Shown piece after piece: positions 1 to 62,833 of a DNA stretch of 62,833 nucleotides. The position numbers and the translations under genes were made by a program. This DNA comes from Bacteroidota bacterium. Lineage in GTDB: Bacteria; Bacteroidota; Rhodothermia; Rhodothermales; UBA10348. The notes beneath the pieces were generated by a model. It searched no databases and was not told the DNA's origin. It saw nothing but the letters and a program-made list of their open reading frames with translations. Location: assembly GCA_022571255.1 (NCBI GenBank), contig JACZYD010000003.1, forward strand, positions 1 through 62,833, in the 5' to 3' direction. The stretch's first letter is position 1, and the number at the start of each line of letters is the position of its first letter.

Positions 1-128
1 ACCCACTCGATTTCCAGCAATATTGTGTGGATACGGATTGGTTGCTTGGGTTGATGTACGGGGATGTGTGGCGGTCTTGAAAGGCCGATTGGCGACGGCT
101 GATTATATGAGCCAGCAACGTTTGTGCT

Positions 129-2186
129 TTGCAAACGTGGACGCGCGACGGGCTGATTCACGAGTCGCCGACGCGGGACGAAGTCAACCGGCTGATCAAA
201 GAGGGGATGGTGCCGGAGTGGTTTGTCAACAAGACGTGGCTGATCAAGGAGTACGGAAAACGGGAAGCGGGGGAGAAGGTCGCGGGAAAAGACGGTACGA
301 CTGATGACAAGCCGACAGCCGCAGCCGGTTCCGCGATCACCGCGCTGAAACAGCAGTACGAAGAACGGATCGGCGATTTGAAGCAGGAACTACAGAATGT
401 GCGTGAAGACAACCGGTTACTCCTCGAATATGCCCAAAAGGACAAGCAGCTGTTCGATGCAGAGGCTGGAATATTTCTTGCAGATCGATTTGTAGTCGGG
501 ACGTGTCCGAACTGTGAGCATGAGGATGCATACGGGGATCAGTGCGAGCGATGTGGCGCCGCGCTGAGTCCGCTGGAATTGATCAATCCACGAAGTACAA
601 TTACCGACTCAACGCCCGAGCTCAAAGCCACGACCCACTGGTACCTTCCTCTCGGGGACTTTCAGGAGCGCCTGGAATCATGGATTGCGTCGCGCGAGGG
701 CTGGAAACCCAGTGTACTTGGCCAGGTCAAAAGTTGGCTCGAAGTAGGATTGCGTGACCGTGCGATTACACGGGATGTGCCCTGGGGAGTGCCGGTGCCG
801 GACTCCGTAGCCGAATCAGCGGGAGTTGACGCTGAAGGGAAGGTGATTTATGTATGGTTCGATGCGCCGATCGGATACATTTCAGCGAGTAGAGAATGGG
901 CAGAAAGCATAGGGATAAAGGACGCGTGGAAAAAGTACTGGCAGCAGGAAGACACGCGTCTCGTTCATTTTATCGGGAAGGATAACATTGTATTCCACTG
1001 CCTGATGTTTCCGGCAATGTTAATGGCTCACGGCGACTATGTGCTGCCGGAAAATGTCCCGGCCAACGAATTCCTGAATCTCGAAGGCCGGAAACTCTCA
1101 ACCAGCCGTGGCTGGGCTGTCTGGCTTCACGAATACCTGGAAAGTTTTCCGCCGGACCTGCTTCGATACGCTCTTGCTGCCAATCTGCCGGAGTCCAAAG
1201 ACTCAGATTTCAGCTGGCGAGATTTCCAGAATCGTGTAAACAGCGAATTGGCAGATGTCTTGGGTAATTTCATCAACCGGACAATGACGTTTTCAGCGCG
1301 GTTTTTTGACGGTACAGTTCCCGAACTCAAAGATCCTTCCGCTGAAGATCTCAAAGTCCTGGATTCTCTGGGGTCTTTCCCGGACCGGATTGGAGAAGCG
1401 TATAACGGGTATCAAAACAGAGAAGCCGTCTTTCAGACGATCGCTCTTGCGAGAATGGGTAACAAGTATTTTAATGATACAGAGCCCTGGCACACGCGCA
1501 ATTCTGACCTTGGAAAGTGCGGGAACACAATTTACGTTTGTCTGCAACTCAGTGCTTCGCTCTCCATTCTTATGGATCCTGTTTTGCCTCACGCAGCAGA
1601 ATCACTGCGGCGGATGTTGCGGCTCGATGGAGTCCGGTCGAGCCGTCCGGCATCGGTCGAGGCAGTCGGCGAAGCAGTGGATTCAGAGCTGGGTTGGGAT
1701 GATGCGGCTGTTGCGTTGTTGAAGGCGGGCCACAAACTGGGAGAGCCTGAAATTTTATTTGGGAAAATAGAGGACCGACAGGTTGAAGAGCAGATGCAGA
1801 AATTAGCGCAGGCGGCACAAGAAGTTGAAGGGCAAGGGAGTGAGGATTCATACGAGCCCATAGCTGGCGAAATCGTGTACGACGATTTCGCAAGGCTGGA
1901 TTTGAGGATCGGGAAGGTGCTTGTTGCAGAAGCGGTGCCAAAATCCAAAAAATTACTGCGCCTGGAAATCGATCTGGGTTTTGAAACCCGTCAGATTCTC
2001 GCTGGAGCTGCGCAACAATTCACGCCCGAAGAAATAACGGGGCGTAAAGTGGTCATCGTGGCCAATCTGGCACCGCGAAAAATGATGGGCCTGGAGAGTC
2101 AGGGAATGGTCCTTATGGCAGAAGACCGCGACGGTAAATTGTCTCCGCTTTCATCACAGGGTGAAATCGGCAGTATTGTCCGGTAA
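129..2186 (+). CDS. metG: methionine--tRNA ligase, 5'-truncated/chimeric (MetRS homology begins near nt 447; the HIGH-motif Rossmann half is absent)
   Basis: From ORF residue ~107 the protein is colinear with MetRS: FLADRFVVGTCPNCEHEDAYGDQCERCG zinc knuckle, WFDAPIGYIS, HFIGKDNIVFH, KMSKS-type loop RKLSTSRG, anticodon-binding region, and a C-terminal Trbp111/EMAP tRNA-binding domain (DFARLDLRIGKV...ANLAPRKMMG). Residues 1-106 are unrelated. The first start in the ORF is TTG, with in-frame stops at 78-80 and 108-110. Confidence 0.85.
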   Translation: MQTWTRDGLIHESPTRDEVNRLIKEGMVPEWFVNKTWLIKEYGKREAGEKVAGKDGTTDDKPTAAAGSAITALKQQYEERIGDLKQELQNVREDNRLLLEYAQKDKQLFDAEAGIFLADRFVVGTCPNCEHEDAYGDQCERCGAALSPLELINPRSTITDSTPELKATTHWYLPLGDFQERLESWIASREGWKPSVLGQVKSWLEVGLRDRAITRDVPWGVPVPDSVAESAGVDAEGKVIYVWFDAPIGYISASREWAESIGIKDAWKKYWQQEDTRLVHFIGKDNIVFHCLMFPAMLMAHGDYVLPENVPANEFLNLEGRKLSTSRGWAVWLHEYLESFPPDLLRYALAANLPESKDSDFSWRDFQNRVNSELADVLGNFINRTMTFSARFFDGTVPELKDPSAEDLKVLDSLGSFPDRIGEAYNGYQNREAVFQTIALARMGNKYFNDTEPWHTRNSDLGKCGNTIYVCLQLSASLSILMDPVLPHAAESLRRMLRLDGVRSSRPASVEAVGEAVDSELGWDDAAVALLKAGHKLGEPEILFGKIEDRQVEEQMQKLAQAAQEVEGQGSEDSYEPIAGEIVYDDFARLDLRIGKVLVAEAVPKSKKLLRLEIDLGFETRQILAGAAQQFTPEEITGRKVVIVANLAPRKMMGLESQGMVLMAEDRDGKLSPLSSQGEIGSIVR

Positions 2187-2210
2187 AGTCCTGTTCAAGG
2201 TCAGCCGACC

Positions 2211-3629
2211 TCAGATATTGATTGATTTCCCGAAAGCGGCCCTGGTTGCTTCCATCACCGCTTCCGATAATGTCGGGTGCGGGTGAATCGCTTCCATGAT
2301 TTCGTGGGCGGTTGTTTCGAGTGTTCTCGCAGTAACGACTTCAGCGATCAACTCCGTAGCGTCATACCCGATTATATGGCAACCCAACAACTCACCATAT
2401 TTCTCATCGTAAATCACTTTTACGAAGCCTTCCGTATGACCTGCCGCTGAAGCTTTACCAGATGCGGAGAACGGGAATTTGCCAACCTTGATGGAATACC
2501 CCGCTTCTTCAGCCGCTTCTTCTGTATATCCGACGCTGCCTATCTGTGGTTGGCAGTAGGTACATCCCGGAATATTTGAGCGATCCATCGGGTGAACGTC
2601 CCGGCCGGCGATCTTTTCGATACACAGGATACCTTCGTGACTTGCTTTGTGTGCCAGCCAGGGCGGACCTGCCACATCTCCGATCGCATAAATTCCAGAA
2701 GTACTGGTTTGATTGAATTCATCCACGACGATAGCACCCTTTTCAGTCTTTACACCTGCCTTCTCAAGCCCAATTCCTTCGATGTTTCCCGCTACGCCAA
2801 CGGCCGAGAGCACCTGGTCGGTTTCGATGATTTCTTCTCCCTTGGCCGTCTTCAGGTGCACTTTTATGGTTTTACCCGCAGTATCCACTTTTTGGACAGA
2901 AGTTCTGGTCATTATTTTGATTCCCATCTTCTTGAACCATCGGGCCAGTTCTTTTGAGACATCTTTGTCTTCCACGGGCACGAGCCGATCCAACAATTCA
3001 ACAAGAACGACTTCTGTGCCCATATTGTGGTAGAAATAAGCAAACTCAACACCGATAGCACCTGCTCCGCAGATCACCAGCCGATCAGGCCGCCGGGTCT
3101 GAATCAGTGCCTCCGTCGAAGAAATTATTTTCTTTCCGTCGATCTTCATGAATGGAAGCTCCCGCGGGCGGGCGCCTGTCGCAACGATTATGTGTTTCGC
3201 AGTAACCGAAAGAGCTTTTCCGATTTTGTTGCCATCCATATCCACCGATGGCTTGATGTCAATTTTTCCACCACCTGCGAGCGTTGCAGACCCGAGGATC
3301 ACGTCAATTTTGTTTTTGCCCATCAGGTATTTGACTCCCTTATTCATCTTGTCTGCAACGCCACGACTGCGCGCGATGATTTTGGGGAAGTTCGGTTGGA
3401 TACTTCCGTCTACGTCAAGACCATAATCAGCGAAATGGCTTGAGTATTCCACCATTTCCGCGCTTTTCAGTAATGCCTTGGTTGGGATGCAACCTATGTT
3501 CAAGCACACGCCTCCGAGTTTATCTTTCTCGATGACTGCTGTTTTGAGTCCCAGTTGCGTTGACCGAATGGCCGTTTCATATCCTCCTGGGCCGGTTCCG
3601 ATGACTACGACGTCGTATGATGCGGGCAT
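2211..3629 (-). CDS. lpdA: dihydrolipoyl dehydrogenase (E3 component)
   Basis: ATG at 3629 gives MPASYDVVVIGTGPGGY (FAD GxGxxG). Also has the redox disulfide GGVCLNIGCIPTK, NAD site VICGAGAIGVEFA and C-terminal HPHPTLSE. The longer ORF reaching 3695 adds a non-homologous leader. Confidence 0.93.
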   Translation of the reverse strand: MPASYDVVVIGTGPGGYETAIRSTQLGLKTAVIEKDKLGGVCLNIGCIPTKALLKSAEMVEYSSHFADYGLDVDGSIQPNFPKIIARSRGVADKMNKGVKYLMGKNKIDVILGSATLAGGGKIDIKPSVDMDGNKIGKALSVTAKHIIVATGARPRELPFMKIDGKKIISSTEALIQTRRPDRLVICGAGAIGVEFAYFYHNMGTEVVLVELLDRLVPVEDKDVSKELARWFKKMGIKIMTRTSVQKVDTAGKTIKVHLKTAKGEEIIETDQVLSAVGVAGNIEGIGLEKAGVKTEKGAIVVDEFNQTSTSGIYAIGDVAGPPWLAHKASHEGILCIEKIAGRDVHPMDRSNIPGCTYCQPQIGSVGYTEEAAEEAGYSIKVGKFPFSASGKASAAGHTEGFVKVIYDEKYGELLGCHIIGYDATELIAEVVTARTLETTAHEIMEAIHPHPTLSEAVMEATRAAFGKSINI

Positions 3630-3704
3630 AGTATTAGATAATCTCTGTATGGATGCTGCTGGCCAAAAATAGTGGCTCCTGCCCGGGCGTGCCATGCAGT
3701 GTCA

Positions 3705-3741
3705 ATGAAAAGCGACGACGATGAAAAGCGACGACGATGAA
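3705..3741. repeat. tandem repeat, 16 nt x ~2.3 (atgaaaagcgacgacg)
   Basis: Two perfect copies at 3705-3720 and 3721-3736, then a partial third. Lies in the intergenic gap between the rpiB-like stop and the lpdA start. Confidence 0.8.
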
Positions 3742-3779
3742 TACGGGAGCGCAGGTCCAGAAAAACTTACAGGCAGGAT

Positions 3780-4418
3780 TCAGCGCCCGAATTTGATCTC
3801 AATATCTCGAATTTTGGCAATGCGTAACTCGTGCCGTCCACCTTCATAGGCCGTTTCCAGAAATGTTGTCACAATCCTTTTGCAGACTTCAACGCCCAGT
3901 GAACGACTCCCAAGGGTGAGAATATTGGCATTATTGTGCGCACGAGCGCTCCAGGCTGTGAATTCATTGTAGGCGCACGCGGCGTGGATCCCAGGCACTT
4001 TATTGCATACTATCGAGGAGGCAATGCCCGTGCCGTCGATCATGATGCCGGTACCGGCCCGACCATCCGAAACCATTCTCGCCACAGCGTACGCAAAGTC
4101 GGGGTAATCGCAGGCTTTTGCCGAATCTGTTCCTACATCCACAACCGTCCAGTCTTTGCCCGATAGAAACGTAACAATGACTTTTTTAACATCGAATCCG
4201 CCGTGGTCGCTTCCAATACAAACGATGCGCGACGATGAGGGCAGCGGTGCGGTGTGTCCCAGTTCTACTGGACCGGTCTCTAAAGAAATCCCATGTTGCC
4301 TGGCGGCGTCACGGGCGAGCGGCGTAATAATGGAGCCTTCAGGGAACGATAGAGTTTTCCGGCCCGCCCGGACGGCGTCCATGATACGCGTTTCATTTAT
4401 GAGCACCCGACCAGACAT
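3780..4418 (-). CDS. rpiB: RpiB/LacA/LacB-family sugar-phosphate isomerase with ~65-aa N-terminal extension
   Basis: C-terminal ~145 aa carry IGSDHGGF, CDYPDFA, GIMIDGTGIASSIVCNKVPGIHAA and ARAHNNANILTLGSR. The N-terminal 65 aa (ITPLARDAARQHGISL) is an extra domain. Confidence 0.8.
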   Translation of the reverse strand: MSGRVLINETRIMDAVRAGRKTLSFPEGSIITPLARDAARQHGISLETGPVELGHTAPLPSSSRIVCIGSDHGGFDVKKVIVTFLSGKDWTVVDVGTDSAKACDYPDFAYAVARMVSDGRAGTGIMIDGTGIASSIVCNKVPGIHAACAYNEFTAWSARAHNNANILTLGSRSLGVEVCKRIVTTFLETAYEGGRHELRIAKIRDIEIKFGR

Positions 4419-4540
4419 TTTTTGAAGCTACAACCGGTATTCAGGCGATGCAAGAAGATTTGAACCGATATAATCCGATACGGGCAACGAGGCCGGCAAG
4501 TCAGGGCCTGCTGTCTGCGGCAGGACGCCATAGACATGCC

Positions 4541-5725
4541 CTAATTTGACAACCAATCCTGAGGGTCAATGGGCTCACCGTTGTGAAAAATGCCAAAAAA
4601 GGCGGTTCTTCCACGAGGTTCTGCATCAGTTCCAGAACGCCCGAGAATCTGACCGGAGCGTATCGTGTCTCCTTTTCCTACATAGAGCAATGAAAAATTA
4701 CCGTAGACCGACAGGTAATCACCATGCTCTACGAAAACCACTCTGCCGAGTCCGGGCATTACATCGATCAACCTGACATGCCCTTCGAATACCGCCGCTA
4801 TTTCTGACGAAGCTCCAGTTTCAATGATAATTCCAACGTTATCGGTCGTGGTACCCAGATCAGGATTCACAACCCGTCCGAACGGTTCTTTTATTCCGCC
4901 AAAAACCGGCCACGGCAGAGCGCCTTTACTCGCCTCAAACCGAGTGGTACGCAGAATACTTTCGGCCAGTTTTGCCCGGCTCGGATCGGCACTGACATTA
5001 ACAAGAGCCACTAGATTGTTCATCTCCGAGAGCTTGTCATCGAGTGAGGTCGAGAGTAACTGTTTTTGTGCCTCCAACCTTCTGATCTCGGATTGGTGCG
5101 ATTTCTTCAAAATCGTTAATCCCTCAGTGGCACGTTCGGCGTCCTGGAGTATCACCTCATTTTGAAACAGAGTCCTCTGCAGGGTCTCTCGCTTTACCTT
5201 CAACGCTTCTGAAGCATCCTGAATATCAAGCAACTGTCCTTTTCGCTGAGTACTGAAACGGTGCAAGTATTGGATCCGGATCAACATCTGATTGATCGAC
5301 CCGGCTGAAAGGATCAGCGCTATGTCGTGAAGTCTACCAAATTTATAGGCATATATAGCTCGTGACCGGTACTCAGACTTAAGCCTGGAAAGCCGGTCGG
5401 CCATTTCATCGATGGAGCGGAATAGTGAATCCCGTTCAAGCGTCAGGTTATCAAGTCGATTTCTGAATGTGGAAACACGTGCCCGGCTTGATTTTATCTG
5501 ATTACTCAGATCGTTGACGCTCCGTTTCGTCTTTACCTCTTCTCGTTCTGTTGCCAGAAGGCGAGCCTGATCAGCCTGAATCTCTGATTTAAGATCGTAG
5601 AGGTCAGCATTCGCGTTTGATGAAGTTTGTGCGTTGACGTCGCGGATTCCAATGAAAACAATCGCGGACAGTAGAAGCGCGCCGACAATCCGTGACAGCA
5701 GCGCAGGGTGACTGTATGGAGTCAT
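4541..5725 (-). CDS. M23/LytM-family peptidase with N-terminal coiled coil (EnvC-like murein hydrolase activator)
   Basis: Signal/TM segment, long heptad-rich region, then a LytM domain: GHVRLIDVMPGLGRVVFVEHGDYLSVYGNFS...GQILGRSG. Confidence 0.85.
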   Translation of the reverse strand: MTPYSHPALLSRIVGALLLSAIVFIGIRDVNAQTSSNANADLYDLKSEIQADQARLLATEREEVKTKRSVNDLSNQIKSSRARVSTFRNRLDNLTLERDSLFRSIDEMADRLSRLKSEYRSRAIYAYKFGRLHDIALILSAGSINQMLIRIQYLHRFSTQRKGQLLDIQDASEALKVKRETLQRTLFQNEVILQDAERATEGLTILKKSHQSEIRRLEAQKQLLSTSLDDKLSEMNNLVALVNVSADPSRAKLAESILRTTRFEASKGALPWPVFGGIKEPFGRVVNPDLGTTTDNVGIIIETGASSEIAAVFEGHVRLIDVMPGLGRVVFVEHGDYLSVYGNFSLLYVGKGDTIRSGQILGRSGTDAEPRGRTAFFGIFHNGEPIDPQDWLSN

Positions 5726-6723
5726 TGTACATGAATGCGCCGCGTGTCTTCTTTTAAACCGAGGTCAAAGGAAAGCGATTCTGGTTCAGTATCCATCCTT
5801 CGCAGGACCATACTCAACCTTGTATCCTCAGGAGGTTTGGAGAGCTGAAGGCGTCGCGGGAGCACGTGCTGGTTAAATTGACGAAAATCTGTATACCAGC
5901 GTTGCTCAAGAATCATGCCTTCGGCGTCTCGAGTTTCGATAATCACGACCCTCCAGATGCCTGGATCGACGACATAGAGAAGCGTTCCGTCGGGTGAAAT
6001 CAGGCGATAGCGCAGTGCATCTGACTCAAGAATCCAGGCGATATCCCGACTCGGTTGTATGTAGTTAAGAGCCGCACCCACGAGGTCTGTACCCAGAACA
6101 GCGCCCGGGAGCAGCCGTGCAATCGATTCGGTTTCCCCGACGACCTCCTCATTACGCACGCGGTCATAGATGAACGTGCTGTCTCCGACGACGAGAACAC
6201 GGGCGACTTCGATCCCCAATTTGACACGAACACGAATCAGCATGGAGTCTGCTTCCCGATAGCTGATTCTGGTGGAGAAATTACCACTTTCCTCTGGTGA
6301 GGATACAGAAACGGACGTTTCTGCGTAGAGTGTAGCGAAGTCCGAGGGGCGTTTCGGGAGATGATCCAGGACCTCTTCTACCGAGTGATTCGGGAAACCG
6401 TCGGGAGTCCGAATTTCAATTGGACCCGGTGGCGCCGTTGAACGACAGGCCCCTGTCAGCAACAGGAGGAACAGGAGTAGAGGTACAGGATGAGCTGCGG
6501 AAAGGGGTCGCCATTCAATTCTTGACGGTAGATCAGAAAGGCGGCGAAATGTGTCCGGTATCGGACCACGGAAATCGATGTTCTTCCACCTGAAAATTCG
6601 TGAAAAAAAAGACTCAAGAAAAAATAAGAGACAGAATTCGATCCGGAAAAATATTTCCGGAGGCACGCGAAACAGGAATATTTTTCCGGTCTGATTTTCT
6701 TGTCTGCAGGGCGTTTCAGGCAT
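5722..6723 (-). CDS. probable lipoprotein, DUF4292/LolB-like fold; start codon uncertain
   Basis: Lipobox LLLLTGAC sits ~90 residues into the maximal ORF, so the true start is probably near 6500 (no canonical start there). Sits between a TPR gene and an M23 gene, an arrangement I recall as typical of Bacteroidetes-group genomes. Confidence 0.55.
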   Translation of the reverse strand: MPETPCRQENQTGKIFLFRVPPEIFFRIEFCLLFFLESFFSRIFRWKNIDFRGPIPDTFRRLSDLPSRIEWRPLSAAHPVPLLLFLLLLTGACRSTAPPGPIEIRTPDGFPNHSVEEVLDHLPKRPSDFATLYAETSVSVSSPEESGNFSTRISYREADSMLIRVRVKLGIEVARVLVVGDSTFIYDRVRNEEVVGETESIARLLPGAVLGTDLVGAALNYIQPSRDIAWILESDALRYRLISPDGTLLYVVDPGIWRVVIIETRDAEGMILEQRWYTDFRQFNQHVLPRRLQLSKPPEDTRLSMVLRRMDTEPESLSFDLGLKEDTRRIHVQ

Positions 6724-7963
6724 CGTCTAACTCCCGCTTCATTCGCTGCACGTGCTCTTGGTATCGAGGATCGGCTGGGCGTTGTAAGATCTGTTCCGCC
6801 AGACTCCTCGCCTCGGCAATTCGTCCTGCTGCGCGAAGCGCGAATACGTGGGCCACTTCAGTCGGGACGTAGCCGGGGAAAAGGAGTCGGGCCTGGTCCG
6901 AGAGTTCAATCGCCCGGTTGGCCTCGTCGGCTCTTGCGTACGCCTCAATGCCTTTAGACCATGCCTCCAGATTTTTTGCGTCCAAGAGGATGATTTGCTC
7001 GTAGCGGTTTGCCGCCTTCAGGTCTTCGCCCCGATCGAGCAGGAGGTCGGCAAGCTGCATTATCAGCTCTGTTCGACCGGGATGGGCGGCCACCTGTTTT
7101 TCAAGATCTGATACGGTGCTCAGCGCCATCGACTGAGGCGTAGAATCCATGCTGTTGATCTCGTCCACAGCAGCAGTTTTTCCCAGGTGTGAAAGAACCC
7201 CGGACAGAGCCTGACGACCCTCGACATGATCCGGGTCTACCTCCAGGAGTCTAATCAATGCCGCTTCCGCACCGGTCCAGTCCTCTAACCGGATCCGCGC
7301 GATCGCAAGCCGATAGTAGAGGTCAGTATCGCCGGGTTGCAGCTCAGAAAGCTCAAACAATGATTGAGCCAGTTCGTCGGTACGTCCAATTTTTTCCAGG
7401 ACCAGAACCCGGGCGGATAACAATTCGGGGATTCGACCGTCGGCGCGAAGACCCGTATCCAAGACGCGGAGTGCATCGATATAACGCTCGGTCTGGAAAT
7501 AAAGATGGTTGAGTTTGATTCTGGACGGCCAGGATGGAGCTTGATTCTCAATCAGGTAGATAAGAGCAATCGTCGACTCGGATACATCGTTCAGTTCGAG
7601 ATTGAGCATTGCCCATTCCTCCCACAGATGTATGTTTTCAGAGTCCAGATCCAGAGCTCTCCTGAGAAAAAACCTCGCTGCTTCAGGGTCACCCAATGCA
7701 CCTTTGGCACGACTTATTGACGCGAGAAGAGTGGGATTGTCGGGCTGCAACTTCAGTCCTTCTTCGAATACGGCAACTGCGCCCGGGTAGTCTTCGACGT
7801 AAAGCCGTGTCAATCCTCGAAGCAGAATGCGTTCGATGGCTTGGTCCGATTCCTCCGTCTGGACCTGGCGGGCCAGGCTTTCTTTCGCAATGCCCCACGA
7901 CCCTGTGCTCACCAGAAGTACCACGGAGAGCAGGAAAAATATTCGGCGAGTTCCGCTCAGCAC
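6716..7963 (-). CDS. secreted tetratricopeptide-repeat protein
   Basis: N-terminal signal peptide (IFFLLSVVLLVSTGSWG) followed by repeated 34-residue TPR-like helices (A/Y/L/P pattern) along the whole length. Confidence 0.8.
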   Translation of the reverse strand: MLSGTRRIFFLLSVVLLVSTGSWGIAKESLARQVQTEESDQAIERILLRGLTRLYVEDYPGAVAVFEEGLKLQPDNPTLLASISRAKGALGDPEAARFFLRRALDLDSENIHLWEEWAMLNLELNDVSESTIALIYLIENQAPSWPSRIKLNHLYFQTERYIDALRVLDTGLRADGRIPELLSARVLVLEKIGRTDELAQSLFELSELQPGDTDLYYRLAIARIRLEDWTGAEAALIRLLEVDPDHVEGRQALSGVLSHLGKTAAVDEINSMDSTPQSMALSTVSDLEKQVAAHPGRTELIMQLADLLLDRGEDLKAANRYEQIILLDAKNLEAWSKGIEAYARADEANRAIELSDQARLLFPGYVPTEVAHVFALRAAGRIAEARSLAEQILQRPADPRYQEHVQRMKRELDDA

Positions 7964-8167
7964 CAGGCAAGTCCGGACGTTCTGGATAATAGATACCGGC
8001 CATAGGACCGGGTCAATAATGAGTTCATTTCATCAAAACGACCTCTTCCGATTCATGTTTCGAAATCGGAATGGATGTATCCGTGTGTATTGGATTTTCA
8101 AAGGTCCATTATTACCCTTCCGGTACCCGTTCCTGATTCATCATCACCAGACCCGGCAGGACCGTAG

Positions 8168-10084
8168 ATGGGCGACCACGACATTCACTACAAGAGTGAT
8201 CCTGCAGCATTGCGGCGGTTCACCAAGCAGATCATCAATGATGTGCGTGCAATCGAATACATGTTACGTCACGACATGTTTGAAAAAGACGTGCGCCGCA
8301 TCGGAGCCGAGCAGGAGCTGTTTCTGATCAACAACCTGTGGCATCCGGCGCCGGTTGCAGTTGAGGTGCTCGAAAACAATACAGATCCGAGGCTGGTAAG
8401 CGAGTTAACCCGATTTAACCTGGAGTACAATCTTGATCCTCTCATTTTTGAGGGAGACTGCCTGTCTGTGTTGCATCGACAAATCGACGAGGGCCTCGAT
8501 TATGTTCGAACACTCGCCCGGAAATCTGATGCCGACATAGCGCTCGTTGGTATTCTTCCGACGATTCACGCCTCTGATCTACGGATCGAGAACATGGCTC
8601 CTATGGAGCGTTATTATGCGCTGAACAACATGATCATGGAGCTGATGGGTGGGACAGCACAGTATCGGATGGGGGGAATCGATGAGCTTTTCTTTCAACA
8701 CGATAACATCATGGTTGAAGGTTGCAATACCAGCTTTCAGACTCATTTCCAGGTTTCTCCAGAAGAGTTCGCTCACTGTTATAACATAGCTCAATTGATC
8801 GCAGCACCCGTTCTTGCCGGGGCGAGTAATTCACCCACGCTTTTTGGTAAGCGCCTGTGGCGCGAGACACGGATTGCCCTTTTTCAGCAAGCCATTGACA
8901 CTCGCAGCAGTAATCTTTACCTGAGGGATATGAGTCCACGGGTTCATTTTGGCTCGGCCTGGGTCGATTCGTCTGTCATGGAGCTGTATAAGGAAGATAT
9001 TGTTCGTTTCCGTGTAATCATGACGAGCGATTTCGATGATCCGTTCGATATTTTAAAGAGCGGAGGGATTCCAAATCTGAAGGCGCTCCAGTTGCACAAC
9101 GGTACGGTATATCGTTGGAATCGGGCCTGTTACGGGATAACCGACGGGATACCTCACCTGCGAATCGAGAATCGCATTCTACCGGCCGGCCCGAGTGTAA
9201 TCGATGAGGTCGCGAATTCCGCATTCTGGTTCGGCCTTGAGGCTGGACTTGCTGTGCGGTACGAAGATATTCGGACTCTTCTTCATTTTGACGATGCGAA
9301 AAGCAATTTTACTGCCGCCGCGAGGCTCGGGCTTTCAGCAGAAGTCCACTGGATTGACGGGAAAATCTGGCCAGTGGCCAAGTTGATTCGCTCGGAATTG
9401 TTACCCATTGCTCGAGAAGGGCTTGAACGTAATCAAGTTGATGAGAAGGATATTGACCGGTATCTCGGTGTGATTGATGAACGCGTTGACTCCAGGATGA
9501 CGGGTTCACAGTGGCAGCTGGCTTCTCTGAGCTGTATGAAAGAGTCTGGAAGCACGAGGGCGCAGCGGCTCGATATGCTGGTTTCAAGAATGGTTTATTT
9601 TCAGAACAAGGGAATCCCCGGTCATGAATGGGACATCATTGACAAGGTGGACGAAGAGGTTTCCAGAATTCCTGGTATCAGTGTAGAACATTATATGTCG
9701 ACCGATCTTTTTACGGTTCACGAGGACGAACTGATAGAATTTGTTGCCGTACTGATGGATTGGCAAAAGATCCGGCACGTTCTTGTAGAAGACAAAGGGC
9801 ACAAACTGGTCGGAATCATTACACATCGTTCAGTTCTCAGATATCTGGCTGAAACCAAAGCATCAGGTTCGACGGAAGATGCCCCGGTCAGCAGTGTGAT
9901 GGTCCCGGATCCGATTTCGATTTCGCCGGAAACCAGGACATTGCGGGCGATAGAACTGATGCGTGATCATAAAATTGGTGCACTTCCAGTCGTGAGAGAC
10001 GGTCAGCTGGTCGGAATTGTAACGGAAACAGACTTCAACCAGATGGCGTCCGGAATTTTTGATGAAACACTCGGATCAGGCTGA
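8168..10084 (+). CDS. glutamate-cysteine ligase-like (GCS2/carboxylate-amine ligase superfamily) protein fused to a C-terminal CBS pair
   Basis: RRIGAEQELFLIN-type N-terminal motif and ~480-aa ligase-like body. The C-terminus has two CBS modules (VEHYMSTDLFTV..., VSSVMVPDPISI...IGALPVVRDGQLVGIVTETDF). Confidence 0.72.
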   Translation: MGDHDIHYKSDPAALRRFTKQIINDVRAIEYMLRHDMFEKDVRRIGAEQELFLINNLWHPAPVAVEVLENNTDPRLVSELTRFNLEYNLDPLIFEGDCLSVLHRQIDEGLDYVRTLARKSDADIALVGILPTIHASDLRIENMAPMERYYALNNMIMELMGGTAQYRMGGIDELFFQHDNIMVEGCNTSFQTHFQVSPEEFAHCYNIAQLIAAPVLAGASNSPTLFGKRLWRETRIALFQQAIDTRSSNLYLRDMSPRVHFGSAWVDSSVMELYKEDIVRFRVIMTSDFDDPFDILKSGGIPNLKALQLHNGTVYRWNRACYGITDGIPHLRIENRILPAGPSVIDEVANSAFWFGLEAGLAVRYEDIRTLLHFDDAKSNFTAAARLGLSAEVHWIDGKIWPVAKLIRSELLPIAREGLERNQVDEKDIDRYLGVIDERVDSRMTGSQWQLASLSCMKESGSTRAQRLDMLVSRMVYFQNKGIPGHEWDIIDKVDEEVSRIPGISVEHYMSTDLFTVHEDELIEFVAVLMDWQKIRHVLVEDKGHKLVGIITHRSVLRYLAETKASGSTEDAPVSSVMVPDPISISPETRTLRAIELMRDHKIGALPVVRDGQLVGIVTETDFNQMASGIFDETLGSG

Positions 10085-10097
10085 GACGAATGCTTCC

Positions 10098-10706
10098 TTA
10101 CCACTTTCTGTAGTCACGAGCATTAAGATGCAGGCCCTCGCGAGGCAGATTTCGAGAGCCCTGAAAGACGAGAGTGATACCCGCAAGAAAAATTGCTCCT
10201 TCGCCTACCGGTTCTCCCGATGTATTGACATTGATTTCGGCTCCCAGAGCGAGAGTGAAATCAATAGCGACCCCGGACAGAGAGGAACCGGTCCTGTACC
10301 CGACTACGCCAGTCGGTTGGAAAACGGTCACAGACGTCTCACCGGTTTCGCCACCATCTATTCGCTCGTTTTCCCAATCGATGTCCAGAAACCATATATC
10401 GGCACGTGCGCCCACGAAAAACCCCCTTTTATCCCGCGCAAAATATCGATCCAGTTCGAGCGCCAGTCCCGGGCCTCCGCCTGTTTCATCGTCGTGTTCA
10501 CCGAAGTCACGGCGGTCCGTTGCATTGTATCCTGCCAACAATCGAACGCTCACGTGTTCTGAGGTTGGAATAATAACCTGTCCGACTCCAATCACACCCG
10601 CAGGATAGGCCTGGAAGCCCAGTCCGAACCTGGTCTGGGCAACAAGTTCATTTGGTCGAGAAAGAGCCCCGGAAAACAAAAAGAGAAAAATCAGGATTGG
10701 TCGCAT
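10098..10706 (-). CDS. small outer-membrane beta-barrel protein
   Basis: ATG at 10706 gives signal peptide MRPILIFLFLFSGALS, then alternating hydrophobic beta-strand pattern for ~200 aa. The ORF-track extension to 11135 is only a read-through of the hexamer repeat. Confidence 0.65.
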   Translation of the reverse strand: MRPILIFLFLFSGALSRPNELVAQTRFGLGFQAYPAGVIGVGQVIIPTSEHVSVRLLAGYNATDRRDFGEHDDETGGGPGLALELDRYFARDKRGFFVGARADIWFLDIDWENERIDGGETGETSVTVFQPTGVVGYRTGSSLSGVAIDFTLALGAEINVNTSGEPVGEGAIFLAGITLVFQGSRNLPREGLHLNARDYRKW

Positions 10707-10796
10707 CCTGTTATACTTTGTCGAGAGAAGAAAGTGAGAAAATAAGAGTTCCCGGTCAATGAATGGTGTCCTGTCTGCGCCCGACGGAGTATCATT

Positions 10797-11006
10797 GCTG
10801 ATGCGGAGGCTGATGCTGATGCGGAGGCGGAGACTGACGTTGACGTTAATGCCGATGCTGATGCGGAGGCTGATGCGGAGGCGGAGACTGACGTTGACGT
10901 TGATGCTGATGCTGATGCGGAGGCTGATGCGGATGCGGAGGCGGAGGTTGAGGCTGAGGCGGAGACTGACGTTGACGTTGACGTTGATGCCGATGCTGAG
11001 GCTGAT
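10797..11006. repeat. 35 tandem hexamers (GNNGAN: gctgat/gcggag/actgac/gttgac) with 54-96 nt higher-order units
   Basis: Read directly. Lies between the divergent OMP gene (start 10706) and the M28 peptidase gene (start 11038). All frames checked are open across it (two plus-strand frames and the minus-strand OMP-ORF frame). One plus-strand frame reads (A/V/T)(D/E) dipeptides but has no start codon. Confidence 0.9.
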
Positions 11007-11037
11007 CCCTGAATCCATGCAACCCGGAGTCTGAGTC

Positions 11038-12441
11038 ATGATGAAATCGATTACAATACGCCTTTCTGGAATCCTCGTCCTGCTGTTTTCTGCGAACAGT
11101 CCGGTGTATTCAAAACAGGCCGCCGAAGAAACCATTCCTGATAAGGCAGATCTTGTTGAAGAGTATCGTACAGACGCAGAACGATTGATCGACGCTGCGC
11201 TCGCCGACAGCTCGGCGTTTGAACGGCTGGCTTACATGGGGGATACTTTCGGCCCGCGGTTTTCGGGGACTCAGAATCTGGAAGATGCAATTGACTGGAT
11301 GCTCGAGGAGATGCGGTCAGACGGCTTGCAGAACGTGCGTGCCGAGGAGGTGATGGTGCCGCGTTGGGTGAGGGGTAGAGAGACCTTGACTCTGATGGAA
11401 CCCCGTATTGGAGCAATGTCCATTCTGGGCCTTGGGGGTTCGGTAGGTACGTCGCCTCTCGGTATCACGGCTGAGGTTTTGGTCGTCCGTAATTTCGATG
11501 AGTTGGAGAAGCGCGCCGATGAAGCAGTCGGCAAGATTGTACTTTTTAACAACGATGTCTGGCGAGGATACGACACAACGTATCGAAGGAACGGAGCGAT
11601 TCGTGGTGCACAGGTCGGTGCTGTAGCCATTCTGATTCGCTCTGTGGGCCCCGCATCGATGTACACGCCGCATACGGGAACGTCGAATTACGACGAGAAT
11701 GTCGCGAAAATTCCCAAGGCGGCAGTCACCACCGAGGACGCCGATATGATGCAACGAATGCAGAATCGCGGCCAGAAGATTATTGTTCGTCTCAACATGG
11801 ACGCTGTGACGTTGCCGGACGTGCCGTCAAGGAATGTTCTGGCCGAAATCGTGGGCCGGGAGTTTCCGGATGAAGTCATCGTGTTGGGTGGCCACATCGA
11901 TTCGTGGGATGTGGGTCAGGGCGTGATGGACGACGGCGGGGGAGTCATTGCAGCATGGCAGGCAGTTCTGTTAATGAAAAAACTGGGCCTTCGTCCCCGG
12001 CGAACCGTTCGCGTTGTTGCATGGACAAACGAAGAAAATGGCTCGCGTGGTGCAACGGGTTATCGGGACGCACACGCGGAAGAGATTGACAATCATATTC
12101 TTGGTATTGAATCAGATGGTGGAGTTTTTAAACCGTCCGGGTTCGGGTTTACCGGCGGCGATGAAGCTTTCGATCTGATCGTAGAAATTGCACGGCTGCT
12201 TGAAGGAATTGAAGCCTCGACCATCAGACGGGGTGGTGGAGGGGCAGATATCGCGCCGTTGATGCGTGAGGGGATGCCGGGTATGGGGTTGAGTGTGGAT
12301 GGTACTGAGTATTTCTGGTACCACCATACCAATGCTGATACGCTGGACAAACTTGACCCTCATGAAATGAATCTCTGTACGGCTGCCATGGCTGTGATGG
12401 CATACGTTGTGGCGGATATGGAGCAGCGTCTGCCGAGGTAG
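11038..12441 (+). CDS. M28-family zinc aminopeptidase/carboxypeptidase with PA domain
   Basis: Signal peptide plus M28 metal ligand motifs: GGHIDSWDVGQGVMDDGGGV, WTNEENGSRG, YHHTNADTLDK. Confidence 0.88.
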   Translation: MMKSITIRLSGILVLLFSANSPVYSKQAAEETIPDKADLVEEYRTDAERLIDAALADSSAFERLAYMGDTFGPRFSGTQNLEDAIDWMLEEMRSDGLQNVRAEEVMVPRWVRGRETLTLMEPRIGAMSILGLGGSVGTSPLGITAEVLVVRNFDELEKRADEAVGKIVLFNNDVWRGYDTTYRRNGAIRGAQVGAVAILIRSVGPASMYTPHTGTSNYDENVAKIPKAAVTTEDADMMQRMQNRGQKIIVRLNMDAVTLPDVPSRNVLAEIVGREFPDEVIVLGGHIDSWDVGQGVMDDGGGVIAAWQAVLLMKKLGLRPRRTVRVVAWTNEENGSRGATGYRDAHAEEIDNHILGIESDGGVFKPSGFGFTGGDEAFDLIVEIARLLEGIEASTIRRGGGGADIAPLMREGMPGMGLSVDGTEYFWYHHTNADTLDKLDPHEMNLCTAAMAVMAYVVADMEQRLPR

Positions 12442-12822
12442 AGAGCGAAAGGACTACTGCCAAAAATGGGTACACTCTGAACGGACCTGCGCCCCATTCT
12501 CCGTAGCAGGGACAGGGCTAAGGGTTTAGTCTGATCTCAGCACCGGGTAGAATGCGGCTGGGTGCTCTTTTCGCATTCTGTGAGGCCACGGCAGTCGCAT
12601 ATTTGCCGACGCTTGCATTCAAAATGGACGCCCCGTGGCATTGTTATGCCGAGGTACGGAGGAGTGAGAATCCCTTACGTCGTTATCCGGGGAGGATCAC
12701 GTCTTCCAAACCCAGCATGTTCTATATTTTCCAGAGACAAATATGAACTGAACAAAAGCATTCACTGCTGCCAATTCTGTGTACACAAAGGCGAAGCGAC
12801 ACCACAAACTGACCCAAAATCG

Positions 12823-12999
12823 CGCGAAGGCATGCCGGGAATGGGGTTGAGTGTGGATGGTACTGAGTATTTCTGGTATCATCACAACAATGCCGATACG
12901 CTGGACAAACTTGACCCTCATGAAATGAATCTCTGTACGGCTGCCATGGCTGTGATGGCATACGTTGTGGCGGATATGGAGCAGCGTCTGCCACGATAA
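12823..12999 (+). pseudogene. orphan copy of the last 58 codons plus stop of the M28 peptidase gene
   Basis: REGMPGMGLSVDGTEYFWYHHNNADTLDKLDPHEMNLCTAAMAVMAYVVADMEQRLPR* versus 12265-12441. There are 13 nt differences in 177, and only one changes an amino acid (T->N). Upstream in-frame sequence is unrelated to the peptidase. Confidence 0.85.
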
Positions 13000-13225
13000 C
13001 TCGCGGTCGTTCTAAGGATCAATCGGAGAGGATTCGAAAACGATGAATTCTGGAGAAAAGTTTCAGATCTGTCCAGTTAAGTCGATCTCTGGCAATAGAT
13101 ATAATGGCTCCTGAAATTCAGGAAGGAAAATCCATGTGATCCATGGTTATTGTCAGGCCATTTGGCATGTTTATTGCGATTTACGGCCTTGTAAGCCCGA
13201 AACATTAATCAAGCAAATTCGCCCG

Positions 13226-13648
13226 ATGGAAACGGCCCTGAAAAAATGCGGTCATTGTGCGCGTGAAAAACTGCTATCAGAGTTCGGCTGGCAGAATCAC
13301 GCCACTGACATTCTGCGCAAGTCGTGTAAGGAATGTGATTCAAGAGCGGAAAAATTGTTTGGAATAGAAGATGAATACGAAGCCCGGCGATCAGCACGAC
13401 TCTTCCTGAAGTACGGTATTTCTCCGCGAGAGGAGGCTCAGCTGCTCGCAGATCAAAACGGTGCATGCGCCGCTTGCGGAGAGATTCCGGAAGGAAAACG
13501 GCTTCTGGTCGATTATTGTAAAGAATACAACGTGGTTCGCGGCCTCTTGTGTCCCGCTTGCAGCAAAATGGTCAGCAGGTTAGGCTCGGACCTGTCCATG
13601 ATGCGTAAGACGATGGCCTATCTGCAGGCCAGTGTGAGCGGGTTTTAA
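13226..13648 (+). CDS. endonuclease VII-family (His-Me finger) zinc-binding protein, catalytic residues substituted
   Basis: N-terminal CGHC...CKEC zinc ribbon plus YGISPREEAQLLADQNGACAACG...RLLVDYCKEYNVVRGLLCPACSKMVSRLG, which matches the Endo VII pattern Q.G.CAIC...VDHDH.TG.VRGLLC..CN..LG. The alternative GTG start is at 13136. Confidence 0.7.
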   Translation: METALKKCGHCAREKLLSEFGWQNHATDILRKSCKECDSRAEKLFGIEDEYEARRSARLFLKYGISPREEAQLLADQNGACAACGEIPEGKRLLVDYCKEYNVVRGLLCPACSKMVSRLGSDLSMMRKTMAYLQASVSGF

Positions 13649-13710
13649 ACTCGGCGCGCAAAAACGTAGACTCGGCGCGCAAAAATCAAGCTTCGGCGCG
13701 CAAAAACGTG
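13648..13710. repeat. tandem repeat, 21 nt x 3 (ctcggcgcgcaaaaa core) spanning the cfa stop codon
   Basis: On the minus strand it reads FLRAEA* / FLRAEST / FLRAEFK. The first unit is the end of cfa. Confidence 0.85.
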
Positions 13711-14975
13711 TTGGCATGAGTTTCGGCATCGGCAACCGTCTTTCGTTGATCATCTGCGTGCGAAACCGACGGAAGATCAGCCTTAAGGTATGATCGCGTC
13801 ACGGGTACGGCGTCCTCCTTTTTAGCCAGCTGGATCTGGAATATAACATGTCCGATATTTCGGAATGCGAATTCGCTGATTACGAGGTAATATTCAAACA
13901 TTCTGAAAAAAGACTCATCGTAGTCGCGAACAATCCATTCTTTTTGCCGGTCAAAACGGCGACGCCACTCTGCGATCGTTTCCGCATAATGAGTTCGCAG
14001 TACTTCGATGTCACATATGTAGAAACCTGTCTGTTCGACAGCCTTGACAATTTCCGAGAGAGAAGGCGCATAACTGTTCGGGAAAATATACTTTTTCGTC
14101 CATGCGTCCGTGATGCCCGGTCCGTCGGCGCGTCCGATTGTGTGGACGACGGCTATGCCGTCTTCTTCCAGCGTATCGTAAATCTTCTGAAAGAATGGTT
14201 TGTACTGAGGAAGTCCGACGTGCTCCATCATACCCACGACAGTAATTCGATCGAATTTATCCGGAATATCCCGATAATCCTGTAATCGGAAGTCGACACC
14301 GTCTGTCGCGCCTTCTCTCTCTGCTCGTGAAGTGGCTGCGACAAGCTGTTCCTGGGACAGGGTTACACCCGTGACATGCGCGCCAGTCAACTGGTGCATC
14401 AATACAGCAGGTCCGCCCCAGCCGCAACCAATATCCAGAATGCGATGTTCGGGTTTTGCCAGCAGCTTTTGAGTAATCAGCCTGGTTTTATCACGCTGTG
14501 CGCGTTCCAGATCTTTCTCTGTATTGTCCTCCGTGTAATAGGCACACGTATACTGAAGATCTTCATCCAGAAACGACTCGTAGACATTGGCCTTGATATC
14601 GTAATGGTGGGCTACGAGTTTTTTAGAACGCGCTCTGGAATTGAGCTGACCATAATAATTTTTCAGGCGCTTCAGCTTCGCATTGTTTGCATTGAGGCGA
14701 TTATCGGGTTTCCAGCCGATGTTTCCCGTTACAAGATTAATGAAGTCGTACAATGTCCCCTCTTCAAGAGTCAGCGTACCGTCCATATAGGCTTCACCAA
14801 GGGCCAGTTCCGGGAGAAGAAACAGACGCCACGGTAACCATCGCGTATGAAGTCGAATGGTGGCCCGAAGCTCCGAATCTTTATCGCCGTATGCGTACGA
14901 CGTACCGTTTGCAAAAATACACGTCAGCCGACCTGTTTTGATCAGTTTTTTAAGAAAGAAATTGAGCAACAACAT
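13686..14975 (-). CDS. cfa: cyclopropane-fatty-acyl-phospholipid synthase
   Basis: SAM motif ILDIGCGWGGPA, FDRITVVGMMEHVG and YAPSLSEI. Length is typical of the CFA synthase/mycolic acid methyltransferase family. Confidence 0.9.
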   Translation of the reverse strand: MLLLNFFLKKLIKTGRLTCIFANGTSYAYGDKDSELRATIRLHTRWLPWRLFLLPELALGEAYMDGTLTLEEGTLYDFINLVTGNIGWKPDNRLNANNAKLKRLKNYYGQLNSRARSKKLVAHHYDIKANVYESFLDEDLQYTCAYYTEDNTEKDLERAQRDKTRLITQKLLAKPEHRILDIGCGWGGPAVLMHQLTGAHVTGVTLSQEQLVAATSRAEREGATDGVDFRLQDYRDIPDKFDRITVVGMMEHVGLPQYKPFFQKIYDTLEEDGIAVVHTIGRADGPGITDAWTKKYIFPNSYAPSLSEIVKAVEQTGFYICDIEVLRTHYAETIAEWRRRFDRQKEWIVRDYDESFFRMFEYYLVISEFAFRNIGHVIFQIQLAKKEDAVPVTRSYLKADLPSVSHADDQRKTVADAETHANTFLRAEA

Positions 14976-15008
14976 AACATCCAGGGTGAGAAACGGAACT
15001 GAATATAA

Positions 15009-17051
15009 TCACTGCAAAAGTCTGCGTACTTCTTTGAGGGCCTCGCGGGCCCGCTGGTTTTGTGGAGAGATGATCAACAGCTGCTGCAGCCGGTCCCGGG
15101 CTTCCGAGTATCTGCCAAGCTGGGCATAGACCAACCCCAGATTTCCAAGGGCAGCTTCGTTTACAGGCTCAATGAATACGGCGCGCTCGAAGAGCAGAAT
15201 CGCTCCCTCCAGGTCTTGTTTCAATATTTTTATTGCTCCCAGGTTTATCAGGGCGTTGGTAAAATCCGGGTTAAGATCGAGAACTGACGCGAACGAGGTT
15301 TCTGCTTCGTCGAGAAGCTCCATTTTCAAAGCCGTCGTTCCATGACCGTAGTGCGCCGATTCGAGCCAGGGTTGCTCGATTATTGCCTGACTGAATTCGG
15401 TCAGCGCATCATGGAGTTGACCTTCGGCCTCCAATAAATCAGCCAGACGCACGCGAATCTCAGCGTTTTCCGGTTGAATGTCCAGTGCTTCGCGATACAG
15501 TTGTTCGGACAAGGCAGGTGAACGATCGGCAACCTCATAGGCCCAAGCCAGCTCTTGCATGCGCTCAGGAATGTCACCATCCAGTTCGTTGGCTCTTTCG
15601 AGCGCCGCAATTGCGGCATCCAGTTGACCGTCCCGCAGAAGTGCTCTACCGTAAAGGAACTGGGCGTCACCGTGATCGGGATCTGCAGATAACGCAGTAT
15701 CCAGAATGCTCATTCCACGATTCACGAATACGGAGCCGGTTTTTTGTTCTCCGAGGATAAGGTGAGCCATGCCCAGGCGGATCGTATTCGGGTCCTGGTG
15801 ACCGCTCAGCAGTGGAGTAAGCAGCTGACTTGACACATGATCGGATGCTGTTGTAAGATCATCGGCTGACACGACTCGTATCCAGTGATCTGTAAAGCTC
15901 GCATGAGGCGCGTTTGTCGCGTCTACGCGGGGCATGTGGCAGCTGAAACAGTTCACCTCTCCGGTGTGATTGGAGATTGCCGGTTCCGTCGAAAACCGGA
16001 CAGTGATATCTGAATGACAGGTCAGACACGTATTGTTAAAATACTCCGGACCCTGGGCTCTGAATCCGTTGTGCGGGTCATGACACGTCACACAGGTCAT
16101 CGGATTATCGAGCTCGAGCGTCTGCTCGAAGCAGGCAGATAATATCATTCGGTCAGCGTGCGACACCACTGAAATCACATTTTGAGAGGACCGTGTATGC
16201 TCTTCGAACACCGCAACATGAGATGTCATCGGTTCGCCCGGTCGATACTGAAAAGCGTTGCGGCCTTCCTGATAGACGGTGACTGCGCCGGTCACGTGGC
16301 ACTGCCGGCAGACATCGAGTTGCCGTGCAGGTGACAGATATTTCGGGTTGACGATCGACGTGTCGATCGAGTCCGGCGGCGTCAGTTCTTCGAGCCGTTC
16401 ATCGACATGGAGAGCTCCGGGTCCATGACATCGTTCACATCCGATACCCTCTGGTATATCCATGTATTTACCCGTTACATGAGGTACACGTACAGGATAG
16501 GAGTTATGGCACGCGATGCACCGATCCGAGAGAAGTCGATCGAAACGCACATTTTTCCTTTCGTAACCCGGACTCATCGCCCACTTGGAACCCTGGCTGA
16601 ACCATGTCAATGGCAGTTCATACAGCCTGTTATTGCTCTTCGCGATATAGGTGCGCGCCGCATTTCCACTTCCCAGAACGTAATCGATTTTTCGAACCAG
16701 CGAATGTGTCTTTTTTCCGACGTCGTCAACGCGGTATTCTTCCTGGAAATATCCACCGTTCTTTTTAAAGGCTCTGTAGTAGAAGTTTGATGCCTCATGG
16801 TAGACGGGTTTCGCAGAGAAATCCTCGACTTCCCGGTCCGCGCTCATCGGGTAAAATGAGTGAGACATCCCATGAGACTGAAATCCTCGCCACTCGTTTT
16901 CGTGACAATCAAAACACGCAGCATCTCCAACGTACTCTATCTCCGTGGAAATATTCCGGAATGGAATCGTGTCTTTCTGCTTGTCAGAGTATTGGGGCTC
17001 ACATCCGACCAGGATGGCTGCAAGCAGACAGAATCGCGAGACAGTTCGCAT
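15009..17051 (-). CDS. multihaem (7 x CxxCH) cytochrome c lipoprotein fused to C-terminal TPR domain
   Basis: ATG at 17051 gives MRTVSRFCLLAAILVGC (lipobox). Haem motifs: CFDCH, CIACH, CERCH, CRQCH, CVTCH, CLTCH, CFSCH. The last ~250 aa are TPR repeats. Confidence 0.85.
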   Translation of the reverse strand: MRTVSRFCLLAAILVGCEPQYSDKQKDTIPFRNISTEIEYVGDAACFDCHENEWRGFQSHGMSHSFYPMSADREVEDFSAKPVYHEASNFYYRAFKKNGGYFQEEYRVDDVGKKTHSLVRKIDYVLGSGNAARTYIAKSNNRLYELPLTWFSQGSKWAMSPGYERKNVRFDRLLSDRCIACHNSYPVRVPHVTGKYMDIPEGIGCERCHGPGALHVDERLEELTPPDSIDTSIVNPKYLSPARQLDVCRQCHVTGAVTVYQEGRNAFQYRPGEPMTSHVAVFEEHTRSSQNVISVVSHADRMILSACFEQTLELDNPMTCVTCHDPHNGFRAQGPEYFNNTCLTCHSDITVRFSTEPAISNHTGEVNCFSCHMPRVDATNAPHASFTDHWIRVVSADDLTTASDHVSSQLLTPLLSGHQDPNTIRLGMAHLILGEQKTGSVFVNRGMSILDTALSADPDHGDAQFLYGRALLRDGQLDAAIAALERANELDGDIPERMQELAWAYEVADRSPALSEQLYREALDIQPENAEIRVRLADLLEAEGQLHDALTEFSQAIIEQPWLESAHYGHGTTALKMELLDEAETSFASVLDLNPDFTNALINLGAIKILKQDLEGAILLFERAVFIEPVNEAALGNLGLVYAQLGRYSEARDRLQQLLIISPQNQRAREALKEVRRLLQ

Positions 17052-17189
17052 TCGAAGTAACGGTGGTCGCTTGAAGAAACAGCCGGGACATATCAAGCCC
17101 GGGCGAACGAGCCTTAAGGTAGGGATTGTGTTTCCTGAAAGTGCCCGGATATTTTCCGGCGCGACCGTATACGTGGGATTTTGAGCGAA

Positions 17190-17840
17190 TCAGGTCCCGC
17201 GTTCTCCTTCAATCCATTGAACCCCGTGCTGGATCAACTCCGAGGCCGACTTCAGATTCAATTTGTCCTTGATGCGCGATCGGTATGATTCGACAGTTTT
17301 CACAGAGAGGTGTAATTTCTCTGCAATCTCTCTCGTCGATATTCCCCGACCGATCATCTCGAATACTTCAAGTTCGCGATCACTCAAGACATCCAACGGT
17401 GAATTGGAGAGCGAATCGTGACCGGAAACCATGCTGATCAACAACCTCTCGTTGATTTCTTCACTTACGTATATGCCCCCGCCGACGACGCGTCGCACAG
17501 CATCCACGATCACATCTCCTGCCTCGAGCTTCATTACGTAACCCCGTGCTCCGGCGCGAATCGCACGTTCAGCATATAAGGCTTCATCGTGTCTGGATAC
17601 AACGAGGCATAACATTTTAGGCTCTACCGCACGCACGCATTTAATGAACTCGAGGCCTCCCATGCCTGGCAGCGAGATATCTACTATGATGAGGTCGAGG
17701 TCATTTTTCTCGAGAATATCCAAGGCCTCCTCGGCGCTTTCTGCCTGTTCCGTTACATTCAGGTCCATCGCTTCGTTGAGTGTCAGAGCCAGACCCTTGC
17801 GCATCAGCGGATGGTCGTCGACGATTAGAATGTTGGTCAT
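17190..17840 (-). CDS. NarL/LuxR-family response regulator
   Basis: ILIVDDHPLMRKG and DLIIVDISLPGMGG receiver motifs, plus a C-terminal LuxR HTH (LSDRELEVFEMIGRGISTREIAEKLHLSVKTVESYRSRI). Confidence 0.92.
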   Translation of the reverse strand: MTNILIVDDHPLMRKGLALTLNEAMDLNVTEQAESAEEALDILEKNDLDLIIVDISLPGMGGLEFIKCVRAVEPKMLCLVVSRHDEALYAERAIRAGARGYVMKLEAGDVIVDAVRRVVGGGIYVSEEINERLLISMVSGHDSLSNSPLDVLSDRELEVFEMIGRGISTREIAEKLHLSVKTVESYRSRIKDKLNLKSASELIQHGVQWIEGERGT

Positions 17841-17857
17841 AAGACAGATATTGAACT

Positions 17858-19363
17858 TTAAAAAAATTCTTTTGGTACGCGGCAGCACACATCCACGCCG
17901 CCGCTCTGATTCTGCGAGAGTGAAAAATACCCTCGTATCATACGCGACCGGTATTGCATGATTCCGAGTCCCATGCCGGATGATTTCAGGGGCCTTTCTT
18001 CATCAATGCCTGTCCCGTTGTCGGAGACCGTGAGTATCATGTCATCCGTATTCGATTCGATCCGGATTTCGATCTCGGTCGCCTTTCCGTGTTTGACCGC
18101 GTTACTTACCGCCTCTTGGGCAATTCGGTACAGATGTGTGGCAATGCTGTTATTCTTAACCAGTGTGTCGACCGGGTCATCGAACGAACACTCGATGTCG
18201 AAGAGCCTCTCAGAATTGGCCGCCAGTCTCTTTAAAGCAAAAGCGAGGCCGTTACTTTCTACCTCAACGGGAACCAGGTTGCGGGCAATGTCTCTCGCGA
18301 GTTGATCGGCTTCTTTTACCATTCTTGTTAATTCGTCTATCTCATCTGCGCATTTCGGGTTTTCCGGACGCAATTTATTGGCCAGACTTTGAGAAATGAG
18401 ACCGATACCTGTAATTGCTTGCCCCAGACCATCATGCAGGTCCTGTCCGATACGTTGTCTCTCCAGTTCGCTGACTCGCAGCAATGCCTGTTCGAGGTTG
18501 CGACGCTCTGTGATATCACGGACGATTCCAGTAAAAAGACGTCGTCCGGATATTTGCAACTCGCTGACAGAAAGCTCCATCGGAAACTCAGAACCATCCT
18601 TTCGGCGTCCAACAACCTCGCGGCCGATCCCAATTATTTTGGCAATACCCGTTGCGAGATAGGAATCGATATAATGATTGTGGGGCTTGATATTACTATC
18701 CGGCATTAACATGGAGACATCTTCTCCGAGCGCTTCGTCGGTTTCATAACCGAAAATCCGTTCTGCTGCTCGATTAAAGGTCTCAATGCGACCACGTATG
18801 TCAATCGTAATGATTCCGTCGACGGTGGTATCAAGTATCGCTCTTACTTTAGCCTCACTCTCGCCAAGCGCAGACTGTACTGATCGGTATTCGTCGATGG
18901 TTGAGGTCAGTTCTTCGTTGATCCGCTCGAGTTCGTTGGTATGGATAACATTCGTTTCCATGAATTCAGATCGGATATTGGCTCGCTCTTTGATGAACTT
19001 GAGACGCGATCGAATAATTTCCGGGGACGATTCTATTTCAAAACAGTCGTCGATCTTCTGAAATACGGGAGGGCGGAGACAAGACGTATTGCCATTTTCC
19101 AGAAGTGAAATAATTATGCACTGATCTCTGTTCTGCCCGTCGTGAATCCGATCTACGAACGAGATGGACTCCTCGTTGGTGTCGCAAAGAAGCACCAATT
19201 CGAACGGATTATTTTTGTGCTCCTTCAGCGCTTCCTCCGCGCGTGTATGTTTCTTGACCACGTATGATTGATCTTCGAGTACGTCCTCAAGTATACTTGT
19301 CTGCATGCGATCGCAAAAGAGTATTAATGTTCTCATAAGTGAGGGGGAGAGTAAAAATTCCAT
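17858..19363 (-). CDS. PAS sensor histidine kinase (HisKA_3 type) with N-terminal receiver-like domain
   Basis: PAS (AILDTTVDGIITIDIRGRIETFN), H-box ERQRIGQDLHDGLGQ and an HATPase_c C-terminus. Ends 17 nt upstream of the response regulator gene. Confidence 0.88.
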   Translation of the reverse strand: MEFLLSPSLMRTLILFCDRMQTSILEDVLEDQSYVVKKHTRAEEALKEHKNNPFELVLLCDTNEESISFVDRIHDGQNRDQCIIISLLENGNTSCLRPPVFQKIDDCFEIESSPEIIRSRLKFIKERANIRSEFMETNVIHTNELERINEELTSTIDEYRSVQSALGESEAKVRAILDTTVDGIITIDIRGRIETFNRAAERIFGYETDEALGEDVSMLMPDSNIKPHNHYIDSYLATGIAKIIGIGREVVGRRKDGSEFPMELSVSELQISGRRLFTGIVRDITERRNLEQALLRVSELERQRIGQDLHDGLGQAITGIGLISQSLANKLRPENPKCADEIDELTRMVKEADQLARDIARNLVPVEVESNGLAFALKRLAANSERLFDIECSFDDPVDTLVKNNSIATHLYRIAQEAVSNAVKHGKATEIEIRIESNTDDMILTVSDNGTGIDEERPLKSSGMGLGIMQYRSRMIRGYFSLSQNQSGGVDVCCRVPKEFF

Positions 19364-19577
19364 AATTCCCGGCGCGGCAGCACAGACCCCGAATGTAACG
19401 TAAATGGAATCCCCGTTTTTGTTCGAAGGCTTTTTTCCCGAAATGGTGTGGGAGAATCCCCTACGTCAATTCTTGTATATCCGCCCTGCACGCGCTACAT
19501 TTTTTGCAGATTATGTTACTCATAAGCAGTTAGTAAAGCTTTGAGAGCGCATTTCTACTTTCCGACCAACAATAACT

Positions 19578-19976
19578 ATGGAAAGATTGTTCGAAAGACG
19601 GTTAGAGAGCCTCGCAGAAATCTTCGCTTTTTTGAAAGATGCGAGTGAAGCGATGTCTCTCGATGATCGTTTATCCTTTTCCGTCAATATGGCGGTCGAG
19701 GAATTGTTCACGAACATGATCAAGTACGGAGCGAGTGGCGAGAAAGAAATCCTCGTCGGTATCGAACGTACTCCAAATCAGCTTCATATTCGCCTTGTCG
19801 ATTATGACTCTGAACCGTTCGATTTGACCGATCTTGAATCGATTGACATCTCTGCTCCACTCGAAAAAAGGCGTCCCGGCGGCTTAGGCATCCACCTTGT
19901 CAAGTGTATTATGGATGAGGTGAAATACGAGTACAAAGACCGGACGACACACATTCTACTTACAAAATATCTTTAG
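19578..19976 (+). CDS. RsbW/SpoIIAB-like anti-sigma serine kinase (HATPase_c_2)
   Basis: 132 aa with AVEELFTNMIKYG (N-box) and RRPGGLGIHLVKCIMDEV (G-box). Confidence 0.8.
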   Translation: MERLFERRLESLAEIFAFLKDASEAMSLDDRLSFSVNMAVEELFTNMIKYGASGEKEILVGIERTPNQLHIRLVDYDSEPFDLTDLESIDISAPLEKRRPGGLGIHLVKCIMDEVKYEYKDRTTHILLTKYL

Positions 19977-19981
19977 GGCAC

Positions 19982-20266
19982 ATGTTCGAGATCGATCGAA
20001 TCAGCGAATCGGAAATCAGTCTGGCCGGGCATTTTGATGCCTCTCAGCAGGAAAAAGCATCAAAAATATTCGAAGAGATAAAAACATCCCATACCGTGCT
20101 TTTCAATGAACTTGATTATATCTCCAGTGCGGGCCTGAGTATTCTTTTGTACACGCAACAACGCTTGTCGGAGGTTGGAGACGCATTGAAGCTGAAAGGC
20201 ATGAACCCTCATGTGAAGCTCGTATTTGAATATGCGGGATTCGATCAGATATTCGATATTGAATAA
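19982..20266 (+). CDS. STAS-domain anti-anti-sigma factor (short)
   Basis: 94 aa with LDYISSAGLSILL and a C-terminal ...FEYAGFDQIFDI typical of SpoIIAA/RsbV-type STAS. Begins 5 nt after the kinase gene. Confidence 0.75.
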   Translation: MFEIDRISESEISLAGHFDASQQEKASKIFEEIKTSHTVLFNELDYISSAGLSILLYTQQRLSEVGDALKLKGMNPHVKLVFEYAGFDQIFDIE

Positions 20267-20315
20267 TCTTACCAACTTTTCGTCATGCCACTTGTAATTC
20301 CTCCAGAAGGACTGA

Positions 20316-20864
20316 ATGATTGACGCAAGTGACCAGACTTTAATTAAGCGAATACTTCACGGTGATCAGCGAGCGTTTGGTGACCTGTTGGACCGGTATG
20401 AGAAGGTTGTATACAATGCGGCATATCGCGTACTTGGCAATGAGGCCGATGCGGAAGATGTAACACAGACGGTATTTTTGAAAGTGTACGAGAATCTGGC
20501 AACATATAATCCGAAGTATCGCTTTTTCAGCTGGTTGTACAGGATCGCCCTTAATGAGTCGATCAACGTCAGGAAGCGTATCCGGCCGTCGGTCGACCTG
20601 TCCGAAGTAACACCAGTCGAAGCCGGCACCGCCGAGACGTTATTGCTTGATTCGGACCTGGAAGAACAGATTGGCCGGGCGCTCATGTCGCTGACACCGG
20701 AGAACAGGGCGATTCTCATTCTGCGCCATTACCAGGAGTTTTCCTACCGGGAAATCGCCTACATCATGGATCTGACCGAATCGAAAATAAAAGCTCGATT
20801 ATTCAGTGCTCGTCAAAGACTGGGACAAATTCTGTTGACGAAAGGATTGAGAGCAGAGATATGA
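20316..20864 (+). CDS. ECF (group 4) sigma-70 factor
   Basis: Region 2 (VVYNAAYRVLGNEADAEDVTQTVFLKVYENL) and region 4 HTH (LTPENRAILILRHYQEFSYREIAYIMDLTESKIKARLFSARQRL). Confidence 0.92.
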   Translation: MIDASDQTLIKRILHGDQRAFGDLLDRYEKVVYNAAYRVLGNEADAEDVTQTVFLKVYENLATYNPKYRFFSWLYRIALNESINVRKRIRPSVDLSEVTPVEAGTAETLLLDSDLEEQIGRALMSLTPENRAILILRHYQEFSYREIAYIMDLTESKIKARLFSARQRLGQILLTKGLRAEI

Positions 20865-21652
20865 AGGAAAAATACCAGGACCTGCTTCAGTATGAAATTG
20901 ACGGGCTGAACAGCAGTGAAGAGAGCGATCGACTGCAACGGCTGTTGGCGTCAGATTCGTCAATCCGCCAGATTTTCGATGAGTTATCGGCCGTCCAGGT
21001 TGCTTTTGACTCGCTCGCGGAAAAAACGCCTCCGCAGACGCTCCGGGCTTCCATTTTGAACTCACTGCCGGAAGCTGCCTGGCGAACTTCTACGACGGAA
21101 TCTCGCGTCTCGTTGTGGCAGTCTGTTCAGTCTTTGATTTTTCAACCCAAGCCCATATCCCTTGCGTATGCATTCTCGGTAGGGATTCTGGTCTCTTTTA
21201 TTGTGTGGAATGTGGCGCTTCTTCCAGATGGAGCGTCGATTGACCCGGGTCTTGTCGGCACCATGGCTCCTGCGGGATCCCCCATTATTTATGAGAATGA
21301 TATTTCGGATGACGCTCGCCTCGGGACGATATTCGTCACATCACGGAATGGGCTGATTCGAGTAGAAATCAGGTGGACGGGCGAGCAGAGCGCAACAGCG
21401 ACGGTGAAATATGCCCCGGAAATCATGTACGCGACCGGTGTTGAAAGCGTGATGGGAGAGAGTACGCTCCGGTCAATGACTCGCTCTGCGGCATCGATTG
21501 AATACGTCACAGAAAGCTCGTCCATAGATATTACAACACTTGTCATCGTTGATGGAGTACAGGATTCGGATGTCCCAATAGTGGACGTTTGGATTTCTGC
21601 ACCCGGAATGACAGAAACGAAACATCGTATTCCCGTGATTGCGTCAAAATAG
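20861..21652 (+). CDS. membrane-spanning anti-sigma factor (putative)
   Basis: ATGA start/stop overlap with the ECF sigma gene. N-terminal anti-sigma-like helix region, a single TM (ISLAYAFSVGILVSFIVWNVALL), and an extracytoplasmic C-domain. Confidence 0.65.
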   Translation: MKEKYQDLLQYEIDGLNSSEESDRLQRLLASDSSIRQIFDELSAVQVAFDSLAEKTPPQTLRASILNSLPEAAWRTSTTESRVSLWQSVQSLIFQPKPISLAYAFSVGILVSFIVWNVALLPDGASIDPGLVGTMAPAGSPIIYENDISDDARLGTIFVTSRNGLIRVEIRWTGEQSATATVKYAPEIMYATGVESVMGESTLRSMTRSAASIEYVTESSSIDITTLVIVDGVQDSDVPIVDVWISAPGMTETKHRIPVIASK

Positions 21653-21854
21653 CACCATCAGAGGCTCCAGGTGACGAATTATTTTATTTTGAAACCTGGA
21701 ATAACCAACACAACAACAGTTTGTATGTAGAGGCAAAAGAGTTCAAATGCGTTCGCATGAATCGACAATTACGAATCGATCGACAGAACGGCAATAACAC
21801 TCAGATGCAAAAGACAGATAAACGCAAGAGCTAATCAATCAGGAGGTGGAAATC

Positions 21855-22838
21855 ATGACACGCAACAAAGCAATCGCCGCAGCAGCACTCTTAGTGGGAA
21901 TGCTTCTTGTCGTGTTCGTAGTTTTTATAGACTACCCGGCGGGTGACAGCAGCATATCAGGCACCATGGCGGATCCGGACAAGGACAAAAAGATCGCTGG
22001 TGTTGAAAAATCTGACAGAAGCCGGACCGAACAAATTTCGGATGCAGACGTCCAGCTGGACGACGCTTCGTTTCAGCAGTTGATGCAGAACGACGACTTC
22101 GTCGCCATTATCACCAGCGGTAGTCTGGCATTAACGGCTCTTGATCGTATTTCGAACGAACTTGGACGAGAAACACTGGACCGGGCGACTCAGAATGGAG
22201 ATTTCTTCCGCGCGGCGATTGAAATGGAGCGTCAGGGTGTATCGGAAGATTTTGCTCGCGCACTGGAACGAGCCGAATTTGACCGTGCCGCTTTCGATCG
22301 CTCGGGTGAAGGATTTGATCGTCTCGCAAGAGAAATGGAAAGAGCAGCCTTCGAACGTGCTTTAGAACGTGCAGGACTCGATCGCGCAGAAATGCAAAAG
22401 GCGGGCCTGGATCGTGAAAGCCTCGAACGGGCGGGATTCGATCGGATCGACTTCGAACGAGCCGACTTGCAGAAAGCACTCGAACGGGCGGGTCTCGAAC
22501 GTGCCGACCTTGAAAAAGCTGGATTTGACCGTGCTGCTTTGAATCGTGCGGTGTCGGATATGGAACGTGCAACGGCTGATTTCAACCGTGCCGACATGGA
22601 AAAAACTGCAGGATTGTTCAAAAGCGATCAGATGCGTACGGACCTTGCCAGACTGGCCCGTGTCGATGACCTCGGAAGAGCGATCGATGGATTCTACCGC
22701 TCAGATGCGGCACGATCTCTTGAGCGTGCAGGTAGTTTTGAAAGGATGACCTGGGATCGCGCCGGTGCCATGGCTCGTGAGGCTGGACTTGAGCGAGGAG
22801 AATTAGGACGCGCAGACCTTGGACGTGCAGAAAATTAA
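21855..22838 (+). CDS. membrane-anchored, highly charged protein built of 5-residue repeats A-x-(L/F)-(D/E)-(R/K)
   Basis: AGGAGG at 21841-21846, 8 nt before the ATG. N-terminal TM (AIAAAALLVGMLLVVFVVFI). Then ~40 units such as AGLDR/AEMQK/AGFDR/ADLEK. Confidence 0.7.
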   Translation: MTRNKAIAAAALLVGMLLVVFVVFIDYPAGDSSISGTMADPDKDKKIAGVEKSDRSRTEQISDADVQLDDASFQQLMQNDDFVAIITSGSLALTALDRISNELGRETLDRATQNGDFFRAAIEMERQGVSEDFARALERAEFDRAAFDRSGEGFDRLAREMERAAFERALERAGLDRAEMQKAGLDRESLERAGFDRIDFERADLQKALERAGLERADLEKAGFDRAALNRAVSDMERATADFNRADMEKTAGLFKSDQMRTDLARLARVDDLGRAIDGFYRSDAARSLERAGSFERMTWDRAGAMAREAGLERGELGRADLGRAEN

Positions 22839-22966
22839 TGGCGAAGAACTTCGCGAAGATCATGGGAGATCTTCCGATGTGGAGGCAAAGGTAGAGGGAG
22901 GCGATCGGCTCGAAAGGGCGGGTCGCCTTCGTCATTTTCAATTTGTGTGAAAACGTGAGGCGTGTT

Positions 22967-25921
22967 ATGAAGAATACTTTTGTAGTGGTGGGTCTATGTG
23001 TACTCTCTGCAATCGTGATGCCTGGCGTTGTCTCCGGGCAATACCGGTCATTCGAAACAGACAACCTCCGGTTGATTTATTACGACCTGGCTTCGGATTT
23101 CCTGGTCAAACACGTGGCGAGGAGTTTTCATAATTCTCTCGATGTGTATGAGAAGTTTTACGGGTATACCCCTGACGAGCGCGTGACCATGTTCATTCAC
23201 GACGCTCAGGACTACGGGAACGCGGGCGCCGACGTTTTACCCAGGAATTTTATCAATCTTGGAATGGCGCCGCTCAATTATGCCTTCGAGATGGCACCCG
23301 CCAACGAGCGCATAAATTCTACGCTGCACCACGAGCTGGTACATGTGGTCACGAATGACCATGCAACGAGTCGGGATAAATTTTTCCGGAGTATTTTCTC
23401 GGGGAAGGTTGCGGTCAGTAAGCACGACCCGCTGTCCGTTTTCTACAGCTACCTCACGGCTCCACGGCGATACGCACCGCGCTGGTATCAGGAAGGAATC
23501 GCGGTGTTTATGGAGACCTGGATGTCCGGTCAGATCGGGCGCTCTCTGGGTGGGTATGACGAAATGGTTTTCAGGACGCGCGTGCTTGAAGGTCGACAGT
23601 TTTACGATAAAATAGGCCTGGAAACCGAAGGCACAGCCGATTTCCAAGTTGGTGTAAACTCGTATCTGTACGGAACACGATTCATGAGTTATCTGGCTCT
23701 GCAATACAGTCCGGAGAAGGTGGTCGACTGGATGAACCGACCGGAAGGAAGCAAAGCCAGTTTTATGAGTCAGTTCAAGTATGTGTTTGATCTTTCGATG
23801 AGTGACGCATGGGCAAACTGGATACAATTCGAAAAAGTATTTCAGTTGGCGAACAGAGACAGTATTCGGGTATACCCCGTCACGGAGTACCGCAATATCG
23901 CATCCCGGCCACTCGGGTCGATGTCCAAGGCATTTGTTGATACGACCACGAACGAGCTTCTGGCGGCCGTCCGATTTCCGGGAAAACTCTCCTACATCAC
24001 GGGCATAAATCTGACGACCGGCAAAGAGAGCAAAAAGCGAGGCATAACCGGCCCGACATTGCTTACCGTAAGCTCGGTGGCCTTTGACGCAGAAAACAGA
24101 CGTGTTTTTTACTCCAACAACAATAACCGCTGGCGGGACCTTGCAGTCGTGGATCTTGAGACGGGCGATCAGAAAACATTGATCGATGGAGGAAGAATCG
24201 GCGACCTGGCCTTCAACAGGTCCGATGGTTCTTTATGGGGCGTACGCCATTCTCTGGGATTTTCTACGCTGGTCCGTATTCCCGCGCCGTACGACGATTG
24301 GGACCACGTCGACGATTTTCCGTACGGCCGAGACATTTACGACATCGACATTTCGCCTGACGGCGTCTGGCTGACGGGCGCCGTGGCCGAAATCAACGGC
24401 GACCAGAGCCTGGTTCGCGCACGCATTTCGGATCTCCTGCAGGGAAAGGAAGACTACGAGACACTTTTTGCTTTTGATACGTCGAATCCCGAGGGTTTTG
24501 TGTTTTCGCCCGACGGCTCGGCGCTGTACGGTTCATCTTATTTTTCCGGCGTATCCAATATTCTCAAATACAATTTCGCCGACAGTACGTTGTACGCTGT
24601 TACCAACGGCGAAACAGGGTATTTCAGGCCAATTCCGCTGGACGGAGATTCTCTGATTGCCTTCCGGTTTACGTCAGACGGATTCCAGCCCGTCATGATA
24701 CCGGACGATGTCGTCCAGGTAAAAGCGGTCGATTTTCTGGGGCAAAGAGTGATCGAAGAACATCCCGTTGTGCTGGATTGGATGGCCCCGCCGCCCAGTC
24801 GCATCGACCTCGATGAAGTCGGATACCGGGACGTACCGTATAAGAGTTTCAGTCAGATTCGGATCGAATCAATGTATCCGATTCTCCGGGGATACAAGGA
24901 TTACGCTTCTGTAGGGCTGCGGGTCAATCTGTCGGATCCACTGGGTATGCATAGAATCGAGATCGCAGCCTCCGTCACTCCTACGAACAAATTGCCCTCG
25001 GATGAACGATTCCACGGCAGTCTGGACTATTCGTATCTGGACTGGTCCCTTTCGGCTTCCTATAACAGATCGTTTTTCTACGATCTTTTCGGGCCTACCA
25101 TCCGAAGCGCGCGCGGAGGGGCTGTTGAGGTGGGATACAATTATTCACTCTCTTATGACGGACCCAGGAAAAACCTCAGTCTGGACCTTGGACTTGCCGG
25201 CTATTTTGACATCGAGCGGCTTCCCGACTTCCAGAATGTGCTTGCGCCGTTCACTGAAATGGCAAGCGGACACGCAACGCTGGCGTACAAAAATGTCCGA
25301 TCCTCACTGGGCGCCGTGGATACGGAGTCAGGATTCCAGGCATCTCTTACCGGGCAGTCGAACTTTGTGAACAACGAGTTTTTCCCGCGCGTCTCAGGCG
25401 AAATCGGTCTCGGCTATCTTTTGCCTGCCTCTCATATCTCGCTCTGGTTACGGGGATATGCCGGCGCGTCTGCCGGTGAGGCTGACAACCCGTTTGCGAA
25501 CTACTTCTTTGGAGGATTTCGGAACAATTACGTGGACGACCAGGAGGCGAAACAGTACCAGAGAGCCATAGCGTTCCCGGGTCTGGAAATAGACGAGGTT
25601 GGAGGAAATAACTTTGCCAAGGTTCAGGCCGAGTTGATTTTGCCTCCGCTGAGGCTGAGACACATCGGTGGGTCATTCCTGTTTCTTAAATGGATACGTC
25701 TGTCGGTATTTTCTACAGCGATCATAACCAATTTGCACAGAGACGAAATGGTGGATGACGTTTTTCTTCAGGAGAGATCGATCAACGGCGGAGCGCAACT
25801 CGACATGCAGATCATGCTCTTTTCTTATCTTCGGTCCATGATTTCCATTGGCGGTGCCGTTGCGCGAAAACGCGACGGATCCAGGCGCGAGGAGTTCATG
25901 GTGTCACTCAAGATCTTATAA
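22967..25921 (+). CDS. secreted/outer-membrane protein: HExxH metallopeptidase-like domain, PD40-type beta-propeller repeats, C-terminal beta-barrel
   Basis: Signal peptide MKNTFVVVGLCVLSAIVMPGVVSG. HHELVH plus downstream EGIAVFME (gluzincin-like). Repeated DISPDG/FSPDGS propeller blades. Alternating-hydrophobic C-terminal ~350 aa. Confidence 0.7.
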   Translation: MKNTFVVVGLCVLSAIVMPGVVSGQYRSFETDNLRLIYYDLASDFLVKHVARSFHNSLDVYEKFYGYTPDERVTMFIHDAQDYGNAGADVLPRNFINLGMAPLNYAFEMAPANERINSTLHHELVHVVTNDHATSRDKFFRSIFSGKVAVSKHDPLSVFYSYLTAPRRYAPRWYQEGIAVFMETWMSGQIGRSLGGYDEMVFRTRVLEGRQFYDKIGLETEGTADFQVGVNSYLYGTRFMSYLALQYSPEKVVDWMNRPEGSKASFMSQFKYVFDLSMSDAWANWIQFEKVFQLANRDSIRVYPVTEYRNIASRPLGSMSKAFVDTTTNELLAAVRFPGKLSYITGINLTTGKESKKRGITGPTLLTVSSVAFDAENRRVFYSNNNNRWRDLAVVDLETGDQKTLIDGGRIGDLAFNRSDGSLWGVRHSLGFSTLVRIPAPYDDWDHVDDFPYGRDIYDIDISPDGVWLTGAVAEINGDQSLVRARISDLLQGKEDYETLFAFDTSNPEGFVFSPDGSALYGSSYFSGVSNILKYNFADSTLYAVTNGETGYFRPIPLDGDSLIAFRFTSDGFQPVMIPDDVVQVKAVDFLGQRVIEEHPVVLDWMAPPPSRIDLDEVGYRDVPYKSFSQIRIESMYPILRGYKDYASVGLRVNLSDPLGMHRIEIAASVTPTNKLPSDERFHGSLDYSYLDWSLSASYNRSFFYDLFGPTIRSARGGAVEVGYNYSLSYDGPRKNLSLDLGLAGYFDIERLPDFQNVLAPFTEMASGHATLAYKNVRSSLGAVDTESGFQASLTGQSNFVNNEFFPRVSGEIGLGYLLPASHISLWLRGYAGASAGEADNPFANYFFGGFRNNYVDDQEAKQYQRAIAFPGLEIDEVGGNNFAKVQAELILPPLRLRHIGGSFLFLKWIRLSVFSTAIITNLHRDEMVDDVFLQERSINGGAQLDMQIMLFSYLRSMISIGGAVARKRDGSRREEFMVSLKIL

Positions 25922-25948
25922 ATTCGATCCCGGTAGGCGTGTGACACA

Positions 25949-27004
25949 ATGGCCATTATTCAGGTCCTGGTAAGCCTCTTGCCCGTCGTATTATTTCTGG
26001 CGGCGCTCATTCTGATCGACAGCTACAAACTGGTCAATCCGAAATTCGTGGCAGCGGCTCTTTTCACGGGCGCACTGGCGGCGGCGGGCGGCTATTTCGT
26101 AAATACGAGCATCGTAGACTGGACCGGAATTTCGTACACGATGTTGACCAGGGCCGTGGCGCCGGTCGTGGAAGAGTCATTGAAGGCCACGTTTGTTGTT
26201 TATGCCATTCTGAGAAATCGCGTCGGATTTGCGGTAGACGCTGCCATTACAGGGTTCGCGGTCGGAGCCGGTTTTGCCGTGGTTGAAAACATTTATTTCC
26301 TGAATGCACTTACGGATGCCACCCTGAAAGTCTGGGTCATTCGGGGGCTCGGAACGGCGGTAATGCATGGAGGGACCATGACGGTTTTCGCTTTGATTGC
26401 CAAGTCTCTGGGCGATCGGGACACTCCGTCTTTCAAAACGTTTTTGCCGGCTCTGGCTGTGGCCATACTCCTGCACGCCGCATTCAACGTTTTCTTTTTG
26501 CGTCAGCCCATTCCGGGGACCGTGGTACTCGTTGTGATCTTTCCCTTACTGATCGTGACGCTTTTTAAAGAGAGTGAAAAACGGACACGGAGCTGGCTTG
26601 GTTCAGGATTCGATACGGACCAGGAACTCCTGAAATCCATTTTGTCGGGAGATGTCCGTAAAACGCGTGTCGGTGCATACCTTCACGATTTGAAGGAGCG
26701 TTTCGAAGGAAATGTCGTCGTCGATATGTTGTGCCTGATACGGATACGGGTGGAATTATCGATTCGAGCAAAAGGAGTGCTGATGATGCGCGAAGCCGGA
26801 TTTAAAGTAAAACCGGATCCAAGGACCCACCTCAAATTTACCGAACTTGATTATCTTGAGAAAGCGATCGGGAAAACCGGGCTGGTCGCGATTGAGCCCA
26901 TTCACAACTGGACACATCGCGATCTCTGGCAACTGAACCTCATCGATGCGCCGAAACAAAAGGCGAAACAGAAGGTGAAAACAGAGTCCGCCACGCCTGA
27001 CTGA
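25949..27004 (+). CDS. PrsW-family intramembrane protease with cytoplasmic C-terminal extension
   Basis: Multiple TM helices with VVEESLKATF, FAVGAGFAVVENIYF and GTAVMHGGTM motifs. Confidence 0.8.
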   Translation: MAIIQVLVSLLPVVLFLAALILIDSYKLVNPKFVAAALFTGALAAAGGYFVNTSIVDWTGISYTMLTRAVAPVVEESLKATFVVYAILRNRVGFAVDAAITGFAVGAGFAVVENIYFLNALTDATLKVWVIRGLGTAVMHGGTMTVFALIAKSLGDRDTPSFKTFLPALAVAILLHAAFNVFFLRQPIPGTVVLVVIFPLLIVTLFKESEKRTRSWLGSGFDTDQELLKSILSGDVRKTRVGAYLHDLKERFEGNVVVDMLCLIRIRVELSIRAKGVLMMREAGFKVKPDPRTHLKFTELDYLEKAIGKTGLVAIEPIHNWTHRDLWQLNLIDAPKQKAKQKVKTESATPD

Positions 27005-27055
27005 TGCCCGTGGCGGGGCGCACCGAAAGAAAGCGACGCCCCAAATCGGGCCGTG

Positions 27056-27337
27056 TTACTCCTGCTCGCAAACGGCCGCTACGATGGCATCGAATCCGGA
27101 AAGGCGACTGGCAGGGACCTGGTCTCTCAGGTCGCTGAATTCACCGTACGAGAGATCCCTGTCCATCTGCTCTTCAACCCATTCTTTTTCGAGAAAGGAC
27201 ATCATCTGGAGGTCGTATTCTTCTTCAAAATACTTGACCATTTCCAGAGCATTTTGTGACCCGGAATTGTCGGTGGGGAGGGTCGTAAAACCGGCGTGGT
27301 TCATGAATGAGTGGATCTTAAGGGTGAGGCTATCCAT
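27056..27337 (-). CDS. small acidic hypothetical protein
   Basis: 93-aa ORF downstream of and co-directional with the tandem-ABM gene. No recognisable motif. Confidence 0.45.
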   Translation of the reverse strand: MDSLTLKIHSFMNHAGFTTLPTDNSGSQNALEMVKYFEEEYDLQMMSFLEKEWVEEQMDRDLSYGEFSDLRDQVPASRLSGFDAIVAAVCEQE

Positions 27338-27408
27338 CTTTCTAAGGGGTCGAGCGATAAGGGAATTAAGAACAATACCGTTATCGGCCGGGCGCTCACC
27401 CGATTTAA

Positions 27409-27471
27409 AAATCCGGAGAATCAGGTTTTAAATCCGGAGAATCAGGTTTTCTGTCCGGTGATAATCCGGTA
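27409..27471. repeat. tandem repeat, 21 nt x 3 (aaatccggagaatcaggtttt) spanning the stop codon of the ABM gene
   Basis: Two perfect units (27409-27429, 27430-27450) and one diverged unit inside the CDS. The minus strand reads ITGQKT* / FSGFKT* / FSGFLNR. Confidence 0.85.
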
Positions 27472-28194
27472 CCCTTTTACCGACCCATCTTCACTGGTCA
27501 ATACTTCAGATTGCTGGTCGGGGTCCAGCGACATTTTCCACTGGGAAAGGGACGAGAAGAATGGCCGAGCCTGTTTGGTGAGTTCGTCAAAAAGCCCACT
27601 CTTTTCGTACGCATCTGCGTGTCGCTTGCTCTCCCAGACGGTAACAGACATCATCTCTTCGTCAGCGTGCGAGGCGATCATATATGCCCCCCGGCAGCCG
27701 TCAACCTTCATGAGCGTGGGCGTGGCTACTTCATCGTAGAAGTGTTCAGCTTCTTTCAGTTTGTCGGGTTTGATTCGAAAAGAGAAAATGCGCACATACG
27801 TGTAGTCCCCGATCTGTTCTGCCGGATCACCCGTTGTCATGCCGGCCACAACGGGCATTTCCTTCACGTCGGGTTCATCAGGAACAGGCAGGTATTCCAA
27901 TTTCATTTCATTGGTCAATTGGATTTTCCATTCTGTCGTGTCTTCTGAAAAAGGTGCCCCTTCAGAAAACAGTTTATCAAACAGACCACTCTGCTCGTAC
28001 GCGTGCGCCGCTTCGGGTGAATTCCATACGGTGAACGACAATAGACCTGATGCAGACGAAGAATCCTGGATCAGGCGGGCGAACAAACAACCGTCCACCT
28101 TCCTGAGTGTGGGGGCAACGCGAAAATCATAGAAACTCGTATAGGCTTCTACGGCTTCAGGGCGAACGGGGATATGTACAAAGCGCATGAACAT
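27442..28194 (-). CDS. tandem ABM (antibiotic-biosynthesis-monooxygenase/Dabb-fold) domain protein
   Basis: Two homologous halves: FVHIPVRPEAVEAYTSFYDFRVAPTLRKVDGC...FTVWNSPEAAHAYEQSGLFDKL and RIFSFRIKPDKLKEAEHFYDEVATPTLMKVDGC...VTVWESKRHADAYEKSGLFDEL. Confidence 0.75.
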   Translation of the reverse strand: MFMRFVHIPVRPEAVEAYTSFYDFRVAPTLRKVDGCLFARLIQDSSSASGLLSFTVWNSPEAAHAYEQSGLFDKLFSEGAPFSEDTTEWKIQLTNEMKLEYLPVPDEPDVKEMPVVAGMTTGDPAEQIGDYTYVRIFSFRIKPDKLKEAEHFYDEVATPTLMKVDGCRGAYMIASHADEEMMSVTVWESKRHADAYEKSGLFDELTKQARPFFSSLSQWKMSLDPDQQSEVLTSEDGSVKGYRIITGQKT

Positions 28195-28250
28195 GGCATC
28201 GGGGCGGGGTTCTGCCGGGTTTCAGTGAGTCTGGCCTATATAGTTCTAAT

Positions 28251-31200
28251 TTATTGCGGTTCACGTGCGGCCTGTTTCAGGAGCTGGTCAACTCGGTTTC
28301 GAGCGTATCGGACCTGATCCTGCAGACTGTCATCCGCACCGCTCCAAAGGTCGACAAAATTTATGTAGGCTTCAATAGCGGCATTGAGTTCCCCGTGCTC
28401 CGAATAAATTTCACCCAGACGGAGGTAAGCGAGAGGCTTGAGGGGTGCCGATGTTATAAAATCGGTTCCCAGGGCCATTTCGCTTGCCGTCGTGTAGAGG
28501 GAGAGCGCTTCGTCGCTTCTGCCAGCTCGTTCGTGCATCTCGGCCGAGCGATATACAGAGCAGTAAATACAACCCATGTCTTTAATTCCTGCATAAAGAT
28601 CAGCAGCAGAATCATAATTTCCTTCAGCCGCTACGAGTTCTGCCTCGCCGAAGAACGCTGTAAGCTGGAACATGCTTGCCTTTCTCTGCCCTTCAGGGAC
28701 CGATCGGTGATACTCATTCAGAAGATTACGTGCGGTTTCTGTATCTCCCAGCCTGGAATAGAGGCCGATCACGGAATTGTACGGACGATCCAACACAGCG
28801 AGTGATGAGAGTGGATATCGTGAGAGGATCTCAGAGAGCGACTGCCGTGCAGCATTGGCGTCTTCGAGTGCGTCCAGCTCTATAACCACTCCGGAGAGTA
28901 GATTTCTAAAAACAGCCAGCGTATCCTCGATCCCGATCAGCATATTTTCAGCCTGAGATTGGCGTTCACCTGCGTCACGCAGGCGGCCATGCATGACGTC
29001 ATTCTGCGCGGCAAGACCCAGATTAAACGCTTCCCATCCCGGGTCCGCGGCTGGGGTCATGTGGTCGAAAATCGAGTCGGCCTGTGAATAACTGCCACGG
29101 TCGAGCATGGACGTCGCTTCGAGAGGCTGCGTAAACGGATGGTCCGGATGTTCAGTTTTCAGTCGATCGATCAGACTGTCAGCGGCTTCCCATTTCCCGA
29201 GGGCGGCAAGCGTAAGAAGCTGGTTGTTGAAATAAACGATGTTGTTGCCAATCTCCAGGGCACGCCGCAATCGTTTTTCTGCCAAGTCATGATTACCAAA
29301 ATAATTATAACCAATAGCGACGTTGTTTAGGGCCACGCCCTCATCGGGATATTTTGCGAGAACCTTTTCATATTCCTCAAAGACTCGATCGACCTGCAGG
29401 TCGACATATGAGTAATAATAAGCTGTAGTCAGTCCCTTTTCCCGATCCGGAAGATTATCCCTCAACTCAAAAGCCCTTGTCGCCGCTTCCACGCTGAGCG
29501 CAGGGCGCTGTGCGTTTCCATACAGGACCCCGAGTTTGCGATAGGCCATGGCAAACGAAGGGTCGATTTCGACCGCCTGTTCAAGAAGCTCAATCGCTTC
29601 TTCGATATCGCCGGTCGCCTGATTGGAGAGTCCCTTGGAAAATAATCTCAACGCGTCGAGTGACGACGTAGTAACCTGATCCAGGTCTTCATTCGAGCGA
29701 ATTTCCTTGATCGACTCGCCTATTTTTTCCCGTAAGCGGTCGGACAAATGGTCTACTGCAGCAATAATTTTCGAATCGTCGGCAGCATTTTCACGCAGAG
29801 CCACCAACTCTTCGCCGTTGTGCGCGGCAATGAGTCGGGCGGAGAGGATAAATCCAGCACCGAGTGAGCTGATTTCTCCCGCTATGACGGCTTCAGCCCC
29901 TTCCCGTGCAGCGATTTCCATCGCTGTATCAATGTTGATTTCAGAGTCCGCAGGGCGGTTCATTCTGCGCAGCACCGAAACAAGATCAGATTTGTCCATC
30001 AGTTGAATGACGTTGGACTGCGACAGATCTATTCTAAGCGCCTCCGTAACGGCTTCCGCAAGTCGTTCGTCGCCAGTTTTATTCTCAAAATCGGCAATAA
30101 TCAGTTTCGCATTCTCAACGAGCGCTCCGGAAGACTGTAGAGACGCCGCCGGCCCGATTCCGGCGATCCGCATGATCATATAGGCCGCAGATACCACGAC
30201 GAGGCCTGACATTGAAAAAACTCCACCCCAGATTGCTTTTTGAAGCGTTAACCACGAATCGGTAGCGTTTTTCTCGTTTCTTGCTGCGAGAAACGTGATG
30301 GGAAAACCAATGACAATCAGCGTAGCTCCAAGAGGGAAAACCCAGTCAGGGAGACCAAGTCCTATCATAGCCGCGTAAACGAGCCCCAGCACTGCGGAGG
30401 CAATGATACCGAAGGCCATCAGGACAGCAGCGGGTGAGCGAGTGCCGCGTTTATGTGAACCGTTTTTGAACGAGCTTTCAGTGGCGGCGTCTTCAGGAGG
30501 CACGACCGCTTGTACTTTCGCTTGTACTTTGGATCCGCCGGATCCGCCGGATACCGCGGCCAGGACGCCTGAAGACGAAGACTGAGTATACATTCCAAGA
30601 GCCTGCGCCAGTTCAATCGCGCTCTGGAAACGGTCGTCAGCATCTTTCGAAAGGCACCGATCAATTATTCCGTCAAGGCCATCGGGAAGCTCCGCTTCGA
30701 TGGGCTCGTGCGCAGCATTTACAATGCCATAGATAAGCGCCGCTTCATACGTACCGTCGAAAGGTTGCCGCCCGGTGATCATCTCATACATCAATACGCC
30801 GACAGACCAGATGTCGGATCGGAAGTTGACCGGTTCCCCTTTCGCCTGCTCCGGGCTCATGTATGCCGCCGTACCAACCGTAGAGCCCGTTTTTGTCAGA
30901 TCAATCATCTCGCTGAGTTTGGCGATCCCGAAATCGAGAATTTTAACTTCTCCGCGCGCTGTGACCATAATATTGGCCGGCTTCACGTCGCGGTGAACAA
31001 TGCCTGCCTCATGGGCTCGGGCCAGTCCAGAAGCAATCTGAGAACCAATCAGTACTGCATCGTTAACAGAAAGAGGGCCATCATCCAGAAGATATTTCAG
31101 CGTCTGGCCATCGTAATAAGACATGACGATGAAGAGTTTTCCCTCTTCATCCTCGTCGATGTCGTGAATCGTGCAGATGTTTGCGTGATCGAGCGCTGAC

Positions 31201-31382
31201 GCGGCCCGTGCCTCTCGGATAAAACGTTTTTTAGACGTTTCGTCGCTGCTCAGATGTGGCGGCAAAAACTTGAGTGCGACCGTCCGGTCCAGCTTCGTGT
31301 CGTGAGCCTTGTAGACAATGCCCATGCCGCCCGATCCAAGCTGCTCCTGGATCTGGTATTGTCCTACTGTGCGGCCGATCAT
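28251..31382 (-). CDS. Hanks-type Ser/Thr protein kinase with TM segments and large extracytoplasmic TPR domain
   Basis: GSGGMGIVYKA...ALK, HRDVKPANIMV, DFGIAKL and GTAAYMSPEQ, followed by TM helices and ~650 aa of TPR-like repeats. Confidence 0.9.
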   Translation of the reverse strand: MIGRTVGQYQIQEQLGSGGMGIVYKAHDTKLDRTVALKFLPPHLSSDETSKKRFIREARAASALDHANICTIHDIDEDEEGKLFIVMSYYDGQTLKYLLDDGPLSVNDAVLIGSQIASGLARAHEAGIVHRDVKPANIMVTARGEVKILDFGIAKLSEMIDLTKTGSTVGTAAYMSPEQAKGEPVNFRSDIWSVGVLMYEMITGRQPFDGTYEAALIYGIVNAAHEPIEAELPDGLDGIIDRCLSKDADDRFQSAIELAQALGMYTQSSSSGVLAAVSGGSGGSKVQAKVQAVVPPEDAATESSFKNGSHKRGTRSPAAVLMAFGIIASAVLGLVYAAMIGLGLPDWVFPLGATLIVIGFPITFLAARNEKNATDSWLTLQKAIWGGVFSMSGLVVVSAAYMIMRIAGIGPAASLQSSGALVENAKLIIADFENKTGDERLAEAVTEALRIDLSQSNVIQLMDKSDLVSVLRRMNRPADSEINIDTAMEIAAREGAEAVIAGEISSLGAGFILSARLIAAHNGEELVALRENAADDSKIIAAVDHLSDRLREKIGESIKEIRSNEDLDQVTTSSLDALRLFSKGLSNQATGDIEEAIELLEQAVEIDPSFAMAYRKLGVLYGNAQRPALSVEAATRAFELRDNLPDREKGLTTAYYYSYVDLQVDRVFEEYEKVLAKYPDEGVALNNVAIGYNYFGNHDLAEKRLRRALEIGNNIVYFNNQLLTLAALGKWEAADSLIDRLKTEHPDHPFTQPLEATSMLDRGSYSQADSIFDHMTPAADPGWEAFNLGLAAQNDVMHGRLRDAGERQSQAENMLIGIEDTLAVFRNLLSGVVIELDALEDANAARQSLSEILSRYPLSSLAVLDRPYNSVIGLYSRLGDTETARNLLNEYHRSVPEGQRKASMFQLTAFFGEAELVAAEGNYDSAADLYAGIKDMGCIYCSVYRSAEMHERAGRSDEALSLYTTASEMALGTDFITSAPLKPLAYLRLGEIYSEHGELNAAIEAYINFVDLWSGADDSLQDQVRYARNRVDQLLKQAAREPQ

Positions 31383-31504
31383 AATAAATCGAGTGAGATT
31401 CCAGTGATGGGGATCCGGTGTATTTTACATTATACCGAATGGGTCGTAAGATCTCAACGGTTTATCAATTCAATAAATTGCACCGGGAGAAGTCCGAGTG
31501 GCTG

Positions 31505-31542
31505 AAATAAAAAAGGCTCGAAACGAAATTCGGACCTTTTTT
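31505..31542 (-). terminator. candidate intrinsic terminator after the STAS gene
   Basis: Imperfect hairpin aggctcgaa/ttcggacct flanked by an A-run and a T-run (aaataaaaaaggctcgaaacgaaattcggacctttttt). The stem has two central mismatches. Confidence 0.4.
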
Positions 31543-31562
31543 AAAAATAATATATTTATCAG

Positions 31563-31910
31563 CTACGACTTGGCGAGCGCAGCCACTGCCTCTTCGACCG
31601 TATCGTAGTCCGTGAAAATCGGCCCCAGAAGACGCGTGAGGACAAAAAGATTCTTAATTCGATCTTTCATGCAGGCCAGCTTGAGATCGCCGCCGGCAGT
31701 GCGCATCGTCGTGAGAGCCCCGATCAGCGTCCCGATACCGGACGAGTCCATGAAATCGGCTTTTGAGAGATCCACAATTACGTTGGTTTTCCCTTCAGCC
31801 TTCAACTCTTCGAGGCGATCTTTGAATGCAGCCCCCTCGATGCTACCGAGGAATTTTCCGGTGATCTGAAAAACTACAGCGTTATACTCTTCTCTCGTTT
31901 TGAACGGCAT
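31563..31910 (-). CDS. STAS-domain anti-sigma-factor antagonist (SpoIIAA/RsbV-like)
   Basis: 115 aa with DLSKADFMDSSGIGTLIGA carrying the phosphorylatable Ser, and a typical STAS length. Confidence 0.88.
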   Translation of the reverse strand: MPFKTREEYNAVVFQITGKFLGSIEGAAFKDRLEELKAEGKTNVIVDLSKADFMDSSGIGTLIGALTTMRTAGGDLKLACMKDRIKNLFVLTRLLGPIFTDYDTVEEAVAALAKS

Positions 31911-32037
31911 CGTTTTAGTCCGTAAATGGTTCGTTTAAAATCTTTGTCGCTACCCGGCTTGAAAATCTTTCGCCGTACTCTGTTCAGAATAAGAAGTAAA
32001 CCACATATCCGTGTTAAAAGATCGTGTGGAGAAGCTG

Positions 32038-33321
32038 TTATAGTTTAATTCTCTTCAGGCACAACATCGTGATATCGTCATTCTGCGGATGACCAGCCGC
32101 GTGTTTCCGGATTGCCTCTCCGACGGCAGCGATTATCTCTTCAGCGGATGCATGAGCCAGGGTTTTCAGCAGCGCTTCGAGGCGAACCTCTTCGTACTGA
32201 TCGTGAGCAGCGTTCATGGCTTCCGTAACACCGTCCGAAAACACAAACAGAAATTCGCCGAAGCCAATCGTCGTGATTTCTTCGCGATACTTTTGCGTGC
32301 CTACAAAACCGAGGACCAATCCGCCCATGGTTAATGTCTCGAGGGTCCCATCGGCACGTAAAATGTATGGCCGATTGTGACCTGCATTCGCATATCGAAA
32401 CGAATGGTCGGATGGATCGAGCACGCCGTAAAACAAGGTTACAAATGTGCCCTTCCGCAAACTTTGTGTCAGAAGTTGATTCGAACGCTCGATCGTTTCA
32501 TGGACCGAAACACAGAAGCGTGCCTGACCACGCAGAGTCGCCTGCACGTTCGACATCATGAGAGCGGCCGGAAGACCTTTTCCGGACACATCACCGACCG
32601 TGATTGCGATCCGACCATCATCAATAGGGATATAATCGTAATAATCTCCACCGACGTCTTGTGCGGGAATACTGATGCCGGCAAGGTCATAATGGTTGAC
32701 CGGCGGAGCTGCGGCAGGAAGCAGGTTTGTCTGAATTTCATTGGCGAAAATCAACTCCTGTTGCATGGTAACCAACTTTTTCTCTTCTTCAATGAGTCGA
32801 GCATTCTCCACGACCTGTCCCGACTGTCCAGCCAGAATGGAGAGAAGTCGTTGATCCTCTAACGAGAATCCTTCGCCGTGTTTTTTGTTGTATAACGTAA
32901 GGATGCCCGTAAGCCTCGACCGAACAAGCATTGGGGCTGACACAATGGAACTTATTTTTTCCGGCCACGCCACCCCTTGAAAACGTTTGTCATTCCCGGG
33001 ATCGTTGATGACGAGGGGTTTCCGGTTCAAATGCATCCACCCCAGTAAATTCTGATCCGGACTGTACGCTTCCTTGTCGCTTGAACTCGCCATCGTTCGA
33101 ACGAGCGTTTTGGTTGGATCGGCAGCGTCTTCTCCGACAAGCGTGACAACGCCCTGCTCGGCGCGGACAGCTTTGATAGAGCGTCGGATGATGGTCTGGA
33201 CAATGTCTTCCATCCCCCGGGAAGCTCCAATGGCCGCCGAAAGCTCATTCAATACAGATAGTTCCTCCACGGCTCGCCGTAGCTGTTTGTTTTCTCGCTG
33301 CAGGGCTTCCATCGACGACAT
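32038..33321 (-). CDS. GAF-domain PP2C (SpoIIE/RsbU-type) phosphatase
   Basis: N-terminal coiled coil plus GAF, then PP2C motifs DVGGDYYDYI, GDVSGKGLPAALMM, FSDGVTEA and NDDITMLCLKR. Confidence 0.88.
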   Translation of the reverse strand: MSSMEALQRENKQLRRAVEELSVLNELSAAIGASRGMEDIVQTIIRRSIKAVRAEQGVVTLVGEDAADPTKTLVRTMASSSDKEAYSPDQNLLGWMHLNRKPLVINDPGNDKRFQGVAWPEKISSIVSAPMLVRSRLTGILTLYNKKHGEGFSLEDQRLLSILAGQSGQVVENARLIEEEKKLVTMQQELIFANEIQTNLLPAAAPPVNHYDLAGISIPAQDVGGDYYDYIPIDDGRIAITVGDVSGKGLPAALMMSNVQATLRGQARFCVSVHETIERSNQLLTQSLRKGTFVTLFYGVLDPSDHSFRYANAGHNRPYILRADGTLETLTMGGLVLGFVGTQKYREEITTIGFGEFLFVFSDGVTEAMNAAHDQYEEVRLEALLKTLAHASAEEIIAAVGEAIRKHAAGHPQNDDITMLCLKRIKL

Positions 33322-33557
33322 AAACCAATTGGACGCTTATTGTATCACGAAAATGCTGGGCTTTAACCTCATAATGTACTGATTCCTCTTTATCATAGAC
33401 ACCCTCTGAAAGAAAAACCAAAAACATTTATTCAACCGTTTGTGCGTCAATATTGTGTTTATCCGGATCTGAGTCTGAACAGATTCGTTTTGCTGCCCGG
33501 AAAGAAACGTATTTTGATTTTCGATCTGATCACGTCATGATTTAATCGTCCGTCTGC

Positions 33558-35360
33558 ATGCGAATTCTCGCTCAGCTGAATCATTTTTACTGGACCTACA
33601 AAAGGCTGTTCATCCCCGGACTTCTTGCCGCTGTTGCATCCTCTGTCTTTGCGATTCTGGTCCCGATGGTTGTCCGTCAAATCGTAGACAGTATTCCTCG
33701 TTTTGTTGTTCTTTACCGTGTATTCGAGCGTACGCCGGTTGCAGATGAACTGTATGACCATTTTTTCGTGTCGCTTCTTGTGTTTGGTGTATTGATCATA
33801 GGTCTTGCGATCTGCAGTGGCGTTTTTTCTTTTCTGATGCGGCAAACCATCGTAGTCGCATCCCGGCACATCGAATTCGACCTCAGGAATCAGCTTTACG
33901 AACACCTGCAGCGCTTGTCCCACAACTTCTATCTGGAACGCAGTACCGGTGATCTTATCACACATGCCACCAGCGATATCGAACATATCAGGAGATATAT
34001 CGGGCCGGCGATCATGTATACGACACGCGCCCTTGTCATCATTGTAGCGGCAGTGACGGCAATGTTCATTATCTCGCCGCGCCTGTCATGGTTCGCGCTC
34101 ATTCCGATGCCCTTTCTCGGATTAGCGGTTTTTTTCATAGCGCGAATGGTTCATTCCCGCAGCGATGCCCTTCAGAGACAGTATTCACAGCTCACCAGCC
34201 GGGTACAGGAAGCTCTTGCGGGCATCAGGGTTCTGAAAGCATATGTGCGAGAAGAAATGGAGGCAGAAGCATTCGAAGAGGAGAGTAGAAAGTACAGAGA
34301 TCGGAGCCTGGAGCTGGCACTTGTTGAGGCTACCTGGAGGCCGATTTTCGTGATTCTGGTAGGGATGTCCAGTGTAATCATTGTCTGGGTCGGAGGCCTG
34401 CTTGTCATTGCCGGCGAAATTACGGTAGGTAACATTGCCGAATACATTATCTACGTTGCTCTTATGACGTGGCCTGTCGCAGCCATGGGATTTGTGATCA
34501 GCATGATTCAAAGGGCAGCCGCGTCGATGGAGCGTCTTACGAAAATCCTGCAGGCCGAGCCACAGATTCGAGACGATGACCGAACAGATCATACCATTGA
34601 TTCGGTAAAAGGCCGCATCACGTTTGAGAATGTCAGTTTTTGTTTCTCGCCGGATGATGAGCCCGTGCTTTCAGATCTGAGTTTTGACGTACCGGCAGGC
34701 AGTTCCCTCGCTATTGTCGGAAGGACGGGTGCTGGCAAAACTACGCTCGTAGAACTTTTACCCCGCTTGCTGGATTCTTCGTCTGGTATCATTCGTATTG
34801 ACGGGCACGATATCCGAACTATTCCCATTTCTGTACTGCGTGATTCAATCGGTTACGTTCCACAGGAAGTGTTTCTGTTTTCAGACTCCGTTTCGAACAA
34901 CATTGCATTCGGACGCATGCATGCCGGGCAGAAAGAAATTGAACGTGCAGCCGCCGATGCAGACTTGCTCGAAAACGTGCGCGATTTCCAGGACGGATTC
35001 AATACATTCGTGGGCGAACGGGGCATTACGTTGTCGGGTGGGCAAAAGCAGCGTACATCGATCGCGCGAGCGCTAATTCGCGAGCCGGACATTTTGATTC
35101 TTGACGATGCGCTTTCGGCTGTAGATGTGAGCACGGAGAGAACGATTCTTGAGAACCTGAGGGCCCAGTTCGGGCAGCGAACGATTGTCATCGTGAGTCA
35201 CAGGATCTCTGCCGTTCAGGACGCAGACCAGATTATTGTCCTTGATCATGGGAAAATTGTCGAGCACGGTGCACATTTCACTCTCGTAAAGTCAGGTCGA
35301 TTGTATGCCTCGTTATACCGCAAGCAGCAGCTGGAAGACGAACTTGCATCCATCGATTGA
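33558..35360 (+). CDS. ABC exporter, fused permease/ATPase (MdlA/MsbA-like half transporter)
   Basis: Six-TM N-domain, Walker A GRTGAGKTTL, signature LSGGQKQRTSIARAL, Walker B ILILDDALSAVD. Confidence 0.92.
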   Translation: MRILAQLNHFYWTYKRLFIPGLLAAVASSVFAILVPMVVRQIVDSIPRFVVLYRVFERTPVADELYDHFFVSLLVFGVLIIGLAICSGVFSFLMRQTIVVASRHIEFDLRNQLYEHLQRLSHNFYLERSTGDLITHATSDIEHIRRYIGPAIMYTTRALVIIVAAVTAMFIISPRLSWFALIPMPFLGLAVFFIARMVHSRSDALQRQYSQLTSRVQEALAGIRVLKAYVREEMEAEAFEEESRKYRDRSLELALVEATWRPIFVILVGMSSVIIVWVGGLLVIAGEITVGNIAEYIIYVALMTWPVAAMGFVISMIQRAAASMERLTKILQAEPQIRDDDRTDHTIDSVKGRITFENVSFCFSPDDEPVLSDLSFDVPAGSSLAIVGRTGAGKTTLVELLPRLLDSSSGIIRIDGHDIRTIPISVLRDSIGYVPQEVFLFSDSVSNNIAFGRMHAGQKEIERAAADADLLENVRDFQDGFNTFVGERGITLSGGQKQRTSIARALIREPDILILDDALSAVDVSTERTILENLRAQFGQRTIVIVSHRISAVQDADQIIVLDHGKIVEHGAHFTLVKSGRLYASLYRKQQLEDELASID

Positions 35361-35382
35361 AAAGTATGGCTTGAACCACATC

Positions 35383-35410
35383 GACACAGCAGCATGGACA
35401 CAGCAGCATG
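35383..35410. repeat. tandem repeat, 14 nt x 2 (gacacagcagcatg)
   Basis: Perfect duplication in the 62-nt gap between the two ABC genes. Confidence 0.8.
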
Positions 35411-35422
35411 GATTGAAGATTA

Positions 35423-37231
35423 TTGATGAACAATTCCGAGCCGAAGGAAAATAAGGGGATCGATTCCCTCCTCTTGAAGAGGATTATTACGTACCTCGTG
35501 CCTTACAAAGCATGGGTTGCATTGGCATTCGTCTCTGTGATTACTGCTGCATTTCTGGGGCCGCTCCGGCCCAAAATTGTTCAGGTGATCATAGACCGCG
35601 AGATTGCGAATGGCGATATCGACGGTCTGCGACGGATGATCGTGTTTCTCATCATCATTCTGATGGCTGAGGGTCTGCTCTCTCTGGTGAATACGTATCT
35701 GACACAGTGGATTGGACAACGTGCCATTTACGACCTCCGGACGAAAGTGTACAGGCATATTCAGAATCAGTCACTTCGTTTTTTCGATCGGACACCAATA
35801 GGCAAGTTGATTACGCGTGTTACAAGCGATGTCGAATCCCTCAGTCAGATATTGTCTGCAGGAATCGTGATGATCATCGGCGATCTGTTCAGGCTGATTT
35901 TCATTTCTTATTTCATGTTCACGTTAAGCCCGGTACTGGCGGGCGTGACGCTGGGCGTGATGCCCCTGATGATTTATGCCACTTTCTGGTTCAAACGGAG
36001 GGTACGTGACCAATATCGCGAAACCAGAGAACAGGTGGGAAGGCTGAACTCGTTTCTTCAGGAGCATATTTCCGGAATGCGAATCGTTCAGATTTTCGGA
36101 CGGGAAAAGGAAGAGATGAAACGCTTTACGGCAATCAATGAGCTTCACCGAGCGGCACACATTCGGGCCATATTTTATTTCGCGTTATTCTGGCCCGCTA
36201 TCGATATAGTTGCCTCAATAGCGTTGGGTCTGGTAATGTGGTTCGGTGGGTTACAGGCGATGGCAGGGACCCTCACTCTCGGTATTTTGATCGCCTTTAT
36301 TCAGTTTGTCCGGCAGTTCTTTGAGCCGATCCGAAATCTGTCAGATCAATTCAACACGCTCCAGAGCGCCATGGCCGGGGCCGAGCGGATTTTCGACGTG
36401 CTTGATACGGATGCCGCCATAGATACGTCACTGGCCGTGCCGGGCACTGCCGAATTCGCCGGCCATATCGAGTTTCGGAATGTATGGTTCAGCTACGACG
36501 AAACTATAGAGGTAGAGGATGATGCAGCAGACTGGATATTGAGGGACGTAAGTTTTATTGTCCGGCCCGGTGAGTCACTTGCAATTGTTGGCGCCACCGG
36601 GGCTGGTAAGACGACCATTATCAGTCTTGTGCTCCGGTTCTATGATATTCAGCGGGGTGCAATTCTGATAGACGGCAAGGATATCCGGACAATTGAACTG
36701 GCACACCTTCGGGATCAGTTTGGACTTGTCTTGCAGGAGGTATTTCTCTTTTCAGGTTCGGTAGAAAAGAATATTACACTTGGTAATCCCAATATTACTC
36801 GCGAGCAGGTTGAGAAAGCGGTCAGGGCCATCGATGCAGAGTCGTTCATCAGCAATTTGAAAGGCGGATACGATTACGAGGTTCATGAACGGGGTATGTC
36901 CCTTTCTCACGGCCAGAGACAATTGCTGTCGTTTGCGCGTGCGCTGGTCTACGATCCCTGTATTCTCGTCCTGGATGAGGCAACCTCCAGTGTCGATACC
37001 GAGACGGAAGAGGTCATTCAGAAGGCACTCGAAACCCTGATGCTGGGTAGAACAACCGTTGTCATCGCGCATCGTTTATCCACAATTCAACACGCAAACC
37101 AGATTTTGGTAATGCACAAGGGAATTGTTCGCGAACGGGGATCGCACCAGCATCTGCTGCGCCAAGATGGTTTATACCGGCGTTTATACGAGTTGCAGTA
37201 TCGGGATCAGGAAGAGAGGATCGAGTCGTAG
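35423..37231 (+). CDS. ABC exporter, fused permease/ATPase (MdlB-like partner half transporter)
   Basis: Walker A GATGAGKTTI, signature LSHGQRQLLSFARAL, Walker B ILVLDEATSSVD. Adjacent to its paralogue, implying a heterodimer. Confidence 0.92.
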   Translation: MMNNSEPKENKGIDSLLLKRIITYLVPYKAWVALAFVSVITAAFLGPLRPKIVQVIIDREIANGDIDGLRRMIVFLIIILMAEGLLSLVNTYLTQWIGQRAIYDLRTKVYRHIQNQSLRFFDRTPIGKLITRVTSDVESLSQILSAGIVMIIGDLFRLIFISYFMFTLSPVLAGVTLGVMPLMIYATFWFKRRVRDQYRETREQVGRLNSFLQEHISGMRIVQIFGREKEEMKRFTAINELHRAAHIRAIFYFALFWPAIDIVASIALGLVMWFGGLQAMAGTLTLGILIAFIQFVRQFFEPIRNLSDQFNTLQSAMAGAERIFDVLDTDAAIDTSLAVPGTAEFAGHIEFRNVWFSYDETIEVEDDAADWILRDVSFIVRPGESLAIVGATGAGKTTIISLVLRFYDIQRGAILIDGKDIRTIELAHLRDQFGLVLQEVFLFSGSVEKNITLGNPNITREQVEKAVRAIDAESFISNLKGGYDYEVHERGMSLSHGQRQLLSFARALVYDPCILVLDEATSSVDTETEEVIQKALETLMLGRTTVVIAHRLSTIQHANQILVMHKGIVRERGSHQHLLRQDGLYRRLYELQYRDQEERIES

Positions 37232-37273
37232 GGAAGAAAATATTTCGCTGGAGTGGGAACGAGTATATTATCT

Positions 37274-37291
37274 TATCGTATAGCGACGATA
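37274..37291. promoter_or_regulatory. 6-6-6 inverted repeat TATCGT-atagcg-ACGATA upstream of arsR (candidate operator)
   Basis: Read directly. Lies in an AT-rich stretch ~115 nt upstream of the arsR ATG. ArsR/SmtB repressors bind imperfect inverted repeats near their own promoters. Confidence 0.3.
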
Positions 37292-37407
37292 TATATGTTA
37301 TTATCCTGCAACCAGTGCCTGTATACGCTAATGGAAGCGCCCTGTAGCTTCCTGAAAACATGCGAATCAAGGCGTTGAATCCCGTCCACGAACGGACGCA
37401 AAATATC

Positions 37408-37737
37408 ATGGCATTCCCGCGAAGCGACAAATTCGATCATGAACTGCTCTGCCTGGCTGACACAGCAAGAGCTCTGTCACATCCGGGTCGGCTCGCCATA
37501 CTTGCCTTGCTTGCGAGGCGGAACGAGTGCATCTGCGGAGACATCGTAGAGGAACTTCCATTGGCTCAGGCTACGGTCTCACAACATTTGAAAGTGTTGA
37601 AAGAGGCAGGACTCATCATTGGAACGATCGAAGGGCCGCGGATCTGTTATTGTGTTGATTGGAAGGCGTTCGAGAAGGCTGCCTCCGGTCTCGCGAACTG
37701 GTTTTCGGGTATTCAATCCCGCACATCTTGTTCTTGA
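37408..37737 (+). CDS. arsR: ArsR/SmtB-family metalloregulator
   Basis: [48 protein letters not shown] (winged HTH with ECICG metal-site cysteines). Confidence 0.88.
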
Positions 37738-37841
37738 ACAAAGCAGTGCTGATAAACGAAGCGGTGCTGTTGAACAGAGCGGTGGCGCTACATGAAGCGG
37801 CGCCGTTGAACAGAGCGGTGGCGATAAACAAAGCGGCGCTG
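37734..37841. repeat. tandem repeat, 18 nt x 6 (tRaacaRagcggYgc core) starting on the arsR stop codon
   Basis: Units at 37734, 37752, 37770, 37788, 37806 and 37824. They read [36 protein letters not shown] in the arsM frame. Confidence 0.9.
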
Positions 37842-37877
37842 TCAGATACAGGTGCACGGCGAAATATATTGCTCCAA

Positions 37878-38783
37878 ATGGACACACGTGGATCAAAAAA
37901 TAGGACAATGCTGATGAAAAGATCACAGTCTGAGCGCTGCTCCAAAGGATCGGCTACCATTTTCGACACAGATTCAAGCAGAACAAAGGAGATCGTAAAA
38001 GACACGTATCGACGTGCCGCTGAAAATGGCGGTCTCGGCGGCAGCGGTAATGGCAGCAGCGGTAGTGGCAGCAGCTTTTCGGATGATGAATCCAATTACA
38101 CCATGATGGACGAGTCCTACGAAATCAGAGTCGGATACGTACCGGATGCAGATCTTGGTCTGGGGTGTGGAATACCCACCGACCTGGCTGGGATTGAAGA
38201 AGGTCATCGTGTGCTCGATCTTGGATCCGGAGCCGGAATTGATGCCTTCATTGCGCGCGATCTGGCAGGAGAAAAAGGATTTGTAACAGGCGTCGATTTT
38301 ACGCCGAAAATGATTGCTCTGGCCCGGCGCAACGCAAAAAAGCTGGGATTCAATAATGTGACTTTTATAGACGGAGATATCGAAGCGCTTCCGATCCCGG
38401 ACGATTCTGTCGATGTCGTTGTGAGCAACTGCGTATTGAATCTCGTTCCAGACAAAGAAGCTGCTTTCCGTGAAATGGCTCGCGTTATAGCGCCCGGCGG
38501 TCATTTTTGTATCTCGGACATCGTATGCCGTGGGCATATTCCGGACGCAGTCAGACAAGCAGCAGAAAGGTATGCAGGATGCGTGGCGGGTGCGCTGGAC
38601 GAGAAGGACTATCTCAGGAAGCTGAAGGATGCAGGATTCGAAAATGTAACCGTTTTGAAGGAGCGCGAAATACAGATCCCGCTGTCCATATTGGAGGGAG
38701 TGCTCGGCTGCGCGACACGTTCAACCGCAGACGCGGGTGGGGCCATCGTAAGTATCACGGTGCGGGGTGATAAACCAGTCTGA
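37878..38783 (+). CDS. arsM: arsenite S-adenosylmethionine methyltransferase-like protein (start uncertain: 37878, 37908 or further upstream)
   Basis: SAM motif VLDLGSGAGIDAF, plus the three ArsM-type cysteine contexts LGLGCGIPT, SNCVLNLV and YAGCVAGA. Sits directly downstream of arsR. Confidence 0.8.
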   Translation: MDTRGSKNRTMLMKRSQSERCSKGSATIFDTDSSRTKEIVKDTYRRAAENGGLGGSGNGSSGSGSSFSDDESNYTMMDESYEIRVGYVPDADLGLGCGIPTDLAGIEEGHRVLDLGSGAGIDAFIARDLAGEKGFVTGVDFTPKMIALARRNAKKLGFNNVTFIDGDIEALPIPDDSVDVVVSNCVLNLVPDKEAAFREMARVIAPGGHFCISDIVCRGHIPDAVRQAAERYAGCVAGALDEKDYLRKLKDAGFENVTVLKEREIQIPLSILEGVLGCATRSTADAGGAIVSITVRGDKPV

Positions 38784-38809
38784 ACAGGTTCGAGAAGAGA
38801 CGACAGGCC

Positions 38810-39664
38810 TCAGGTCAACCACATGTCGAACGTTCGCCGATACGATCTGGTCAGGGGGTGACGGTTTCCGAGCAGCGTGAAAACTGCTACCCCGATCTTT
38901 CTGGACGCATCGTCTTCATAATATCGATTCGTTTTGATGACCTCCAGGAGGGCCATGACGACTTCCTCCAACCGATTATCGGACAAAGCGGTAAGGGCGC
39001 GAATAAAATCAGCACGGCCGGATTCATCAGCGAAGGGTTTTTCGCTCTGAATCCGGTTGCGATAGCCATCCAGTGTATGGATAGCCTCAGAAATCACTGC
39101 GAAGCGTGGTTCTGAGCTTGCCGCCGTACGAGCGAGAGACGCGGCACGTTGCGGATTCAAAAACGCCAGACACAGGGCAAGCAAGCCTGCAGCCAAAGGA
39201 TTTGTCGGTTCGTCGGCGACAATCTGTTCAAGGATTACCATTGCGGCGTTCTGATCTCCGCTTTCCAGGAATGCCTCAGCAGAAGACAGTAATTTTGATC
39301 CTTCTCCGGGAATCGCTGTATCCAGCCACTGACGCACTGCGGCTTCGGGCAGGGCACCCGTAAATTCATCCGTTACCTGAGCATCCACGAAGAGTTTTAC
39401 TGCGGGAATTCCACGGATGCCGTATTGTATCGACAGGTCCTGAAACTGCTCCGTGTTTACTTTTACCAGCGTCCAGCGCTCTGATTGCTCTAAAGCCAGT
39501 TTCTCCAGAACAGGTCCCAGCACACGACAAGGGCCGCACCACGGCGCCCAGAAATCAACCACTACGGGTCTTGATTTGCTCGCAATGAGAACATCTTCTT
39601 CAAAGTTTGTTACGTCGAAGCCCACAACGTCCGTACTTTTTGCGTTCGCATTAACCAGGTTCAT
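38810..39664 (-). CDS. thioredoxin-domain protein with C-terminal TPR-like domain (YbbN/CnoX-type)
   Basis: VVDFWAPWCGPCRVLGP active site followed by a ~170-aa helical repeat domain. Confidence 0.85.
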   Translation of the reverse strand: MNLVNANAKSTDVVGFDVTNFEEDVLIASKSRPVVVDFWAPWCGPCRVLGPVLEKLALEQSERWTLVKVNTEQFQDLSIQYGIRGIPAVKLFVDAQVTDEFTGALPEAAVRQWLDTAIPGEGSKLLSSAEAFLESGDQNAAMVILEQIVADEPTNPLAAGLLALCLAFLNPQRAASLARTAASSEPRFAVISEAIHTLDGYRNRIQSEKPFADESGRADFIRALTALSDNRLEEVVMALLEVIKTNRYYEDDASRKIGVAVFTLLGNRHPLTRSYRRTFDMWLT

Positions 39665-39704
39665 CGGATGGCTTGATAACTACAAAGGACAACTGAATTT
39701 GCCG

Positions 39705-40883
39705 ATGTTTTCGCATACCATACACCCCGCAGGAGGATTCGCATTCATCGCTTTTTTATGGATTATGAGCGGCCTGTTTGTTATCGGATGCGCGCCTCAG
39801 TCAGGAGCAGATTCGTCTGAAATAAATCCGATGATGCATGCACCATATGATCGCTCCACTGATGTATTTCGGTTCGAAGGCGAGGATCATATCCGGAACA
39901 TCAAACAACTCACTTTCGGGGGTAATAACGCAGAAGCGTACTGGAGTTTTGACAATGAATCCCTCATTTTCCAGAGTGATTGGAAGCGGATCAACCAGCA
40001 GGGCTGCGACCAGATTTTTGTAATGAATGGTTCTGACTCGACTCCATCCGGGGACGTCTCTGACTATACACTCGTATCGACTGGCCTGGGCCGCACCACC
40101 TGCCCATTTTTCATGCCGGGTGATGAAGAGATTATTTTTGCCTCGACACACGAGACTGCAACGGAGTGTCCCACTCCTGTCATGTTTTCGGATGACCGGT
40201 ATGTATGGCCTGTGTACGACGGATACGATATTTACATCAGCAATCGGGACGGATCTGATATTCGACCTCTGATCGCCGCTCCGGGATACGACGCCGAGGC
40301 GACGGTCTCGCCCGACGGTCGATTCATTGTTTTTACGTCAACGCGCAGCGGGGATCTCGAATTGTGGCGGTATGAAATCGAGACTGGAGATTTACTGCAA
40401 CTCACCGATGGCCTGGGATACGACGGCGGTGCCTTTTTCTCTCAAGACTCCCAGAGGCTTGTCTGGCGGGCCAGCCGGCCTGAAGGGGAAGAAGCAGAGG
40501 TGTATAAAGATCTTCTCACGCAGGGACTGATTGAACCATCGGAGCTGAATATATTTGTTGCAGATATCGACGGAAAAAACGTGCAGCAGGTTACCGACCT
40601 TCCCGGGGCAAACTGGGCTCCGTATTTTCACCCTGACAATGATCGGATATTATTCACCTCGAATCACCACTCGTTGGATCGTGGCGGTCGCGAATTTGAT
40701 CTGTTCCTCATCGGATCTGACGGTACCGGGCTGATACGAATTACCCACTCGGGTACATTCGATGGTTTTCCCATGTTTTCGTACGATGGATCAAAACTTG
40801 TGTTTGCATCCAATCGAAATGCAGATCGGAGTCCGTCGAGGGAGACCAACATATTTGTCGCAGATTGGGTCGAGAATCCTTAG
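39705..40883 (+). CDS. TolB-like PD40 beta-propeller lipoprotein
   Basis: ATG at 39705 gives a signal with lipobox (LFVIGC). Repeated blades follow: SPDGRFIVFTS, FSQDSQRLVW, FHPDNDRILFTS, FSYDGSKLVFAS. The upstream part of the ORF-track entry overlaps the thioredoxin gene. Confidence 0.8.
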   Translation: MFSHTIHPAGGFAFIAFLWIMSGLFVIGCAPQSGADSSEINPMMHAPYDRSTDVFRFEGEDHIRNIKQLTFGGNNAEAYWSFDNESLIFQSDWKRINQQGCDQIFVMNGSDSTPSGDVSDYTLVSTGLGRTTCPFFMPGDEEIIFASTHETATECPTPVMFSDDRYVWPVYDGYDIYISNRDGSDIRPLIAAPGYDAEATVSPDGRFIVFTSTRSGDLELWRYEIETGDLLQLTDGLGYDGGAFFSQDSQRLVWRASRPEGEEAEVYKDLLTQGLIEPSELNIFVADIDGKNVQQVTDLPGANWAPYFHPDNDRILFTSNHHSLDRGGREFDLFLIGSDGTGLIRITHSGTFDGFPMFSYDGSKLVFASNRNADRSPSRETNIFVADWVENP

Positions 40884-40996
40884 GTTCTGCCAACGATGAT
40901 GGAAGATGTCCTGCCGATGACTGTTTTTTGTCCGACAAGGGAGCTTCCATCGGCCTTAACAGGCCCTGGTACCCTCGCATCGGACTCGGACACGCC

Positions 40997-41806
40997 CTAA
41001 TACGTATTGGTTTCCACGACTTCGACCAGTGCCGCGTGGAAGGACTCCAGTATCTCGTCGAATTCGCCAAGGCGACGCTCTACACCAGCTATGTCGGCCT
41101 TAATGGAGCTTTGTTCGAATTCGGCGCACAGCAGAGACAGGTGACGGGCTCCGAATGTGGCACTGGTTGATTTCAGTGTGTGTGTGGCCCGACGCAGCGC
41201 ATCGGCGTCTTTGTCCGACACCGCCCGGTAAATTTCCCCGCGAAGGCGTTCCGCATCCAACAGGTAATCACTCAGCAGTTCTCGAATGTAGGCTGTGTCG
41301 CCTTCGTCCATCATCAGGGCCAGAGAACGCAGAACGCTTCGATCGACGACCTGATCAATTTCAACGGTCGAAGACGACGAATCGGATCCTGAGCAGTGGG
41401 ACATTAAAATTTTTTCTTTGAGCGTTTCCATCATGAACGCCTTTGTCATGAAGTAGTCCATGCCGGCATCCAGACAGCGCGAGCGATCTGAGCCCATGGC
41501 ATTGGCAGTCAAAGCGATAATATATGCTCGGTGTCCGTTGGATTCAGCGTTTCTTATAATGCCTGCAGCCTCGTAACCATCCATTCTCGGCATCATAAGA
41601 TCCATGAAAATCACGTCGTAGGGAGCGTTGCCTGTCAGAGCAACAGCTTCCTCGCCGTTTGAGGCTACGTCGGGCTGGTAACCCAGTTTTTGAAGCATTC
41701 GGACAACCACCTGCTGGTTTACCAGGTTGTCTTCTACAAGGAGAATTCTTAGTGTTGACATAAAACTCGGGTGTGGGCAAGCACTGTTTCTGCCCGATTC
41801 AGTCAT
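40997..41806 (-). CDS. response-regulator receiver domain fused to HPt phosphotransfer domain
   Basis: ILLVEDNLVNQQVV and DVIFMDLMMPRMDGYE receiver motifs, with a C-terminal HPt helix ATHTLKSTSATFGA. The alternative ATG is at 41761. Confidence 0.85.
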   Translation of the reverse strand: MTESGRNSACPHPSFMSTLRILLVEDNLVNQQVVVRMLQKLGYQPDVASNGEEAVALTGNAPYDVIFMDLMMPRMDGYEAAGIIRNAESNGHRAYIIALTANAMGSDRSRCLDAGMDYFMTKAFMMETLKEKILMSHCSGSDSSSSTVEIDQVVDRSVLRSLALMMDEGDTAYIRELLSDYLLDAERLRGEIYRAVSDKDADALRRATHTLKSTSATFGARHLSLLCAEFEQSSIKADIAGVERRLGEFDEILESFHAALVEVVETNTY

Positions 41807-41892
41807 TAATATATGAGACTGTATCGGCCGTTACGGAGCGAAATTGAAGTAAAAACCTTACTGTCTGTCAGATTTGCGTCCGCCAGAGACTG

Positions 41893-41946
41893 TCAGTCTC
41901 TACGGAGATATCAGTCTCTACGGAGATATCAGGCTCTACGGAGATA
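41893..41946. repeat. tandem repeat, 18 nt x 3 (tcagKctctacggagata) abutting the stop codon of the CcmF-like gene
   Basis: Units at 41893, 41911 and 41929. On the minus strand each reads YLRR(A/D)* in frame with the upstream CDS. Confidence 0.9.
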
Positions 41947-44433
41947 TCAGGGCGAGGACGTCGTGCGAAGATTTGCCGTTCGCTGGTCAGTGGCACGGCG
42001 ATAAATTGAGATACAAAACCCGATCGACAGAATGATGAAGCCGATCCAGACAAAACTGATGAGTGGTTTTTCGTACGCTTGGACAACGACCCAGTCCTGG
42101 GGTGTGATGTCGGCACCGGTAACAAAAATTTCGATTGATCCACTATCGACGTTCATGCCAGTGAAGGAGAAACTGAGATCCCAATCTCCAATTTCAGCCG
42201 GCTCGGCGCGAACGGTGCGGTTTTTGAGTATGCGATAGACAGGAGTGACTTCGCGAGACTCACCCGAATCGGTGTCGATGATTTCGAGAATCGCGCCTAC
42301 AACGACTTCGCTAGCATCGACTTCGCTAGCATCGACTCGGTGGCCGGGATCCGCTGTGGGGTCTATCGCCAGATCGTATTCCCTGAAAGTAATGGAATAC
42401 CGGCCATCTGAAAGAAGGCGAGATTCGCCCTGCTGAAGACTGAGCTCGCCCGGTTTGCGGTTTGAACCCTCATCGAAAATCGCTGCCGGCGTAACTGCCA
42501 CGAACAGGTCTTTGCTGATGAATCCAATCACGTCCGGATTCTGGATCCACTGACCTTTATTGCTTTTGTAGGCGACTGGTTTTGCGTCGAATGTCGATCC
42601 GTCCGGCGCGACGAACGAGAGAGCGTATGCAGGACGTCCTTCCGCTCCGATCGCATGGCCTGAATAGGTGACGGTGTATCCGCCGACTGTCCGTGGAATC
42701 CCATTTTCAAGCACAAAATTGTCGCGGGTTTGCCCGGTTCTTGAATCGGTGGACCGGGCCAATGGTTTACTGAAACCGCTTGACGCAACAATTCCGAGAA
42801 TCATGATGGCAAAACCTACGTGTGAAAGTGCACCACCGATCATTCGCAAATTACCCCGCGCGATGCGCCACATGACCAGAGAATTCCCGTAGAGTGCAAA
42901 AAAACCTACGAATGTCAACATCAGGAGCAGCAGGCCAAACCCATGTTCATCCCAGAAAGCACCAATTCCGAGCATGTCGGCCGCTTGCAGCAGGGGCGTG
43001 GCCGCAGCGTCTGCCATGGAAAGTGTTTGTGCCCGCTCTGTGAATGGTGTCGCGAACAGAATAAATATCGTGCTCGCGACCGCCAGGAAAATCGGTTTCA
43101 ACAAGACCTTATTGATGTTCTCGACCGTCATTTTATTCCACCAGAAAACTTGACCAAGCCCCGCGAGAAACAGGGCGACCACCATCAGAGGAAGGGTCCA
43201 TTTGTTATAGAACATCATGGGTACTGTCGAGGGCTGGTCTCTGAAAATCAGACCGAGAATGGGTGCGCTCGTTCCGACCAGTATGACGGCCGCCACTGCC
43301 GCCAGGATCATCGCTCCCGCGAATGTCATGAATTCGCGCGACAATAAGTTGGGTTCGTGCTCGGGAACAGGAAGTTCTTTGTACCTGACCAGAAAAAGGC
43401 CAAACCCGAGAACCGCCATCGTCAAAATCCAGACCAGTAACTGGTTGTACATTCCAAGATCAACGAATGCATGTACGGACGTTTCTCCGAGAATGCCGCT
43501 GCGCGTCAGAAAAGTAGAATAAATGACCAGCATATAAGCCAGAATCGCCAGGAAAAGGGATGCTTTCTGGCTGTGGCCGCTGCGCTTCTGTATCAGCATC
43601 GTGTGCAGACCGGCAATGCCGACGATCCATGGCACAAGAGAGGAGTTCTCAACGGGATCCCAGGCCCAGTATCCACCGAACGATAAAGTCTTATACGCCC
43701 AGTATCCGCCCATCATGATGCCGACTCCCAGGGCGAGAAGCCCGAAAATCATCCACGGAAGTGCCGGGCGGACCCACTGTGTGTATCGTTTCTTCCAGAG
43801 AGCAGTTACCGCGAAGGCAAACGGCACGATCATCGCCGCAAATCCCGAAAAGAGCACGGGAGGATGGATCACCATCCAGTAATTCTGCAGCAGATCATTC
43901 AGTCCCTGGCCATCCGTCGGGATTACCCCAGCCTGGATCATCGGAGCCGAGGGGAATTTTTCGACCAGAGTCTGAAACGGAGATATGCCGATAGTAAACA
44001 GTCCAACATCCAACCCCAGAATCATGGAAAGCAGGAAAACCTGACAGATTGCCATCACAGCCAGGACCGGCGCTTCGTAGGAACCCGCAAATCGGATCAC
44101 GAGCAGCCCGACCAGGCTGTTCATCACGATCCACAGTAGAAACGAGCCTTCCTGTCCGGCCCAGGAAGCGGAAATGAGATAATGAAACGGCAGATCCAGC
44201 GAAGAATGGCTGTACACGTAGGCGTACTGAAACTGATTCGTTGCATTGAGATAGATCAGGAGTCCGAACGCCGTTACACTCGACAAAAACATGGTAATCC
44301 ATGCCATTCTTCCCCATCGTTTGATCCTGGTCTGGACCAGACTGATTTCGGAATCACGGAAATAAAAGAGGCCGCTCGCAACAGTAGCCAGCAGCGCGAT
44401 GAGGATAACTCCTTTTCCGAGAACACCAATCAT
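41947..44433 (-). CDS. cytochrome c biogenesis haem lyase, CcmF/CcsA-family (WWD motif)
   Basis: GGYWAWDPVENSSLVPW tryptophan-rich motif, HPPVLFSGFAAMIVPFAFAV, ~15 TM helices and a large C-terminal periplasmic domain. ATG at 44433; the ORF-track start at 44472 is TTG. Confidence 0.85.
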   Translation of the reverse strand: MIGVLGKGVILIALLATVASGLFYFRDSEISLVQTRIKRWGRMAWITMFLSSVTAFGLLIYLNATNQFQYAYVYSHSSLDLPFHYLISASWAGQEGSFLLWIVMNSLVGLLVIRFAGSYEAPVLAVMAICQVFLLSMILGLDVGLFTIGISPFQTLVEKFPSAPMIQAGVIPTDGQGLNDLLQNYWMVIHPPVLFSGFAAMIVPFAFAVTALWKKRYTQWVRPALPWMIFGLLALGVGIMMGGYWAYKTLSFGGYWAWDPVENSSLVPWIVGIAGLHTMLIQKRSGHSQKASLFLAILAYMLVIYSTFLTRSGILGETSVHAFVDLGMYNQLLVWILTMAVLGFGLFLVRYKELPVPEHEPNLLSREFMTFAGAMILAAVAAVILVGTSAPILGLIFRDQPSTVPMMFYNKWTLPLMVVALFLAGLGQVFWWNKMTVENINKVLLKPIFLAVASTIFILFATPFTERAQTLSMADAAATPLLQAADMLGIGAFWDEHGFGLLLLMLTFVGFFALYGNSLVMWRIARGNLRMIGGALSHVGFAIMILGIVASSGFSKPLARSTDSRTGQTRDNFVLENGIPRTVGGYTVTYSGHAIGAEGRPAYALSFVAPDGSTFDAKPVAYKSNKGQWIQNPDVIGFISKDLFVAVTPAAIFDEGSNRKPGELSLQQGESRLLSDGRYSITFREYDLAIDPTADPGHRVDASEVDASEVVVGAILEIIDTDSGESREVTPVYRILKNRTVRAEPAEIGDWDLSFSFTGMNVDSGSIEIFVTGADITPQDWVVVQAYEKPLISFVWIGFIILSIGFCISIYRRATDQRTANLRTTSSP

Positions 44434-44738
44434 GATCAAAATCCTTGAAACACAAAAAAGCACGGCCAACAAAGGCGGCTATGAAGAACCTCTATAAACC
44501 ATAGTCAGGGTACCACTCATGTCCTTCCGATTTCCCCGGTTGACCCGCAAAGCGAGCCGGATTCGTTGCCGAATTGGGGCCTGTCGTCCAAACCTGAAGA
44601 ACGGTTCCCAGGGCCAAAAACGTTAGGTTCTTACTTTGGCGCCAGTTGCGGACTGTGCTTGAATGCATATATACGCCTCGATGTCCCACATTTCAAGCGA
44701 AAAAGGCGACAAGATCTGCAGATTTTTGAACGAACACG

Positions 44739-44840
44739 TCCGGAGAGCTTGAACCGGCGCGCCCGGAGAGCTTAAACCAGCGAGCCCGGAGGCTTGAACC
44801 AGCGCACCCGGAGAGCTTAAACCAGCGCGTCGGAGAGCTT
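44739..44840. repeat. tandem repeat, 22-24 nt x ~4.5 (ccggagagcttRaaccRgcg) spanning the zapA stop codon
   Basis: The minus strand reads gctctccgacgcgctggtttaa (last 7 codons of zapA plus TAA) followed by 3.5 further copies ending in CAA/TAA. Confidence 0.9.
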
Positions 44841-45104
44841 GCGTTCCATCGCGTCCAGCTCGCCGTTGATTTTTTCACCCGGATCAAATTTTTCTGCGCG
44901 TTCCAGAAACAGCTTTTCAGTGATGGCGAGACCGGTGATTACGGCCGCAGTAAGATCCGATTGTTCGGGGTGGGCAGATTTGAAAGCGCGAAGGCGAGAG
45001 TCAAGATATTCAGCCATTTCGTGCGTTGCAGCGGCCTCATCTTCCTCAACGCGGAGCGTGTACTCTTTATCGAGAATGGTGATGCGAATCGGTTGAATCA
45101 TCAA
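44817..45104 (-). CDS. zapA: cell division protein ZapA
   Basis: 95 aa: RITILDKEYTLRVEEDE...AVITGLAITEKL plus a C-terminal coiled coil. Sits downstream of pheST as in many bacteria. Confidence 0.85.
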   Translation of the reverse strand: MMIQPIRITILDKEYTLRVEEDEAAATHEMAEYLDSRLRAFKSAHPEQSDLTAAVITGLAITEKLFLERAEKFDPGEKINGELDAMERKLSDALV

Positions 45105-45506
45105 TCACACCTCCTGCTTTTCGGCGACCTGACTTTCTTCGAATTGCTGCTCATTCATATGCGCGTCAATGGCCTTGATGTACCTCTCAATTCGTGATCG
45201 CAATTCCGTTGAGGATTCAGAAAAAACGACCGGGGTGCCTTCCACGCTCATCGATGGATGATTGGCAGCTTTTTCCAGATCACGGCGTATTTTTTTGTTT
45301 TCATTTCGAAGCCGCGCGAGTTCTCTGACCGTGAGATCGACCCGGTCGCGCAATCGTGCGAGTGAGTGCGTTCCTTTCATATTAATTGACGCATAAAAGA
45401 GAGTCCGGCCCGAAGGACTCGATGTGAACGTTTCTGTTTGGTCAAACATGGTCGCCTGCCGGGCGGAGGGGGGAGTACGTCGGTTCCGGTGAGAACTGTC
45501 AGTCAT
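45105..45506 (-). CDS. hypothetical coiled-coil protein (possible ZapB-like partner), start uncertain
   Basis: Stop abuts the zapA start. Heptad-rich LARLRDRVDLTVRELARLRNENKKIRRDLEK. Confidence 0.55.
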   Translation of the reverse strand: MTDSSHRNRRTPPSARQATMFDQTETFTSSPSGRTLFYASINMKGTHSLARLRDRVDLTVRELARLRNENKKIRRDLEKAANHPSMSVEGTPVVFSESSTELRSRIERYIKAIDAHMNEQQFEESQVAEKQEV

Positions 45507-45630
45507 ACTCGTTCAGGTAATTATAGAGGCGAACCTCCGAACGTCAACTCGGAGTACCTTTTCGGAAGGATTGTTTCGAATATACAGTTCCAACCGGTAC
45601 AATGTCAGCAGGCGCAAACGTAAACCGCAG

Positions 45631-48114
45631 TTACCGTCGAAGCTCGGCGCCCGATTCTGATTTGAGAACTTTCACGATCCCGTCAAAACAGAGGTCAACT
45701 TCTTTGTCAACCAGTGTGCGGTCTGCTGAGAATTTCAGCGAGAAAGCGACACTTTTCATGGTGCTGTCGATCTGATCGCCCTCATAAAGATCGAACACGG
45801 AAACTCCGCTGAGGAGTGGTTTCCCGCTTTCGCGGATCTGCTGAAGCAGTTTTCCGACAGGCGTATTCGCACCGACCGTGACGGCGAGGTCTCGTTCAAC
45901 CACGGGGAAACGACTGAAAGCCTCGTAGCGCTTTCGAAGAAACGGCTCCGCAAGCCGACTTATGGTTGACCAGTCCAGCTCAAGGAAAAAAAGAGGGGCA
46001 GGAATATCGTACTGTTTTCGGATCGAGGCTGATAACTCGCCGAGTACACCCACATATTCACCGACTGACGTGATGATCGAATAGGAAGACGCAACCGGGA
46101 ATTGCGACGTACCCGATTCGAATCGAACCTCGGCCAGATGTACGGCCCGAAGTAACGTCTCGGCAACTCCTTTGAGATCGAAATAATCCATCTTTCGAAC
46201 ATCCTGATGCAGACCCGACGCCGCGTCATCGCCCGAGACAACAAGCAGCAGGAGCTCTTTTTCCGTGTAGCCATCAATGATTGATTCGTTGGAATGGGCA
46301 CGGATTTGAACGTTGCCTATTTCAAAATAACGGAGCGACTTCCGTCCGTGGTTTGCGTTGTAACCCGCAATCGCGAGTGTCCCCGGAAGCAGGCTCGGCC
46401 TCAGAGCGGCCATTTCCTGAGAAATCGGGTTCAAGGTTTTCACGATGTTGCCGCCAAGGCGTCCACCCGGAAGTATATCAACCTGAAACGCCTCGGCCGT
46501 TTCGAGACGAAGCATACTGTTGGTATACAATTCCCGGAATCCGAGCGCGGCAAGGCGATCACGAATGTCTTCGCGCAACAATCTCTGCGCAGGTATCTCG
46601 ACAGCGTGGTCCGGCACTGATGAACGGACCGGTTCCGGAATTTTGTCAAACCCGTAGAGTCGTGCGACCTCCTCAATGATGTCTACTTCCCGCTCAATAT
46701 CTGGACGGAAAGTGGGAATCGTACAATCGAAGGATTCTTCATCGTCTGAGATCTGAATTTCGAACCCGATGGCTTCGAGCAGCGAGACCATCTTTGCGGC
46801 CGGTAAATCTACACCGATCAAGGCATTGGCACGGGCTCGGCGCAGTGTGACGCGCGTTGGCTTGACGGTTACCGAACGCGCAGAGACCATCCCCGGAACA
46901 AGCGTTCCTCCGGCCAACCGCACCATCAGTTCAGCCGCGCGTGCCGCCGCTCGCGCCTGAGCGCATGGATCAACACCTCGTTCAAAACGGTACGACGCAT
47001 CCGTTTGTATCTGAAGTTTTCTGGCGGTTCTTCTAATCTGGACGGGATCGAAATACGCACTTTCGATCAACACGCTGGTTGTCTCGCGAGTCACCTCTGA
47101 GTTCTCGCCCCCCATTATTCCGGCAATTGCGATATCGCGTTCGCCGTCGGCGATCATCATGGTTCCGGCGGGAAGCGTCCGCTTGTTGCCGTCGAGCGTG
47201 ACAAATTCAGTTTCGCCCGATGTTTTCCGAACAATGATTTTTGAATCGGCCAACGTATCGAAATCAAATCCGTGAAGGGGCTGTCCGAGTTCATACATCA
47301 CATAATTTGTGATGTCTACGATATTGTTTCTGGGACGCAGTCCAACAGCCAGAAGGCGCTGCTTCAGCCACCGGGGCGATTCGTCTACGCGAATGTCGCG
47401 TACCAGAATCCCAACGTATTCCTGGCAAACATCAGTCGCCTCAATGGTGACCGAGAATTCATCGGTCGCTGCTTTTCCATGGTCCGGAATATCAATCTCC
47501 GGCATCTTCAGCTGTTTTCCGGTCAATGCAGCTACATCGCGCGCAACGCCGACGTGGCAAACGGCATCAGGGCGATTGGGCGTGATGGCGATGTCGATCG
47601 CGTGATCGACGAGGGGTACACCTTCTTCTGATATCCAGTCAGAGAAGGCTTCGCCGACCGGGGCTTCATGATCCAGAACCAGAATGCCGTCCTGATCATC
47701 GCCCACGCCAAGCTCAACCTCCGAACAGATCATCCCGAATGAAACCTCGCCCCTGATTTTCGACTTTCGAACCGTGACAGCAATTTTTTCATTCGGGTCC
47801 TCGCGAGAAGGCATATGGAGGACACTGCCGATCGTGGCCACCGCGATTTTTTGTCCAGCCTCTACGTTGGGAGCTCCGCAGACAATCGTTACGGGTTCGG
47901 CCTCGCCGATTTTCACAGAGCATAATCGCAGACGATCGGCGTTCGGGTGTGGTTCGCACGTTAATACGTGACCAATAACCACACCGTCAAGCGAGGAGCC
48001 TATCTGCACAATTCCTTCCACTTCAAGACCACACATGGTGAGCAGTTCGGCGAGGTCATCGACCGAGAGATCGTGAGACACGTAGTCAGAAAGCCAGTGG
48101 TTACTGATGATCAT
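45631..48114 (-). CDS. pheT: phenylalanine--tRNA ligase beta subunit
   Basis: 827 aa. N-terminal tRNA-binding OB domain (VIGHVLTCEPHPNADRLRLCSVKIGE), B3/4 and B5 domains, and a C-terminal FDX-ACB-like domain. Confidence 0.95.
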   Translation of the reverse strand: MIISNHWLSDYVSHDLSVDDLAELLTMCGLEVEGIVQIGSSLDGVVIGHVLTCEPHPNADRLRLCSVKIGEAEPVTIVCGAPNVEAGQKIAVATIGSVLHMPSREDPNEKIAVTVRKSKIRGEVSFGMICSEVELGVGDDQDGILVLDHEAPVGEAFSDWISEEGVPLVDHAIDIAITPNRPDAVCHVGVARDVAALTGKQLKMPEIDIPDHGKAATDEFSVTIEATDVCQEYVGILVRDIRVDESPRWLKQRLLAVGLRPRNNIVDITNYVMYELGQPLHGFDFDTLADSKIIVRKTSGETEFVTLDGNKRTLPAGTMMIADGERDIAIAGIMGGENSEVTRETTSVLIESAYFDPVQIRRTARKLQIQTDASYRFERGVDPCAQARAAARAAELMVRLAGGTLVPGMVSARSVTVKPTRVTLRRARANALIGVDLPAAKMVSLLEAIGFEIQISDDEESFDCTIPTFRPDIEREVDIIEEVARLYGFDKIPEPVRSSVPDHAVEIPAQRLLREDIRDRLAALGFRELYTNSMLRLETAEAFQVDILPGGRLGGNIVKTLNPISQEMAALRPSLLPGTLAIAGYNANHGRKSLRYFEIGNVQIRAHSNESIIDGYTEKELLLLVVSGDDAASGLHQDVRKMDYFDLKGVAETLLRAVHLAEVRFESGTSQFPVASSYSIITSVGEYVGVLGELSASIRKQYDIPAPLFFLELDWSTISRLAEPFLRKRYEAFSRFPVVERDLAVTVGANTPVGKLLQQIRESGKPLLSGVSVFDLYEGDQIDSTMKSVAFSLKFSADRTLVDKEVDLCFDGIVKVLKSESGAELRR

Positions 48115-48165
48115 AAGCTGAATCGTTGTAAAGCTTAATCGCTTTGAAGCGGAATCGTTTTCGAT

Positions 48166-49194
48166 CTACGCGAACTGTGACAAAAAGCGTTCGTCATTCT
48201 CGTAAAGGATGCGAATATCTTCGATGCCGTAGCGCAGCATAGCAATGCGTTCGATTCCCATTCCGAAGGCATAACCCGTGTACCGCTCCGGATCGACGCC
48301 AACAGCGGACAAAACATTGGGGTCGACCATCCCGCAGCCCAGGATTTCAAGCCATCGTCCACCGCCCGGGAGCGAGTCGTCTTTCCACCAGATGTCGACT
48401 TCGGCGCTTGGTTCTGTGAACGGAAAAAAACTGGGTCGGAATCGCATCCGGACATCTTCGCCGAAGAGGACTCTCGCAAATACATGCAAAATGTGTTTCA
48501 GATCACCCATCGATACATTTTCATCGACGTACAGTCCTTCGACCTGGTGAAACAGGCAGTATGATTTGTACGAAATTGCCTCATTTCTGTAGACGCGCCC
48601 GGGAACGATCACGCGAATCGGGGGCTTCTGGCTTTGAAGAACACGAATCTGGACGGGCGACGTGTGAGTTCTCAGCAGGATACCGTCATGTTTGTCCGAT
48701 GGTGCCTCGATGAAAAACGTATCCTGCATGTCACGGGCAGGATGGTCCGGCGGGAAATTCAGGGCCGTAAAATTATGCCAGTCATCTTCTATTTCCGGGC
48801 CTTCTTCGACCGTAAACCCGTAGGATTCAAACACGCGTATGATCAGGCGGTGCGTCTGTGTGAGCGGATGCACAGAGCCCTCTGGCAAGGTCCGACCCGG
48901 AAGCGAAAGATCGAGATCATTTGAGGTAACGGCCTGTGTTTGCGCGGCATTCTGTGCGGTCTCGATTCGTTCCATCGCCCTGGACTTCAGTGCGTTTACG
49001 CGCTGGCCAAAAGCCTTCCGATCACCAGGATCCACTTCTGGAATTCGTTTCATCAGGCCTGTAATACGGCCCTGTTTTTTGCCCAGAAAACGAATCCTGA
49101 ATGATTCGATCGACTCGTCCGAGTGGAGACTGGCGGACTCAATCTCTTTGTTGAGCTCGTTCAGGGTGTCATCTATGTTCGCGGAGTCACTCAT
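48166..49194 (-). CDS. pheS: phenylalanine--tRNA ligase alpha subunit
   Basis: [48 protein letters not shown] and [13 protein letters not shown] at 49194; the longer ORF would include the terminator hairpin. Confidence 0.95.
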
Positions 49195-49204
49195 GGCCTG
49201 GCTT

Positions 49205-49256
49205 TTGCAAAAACAGAAAAATCCCGCCAACCTGGAATTCAGGGGCGGGATTTTTA
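49205..49256 (-). terminator. intrinsic terminator/attenuator hairpin between rplT and pheS
   Basis: The minus strand reads aaaaATCCCGCCcctgaattccaggttGGCGGGATttttctgttttt. The stem is 8 bp and GC-rich (49221-49228 / 49244-49251), with an inner CCTG/CAGG pair and a U-tract. It ends ~10 nt before the pheS ATG. Confidence 0.6.
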
Positions 49257-49276
49257 AATGGATTTCATACCGTAAC

Positions 49277-49624
49277 CTACTTCTTGGTTGCGGCTACAAC
49301 CTTGGTGAAGGCTTTTGGATCATGCATGGCAAGATCAGCCATCACTTTTCGGTTAAGCTGAATATCTGCTTTTCTGAGCGATCCAATCAACTGTGAGTAG
49401 GTTGTACCATTGAGTCTCGCGGCCGCATTGATTCTGGCAATCCAGAGGCGGCGGAATTGACGCTTGCGCTGTCGGCGGTCCCGATATGCATATTGCAGAC
49501 TTTTATCTACGGCATGTTTTGCAACCGTATAAATCGTTCCGCGTCGGCCCCAGAATCCTTTCGCCCGTTGAAGAACGCGTCGACGACGGGCCTTGGCAGC
49601 TACTCTATTTTTTACGCGTGGCAT
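49277..49624 (-). CDS. rplT: 50S ribosomal protein L20
   Basis: [28 protein letters not shown]..., 115 aa. Confidence 0.97.
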
Positions 49625-49667
49625 TTTTTGCTAATCCTTTTTCAGTCTTTCTGATACGAATCAGGCA

Positions 49668-49865
49668 CTAATGTGCACTGATCAGTCGTTTCATTCGAGG
49701 CTCGTCAGCTTTGTCGACAAGTGTGGTGCCCCGAAGATTTCGTTTTCTTTTCGGCGATTTTTTTGTCAGGATATGACTTCTATACGCCTTTTTGCGCTTG
49801 AGTTTTCCTGATGCGGTCCGCTTAAAGCGTTTTTTTGCACCGCTGTTTGACTTCATTTTGGGCAT
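49668..49865 (-). CDS. rpmI: 50S ribosomal protein L35
   Basis: [37 protein letters not shown]..., 65 aa. Confidence 0.97.
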
Positions 49866-50013
49866 TACCGCACCGTCAATATGGTCTTGAAATGGATCTG
49901 ATTGAACCGCAAAAAATAAGGTGCTGTAACACGTGTCGCAACAAATGGTCTGGCTCGGACAGCCTTTATCGTGGGGAATTTTGGTGAATCGGTGCGCTAA
50001 GCAATGTGCGTGT

Positions 50014-50538
50014 TTACGCCTTTTTCTTGACCGGAGTAAGAATCGTCGTCATCCTTCGACCTTCCATCCGGGGTTCCTGGTCAATTTTTGCGACATCCGC
50101 GAGTTCTTCCAGAAAACGCCTCAGGAGATCCATTCCGTGGTCTTTATAGATGATGTCCCGGCCCCGAAACTGTACGTATGCTCTCACTTTATCACCGTGA
50201 AGAAGAAATTTACGTGCGTGTTTTGTCTTGAAATCAAAATCGTGGACGTCCGTGTGCGGGCGGAATCGGATTTCCTTCAACTCGACATTGTGGGATTTCT
50301 TTCGAGCTTCTTTTTCTTTTTTCTGCTGTTCGTACCGAAATTTTCCGTAATCCATGACCTTGCAGACAGGTGGATCGGCGTCCGGGGAGATTTCAACGAG
50401 ATCAAGGTCTCGTTCATCTGCAAGTTTGATAGCGTCTTCGAGGCTGTAAATGCCGTGTTCACCTCCGGGATCGACGACACGAACATTTTCGGCACGGATC
50501 TGGTCGTTAACACGAACTCGTTTCTTTGCGATGGGAAT
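50014..50538 (-). CDS. infC: translation initiation factor IF-3 (ATT start codon)
   Basis: The ORF-track entry (113 aa from MDYGKF) covers only the C-domain. Extending the frame gives (I)[66 protein letters not shown], the IF-3 N-domain. The only plausible start is ATT at 50538-50536; the length is 175 codons. Confidence 0.9.
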
Positions 50539-50609
50539 ACAGGTTTGTTTAAATGGAGGACGAAATATACAGTTTAATCAACAGTCAACGGAAACGGGAT
50601 CGTTTTTGT

Positions 50610-52565
50610 TCAGCTTAATCCGGCTTCGAGACGAGTATTTTTCATTTCACTTTTGATGTCGTCGATAAAATCATGTACCGAACGAACTCCCAGGTCTCCT
50701 CCTCCGTGTCTGCGAACTGAAACGGTCCCGTTTTCCTGTTCGCGCTTACCCACCACGAGCATGAAGGGAATCTTCTGCATTTCAGCGTGTCGGATTTTGT
50801 AACTGACTTTTTCGTTACGCATATCCGTGTCGACACGGATACCTGCGTCCATTAACGTTGTTTTGACTTGGGAAGCATAGTCTTCGAAATCCTGACCGAC
50901 TGGCAAAACTATCACCTGCACGGGGGCCAGCCAAGTGGGAAAGTTGCCTCCGCAGTGTTCGATCAGTACAGCGATGAATCGCTCAAGTGAGCCAAGCGGT
51001 GCGCGGTGAATCATCACCGGCCGGTGTTTCTGATTGTCTTCTCCAATGTATGTCAGATCGAATCTTTCGGGTAGTGTGTAGTCGAGCTGCACGGTTCCGA
51101 GCTGCCACTGGCGACCAAGCGCATCGCGAACCATGAAGTCCAGTTTTGGTCCGTAAAAAGCGGCTTCTCCAATTTCTTCGGTCGCCTCCAGATCCATCTC
51201 CCTTGTTGCTTCTCGAATGGCGTTCTCGGCAGCATCCCAGACCGCACTGTCGCCGACATATTTTTCCATGTCTTGAGGATCACGAAGAGATATCTGCGCC
51301 GTGAAATCCGAAAAACCGAACATTCTGTATACTTTGAGGGTCAGGTCGATGACATCCTTGAATTCATCCTTGACCTGTTCATTCGTACAGAAAATGTGTG
51401 CGTCATCGATGGTAAATCCACGCACGCGCATCAGACCGCTCAGTTCGCCGGATTGTTCGTATCGGTATACATTGCCAAACTCGGCCAGACGAATGGGAAG
51501 CTCTCGATACGAGTGCGGTTTGTCCGCATAAATCTGAGTGTGATGAGGGCAGTTCATCGGTTTGAGCAGATAGCCTTCTTCCTCGTCGTCCATCATGGGA
51601 GGGAACTGGCTGTCTTTATAATAAGGGTAGTGACCGCTTATTTTGTAGAGTTCAAGTCGCCCGATATGCGGAGTCACCACGGGCAGATACCCGCGTCGGA
51701 GCTGTTCTTCTTTCAGGAAATTTATCAACGTATCGCGGAGAATGGCTCCTTTCGGCAGCCATAACGGCAGTCCCGAGCCCACAAGCGGACTGAATGTGAA
51801 CAACTCCAGATCTTTACCCAGTTTACGGTGGTCGCGCTCGCGGGCGAGTTCACGCATTTCAAGAAATTCATCGAGCTGTTTCTTTTTAGGGAAGCTGATC
51901 CCGTAGAGGCGCGTGAGCTGTTTCCGTTTCTGATCACCCCGCCAGTAAGCACCGGCGATGTTCAGCAGCTTGGTATACCTGATGTTCTTTGTGTTTGGTA
52001 TGTGCGGTCCCCGGCACAGATCGGTGAAATTGCCCTGGGTATAAAACGTTATCGAACCATCCTGGAGATCTTCCAGCAGTTCGAGCTTGTATTCGTCTCC
52101 TTTTTCCTTGAAATAGGCGATGGCATCGGCCTTGCTGACCGATCGACGTTCGTAAGGAGCTGCGCGCCGGGCGAGCTCTGCCATTTTGGTTTCGATGGAG
52201 AGGAGGTCCTCTGCTTTGAGAGACCGATCGCCGAGATCAACGTCGTAATAAAAACCATTCTCTATCGCGGGTCCTATACCGAATTTTGTGCCCGGGAAAA
52301 GCGATTCCAGCGCCTCGGCCATCAAGTGCGCAGAGGAGTGCCAGTAGGTCGCTCGGCCTTCTTCATTGCGATCCGTGTAGACGGCAAATGTTCCACTTTC
52401 TTCGATGGGCCTCAGGAGGTCTCGCACCTCGCCGTTTACGCCTACGGAAAGCGCCGCGCGAGCCAGGCCCTCCGAGATGCTTCTGGCCACATCCAGCCCG
52501 TTCACGCCGTTTTCAAATTCGTGCGCACTGCCGTCCGGGAAAGTAAGTGTGATCTGCTCCGCCAT
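50610..52565 (-). CDS. thrS: threonine--tRNA ligase
   Basis: ATG at 52565 gives MAEQITLTFPDGS (TGS domain). Also HSSAHLMAEA editing motif, MNCPHH, and FGNVYRYEQSGELSGLMRVRGFTIDDAHIF class II motifs. Confidence 0.96.
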   Translation of the reverse strand: MAEQITLTFPDGSAHEFENGVNGLDVARSISEGLARAALSVGVNGEVRDLLRPIEESGTFAVYTDRNEEGRATYWHSSAHLMAEALESLFPGTKFGIGPAIENGFYYDVDLGDRSLKAEDLLSIETKMAELARRAAPYERRSVSKADAIAYFKEKGDEYKLELLEDLQDGSITFYTQGNFTDLCRGPHIPNTKNIRYTKLLNIAGAYWRGDQKRKQLTRLYGISFPKKKQLDEFLEMRELARERDHRKLGKDLELFTFSPLVGSGLPLWLPKGAILRDTLINFLKEEQLRRGYLPVVTPHIGRLELYKISGHYPYYKDSQFPPMMDDEEEGYLLKPMNCPHHTQIYADKPHSYRELPIRLAEFGNVYRYEQSGELSGLMRVRGFTIDDAHIFCTNEQVKDEFKDVIDLTLKVYRMFGFSDFTAQISLRDPQDMEKYVGDSAVWDAAENAIREATREMDLEATEEIGEAAFYGPKLDFMVRDALGRQWQLGTVQLDYTLPERFDLTYIGEDNQKHRPVMIHRAPLGSLERFIAVLIEHCGGNFPTWLAPVQVIVLPVGQDFEDYASQVKTTLMDAGIRVDTDMRNEKVSYKIRHAEMQKIPFMLVVGKREQENGTVSVRRHGGGDLGVRSVHDFIDDIKSEMKNTRLEAGLS

Positions 52566-52568
52566 TGT

Positions 52569-52613
52569 CAGCTTTGTTCGATACAGCTTTGTGTGATACA
52601 GCCCTGTACGATA
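52569..52613. repeat. tandem repeat, 15 nt x 3 ending 3 nt upstream of the thrS ATG
   Basis: The minus strand reads tatcgtacagggctg / tatcacacaaagctg / tatcgaacaaagctg aca ATG. It is in frame with thrS (YRTGL/YHTKL/YRTKL). Confidence 0.9.
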
Positions 52614-52756
52614 GAATTCAAGGATCCGAAATATACGACGGCTTCCATCGTGGGCTTTCGAAGAAAGTATGGAGGAAGGCGAACGCACTATACCGGAATG
52701 TCATAAAACTGTACCGTCATGGAGGCGTGGAGATGAAGGGCTGTGAACGTTCGTGT

Positions 52757-52853
52757 TAACAGGCCCTGATTCTGCGGGCGTGGGGGACTCCCTGATCGCT
52801 GTCCGCGGCATCGAATATTAAACGGCCTGATTCTACGCGCGTGGGGGACTCCC
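52757..52853. repeat. two ~35-nt direct repeats (ggcctgattctNcgNgcgtgggggactccc) 62 nt apart, upstream of nirK
   Basis: Copies at 52757-52792 and 52819-52853. The second carries a 7-bp G5/C5 hairpin (GTGGGGG act CCCCCAC). Confidence 0.75.
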
Positions 52854-53010
52854 CCACACGATTTCAAGGGTCGTTCCCGCCATCGGCTACGCCGTGTTCC
52901 TACGCGACTTGTCAGGACTGTATCCTAATGTCTGATGTCTGGTCTTATGCATTGGCACCGGTAATATTTTCACGGCCCGTACTCAGAACACTGAACTCGA
53001 AGGCATCCCT

Positions 53011-54242
53011 ATGAAGACGATCGGTAATCTCCGCCCCCTGTCGTGGGTAGTTTCATTATTCCTCCTTCTGTCGGCTGCACTGGTATTTTCCGCGTCTCGC
53101 GGAGAAGTAAAAACGGGAGGCGAAGAAAATGCCGTGCTCACGTTCGCTCCGAACGTACCTCCGGCCATATCGCGGGATTACGCAAAAAAAGTCATCGTCG
53201 AGCTGGAGACGGTGGAGAGAATCGGTCGACTGGCTGATGGTGTTGAATATGCGTTCTGTACGTGTATCATTGTGCTACAGCCCCGGTCGGAATGCACATC
53301 TCCAACGGTATGTACGGCCTGATTTATGTCGAGCCCAAAGAAGGTCTTCCTCCGGTCGATCACGAGTATTATGTCTTTCAGAGCGAATTTTATACGGGTG
53401 GCTCGTACGGGGAAGGAGGTCTGCAGCCTTTTGATATGGCTGAGGCGCTTCGCGAAACGCCTGACTATGTTGTTTTTAACGGCTCCGTGGGCGCCCTCAC
53501 CGAGGCGAATGCCATGACGGCGAATGTCGGTGAGACGATCCGGCTTTTCGTAGGAAACGGTGGACCCAATCTGATTTCCTCGTTTCATGTCATCGGTGAA
53601 CAATTCGATGTCGTTTATCAGGAAGGCGGCACGATTGCAACTCAGCAAAATGTCCAGACCACCCTTATCCCCCCGGGTGGCTCGGCGATCGTAGAATTCA
53701 AGGTGGATGTACCCGGCGTATACCACGTCGTCGACCACTCGATATTCCGTGCTTTTAACAAAGGTGCTCTCGGAACGCTGGTTGTTCACGGAGATCCGCA
53801 GCCGGAAATTTATACAGGCCTGCAGGACGCAGCCGTTTATCTGCCCGAAGGAGGTGGGATTCAGGAAATCATCATCATCGAGGAAGAGGGTCCGCAACCT
53901 GTATTGAATTATGCAGAGAAAATGGAAGTGGGTCGCCGATTATACGCTCAGAACTGTGCGGCCTGTCATCAACCGGAAGGGCAGGGCATTACGGGCGCGT
54001 TTCCTCCCCTCGCGGGGTCTGATTATCTTTTGCAGGACCCCGAAGCCGCAATTGCTATCGTTTTATACGGATTGAGTGTGCCCATCCAGGTGAACAGCGT
54101 GGCGTACGACGGCGTCATGCCGGCCGTCCATCTTTCCGACACGGATGTCGCGAGCATTCTCACCTTTGTCATGAATTCATTTGGCAACGACCTCGGGGAA
54201 ATCAGTATCGAGAAGGTACTTGAGGTACGCTCTCAGCAGTAG
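53011..54242 (+). pseudogene. nirK: copper-containing nitrite reductase with C-terminal cytochrome c domain, disrupted by an internal out-of-frame deletion
   Basis: Frame 1 (53011-~53256) reads signal peptide...APNVPPAISRDYAKKVIVELETVERIGRLADGVEYAF. Frame 3 from ~53259 reads YVYHCATAPVGMHISNGMYGLIYVEPKEGLPPVDHEYY...GNGGPNLISSFHVIGEQFD...CAACH. About 70 residues, including the HN.DFH copper-ligand segment, are missing between the two parts. Confidence 0.85.
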
Positions 54243-54254
54243 ACTGTCGCCGGA

Positions 54255-56180
54255 TTACCGGACCCAGGTGTTGTTCTCCCGAACATCGTCAGGGTATCGG
54301 TTCCGGGGGTCCAGCGTGACACGACGGACTTCGCGAGCATCGGACAACAGATAGACGAATCGCGAACCCTGATTCCACATTTCAACTGGAAATCGGATGA
54401 TCTCAGAAGTATTGTCTGCATACTCGATTTCCATCTCCACCGGCATGACCATTGCGAGGTGGTTGATGAGAACGATCTCGGTACTTGCGCCATCTGCATT
54501 CTGTACGCCGGAAACCGACTCCACCGCCTGGTCAAGACGCGCCACCGTCAACACCCAATCATGCCAGAACCAGTCGAGGTCCATGCCCGAAGCGTCTTTC
54601 ATGATGCGAAAAAAATCGGCAGGGGTCGGATGTTTATTGGCCCACGCGTCGATATAACTCCGAAATGCAAAATCGAAACGCTCTTCTCCCAGCACCTCAT
54701 GCCGGAGAAGCTGCAGCATCAGTGCCGGTTTCTGATAGGCCGACCAGAAGAGATTGTTCTGTTCAGCAGCCCGCGTAATAAGAGGTTGCTCTTTTCCGGG
54801 AACTGCGTTTTCTGCGTACAGGGCCAGTGGATTCCATTCGATCGAGCTTCCATAATCGGTCCCTTCGAAATATTCTGCGGCGCCCGCAAGGTCCATGAAT
54901 GTATTGAAACCTTCGTCCATCCACGGATAGAAACGTTCGTTGGATCCTACAAGCATCGGGAACCACTCGTGACCGAACTCATGGGAAATAACCCAGTGCA
55001 GATCCTCCCGCAACTCCATGGCCGGAACAAAGGTCAACATCGGATACTCCATACCTTCAATCAGTCCTTCGATCGTAGTGGCGTGCGAATACGGGTACAT
55101 GTACCACTGCTCGCTGAAATACCGAATCGACGCACGGGACATTTCGACGGCTTCTTCCCAGTTTGCGGCGCCGCGACGATACAACGCTTCGATGCGGATT
55201 CCATTCCAGTTCGTGGCGTCCCAGCGGAAATCGGGACTGGCCGCAAATGCGAAATCGCGCACATTCTCTGCCATAAAATGCCAGTCGATGGTGCCGCTGC
55301 CCGCTGGTCTGGTTTCCTCAGGATTTCCCGCCTCCGATTCCGTGATGATGGCCACGGATTCGGACTGCGTCATGGCGCGGCGAAGGCGCTCACGCTGTCG
55401 GGCCGTGAGTACTTCGTCGGCATTCTGCAGTTCGCCGGTGGCCGAAACAATAAAATCTCTCGGTACGGTGAGAGTTACATCGTAGTCGCCGTATTCCAGA
55501 TAGAATTCGCCGGCACCGATATACGGCTCCGCGTTCCAGCCACGAACGTCGTCGTAGACCGCCAATCGAGGGAACCACTGGGCTATTTCATACAGATCGC
55601 CGTCCCGACCCATTCGCGCGAGGCCGTATGGTGGAATCTTGAATTTCCATGTGAGTTCAAGAGTCGTCGTCGAACCCGGCGGAAGGGGCTCGTCGAAGTC
55701 GATCCTCATGGTGGTGCCATAAATCGTGTGATCGAGAACTCGACCGCTCGAGGAAATGCTTCCGATGGTCATTCCACCAACGAAACCCTGGCACGAAAAA
55801 TCAAAAACGGCACCCAGAAACACGAGGGGCGGCTGTTTGAGTCGGTTGCTGACACTTTCTGCTGCGCAGGCGTTCTGTTCGATATGCATCCAGAGGTAGG
55901 GCAGCGCGTCAGGAGAGTTGTTCCTGTACCGAATGGACTCTGCGCCGCTGATTTCCTGCTCGGCGGTATGGAGCGTGGCGTGGATTTCGTAGTCAACCTG
56001 TTGCTGCCAGTACATGTGACCAGGTCTTCCGGAAGCGTTTCTGTACGGATTCGGTGCGCGCAGATCGAGCGTCTGAAAGGGTGAAGACACCGCCATCGGT
56101 GCGGATTGCCCGGTCTGCGCATCCGCGGCGGCGGGAAAAAGAAAAAGAATTCCGATCAGAAACAGTGTGCTGAGCTTCAT
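54255..56180 (-). CDS. M1-family zinc aminopeptidase (secreted)
   Basis: ATG at 56180 gives signal peptide MKLSTLFLIGILFLFPAAADA. Has the HEFGHEWF (HExxH) motif and the downstream WMDEGFNTF glutamate. Confidence 0.9.
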   Translation of the reverse strand: MKLSTLFLIGILFLFPAAADAQTGQSAPMAVSSPFQTLDLRAPNPYRNASGRPGHMYWQQQVDYEIHATLHTAEQEISGAESIRYRNNSPDALPYLWMHIEQNACAAESVSNRLKQPPLVFLGAVFDFSCQGFVGGMTIGSISSSGRVLDHTIYGTTMRIDFDEPLPPGSTTTLELTWKFKIPPYGLARMGRDGDLYEIAQWFPRLAVYDDVRGWNAEPYIGAGEFYLEYGDYDVTLTVPRDFIVSATGELQNADEVLTARQRERLRRAMTQSESVAIITESEAGNPEETRPAGSGTIDWHFMAENVRDFAFAASPDFRWDATNWNGIRIEALYRRGAANWEEAVEMSRASIRYFSEQWYMYPYSHATTIEGLIEGMEYPMLTFVPAMELREDLHWVISHEFGHEWFPMLVGSNERFYPWMDEGFNTFMDLAGAAEYFEGTDYGSSIEWNPLALYAENAVPGKEQPLITRAAEQNNLFWSAYQKPALMLQLLRHEVLGEERFDFAFRSYIDAWANKHPTPADFFRIMKDASGMDLDWFWHDWVLTVARLDQAVESVSGVQNADGASTEIVLINHLAMVMPVEMEIEYADNTSEIIRFPVEMWNQGSRFVYLLSDAREVRRVTLDPRNRYPDDVRENNTWVR

Positions 56181-56317
56181 GGGGGATGGAGCGATTGATT
56201 TCAAGTGGATTTCCGTGTGAGCATCAGTAAGATAAGAGATAGAGAGGGCTGCAAAACGCACTGTTGTGTGCGGGTCGGCAGCAAGGGTATCCAGTCGCTG
56301 AATCTTTGAAACCGCTG

Positions 56318-56506
56318 CAACTACCGACCGGTAGGATTCGGTATAACACGGACCTGTTTGATGAGAAAACAATCGCGAACATGATCGAGGATCTCAAAAT
56401 GTGTCTGTTGGATATGGTCGAGCATCCCACTCGACCACTGGCCGGGTTGCCGAATTATCCACCCGCAGAGCGTCCGCTTCACGTGCCGGACAAGAGCTCT
56501 CCTTAG
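56318..56506 (+). pseudogene. stranded fragment of a nonribosomal peptide synthetase (C-terminal end of a condensation domain)
   Basis: LQLPTGRIRYNTDLFDEKTIANMIEDLKMCLLDMVEHPTRPLAGLPNYPPAER matches the conserved C-domain tail (..YNTDLFD..TI.RM......LL.......P...L..LP.....ER). There is no upstream or downstream NRPS sequence. Confidence 0.6.
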
Positions 56507-56828
56507 TCCACTTCCAGAATCTGCGTAACCCTTTCGACCATACCAGGAAGACGGAACTTTGTGGCGTTACCCTGTGCTCGAGGGAAAACGACGTTCTCGA
56601 AATTTGATTTGTACTCGTGTCTGACAGTTGTGCAGAAGATTGTTCTGGTATTTGATTAATGGGCGTGGCAGATCGCGAGAACCACAAATCGAAGGTACTC
56701 TTTTCCATCCCACATCAATTTGCGCTGAACATTCTGGCACAAGTCCGTACACTTGCTTCATGTTTTGCGTTCCGGCGGCGTGCAACACATCTACAACGCG
56801 ATCACCACATCTGAATAATCAGCAACGA

Positions 56829-59066
56829 ATGCAAAAATCAATCCGGAAGCTTTTCATCGTTGTGCTCACAAGCATACTCGTCAGTCTTTATACCGCTTCG
56901 CGCCCCTCTGCTCAAACTTTTGATCCTGTTTCGTCGCCTACTGCAAACCAAGTCACAGCAGTTTATGTCGACACGGCTCCTCGCATCGACGGCCACCTTG
57001 ACGATGCCCTGTGGGCGGACATTGAACCGATCACCAATTTTATCCAGAACTGGCCTGAGGACGGCGCGGCTGCGACGGAAAAAACGGAGGTTCGCATCGC
57101 CTATGATCGCGACAATCTCTATTTCGCGTTCAAGTTTTATGATCGAAATCCTGAGCTCATTCGGGCAAAGAATCTGAAACGGGGTGGGCGAAACGATCGC
57201 GACGACCACGCCTACATCGCGCTCGATACATATCTCGACGGACGAAATGCTTATCTGTTTGAGATGAACGCTCTGGGCACCCAGGACGATGCGACCATTA
57301 CGGACGAGCGGCTCAGCATCGACAGCTTCTCCTGGGATGCCGTGTATGAGAGCGAAACGCAGATCGATGACGAGGGTTGGTCCATGGAAGTATCCATACC
57401 CTTCCGGCAGCTTCGATTTCCAAAGGGGGATGAGATCGAATTTGGCCTGATGATTTCCCGGATGATCAATCGTAAAAATGAACGTGTGATGTGGCCCGCG
57501 ATCGGTCAGGAGTTCGGGAACAGTTTTTCAGCACTTCCGGCGGTCTCGCAGTACGGCCGCCTCAAAGGCCTGAAGAACATCCGGCGAGGGAAAAACATTG
57601 AAATTAAACCTTACGTAATCACCGGCTTGAACGAATCTCGGCCTGACTTACTCAGCGCAGATCTCGATTCTGATTTTACAAGAGACATCGGTGGCGAACT
57701 CAAATACGGTATTTCTTCGAATCTGACACTGGACTTGACGATCAATACGGATTTTGCTCAGGTCGAAGCGGACAATGTGCAACTCAATTTGACTCGATTC
57801 AGCCTTTTTTTCCCGGAGAAACGCGAATTTTTTCTGGAGCGGGCCGGGTTGTTTGAGCACGGGAATCCACGGTCGACCCAGACGTTTTTCTCACGTCGCA
57901 TCGGTCTCACAGACGACATTCTGGCCGGAGCCCGTATGACCGGACAAGTCAATCGGTTCTCTGTCGGTTTGCTCAATATTGAAGAAGGAGAGCGTATAGG
58001 AGATATTTTCGGGCCGTCGTCCGTCAACAATACGGTAGCACGTGTCCGGACAAATATTTTACCGCGTGCAACCGTCGGAGCCATTTTTACAAACGTTCAG
58101 GCTCAGGAGCGATACAACCGCGCAGCGGGTGTTGATGCCCAGTACCGATTTTTCAGTAAGAGTGAGGTAACCGGCTGGGTTACGCAGGTGTGGGATACCG
58201 TTGATTCTCTCAGCGACGCGGCCGGACATGTATCCGCACGATACCAGGACGATTTATATATGGCGCGGGCACAATTCACCAGTGTAGGGCGGAACTACAA
58301 TCCCGAACTCGGATTCGTGCGCCGCCGCGACATGCGCTCTTACAATGGGTCTGCGAGTTTCCGCCCGCTGGTACACATCGGATCGCTGCCGATTAGAAGG
58401 ATCGCCGCACAGGGAAGTTACAGTTACATCGAGAGCCAGCAAGGGCGAAAGCAGTCCACGCGGTCCGAAATAGAACTTCGCGCGGAATTTGATCGGCGCG
58501 ATAATTTTACTATCGAATTTCAAAATCGATTCGAACGACTGGATCAACTATTTTTTATTCGCCCCGACGCGGAAATACCGGTTGGCGATTATACGTTTTC
58601 GACGATCGCGCTGCGTGGTCAGACAGATTCAAGCCGACGCCTGTTTGCAACGGCGAGCGTCAGCAGCGGTGGGTTTTTCCACGGCGATCGAACCGATATT
58701 TCAGCGATGGTAGGATTCCGGCATTCCCAGTATCTGGCGTTGGAAGCCAGAGCAAAACAATCGCGCGTGGACCTTCCGATTGAAAATGGCAAGTTCGATG
58801 CTACCACGCTTTCGTTGAACATCCTGGCCGCTACGAGTCGCAAGTTATTTGGAGAGGCGCTGATTCAGTATGACAACTTCACGCGCAATCTGCAGGCGAA
58901 CATCCGCATTGACTGGATTCACACGCCGGGAAGTGATCTCTTCCTGGTTTTCAACACGACGTATTTTTTTGCGAGAGACACCGACGACTTGTTTGACCCG
59001 AACAGGAACGTCATTCTGACTGATCGCGTTGGCATTGCCAAAGTAACGTACCTGGTAATGTTATGA
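56829..59066 (+). CDS. DUF5916/CBM9-like N-terminal domain plus beta-barrel outer-membrane protein (paralogue 1)
   Basis: ATG at 56829 gives a signal peptide (MQKSIRKLFIVVLTSILVSLYTASRPSAQ). IDGHLDDALWADIEPITNFIQNWPEDG module, then ~550 aa of strand-like repeats ending ...AKVTYLVML. Confidence 0.78.
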   Translation: MQKSIRKLFIVVLTSILVSLYTASRPSAQTFDPVSSPTANQVTAVYVDTAPRIDGHLDDALWADIEPITNFIQNWPEDGAAATEKTEVRIAYDRDNLYFAFKFYDRNPELIRAKNLKRGGRNDRDDHAYIALDTYLDGRNAYLFEMNALGTQDDATITDERLSIDSFSWDAVYESETQIDDEGWSMEVSIPFRQLRFPKGDEIEFGLMISRMINRKNERVMWPAIGQEFGNSFSALPAVSQYGRLKGLKNIRRGKNIEIKPYVITGLNESRPDLLSADLDSDFTRDIGGELKYGISSNLTLDLTINTDFAQVEADNVQLNLTRFSLFFPEKREFFLERAGLFEHGNPRSTQTFFSRRIGLTDDILAGARMTGQVNRFSVGLLNIEEGERIGDIFGPSSVNNTVARVRTNILPRATVGAIFTNVQAQERYNRAAGVDAQYRFFSKSEVTGWVTQVWDTVDSLSDAAGHVSARYQDDLYMARAQFTSVGRNYNPELGFVRRRDMRSYNGSASFRPLVHIGSLPIRRIAAQGSYSYIESQQGRKQSTRSEIELRAEFDRRDNFTIEFQNRFERLDQLFFIRPDAEIPVGDYTFSTIALRGQTDSSRRLFATASVSSGGFFHGDRTDISAMVGFRHSQYLALEARAKQSRVDLPIENGKFDATTLSLNILAATSRKLFGEALIQYDNFTRNLQANIRIDWIHTPGSDLFLVFNTTYFFARDTDDLFDPNRNVILTDRVGIAKVTYLVML

Positions 59067-59156
59067 ATCATGGAAGTTTATGACGCAGCATCGGGTAAAC
59101 TTCCCGGATACAACCGGCAAATCACGAATTACTGTCAGGTGTTAAAAGACGTTTTC

Positions 59157-61385
59157 ATGACTGAGTCCTTCCCGTCCGTTTTTTTTGTTTCTATTATTGC
59201 AACCCTGTTTGTCACGCCGGTGTCAGCGCAGACGAGAGAGCGGGTGCCCGCGCCGACCGCGAACGAAGTCACTGCCGTATTTGCAAAAGAACCGCCGCGC
59301 ATCGACGGGTTCCTGGACGACGCCATCTGGGCAGAGATCGAACCCATTACGGAATTCATACAGAACTGGCCCGACGACGGCGCGCCGGGAACCGAACGAT
59401 CGGAGGTGCGCGTGGCTTATGACCGCGATTTCCTTTATTTCGCACTCAAATTCTATGATCGGAACCCCGAACTTATCGAGGCCAATGTCATGAAGAGAGG
59501 CGGTCGCAACAGTCGTGATGACCATGCTCATATCGCCATCGATACGTACCTCGACCGGCGAAACGCTTATCTGTTCGAGATGACCGCACTCGGTACGCAG
59601 GACGACGCGACCCTGACGGACGAGCGACTCACCATGGACAGTTTTTCCTGGGACGCCGTTTATGAGAGTGAGACTCAGATCGACGATGAGGGCTGGTCCA
59701 TGGAAGTATCCATACCCTTCCGGCAACTCCGGTTCCCAAAGGGGGATGAACTCGAATTCGGCCTCATGATTTCCCGCGCGATCAGTCGGAAAAACGAGCG
59801 CGTCGTGTGGCCTGCAATCGGGCTTGAATACGGGCAGGGATACGGAGTGATACCTGCCGTCTCGCAATACGGGACGCTGAAGGGCCTGAAAAACATTCGG
59901 CGCGGGAAAAATATAGAATTCAAGCCCTACGTCATTACCAGTGTACAGGAAACCCGCCCGGACGGGCTCCATGGTAAATTGGATTCTGAGTTCAAAAAAG
60001 ACATTGGCGGGGATTTGAAGTACGGCATTACATCGAGTCTGACGATGGACCTCACGGTCAATACGGACTTTGCACAGGTCGAAGCGGATAATGTGCAGCT
60101 GAATCTGACGCGGTTCAGTTTGTTCTTTCCGGAGAAAAGAGAATTTTTCCTGGAGCGGTCAGGCCTCTTTGAACATGGGAATCCCCGTTCGACCCAGACG
60201 TTTTTTTCACGTCGAATCGGACTCGATGCGGATATTCTGGCCGGACTGCGCCTGACGGGGCAGGTCAATCGTATTTCGGTCGGCCTGCTCAATGTGGAGG
60301 AAGGAGACAAGATGGGTGATATTTTTGGTACAAAATCCGTAAACAGCTCGGTAGTACGCATCCGTTCGAATGTATTCCCGCGGGGTACGGTTGGCGCCAT
60401 ATTCACAAATGTACAGGCCCAGGGGCGCTATAACCGGGCAGCGGGTGTTGATGCGCAATACCGCTTCTTCAGCGCGAGCGAAGTCACCGGATGGGTTACG
60501 CAGGTCTGGGATACCGTGGATTCGCTCCGGGATGCGGCCGGTCATATTTCCGCGCGTTTTCAGGACGATCTGTACATGGCGCAGGCACAATTCACGAGCG
60601 TCGGACGCAATTACAGACCAGAACTCGGATTCGTGCGACGGCTCGACATGCGCGAGTACAGCGCCGAGATCGCCTACAAGCCGGTCGTCAGTCTTTCTGC
60701 CCTTCCGATGATCAGAAGAATAACGATCAAGGGTGATTACAATTTCATCGAGAACCAGAGGGGGCGAAAACAATCGACTCGATCCAAAATTGAAATCAGG
60801 GCACAGGCTCAACGCTCGGACAATGTGACGGTTGATGTAGAGAATCGATTCGAGCGTCTGGATCAACCGTTTTTCATCAGGCCCGATGTGGAAATTCCAG
60901 TTGGCGACTATAATTTCGTCACGGTTGGTCTGCGTGTCAGAACAGACGACAGCAGACGGCAGTATAGCAGGGTCAGTATAAGCACAGGGGCGTTTTTTAA
61001 CGGGGATCGGACGGATCTGTCCCTTACATTGGGTTTTCGACAGTCAAAATACTTGCAGCTCGAAGCGAGGGTCAGGCAATCCCGAATTGATCTTCCGGTT
61101 GAGAATGGCAGATTCGATGCCACAACGCTCACCATGACCATACTCGGTGCGACAAGTCGGAAATTGTTTGGCGAGGCTCTCGTGCAGTATGATAATTTCA
61201 CGCGCAACCTTCAGTCAAACATCCGCATCGATTGGATTCACACGCCCGGCAGCGATTTGTTTATCGTTTTCAATACGTCCTATTTTTTTCCTCTGGATAA
61301 CGACGAGTTGTTTGATCCGAACAGAAACGTGATTCTGACTGATCGGGCGGCTGTTGCCAAGGTTACCTATCTGGTAATGCTGTAA
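59157..61385 (+). CDS. DUF5916/CBM9-like N-terminal domain plus beta-barrel outer-membrane protein (paralogue 2)
   Basis: ATG at 59157 gives a signal peptide (MTESFPSVFFVSIIATLFVTPVSAQ). Colinear with paralogue 1 over the whole length, with the identical C-terminus AKVTYLVML. Confidence 0.78.
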   Translation: MTESFPSVFFVSIIATLFVTPVSAQTRERVPAPTANEVTAVFAKEPPRIDGFLDDAIWAEIEPITEFIQNWPDDGAPGTERSEVRVAYDRDFLYFALKFYDRNPELIEANVMKRGGRNSRDDHAHIAIDTYLDRRNAYLFEMTALGTQDDATLTDERLTMDSFSWDAVYESETQIDDEGWSMEVSIPFRQLRFPKGDELEFGLMISRAISRKNERVVWPAIGLEYGQGYGVIPAVSQYGTLKGLKNIRRGKNIEFKPYVITSVQETRPDGLHGKLDSEFKKDIGGDLKYGITSSLTMDLTVNTDFAQVEADNVQLNLTRFSLFFPEKREFFLERSGLFEHGNPRSTQTFFSRRIGLDADILAGLRLTGQVNRISVGLLNVEEGDKMGDIFGTKSVNSSVVRIRSNVFPRGTVGAIFTNVQAQGRYNRAAGVDAQYRFFSASEVTGWVTQVWDTVDSLRDAAGHISARFQDDLYMAQAQFTSVGRNYRPELGFVRRLDMREYSAEIAYKPVVSLSALPMIRRITIKGDYNFIENQRGRKQSTRSKIEIRAQAQRSDNVTVDVENRFERLDQPFFIRPDVEIPVGDYNFVTVGLRVRTDDSRRQYSRVSISTGAFFNGDRTDLSLTLGFRQSKYLQLEARVRQSRIDLPVENGRFDATTLTMTILGATSRKLFGEALVQYDNFTRNLQSNIRIDWIHTPGSDLFIVFNTSYFFPLDNDELFDPNRNVILTDRAAVAKVTYLVML

Positions 61386-61560
61386 CTCAGGCCGCGCGCC
61401 CGCACCGCTCGGTTCCAAGCTCGGGGCCCGGGGCCATTGCCGGGCCGCTCGGTTCCAAGCCCGGGGTCCGCGCCGCGCCGTTTCCTGCGGCTTGCGCCGC
61501 GCCGCTCGCCCGGGGTCCGCGCCTGCCCGGGGCTTCCTCTCCCGTCACACCCCGGAATCC
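61386..61560. repeat. GC-rich (~80% by eye) internally repetitive non-coding island
   Basis: ccgctcggttccaagcYcgggg appears twice (61408, 61447) and cccggggtccgcgcc appears twice (61463, 61511). Several CCGGG/CCCGG hairpins. Surrounding DNA is ~50% GC. Confidence 0.8.
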
Positions 61561-61569
61561 CAGACTTTG

Positions 61570-61585
61570 ATAAGACGCGTCTTAT
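61570..61585. promoter_or_regulatory. perfect 16-nt palindrome ATAAGACGCGTCTTAT ~70 nt upstream of the oxidoreductase gene (candidate operator)
   Basis: Read directly. Followed by a tatatt -10-like hexamer at 61588-61593. Confidence 0.35.
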
Positions 61586-61653
61586 GGTATATTCAATGTC
61601 GGCTGTGCACTACCGGCCGATTTTCCGAAATCGAAGATATACGGAATATTGAT

Positions 61654-62833
61654 ATGAGCAACAGCGCGCAAAAGGAAGTAAAATTTCCGGGCATTCCCAC
61701 CACTTCCGACGGCTCAGGAGCCGTGGTGTGGGTAGAGACCCATATCGCGCAGGGTGCCGGCGCGTACCCCATCACAAGTTCCACGGAGATGGCACATGGC
61801 TTCAACCGATCAATTGTGAACGGAGAAACCAACCTTTGGGGAGAGACTTTGCAGTTTTTCGAGCCCGAGAGCGAACACAGCTCCGCCACTGTTTGTGAGG
61901 GATTTGCATTGGCAGGAGGCCGGGTAACGAATTTCACGTCCGGTCAGGGTCTCATTCTGATGAAAGAAGTCCTGTATACGATCAGCGGCAAGCGACTTCC
62001 TGTGGTTTTTCACATCGGGGCACGGGCGCTGACCAGCCAGAGCCTCAATGTGCATGCCGGTCATGACGACGTGATGGGAGTCGAAGATGTGGGATGGGGC
62101 ATGTTGTTCACCCGAAATGCGCAGGGCGCTGCCGATCTCGCTTTGATCGCTCGAAGAGCGGCTGAAGAATGTTCTACGCCATTTTTTAACGTTCAGGACG
62201 GTTTTCTGACGACACATACGGTGGAAAACATTCTGTTGCCGGAAAAAGAGCTGATGAAAGATTTCGTAGGAAATCCGGCTGATTCGCTGCACAATTTTTT
62301 TGATCCCTACAATCCGATCATGACGGGTGTGGTCCAGAATCAGGACAGCTACATGAAGGGTAAAATTGCTCAGCGTTTTTATTATGATCGTGTGCTGGAC
62401 GCGGTCAAAAGTGCGATGAACGATTATGCAGAGCTGACCGGTCGTACCTATAAAGTCGTTGAATCTTATCGGATGGATGACGCTGAATACGCCATTGTCG
62501 GCATGGGCTCGCTCATCGATACAGCCGAAGTCACGGTGGATTGGATTCGGGAGCATATGGGGATCAAGGTTGGAGCCGTACACGTGACATGTTTCCGGCC
62601 GTTTCCGGGTGCCGAGATCGTTGACGCGCTCAAAAACGTGAAGGCGTTCTCTATACTCGAGCGCATGGATAATCCCATGGCGCAGTCGAATCCGTTGACA
62701 AGAGAGATAAAAGCTGCCTTCGCCGACGCCGTGGTTGGTCTGGAAGGATACCCGAAGATTGATCACATTCCATCAATCTATTCCGGTTCTGCGGGTCTTG
62801 GCTCATGCGACATCCGGGCCGGTCACTTTATTT
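61654..62833 (+). CDS. pyruvate:ferredoxin (2-oxoacid:acceptor) oxidoreductase, N-terminal part; runs off the window
   Basis: Absent from the ORF track because it has no stop. The frame is open from ATG 61654 to the window end: MSNSAQKEVKFPGIPTTSDGSGAVVWVETHIAQGAGAYPITSSTEM...EPESEHSSATVCEGFALAGGRVTNFTSGQGLILMKEVLY...VVFHIGARALTSQSLNVHAGHDDVM (PFOR domain I). The 318-aa minus-strand ORF 61810..62766 is its shadow. Confidence 0.9.
   Translation, partial: MSNSAQKEVKFPGIPTTSDGSGAVVWVETHIAQGAGAYPITSSTEMAHGFNRSIVNGETNLWGETLQFFEPESEHSSATVCEGFALAGGRVTNFTSGQGLILMKEVLYTISGKRLPVVFHIGARALTSQSLNVHAGHDDVMGVEDVGWGMLFTRNAQGAADLALIARRAAEECSTPFFNVQDGFLTTHTVENILLPEKELMKDFVGNPADSLHNFFDPYNPIMTGVVQNQDSYMKGKIAQRFYYDRVLDAVKSAMNDYAELTGRTYKVVESYRMDDAEYAIVGMGSLIDTAEVTVDWIREHMGIKVGAVHVTCFRPFPGAEIVDALKNVKAFSILERMDNPMAQSNPLTREIKAAFADAVVGLEGYPKIDHIPSIYSGSAGLGSCDIRAGHFI

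Follow-up and report, generated by a model that had tools for sequence, protein, structure and literature searches.

Short tandem arrays at gene ends in an uncultured marine-sediment Rhodothermales are probably ordinary bacterial minisatellites

Introduction

Contingency tracts are built of 1-7-nt units and switch genes on and off through the reading frame or through the spacing of the -10 and -35 elements, and REPs constitute a dispersed family of imperfect palindromes. MIRUs, units of 40-100 bp, make up a single family dispersed over about 40-50 loci, for which insertion by transposition has been suggested (Supply et al. 1997, via PMC3184786). In marine Beggiatoaceae, a single TAACTGA heptamer is common to 169 sets genome-wide and has been proposed to be regulatory (PMC4679880). 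A survey of 5374 prokaryotic genomes found tandem repeats enriched ahead of start codons and past stop codons (PMC12418385).

We analysed a 62,833-nt stretch of DNA from an uncultured Rhodothermales (hereafter the window), in which a first-pass annotation had noticed nine short tandem arrays touching or flanking start and stop codons. It had argued that random slippage would not be anchored in this way, and that no described system produced the pattern. The first 435 nt of the window appear mis-joined.

Results

Arrays were called by Tandem Repeats Finder (TRF) over the entire window together with direct reading of the sequence, and 40 block-wise dinucleotide shuffles served as the chance baseline. 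At a TRF score of at least 50 and a period of at least 7, the window holds 13 arrays, whereas the shuffles average 0.35 and yield at most 2; the 20 arrays that score 30-50 are mostly due to chance, with 8.9 expected. All nine arrays reported earlier were reproduced, and TRF added the four at 38037, 42303, 48115 and 61398. Eleven of the 13 fall in spacer, which makes up 8.5% of the window, and arrays occupy 14% of the window's spacer DNA. The arrays are as follows, with the strand given for those inside genes:

3705-3741: 16 nt x 2.3, perfect copies; rpiB-lpdA spacer, 38 nt past the rpiB stop
10796-11006: NNNNGA hexamers, about 35 in all, with higher-order periods of 54 and 78 nt
13648-13710: 21 nt x 3; takes up the entire 37-nt spacer of the convergent EndoVII-like and cfa genes
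27409-27471: 21 nt x 3; the ABM gene's last six codons plus TGA form unit 1 (minus strand)
35379-35412: 14 nt x 2.4; 65-nt spacer of two ABC-transporter genes
37734-37842: 18 nt x 6 (36-nt higher-order unit); arsR-arsM spacer, begins on the arsR TGA
38037-38075, plus strand: 15 nt x 2.6, in frame within arsM; encodes the Gly/Ser linker GGSGNGSSGSGSS
41893-41950: 18 nt x 3.2, 97% matches; adjoins the TGA of the CcmF-like gene, with an in-frame TGA in each unit
42303-42337, minus strand: 15 nt x 2.3, perfect in-frame duplication within the CcmF-like gene; minority of strains
44726-44841: 23 nt x 5, 81% matches; unit 1 (minus strand) is the last 7 zapA codons plus TAA
48115-48159: 16 nt x 2.8, 75% matches; spans the pheS-pheT spacer, starting 6 nt past the pheS TAG and reaching the pheT ATG
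52569-52613: 15 nt x 3, 80% matches; its end lies 3 nt upstream of the ATG (52565) of thrS
61398-61465: 21 nt x 3.3, 59% matches, degenerate and G+C-rich; 13 nt past the stop of the second DUF5916 gene

The placement at gene ends described earlier holds. The cfa, ABM and zapA arrays begin with the gene's own last codons and stop, the CcmF-like array adjoins a TGA and the arsR array begins on one, the thrS array stops 3 nt short of its ATG, and the hexamers lie between divergent starts. One detail needed correction: the arsR-arsM array had been described as open in the arsM frame, but the arsM start lies at 37878-37914 (the gene is called from 37914) and the array is non-coding spacer. The right-hand unit at 13648 consists of the last 8 codons of cfa and lies within a non-conserved C-terminal tail; at 27409, two perfect copies lie downstream of unit 1; and the remaining units at 44726 reach into the 344-nt zapA-CcmF spacer. 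The 35379 array sits 18 nt past the upstream stop and 13 nt ahead of the ATG at 35426. The lpdA start is most likely at 3629 (a 472-aa call), which places the 3705 array 75 nt from the lpdA ATG. The hexamers fill 211 of the 355 nt separating the divergent starts of an outer-membrane-like gene (10098 to about 10682, minus strand) and an M28 peptidase gene (11038, plus strand).

To follow the arrays among strains, we compared contigs and scaffolds of this one species, drawn from over 20 independent metagenome runs or assemblies, with identities to the window of about 99% or better; copy numbers of perfect arrays in this comparison derive from short-read assemblies, which are prone to miscounting. 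Collapse of the arrays to single copies, a concern raised in the first-pass annotation, was not seen, and the arrays compared stay multi-copy in these independent data. Five arrays (the hexamers, 41893, 38037, 52569 and 42303) differ in copy number among strains, by whole units each time. The hypervariable hexamer array differs from the window by +6 nt (X1, L181, L182), a net -48 (X3), -84 (L183) and -138 nt (L190), all multiples of 6. Equally hypervariable, the 41893 array has two copies in L163, L164 and L172, three in the window and in L166, L167, L169, L171, L173 and L177, four in L170 and L175, and six in L165; it is replaced by N gaps in L161 and L162 and breaks all k=31 contigs, and X25 spans it gap-free. 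The three 15-mers (38037, 42303 and 52569) differ by one unit between strains: an additional unit at 38037 in L176 gives a 294-aa rather than a 289-aa protein, X20 is one 15-nt unit short at 52569, where eight scaffolds agree with the window, and X4, X10 and X17 carry the 42303 duplication, which X1, X2, X3, X6, X20 and every covering ENA scaffold (9 and 5 in two comparisons) lack.

Other arrays were constant wherever they were compared. L183 and the main contigs of X1-X4 show no change at 3705; the 13648 array is the same in 8 scaffolds, with an N gap at the site in one, and is crossed by the X1 and X4 contigs; the 27409 array is identical in L171-L173 and is crossed by the X1-X4 contigs. The 35379 array is the same in 8 contigs or scaffolds and the 37734 array in 10, and the 44726 and 48115 arrays keep their length in 10 scaffolds, with one SNP in L165 and two in X10 at 44726.

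Variability loosely tracks the identity of the units. Matches reach 97% at 41893 and, over the 54-nt period, 89% in the hexamers, the two most variable arrays, and the copies at 42303 are perfect; of the five arrays whose units match at 67-81%, those at 13648, 37734, 44726 and 48115 are invariant in the sampled strains, and 52569 lost a unit in one run. The ancestral allele at 42303, CGACT-TCGCTAGCAT-CGACT, carries a 5-nt direct repeat exactly 15 nt, or one unit, apart, and this bounding repeat is a classic slippage signature. In the same population, a 208-nt deletion in nirK has a 9-nt overlap at its joint, consistent with loss between direct repeats. The first-pass annotation had offered contingency-like extension and contraction of protein termini as one possibility. 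Expansion and contraction do occur, at the five arrays that vary between strains, but no protein terminus is altered, and the only effects at the protein level are in-frame 5-residue insertions in two proteins.

The proximity to gene ends was evaluated with a neutral model that places each unit uniformly wherever it is harmless, inside the spacer or across a stop or start. With the extra copies subtracted, 7 of the 11 spacer arrays have ancestral spacers of 0-100 nt, and half of the spacers are about 60 nt or shorter, while the units measure 14-23 nt. Under this model, the observed distances to the gene end have per-array P values of 0.05-1.0 and a combined Fisher p of 0.40-0.60. Uniform neutral placement thus reproduces the distances, there is no anchoring beyond geometry, and the earlier argument for an undescribed system finds no support. 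Three observations are less comfortable. In the thrS leader, a spacer of 445 nt, the polymorphic array is 3 nt away from the ATG (P about 0.08), and stops are touched by five arrays but starts by only two; both count against the neutral reading. In addition, units are multiples of three in 7 of the 11 spacer arrays (p 0.039 against an expectation of 1/3, 0.013 against a background of 23/84), an excess that pure neutrality does not predict. Intragenic arrays all have units that are multiples of three (15 and 15; 12, 12, 9 and 12 in the weak ones). That restriction, with the concentration of the arrays in spacer, points to a selection filter.

As a background set we used 2.32 Mb of other genomes, mostly Bacteroidota, with naive ORF calls. 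Here 84 of 138 arrays (61%) lie in spacer or at its edge, at densities of 0.34 per kb of spacer versus 0.026 per kb of coding sequence, and 20 of the 84 (24%) overlap or abut a stop codon. The corresponding share in the window, 4 of 8 by automatic calls or 5 of 11 after curation, does not differ significantly (Fisher p 0.20 and 0.15). The background also holds arrays that repeat last codons plus stop. Array density does set the window apart: its 13 arrays compare with 3.7 expected, about 3.5 times the background mean (Poisson p 1e-4), which counts against the neutral reading. The window ranks only about 12th of 127 loci for spacer arrays per kb, and no array occurs in 8.2 kb of this genome immediately beyond it.

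Only the pheS-pheT junction could be read in the closest relative found, L081 (PheT 78% identical), where the spacer is 17 nt and lacks the array; the pheS-pheT spacers of other relatives, 12-70 nt long, contain no array either. Loci of the thrS-pheT region from relatives whose PheT is 56-78% identical, about 56 kb in all and of unconfirmed synteny, yielded no array scoring at least 50, and none of the weaker hits there is intergenic. On this evidence the arrays are young.

Discussion

The arrays are probably ordinary bacterial VNTRs of the minisatellite type, each of independent origin by slipped-strand mispairing. Slipped-strand mispairing between short direct repeats, in replication or repair, would create the arrays, with fresh 14-23-nt duplications appearing anywhere in the genome. 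Purifying selection would then clear nearly all intragenic duplications, leaving in-frame ones in tolerant linkers or tails, and those within a spacer or across a stop or start codon would persist by keeping the gene product intact. The arrays adjoin start and stop codons because the intergenic spacers are very short and stop-spanning duplications are harmless; in such spacers a surviving array would almost inevitably abut or overlap a gene end, and a stop-spanning duplication would automatically resemble last codons plus stop, repeated. While copies remain near-identical an array would go on gaining and losing whole units, until divergence by point mutation froze it. We infer slippage as the molecular mechanism for every array, and neutrality for the fixed ones. 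The earlier suggestion that gene termini are duplicated and only stop-truncated copies tolerated essentially matches these data.

Alternatively, changes in copy number by slippage may tune mRNA stability, leader length or the spacing of promoters and be kept by selection, as in contingency-type modulators of expression. Candidates are the hexamers, the 18-mer that follows the CcmF-like gene and precedes a response-regulator gene, and the leaders of thrS and pheT. Polymorphism is found among these arrays (five alleles for the hexamers, four for the 18-mer, two for the thrS leader), the hexamers take up most of the sequence between two divergent starts, the thrS array is next to its ATG in an unstructured leader (fold no more stable than shuffles, z +1.0), and at least the arsR-arsM array is transcribed, RNA contig X29 (37477-38305) covering arsR, the array and arsM. 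Yet polymorphism tends to accompany high repeat identity, as neutral slippage predicts; the sole junction readable in close relatives is without its array; the arrays have no motif in common; and 15-18-nt units do not switch frame or promoter phasing as known contingency tracts do. We regard this reading as unlikely. More generally, the first-pass annotation's idea of arrays of protein- or RNA-binding sites finds no support. Nothing hints at a function common to the arrays: the units share no motif, Rfam gave no match, and fold z-scores of -2.3 to +2.0 indicate no unusual RNA structure (-2.3 at 37734; -0.2 and +0.6 at 44726, with no special fold; +2.0, a stability below shuffles, at 3705). Terminator-like sites coincide with none of the five arrays in the scanned stretch 27000-46999.

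It is very unlikely that the arrays are selected features of gene termini, either back-up stops or a device that extends and contracts protein C- or N-termini. The in-frame stops in the units of the CcmF-like, ABM and arsR arrays, the units that are multiples of three in 4 of the 5 stop-touching arrays, and the location of the cfa array in a non-conserved tail invite such a reading. However, duplicating a 3n unit that contains a stop yields in-frame stops automatically, and the back-up stops proposed earlier find no support. Moreover, the cfa copies are without an in-frame stop and the 23-nt zapA unit rotates the frame; the changes seen in copy number fall beyond the first stop and do not alter the protein; and stop-spanning arrays in the background are not biased towards multiples of three (about 3 of 18).

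Insertion at gene boundaries of a small mobile element or dispersed repeat family of the MIRU, REP or MITE kind is highly improbable, and within the window it is largely refuted, the units being unrelated, not dispersed and locally derived. MIRUs are intergenic, can be tandem and have ends that overlap neighbouring genes (PMC3184786), and the zapA and 61398 units are alike and face the same way with respect to the gene upstream. This likeness has an uncorrected p of 0.002, but over 78 comparisons about 0.16 such pairs are expected by chance. No further pair of units is alike, and no credible dispersed copy of any unit was found within the 62.8 kb; first units are the resident gene's own codons, and terminal inverted repeats, target-site duplications and palindromic folds were not seen.

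Finally, an assembly or sequencing artefact of one metagenome-assembled genome, for which breaks of k=31 contigs at perfect arrays, N gaps at arrays in two scaffolds and the mis-joined look of the first 435 nt might be cited, has a negligible probability and is rejected as regards the presence of the arrays, every checked array being base-for-base identical in several independent assemblies from different studies.

As minisatellites, the arrays can be set beside the described systems. Like MIRUs, they are intergenic, often within an operon, can be tandem and variable in copy number, and have ends that overlap the stop or start codons of flanking genes (PMC3184786); they differ in having 6-23-nt units that are unrelated between loci and come from local sequence. 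As with the TAACTGA sets of marine Beggiatoaceae, these are short intergenic tandem repeats with stop-containing units in a marine sediment bacterium (PMC4679880), but every array here has its own unit. REP/BIME elements are also extragenic, often just past stop codons and sometimes clustered, whereas the units here are non-palindromic, not dispersed and without unusual fold. Simple-sequence contingency loci of Neisseria, Haemophilus and Campylobacter share slippage-driven, reversible copy-number change, and some of their tracts lie in promoters between divergent genes, like the hexamer array; the arrays here are instead outside coding frames or in frame, with no switching evident. To our knowledge, loci of the VNTR type have not been catalogued in this uncultured marine-sediment Rhodothermales. 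The resemblance to bacterial VNTRs, or minisatellites, the loci of MLVA typing, extends to head-to-tail units of about 6-25 nt with each locus having its own, to locations mostly intergenic or in frame in genes, to strain alleles that differ by whole units, to an origin by slipped-strand mispairing, and to near-perfect arrays being the least stable. There is no essential difference from such loci, and it is in their density, at 14% of spacer and about 3.5 times the mean of the comparison genomes, that the arrays described here are higher.

Results

Thirteen tandem arrays, most of them between genes

Tandem Repeats Finder (TRF) and unit-by-unit reading recovered, in place, all nine short tandem arrays that the first-pass annotation had described, and TRF returned four additional arrays with scores of at least 50. 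The arrays, named by their start coordinates in the window, are as follows.

3705: array near the start of lpdA
10796-11006: hexamers between divergent genes (spacer of 355 nt), preceding a signal-peptide start
13648: array in the spacer of cfa and an endonuclease-VII-like gene
27409: array after the ABM monooxygenase gene
35379: spacer array
37734: 18-mer array in the arsR-arsM spacer
38037: 15-nt unit (additional), inside arsM, in a Gly/Ser linker
41893-41950: 18-mer array after a CcmF-like gene
42303: 15-nt unit (additional), inside the CcmF-like gene
44726-44841: array at the end of zapA
48115: 16-nt unit (additional), in the pheS-pheT spacer
52569: 15-mer array in the thrS leader
61398-61465: 21-nt unit (additional)

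Across 40 block-wise dinucleotide shuffles of the window, a mean of 0.35 and a maximum of 2 arrays reached this score, so chance falls far short of the 13 observed. In the 30-50 score range most hits are noise (20 observed, 8.9 expected in shuffles). In every array read unit by unit the copies are head-to-tail and directly adjacent, with no spacers between them; units range from 6 to 23 nt and differ at every locus.

A gene map built from Pfam scans and translations placed the arrays at or near metG, lpdA, rpiB, an outer-membrane-like gene, an M28 peptidase gene, the endonuclease-VII-like gene, cfa, the ABM monooxygenase gene, two ABC exporters, arsR, arsM, a response-regulator/Hpt gene, the CcmF-like gene, zapA and the cluster thrS-infC-rpmI-rplT-pheS-pheT. 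The genes on either side have housekeeping roles, and no mobility genes are linked to the arrays. Spacer DNA makes up 8.5% of the window and holds 11 of the 13 arrays, which amount to 14% of it; within genes, every unit length is a multiple of three. Five arrays overlap or abut stop codons, and two abut or nearly abut starts. The first-pass descriptions of array position were correct overall, but two needed adjusting. The start of lpdA is most probably at 3629, as in a 472-aa call, so that the 3705 array would touch no codon, and arsM starts at 37878-37914, which puts the 18-mer array after arsR in the spacer, outside the arsM coding sequence.

Two regions are prone to miscalling. The plus strand of the hexamer array is GGAGG-rich and the array ends 31 nt before the M28 peptidase ATG; public gene callers wrongly add the translated hexamers to the N-terminal end of the outer-membrane-like protein, whose called length varies with the allele (278-308 aa). 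On the minus strand, infC (49933 to ~50490) has no in-frame ATG, GTG or TTG and an apparent start at an Ile codon, an atypical start being usual for IF3 genes; here public callers instead place a false 214-aa ORF on the other strand.

Short spacers are sufficient to place arrays at gene ends

The arrays had been read as anchored on start and stop codons in a way that random slippage would not produce. To estimate the ancestral length of each spacer we subtracted the extra copies. Seven arrays were left with spacers of ~0, 22, 45, 49, 62, 63 and 100 nt, and the remaining four with 150-666 nt; one convergent gene pair probably abutted before duplication. In a neutral model, a unit was placed uniformly over all harmless positions, meaning those within the spacer and those across a stop or start. 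The chance of a unit lying as near a gene end as observed was 0.05-1.0 per array, and Fisher's combined p for closeness to gene ends was 0.40-0.60. Geometry is thus sufficient for the observed positions, and uniform harmless placement reproduces the distances that slippage was thought unable to give. The anchoring intuition does not hold, the spacers being hardly longer than the units; arrays appear anchored because spacers are short and stop-spanning duplications harmless. Among the explanations offered in the first-pass annotation, the idea that gene termini duplicate and that only harmless copies are tolerated was essentially correct. Stop-spanning duplications also illustrate how spacers grow.

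Stop-spanning duplications in other genomes

For comparison we took 126 other loci, each 8 kb or longer and mostly from Bacteroidota, which together span 2.32 Mb. Of their 138 arrays, 84 lay in spacers or at gene edges, with a density of 0.34 per kb of spacer versus 0.026 per kb of coding sequence. Twenty of the 84 overlapped or abutted a stop codon and 27 were within 6 nt of one. Stop-touching arrays in the window (4 of 8 by automatic calling, p 0.20; 5 of 11 after curation, p 0.15) do not differ significantly from this level. The same appearance, of last codons plus stop repeated, was found in a Pedobacter genome and in several MAG and metagenome contigs. Spacer arrays were denser than in the window on three unrelated contigs: L073 (six in 12 kb, four of them stop-spanning), L078 (eight in 22 kb) and L152. 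They would suit a wider survey of duplications that span stops. The general intergenic enrichment of tandem repeats is already published, repeats being enriched upstream of starts and downstream of stops across 5374 prokaryotic genomes (PMC12418385); for stop-spanning tandem duplications as a named class we found no specific description in the literature.

Three features are left unexplained. The first is a raised array density, the window having 13 arrays versus 3.7 expected from the comparison loci. It ranks only about 12th of 127 loci in spacer arrays per kb, however, and 8.2 kb of further sequence from this genome, immediately beyond the window and too small a sample for genome-wide inference, had no array. 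That more stops than starts are touched is also unexplained. Finally, unit lengths of spacer arrays are multiples of three in 7 of 11 cases in the window (p 0.039) versus 23 of 84 elsewhere, a mild excess for which neutral slippage does not account, and which could stem from the codon periodicity of the gene ends that seeded the duplications, or from chance.

We give a slim chance to a lineage with an unusually high rate of 14-23-nt duplication, about one-seventh of its spacer DNA being built of repeats, in which a subset of arrays (the hexamers, the 18-mer and the thrS and pheT leaders) was co-opted as copy-number tuners of the genes beside them. If this were true, the multiple-of-three excess would reflect duplications seeded in codon-periodic gene ends.

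The arrays are real, young and lineage-specific

Over 20 metagenome runs on marine sediment, drawn from several studies, contain the window at 0.76-0.93 of its sampled words; their main contigs differ from it at few sites per kb. Exact-protein look-ups with rplT, arsR, cfa and lpdA added 34 same-species contigs or scaffolds, and the species, an uncultured member of the Rhodothermales, occurs in marine-sediment metagenomes from at least eight studies. Each array checked recurs in several independent assemblies, which rules out an artefact for any of them. Contigs built at k=31 are interrupted at perfect arrays, and two scaffolds have N gaps at such sites; perfect arrays thus account for the recurrent breaks and gaps in assemblies of the species.

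The nearest genomes are Rhodothermales MAGs with ~60% protein identity, and orthologous arrays were absent in the closest available relatives (60-78% protein identity). The nearest relative found, whose PheT is 78% identical, has 17 nt and no array between pheS and pheT. In relatives whose PheT is 56-78% identical, ~56 kb of loci from the thrS-pheT region (synteny unchecked) contained no array scoring at least 50, and none of their weaker TRF hits was intergenic. The arrays are therefore young and lineage-specific rather than conserved elements; with no relatives found at 80-95% ANI, their age is bounded only loosely.

Same-species assemblies also differ outside the arrays. Positions 1-435 of the window match no other assembly of the species; all other contigs and scaffolds agree with the window from 436 on and, beyond that point, have a different sequence that encodes the intact N-terminus of the 707-aa metG product. 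Either the window was joined chimerically at its left end or metG has been rearranged there in this strain. In one sample (L169 4043-7041 and L177 8015-10662), pheT is called as 773 aa versus the usual 827 aa, with no Pfam hit on record for the shorter call, and the hypothetical gene downstream as 91 versus 133 aa, reflecting either an altered pheT 3' end or a gap there. The response-regulator/Hpt gene is called as 226 aa in L170 and L175, versus 254 aa.

Copy number changes by whole units

Variation between strains was seen at five of the 12 arrays checked, and every change amounted to one or more complete units. At 41893 the 18-mer array has alleles of 2, 3, 4 or 6 copies, and the hexamer array alleles of +6, -48, -84 and -138 nt. 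The arsM linker array (38037) has gained one unit (+15 nt) in one strain, the thrS-leader array (52569) has lost one (-15 nt) in one run, and the in-frame 15-nt duplication at 42303 is carried by a minority of strains only. The arrays at 3705, 13648, 27409, 35379, 37734, 44726 and 48115 were invariant in the strains sampled. Variability is loosely tied to how alike the units are. Matches reach 97% in the 18-mer array and 89% at a 54-nt period in the hexamers, which are the two most variable arrays, and no variation was seen in most arrays with 67-81% matches. Exceptions are 52569 (80%), which varies, and the perfect duplications at 3705 and 27409, which do not. Strains of the species can be told apart at the hypervariable 18-mer and hexamer loci and at those with a 15-nt insertion or deletion.

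Slippage as the probable source of the duplications

An ancestral allele survives at one locus only, 42303, where strains without the duplication read CGACT-TCGCTAGCAT-CGACT. This 5-nt direct repeat bounds the unit, its two copies lying exactly one 15-nt unit apart, and a direct repeat one unit apart is the substrate required by slipped-strand mispairing. By extension, we infer slippage between short direct repeats at the other arrays. In the same population, a nirK allele lacks 208 nt, and the 9-nt overlap at the joint is consistent with loss between direct repeats.

The nirK-like gene (53011-54242) encodes a copper nitrite reductase-like protein fused to a cytochrome c domain. It segregates as a pseudogene, which probably arose through such loss. 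The frameshifting junction lies at ~53255-53263 and splits the gene into ORFs of 103 and 316 aa in the window and in L161-L164; the gene is intact (479 aa) in L165 and L168. On the minus strand at 41876-41896, directly after the last 18-mer unit, lies an inverted part-copy, AGAGACTG-A-CAGTCTCT, which forms a 7-bp hairpin. Hairpins at array edges are known to favour slippage.

We propose that slippage would make tandem duplications that selection then filters; stop-spanning duplications, being harmless, would survive, and short spacers would make the resulting arrays look anchored. The window arrays are thus very likely ordinary VNTR-type tandem duplications. Start- or stop-'anchored' repeats in compact genomes are to be expected from slippage plus purifying selection and require no special system.

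Candidate functions and comparison with known repeat systems

The hypervariable hexamer, 18-mer and thrS-leader arrays might have a regulatory role, which we consider improbable. One contig from the patchy metatranscriptome assemblies runs from arsR through the array into arsM, and at least that array is therefore transcribed within an operon mRNA. Folds of the transcribed strand had z between -2.3 and +2.0. Within the window, units were unrelated between arrays and had no dispersed copies; arrays of binding sites, like selected back-up stops, found no support. CGGAGA/TCTCCG and GCGCGC motifs spotted by eye were lost after multiple-comparison correction. The sole hint of a shared unit is a core, CCGGGC-CGCT-GGTT-YAAGC, common to the zapA (44726-44841) and 61398-61465 arrays in the same orientation relative to their upstream genes; with an uncorrected p of 0.002 among 78 comparisons (~0.15 corrected), the likeness is probably chance.

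Intrinsic terminators and known structured RNAs were rejected: the five arrays within the scanned 27000-46999 carried no terminator-like site, Rfam gave no hit at gathering score and a single spurious one at E<=0.5, and no tRNAs were found. A 6S-like RNA considered downstream of zapA had no Rfam hit and no unusual fold.

Contingency-like variation had been suggested, and copy-number polymorphism does exist, but it is only neutral-looking. In a contingency locus a change of length switches frame or promoter spacing, whereas the in-gene arrays here (15 nt) stay in frame, and the spacer arrays sit after stops or in leaders, where a frame switch is impossible. For the hexamer array an influence on promoter spacing is conceivable. 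MIRUs share one 40-100 bp consensus at many loci, in contrast to the locus-specific 6-23-nt units here; the ends of MIRUs overlap flanking stop and start codons, and in the window five arrays overlap or abut stops and two abut or nearly abut starts, placements that geometry can account for. REP and BIME elements are dispersed imperfect palindromes with a stable stem-loop, unlike these arrays, which have neither an unusual fold nor dispersed copies. A CRISPR array is dismissed since the copies are directly adjacent, with no unique spacers. With VNTRs and minisatellites, the arrays share direct head-to-tail copies beyond chance, whole-unit alleles (at five of the 12 checked), origin by slippage between short direct repeats (at 42303, where the ancestral allele survives), locus-specific units and the lack of linked mobility genes.

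Follow-up and report, generated by a model that had tools for sequence, protein, structure and literature searches.

The window, by which we mean the whole 62,833-nt stretch of DNA that was analysed, carries on its forward strand an intact M28 peptidase gene (11038-12441; an open reading frame of 467 amino acids; PF04389, E 3.5e-27), the last 59 codons of which are found a second time a short distance downstream. The encoded protein had no record in an exact-sequence look-up, and its orthologues are 56-79% identical to it. The two copies of the gene end, copy A (12265-12441), which closes the intact gene, and copy B (12823-12999), form a direct repeat on the forward strand that was found independently and in which 164 of 177 aligned nucleotides are identical; 381 nt (12442-12822) lie between them. 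Downstream of copy B follows, on the same strand, an Endonuclease_7-like gene (13226-13648; 140 amino acids from a conserved methionine start; PF02945, E 2e-13), a native neighbour that lies outside the inserted DNA.

Divergence between the two gene ends

A codon-by-codon comparison of 12265-12441 with 12823-12999 reproduced the 13 differences in 177 nt given in the preliminary description, and its account of them proved correct: 11 sense codons and the stop codon are changed, ten of the 11 sense changes are synonymous, the remaining one exchanges T for N (ACC/AAC), and the stop reads TAG versus TAA. Random single-base changes in the changed codons would be synonymous in only ~21-26% of cases, and the probability of at least ten synonymous changes out of 11 under neutral change is 1.4e-6 to 1.2e-5 (P ~1e-6 to 1e-5), which upholds the view that these are two alleles shaped by protein-level selection rather than a duplicate decaying in place. 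In copy A numbering the differences fall at 12267, 12270, 12273, 12282, 12321, 12324, 12327, 12329, 12336, 12435, 12436, 12438 and 12441, that is, in three clusters with fully identical tracts between them. One such tract of 38 nt (12283-12320, corresponding to 12841-12878) includes the best conserved stretch of the gene end, GAGTATTTCTGGTA, and another of 87 nt (12348-12434, corresponding to 12906-12992) was delimited by the alignment and the codon comparison; the two are candidate crossover regions. Polarising the 13 differences with the related locus L019 was uninformative: L019 sides with copy A at 5 sites and with copy B at 4, and at 3 codons it differs from both. Copy B is in frame with an open frame that begins at 12562, but one metagenome variant of the insert has no third-position bias among 17 listed differences (of 18) in the frame 12562-12999, so we propose no fusion protein, and neither copy B nor this frame should be annotated as a gene.

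Composition of the inserted DNA

Compared with related genomes in which the site is empty, the extra DNA amounts to 558 nt, namely the 177 nt of copy A and the 381-nt spacer, which is unique in the window, as had been stated. The first 42 nt of the spacer (12442-12483, forward strand), delimited by local alignments to loci L018 and L017 and by a multiple alignment, match the left end of an integrative element and hold a degenerate arm motif (12454-12474, CTACTGCCAAAAATGGGTACA). The similarity to other elements stops at 12482/12483, and structural variants seen in metagenomes break at 12480-12483; loose-end sequences of metagenome variants matched none of the fetched loci. The last 123 nt (12700-12822, forward strand) are ~75% identical to positions 843-970 of locus L100 and match an element right end. 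They hold a box GCATTCACT (12758-12766) and an arm motif without mismatch, CTGCTGCCAATTCTGTGTACA (12765-12785), after which 37 nt remain before copy B begins. The 216 nt of the interior (12484-12699) found no match within the window or in any fetched locus, and contain two overlapping hairpins (12539-12544 with 12561-12566, followed by CTTTTCG, and 12549-12556 with 12572-12579).

Rfam returned nothing relevant, either for the whole window at the gathering threshold or for 12380-13200 at E up to 10, and on both strands the folding of the 381-nt insert was no stabler than that of shuffled sequences (z -0.55 and -0.92). A scan for promoter and terminator consensus found nothing in the insert, with a loop limit that leaves out both interior hairpins. 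The tRNA/tmRNA scan found none, so the attachment site is not of the tRNA type. Neither integrase nor transfer genes lie between the attachment sites, where only 381 nt separate the repeats, and the absence of an integrase noted in the preliminary description extends to the window as a whole, in which tblastn and an HMM built from 58 integrases of the family detected no tyrosine recombinase.

Empty and occupied M28 sites in related genomes

Alignment with orthologous loci, which had been suggested as the way to recognise the native gene end, assigns this role to copy B: at the empty sites L019 and L001 the sequence aligns to copy B together with the flank that follows it (L019 211-1405 to window 12822-14036), and both the right end of copy B and the DNA after it are native sequence. 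In these close relatives (L019, L001/L020) the order is M28 gene, stop codon, native spacer and Endonuclease-VII-like gene, the latter followed in L019 by a CFA synthase gene. L019, L001/L020, L021 and L023 have neither insert nor motif and thus represent empty attB sites. Among close relatives some sites are empty and others occupied, in a patchy distribution, with the nearest relatives empty and more distant ones occupied. L001 itself is empty, but junctions of the attL and attR types occur in an L001-like lineage in run X3, and the right-end spacer is also found in that run as a loose end preceding an L001-like copy.

In more distant Rhodothermales-like genomes the corresponding place in M28 is occupied by elements that start with a tyrosine-integrase gene. 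The preliminary description had suggested a search for the 381-nt segment next to an integrase; in relatives such a gene lies directly 3' of the M28 stop in L002/L099, L018, L029 and L105, where the stop is followed by 12-13 nt, a motif and then an open reading frame starting MASL[YV]KRG..YYAQWHNARR. Full-length relatives of this N-terminus have 343-383 amino acids and carry PF00589; a word-index protein search with the 64-residue N-terminus gave one match, an exhaustive HMMER search reached more, and metagenome and viral contigs gave no confirmed match. The integrase N-terminal and SAM-like parts are present in relatives (P0003), and L105 has a PF00589 fragment. L105 carries a complete element of ~6.4 kb between two copies of ~197 nt of the M28 end (attL 9722-9919, attR 16158-16355) that differ at 6 sites, and L100 has the order right end, M28 copy, motif, integrase, as in an attP or a tandem junction; tandem accretion is seen in L002 together with L017 and in L100. 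No certainly intact integrase was found at an M28 site among the relatives: those of L105 and L029 are frameshifted or shortened, those of L099-L104 are cut at 204 amino acids, that of L018 is split by an IS630-type insertion and that of L002 is cut by the contig end. The activity of the family is thus read from the pattern of sites. One relative of the element family carries a rhodopsin and blh cassette.

The 21-nt motif, CTGSTGCCAAnnCTGTGTACA, stands just after the left copy of the gene end and ~40-60 nt before the right copy, both in L105 (after attL, and again at 16121, 37 nt before the attR copy that begins at 16158) and in the window, and is probably an integrase arm-binding site. The boxes that precede the right motif and follow the left motif are reverse complements of each other, and they co-vary between element subfamilies (GCATTCACT / AGTGAATGC versus GGCACGCACT / AGTGCGTGCC). 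Copy A, whose left part simply continues the host gene, terminates in CCG AGG TAG, and its ending CCGAGGTAG followed by the motif is common to L002, L011, L017, L022, L024, L025, L029 and L099. The intact M28 gene of the window thus ends like the integrase-bearing loci and unlike the native end, so that copy A has the character of an attL-type hybrid and copy B that of an attR-type displaced native end.

A decayed site-specific element as the probable origin

These observations make it very probable that the 558 nt are what remains of a site-specific integrative element of a family targeting the M28 3' end, from which the integrase and the cargo have been lost. The earlier proposal of an element that entered the gene at its 3' end and carried in a surrogate end, leaving an attL/attR-like pair, is supported by the empty sites, by the occupied sites and by the fact that both insert ends are homologous to the ends of tyrosine-integrase elements at M28 (L018, L017, L100, L105); the same holds for the suggestion of a CIME-like or deleted remnant, as both attachment sites are kept and the integrase is gone. 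In this reading the elements of the family target M28 in Rhodothermales-like marine-sediment bacteria, with an attP carrying its own copy of approximately the last 59 M28 codons and the 21-nt motif on either side. A tyrosine integrase would recombine this attP with the gene's own 3' end (attB), after which M28 would finish in sequence from the element (copy A, attL), with its native end displaced downstream (copy B, attR). The two copies would have diverged in different hosts, each as a working gene end, which would account for the almost purely synonymous differences between them. A later internal deletion, with its left breakpoint at 12483/12484, would then have taken the integrase and all cargo and left the 42-nt left end, 216 nt of unmatched DNA and the 123-nt right end; integration followed by deletion is the order that we infer.

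Besides the lack of a certainly intact integrase among the relatives, several findings speak against the remnant reading. The middle 216 nt match nothing, and copy A is 93% identical to the host gene end but only ~72-76% identical to the element copies of other lineages, which calls for gene conversion between the repeats or for transfer only among close relatives. Variants of copy B in L110 and L112 hint at gene conversion, and could also be choices made in assembly. All four long contiguous scaffolds of the species contain the insert, and an empty allele is accordingly not known from that species.

The other explanations fare much worse. The preliminary description had also offered recombination with a diverged donor allele, stimulated by a homing endonuclease. 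On this view the product of the gene at 13226-13648 would have made a cut in the M28 region, and the duplicated end would stem from repair with the donor allele. The PF02945 domain gene does lie 226 nt downstream of copy B, and members of the Endonuclease_7 fold include mobile nucleases, but the gene stands at the same place by the empty sites L019 (76% identity) and L001 (49%), so that it is not missing from the alleles that lack the duplication (L019, L001/L020) and can be regarded as unlinked to the insertion. The exact protein occurs on 9 contigs, and a sequence search of it against solved structures gave no match. The canonical catalytic motif of Endonuclease_7 is D-H-x-H, whereas the corresponding stretch, compared by eye only, reads D-Y-C-[KRQ]-E in all three orthologues. 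Since homing would, moreover, leave the element-type ends, the two-sided motif and the integrase-bearing relatives unexplained, we regard it as very improbable. Still less credit can be given to the idea that replication slippage or unequal crossing-over duplicated the gene end locally, with divergence in place and unrelated DNA between the copies: the direct repeat with its spacing of 558 nt, and the exchange of the middle cluster between copies in some scaffolds, would suit it, yet ten synonymous changes among 11 changed codons do not fit a copy free of selection, copy A ends like the elements and not like the native end, and the homology of both spacer ends to the integrase-bearing elements L100, L105 and L018 refutes it for practical purposes. 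Least probable of all is a diversity-generating retroelement with a variable repeat at the gene end and a template repeat downstream. Its geometry is similar, with a near-identical copy of a gene 3' end a few hundred bases downstream, but the downstream copy has A at only 6 of the 13 mismatches, the others being C/T changes, synonymous changes are the opposite of what a diversifying system produces, and the immediate neighbours by Pfam, the Endonuclease_7-like gene and the CFA synthase, are not reverse transcriptases.

Possible residual activity of the remnant

A further possibility, which would supplement the decayed-element explanation and not replace it, is that the remnant is not inert and either still excises as a 558-nt circle or has been kept for the terminator or abundant small RNA that it would supply where the M28 transcript ends; we consider this unlikely. 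In three RNA-Seq runs of one study (X18, X25 and X26), metatranscriptome contigs are 4-8 times deeper over 12283-12840 than over the M28 body or past copy B, and the DNA runs had no depth excess over the remnant. RNA contigs are self-closing through the predicted attP junction (588 = 558 + 30 in run X25; a joint from 12840 to 12283 in run X18), fold-back contigs in two runs place molecule ends at ~12579, just after the two hairpins and a T-run, and at ~12585, and both arm motifs are kept in an insert that is present in every scaffold of the species. On the other hand, contig depth is a poor measure of expression, RNA run X30 from a different study had no excess, the insert has no Rfam match and no unusual folding energy, and no integrase is known in the genome. 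The assembler's word length of 31 is shorter than the 38-nt tract shared by the copies, so the circular contigs may be artefacts of the assembly graph. The low-depth DNA run X17 yields the same 588-nt cycle, and L110 and L112, whose copy B has an A-type middle cluster, contain the same junction in chromosomal context; the circular RNA contig was accordingly dropped as evidence of excision. That the 558-nt unit is a working mini-element, cut inside the 38-nt tract and with a heavily transcribed circle junction, or a terminator with an abundant stable RNA kept by the host, is slightly less likely again, but if true it would explain together the 4-8-fold RNA excess, the self-closing contigs, the retained arm motifs and the presence in every scaffold.

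Relation to known integrative elements

In Streptococcus thermophilus, CIMEs derived from ICESt1/ICESt3 sit at the 3' end of fda. PMC5704250 defines CIMEs (cis-mobilizable elements) and describes tandem accretion as well as elements that integrate at the 3' end of a protein gene so that a flanking repeat contains the gene end. The decayed element in the window can be classed as CIME-like from its sequence structure: it has an attL and an attR, has lost integrase and transfer genes, derives from a site-specific parent whose target is a protein gene's 3' end, and has related loci with tandem accretion. It differs from the CIMEs in being very small, with 381 nt between the repeats, in att repeats that in the M28 family measure 177-197 nt as opposed to tens of bp, and in belonging to a Rhodothermales-like host. 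In the one complete element (L105) conjugation genes were not noted among precomputed Pfam hits, the only source from which its cargo was read, so the parent was maybe a plain integrative island rather than an ICE. The family resembles genomic islands, IMEs and prophages that use a tyrosine integrase to enter the 3' end of tRNA or housekeeping genes and whose attP supplies a replacement 3' end (PMC5704250), in that the M28 target stays intact because one repeat contains the gene end, in that the integrase gene, or what is left of it, adjoins attL in occupied relatives, in the short motifs repeated on both arms, which resemble arm-type sites, and in having both empty and occupied sites among relatives; unlike the described elements, every copy so far has a damaged or incomplete integrase. 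The free-standing homing endonuclease genes of phages (T4 seg/mob) also place a nuclease-fold gene beside a region with signs of allele exchange, but here the nuclease-like gene is found at empty sites too and its catalytic motif looks altered, and homing of that type leaves no duplicated gene end with element arms. A non-exhaustive literature search found no description of the M28 peptidase as a target or of the integrase subfamily MASL.KRG..YYAQWHNARR.

The type of event is well known, and the M28-targeting element family had apparently not been noted before. As a worked example, the locus shows how an integrase-type element could be predicted correctly from a gene end present twice with synonymous differences. 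Our current understanding of integrative elements is unchanged by the M28 family, which is here uncovered in uncultured sediment bacteria of Rhodothermales-like type and is marked by att repeats of unusual length, a recognisable two-arm motif layout and many stages of decay, and the rhodopsin and blh cassette of one relative bears on the movement of light-harvesting genes between bacteria.

The end of the M28 peptidase gene is present twice

An independent repeat search of the window returned a two-copy direct repeat (12264-12434 and 12822-12992), which alignment extended to 12265-12441, the end of the full-length M28 peptidase gene (11038-12441, plus strand; copy A), and 12823-12999 (copy B), with unrelated flanks both to the left of the two copies and to the right beyond their stop codons. 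The 381-nt insert between them (12442-12822) has no second copy elsewhere in the window. Codon-by-codon comparison gave 13 differences in 177 nt, which change 11 sense codons (10 synonymously, one Thr/Asn) and the stop codon (TAG versus TAA), so the preliminary description of this repeat was exact in every detail. A random single-base change in these codons would be synonymous in just 21-26% of cases, which puts the probability of at least 10 of 11 at 1e-6 to 1e-5. The 13 differences are clustered at the start (first 18 nt), in the middle (12321-12336) and at the end (last 7 nt) of the repeat, and perfect tracts of 38 and 87 nt separate these clusters.

Other repeats lie near this gene. The divergent minus-strand ORF at 10098-11135 (called 10098-11018) contains 12/18-nt tandem repeats at 10796-11029 that encode a repetitive N-terminal tract of ISLRL/NVNV units; read on the plus strand, they give an acidic DAEA/DVDV repeat. 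The called protein has 260, 278 or 308 aa across same-species scaffolds. A 21-nt tandem repeat, TAAACTCGGCGCGCAAAAACG, present in three copies at 13646-13708 between convergent Endonuclease VII-like and CFA-synthase genes, varies in spacing by population: a contig of sequencing run X1 has one extra unit, and the distance between the two genes is greater by 42 nt in scaffold L109 and by 105 nt in L107, equivalent to two and five more units should the repeat account for the whole difference.

Relatives with an empty site identify the native end

We compared M28 loci from a species-genome scan (17) and a metagenome scan (80). In the closest relative outside the species, L019 (97% identical in its final 58 residues and 82% immediately before them), the order is M28, stop, spacer, Endonuclease_7-like gene and CFA synthase, which is the neighbourhood of the window minus the duplication. 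At the DNA level, L019 5-388 corresponds to window 12058-12441 and L019 211-1405 to window 12822-14036, which shows that the window has 558 extra bases and that its native M28 end is copy B with the DNA behind it; the comparison of orthologous loci that had been proposed for finding the native 3' end thus gave an alignment with copy B and its flank. L001/L020 (79%) are also empty, with the Endonuclease VII-like gene adjoining M28. Occupancy is patchy across relatives, the nearest being empty (L019, L021, L001/L020, L023) and more distant ones occupied, and run X3 holds an L001-like lineage with right-end/copy and copy/motif junctions, L001 itself being empty. Gain or precise loss at this site has thus happened more than once.

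The preliminary description had also considered that homing-endonuclease-stimulated recombination made the duplication, and the ORF just past copy B (13226-13648) does have an Endonuclease_7 domain. However, its orthologues, which share a conserved MET start, adjoin the empty sites in L019 (~616-1044, 76% identity) and L001 (~4080-4503, 49%), so this explanation is not supported, and the gene is a resident neighbour that did not cause the duplication. The Endonuclease_7 family usually reads D-H-x-H; at that position 3 of 3 orthologues have D-Y-C-[KRQ]-E, and this member of the fold may be domesticated or inactive. The gene is conserved beside M28 and transcribed (84-124x in RNA runs).

Integrase-bearing elements occupy the same site in other genomes

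Copy A terminates in CCG AGG TAG, and a motif whose perfect form is CTGCTGCCAATTCTGTGTACA starts 12-13 bases later. M28 has this ending, with the motif after the stop, in L002, L011, L017, L018, L022, L024, L025, L029, L099 and L105. In L002/L099, L018, L029 and L105 an ORF starting MASL[YV]KRG..YYAQWHNARR lies 30-60 nt past the motif. An exhaustive HMMER search found 175 relatives of its N-terminus; the full-length ones tested have 343-383 aa and carry PF00589, the tyrosine-recombinase catalytic domain, in 7 of 7 cases, most of them also with SAM-like core-binding domains. The L099/L002 protein (P0003) has the SAM-like domain and ends at 204 aa, and the L105 integrase is in two pieces (an N-terminal one of 133 aa and one of 162 aa with PF00589). 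Other copies are decayed to differing degrees: L025 has nothing past the motif, L022 has 12 integrase codons, L029 about 60 with a frameshift, L018 has 95 followed by an IS630-type insertion, and L024 has an IS3-like fragment. The insertion that disrupts the integrase in L018 (548-2077, Rhodothermus sp. AH-315-K08) encodes a DDE_3 transposase and has inverted repeats TAGTGCAGCGCCCCATAAG.

The one complete element of the family is L105:9722-16355 (JGI Ga0535667_0003465), with ~6.4 kb between the M28-end copies. There M28 ends at 9919, and its final ~197 nt recur at 16158-16355 with 6 mismatches; the interior holds the integrase pieces, a blh-type beta-carotene dioxygenase gene (PF15461), a rhodopsin gene (PF01036) and small ORFs. 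The rhodopsin and dioxygenase genes adjoin each other, as they also do in L106; L105 is thus a case of a light-harvesting cassette carried by a site-specific integrative element.

In L105 the motif lies just behind the left copy, at 9943, and recurs at 16121, 37 nt ahead of the right copy. The geometry of the window matches, with motifs at 12454 (degenerate) and at 12765 (perfect, 37 nt ahead of copy B). Ahead of the right motif there is a 9-10-nt box whose reverse complement stands past the left motif. The two boxes covary between subfamilies (GCATTCACT / AGTGAATGC in L002, L100 and the window; GGCACGCACT / AGTGCGTGCC in L105), an argument for the arms being functional DNA that binds protein, with the motif as a putative arm-type integrase site. 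In L100 a single scaffold has a right end followed by an M28 copy, then the motif and an integrase, the junction that would be expected of an excised circle or of two tandem elements. L002 and L017, from one MAG, show an intact M28 with an integrase-bearing element, followed by a decayed second M28 end with an in-frame stop, a motif and a dead integrase start, a case of tandem accretion.

The insert keeps both ends of such an element

The left end of the insert (12442-12483) can be aligned with its counterparts in L018 and L017, and its right end (12700-12822) is ~75% identical to that of L100, with a weaker match to L105; the 216 nt between 12483 and 12700 have no match among the fetched loci. 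Metagenome variants part from the window sequence at 12480-12483, the limit of the left-end homology. This would be expected if the same habitats contained longer versions of the element and the window copy were the product of an internal deletion. The whole 62.8 kb encodes no tyrosine recombinase by tblastn or by an HMM of the family integrases, which bears out the earlier claim that the integrase is absent. In X1, 65 nt of the interior (12482-12546) lie on a 313-nt contig with other sequence on both sides, 6 mismatches and higher depth, and thus in another context there too. An 87-codon open frame continues in register into copy B, making up a 145-aa ORF (12562-12999); 87 codons free of stops have a ~1.5% chance of occurring. 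This ORF is probably not a gene, because one diverged metagenome variant has no third-position bias in its frame.

At least 20 sequencing runs, marine or from marine sediment, contain near-identical sequence, several with contigs across 12405-12870, and the insert is present in 4 of 4 long same-species scaffolds (L107-L110, 59-71 kb, two assembly series, 99.3-99.8% identity). The L110 and L112 assemblies have an A-type middle cluster within copy B, either by gene conversion between the repeats or by the assembler's choice.

Excess RNA over the remnant in three runs of one study

In three RNA-Seq runs of one study (X18, X25, X26), contig depth over 12283-12840 is 4-8x as high as over the M28 body or past copy B. 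The convergent CFA synthase gene has zero coverage in these runs, so the signal is RNA and not contaminating DNA. No excess over 12283-12840 was found in DNA runs or in X30, an RNA run of a different study. X18 and X26 share identical fold-back contigs that mark the ends of molecules at ~12579 and ~12585; two overlapping hairpins and a CTTTTCG run directly precede the former. These strand-blind data are most simply read as an M28 message that stops within the insert and a second abundant RNA over the right half of the insert. The insert has no Rfam match and nothing unusual in its folding energy.

RNA contigs also close on themselves (588 = 558+30 nt in X25; a 12840->12283 joint in X18), joining the left of copy B to the middle of copy A, which is the predicted attP junction. 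We rejected this as proof of a circle: the 38-nt shared tract exceeds the assembler word of 31 and the paths are unphaseable, the low-depth DNA run X17 yields the same cycle, and L110 and L112 hold the same junction in the chromosome.

A CIME-like remnant at the M28 site

We propose that an element with an attP made of the right arm, ~177-197 nt of M28 3' end and the left arm recombined with the 3' end of the gene, the crossover falling within the 38-nt or the 87-nt identical tract. Copy A (attL) would then carry host sequence to the left of the crossover and element sequence to the right, and copy B (attR) the reverse; the 3' cluster, of element type in A and native type in B, is consistent with this. 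The element-borne part forms the working M28 end whenever the element is integrated, and the resulting protein-level selection in previous hosts accounts for the synonymous pattern. The element copy is 93% identical to the end of the window's host versus 72-76% to the copies of other elements, a pattern suggestive of gene conversion between attL and attR or of spread among close relatives only.

The main interpretation of the preliminary description, an integrated element with a surrogate 3' end that is now a remnant, is supported by the empty sites and by the match of both insert ends to integrase-bearing elements. CIMEs, accretion and the integration of elements into the 3' ends of protein genes are established phenomena (PMC5704250). 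The duplicated M28 end is accordingly part of a CIME-like remnant, left by a family of tyrosine-integrase elements with the M28 3' end as their target, and is a new example of a well-known kind of element, and the point of some interest left is the RNA excess over it.
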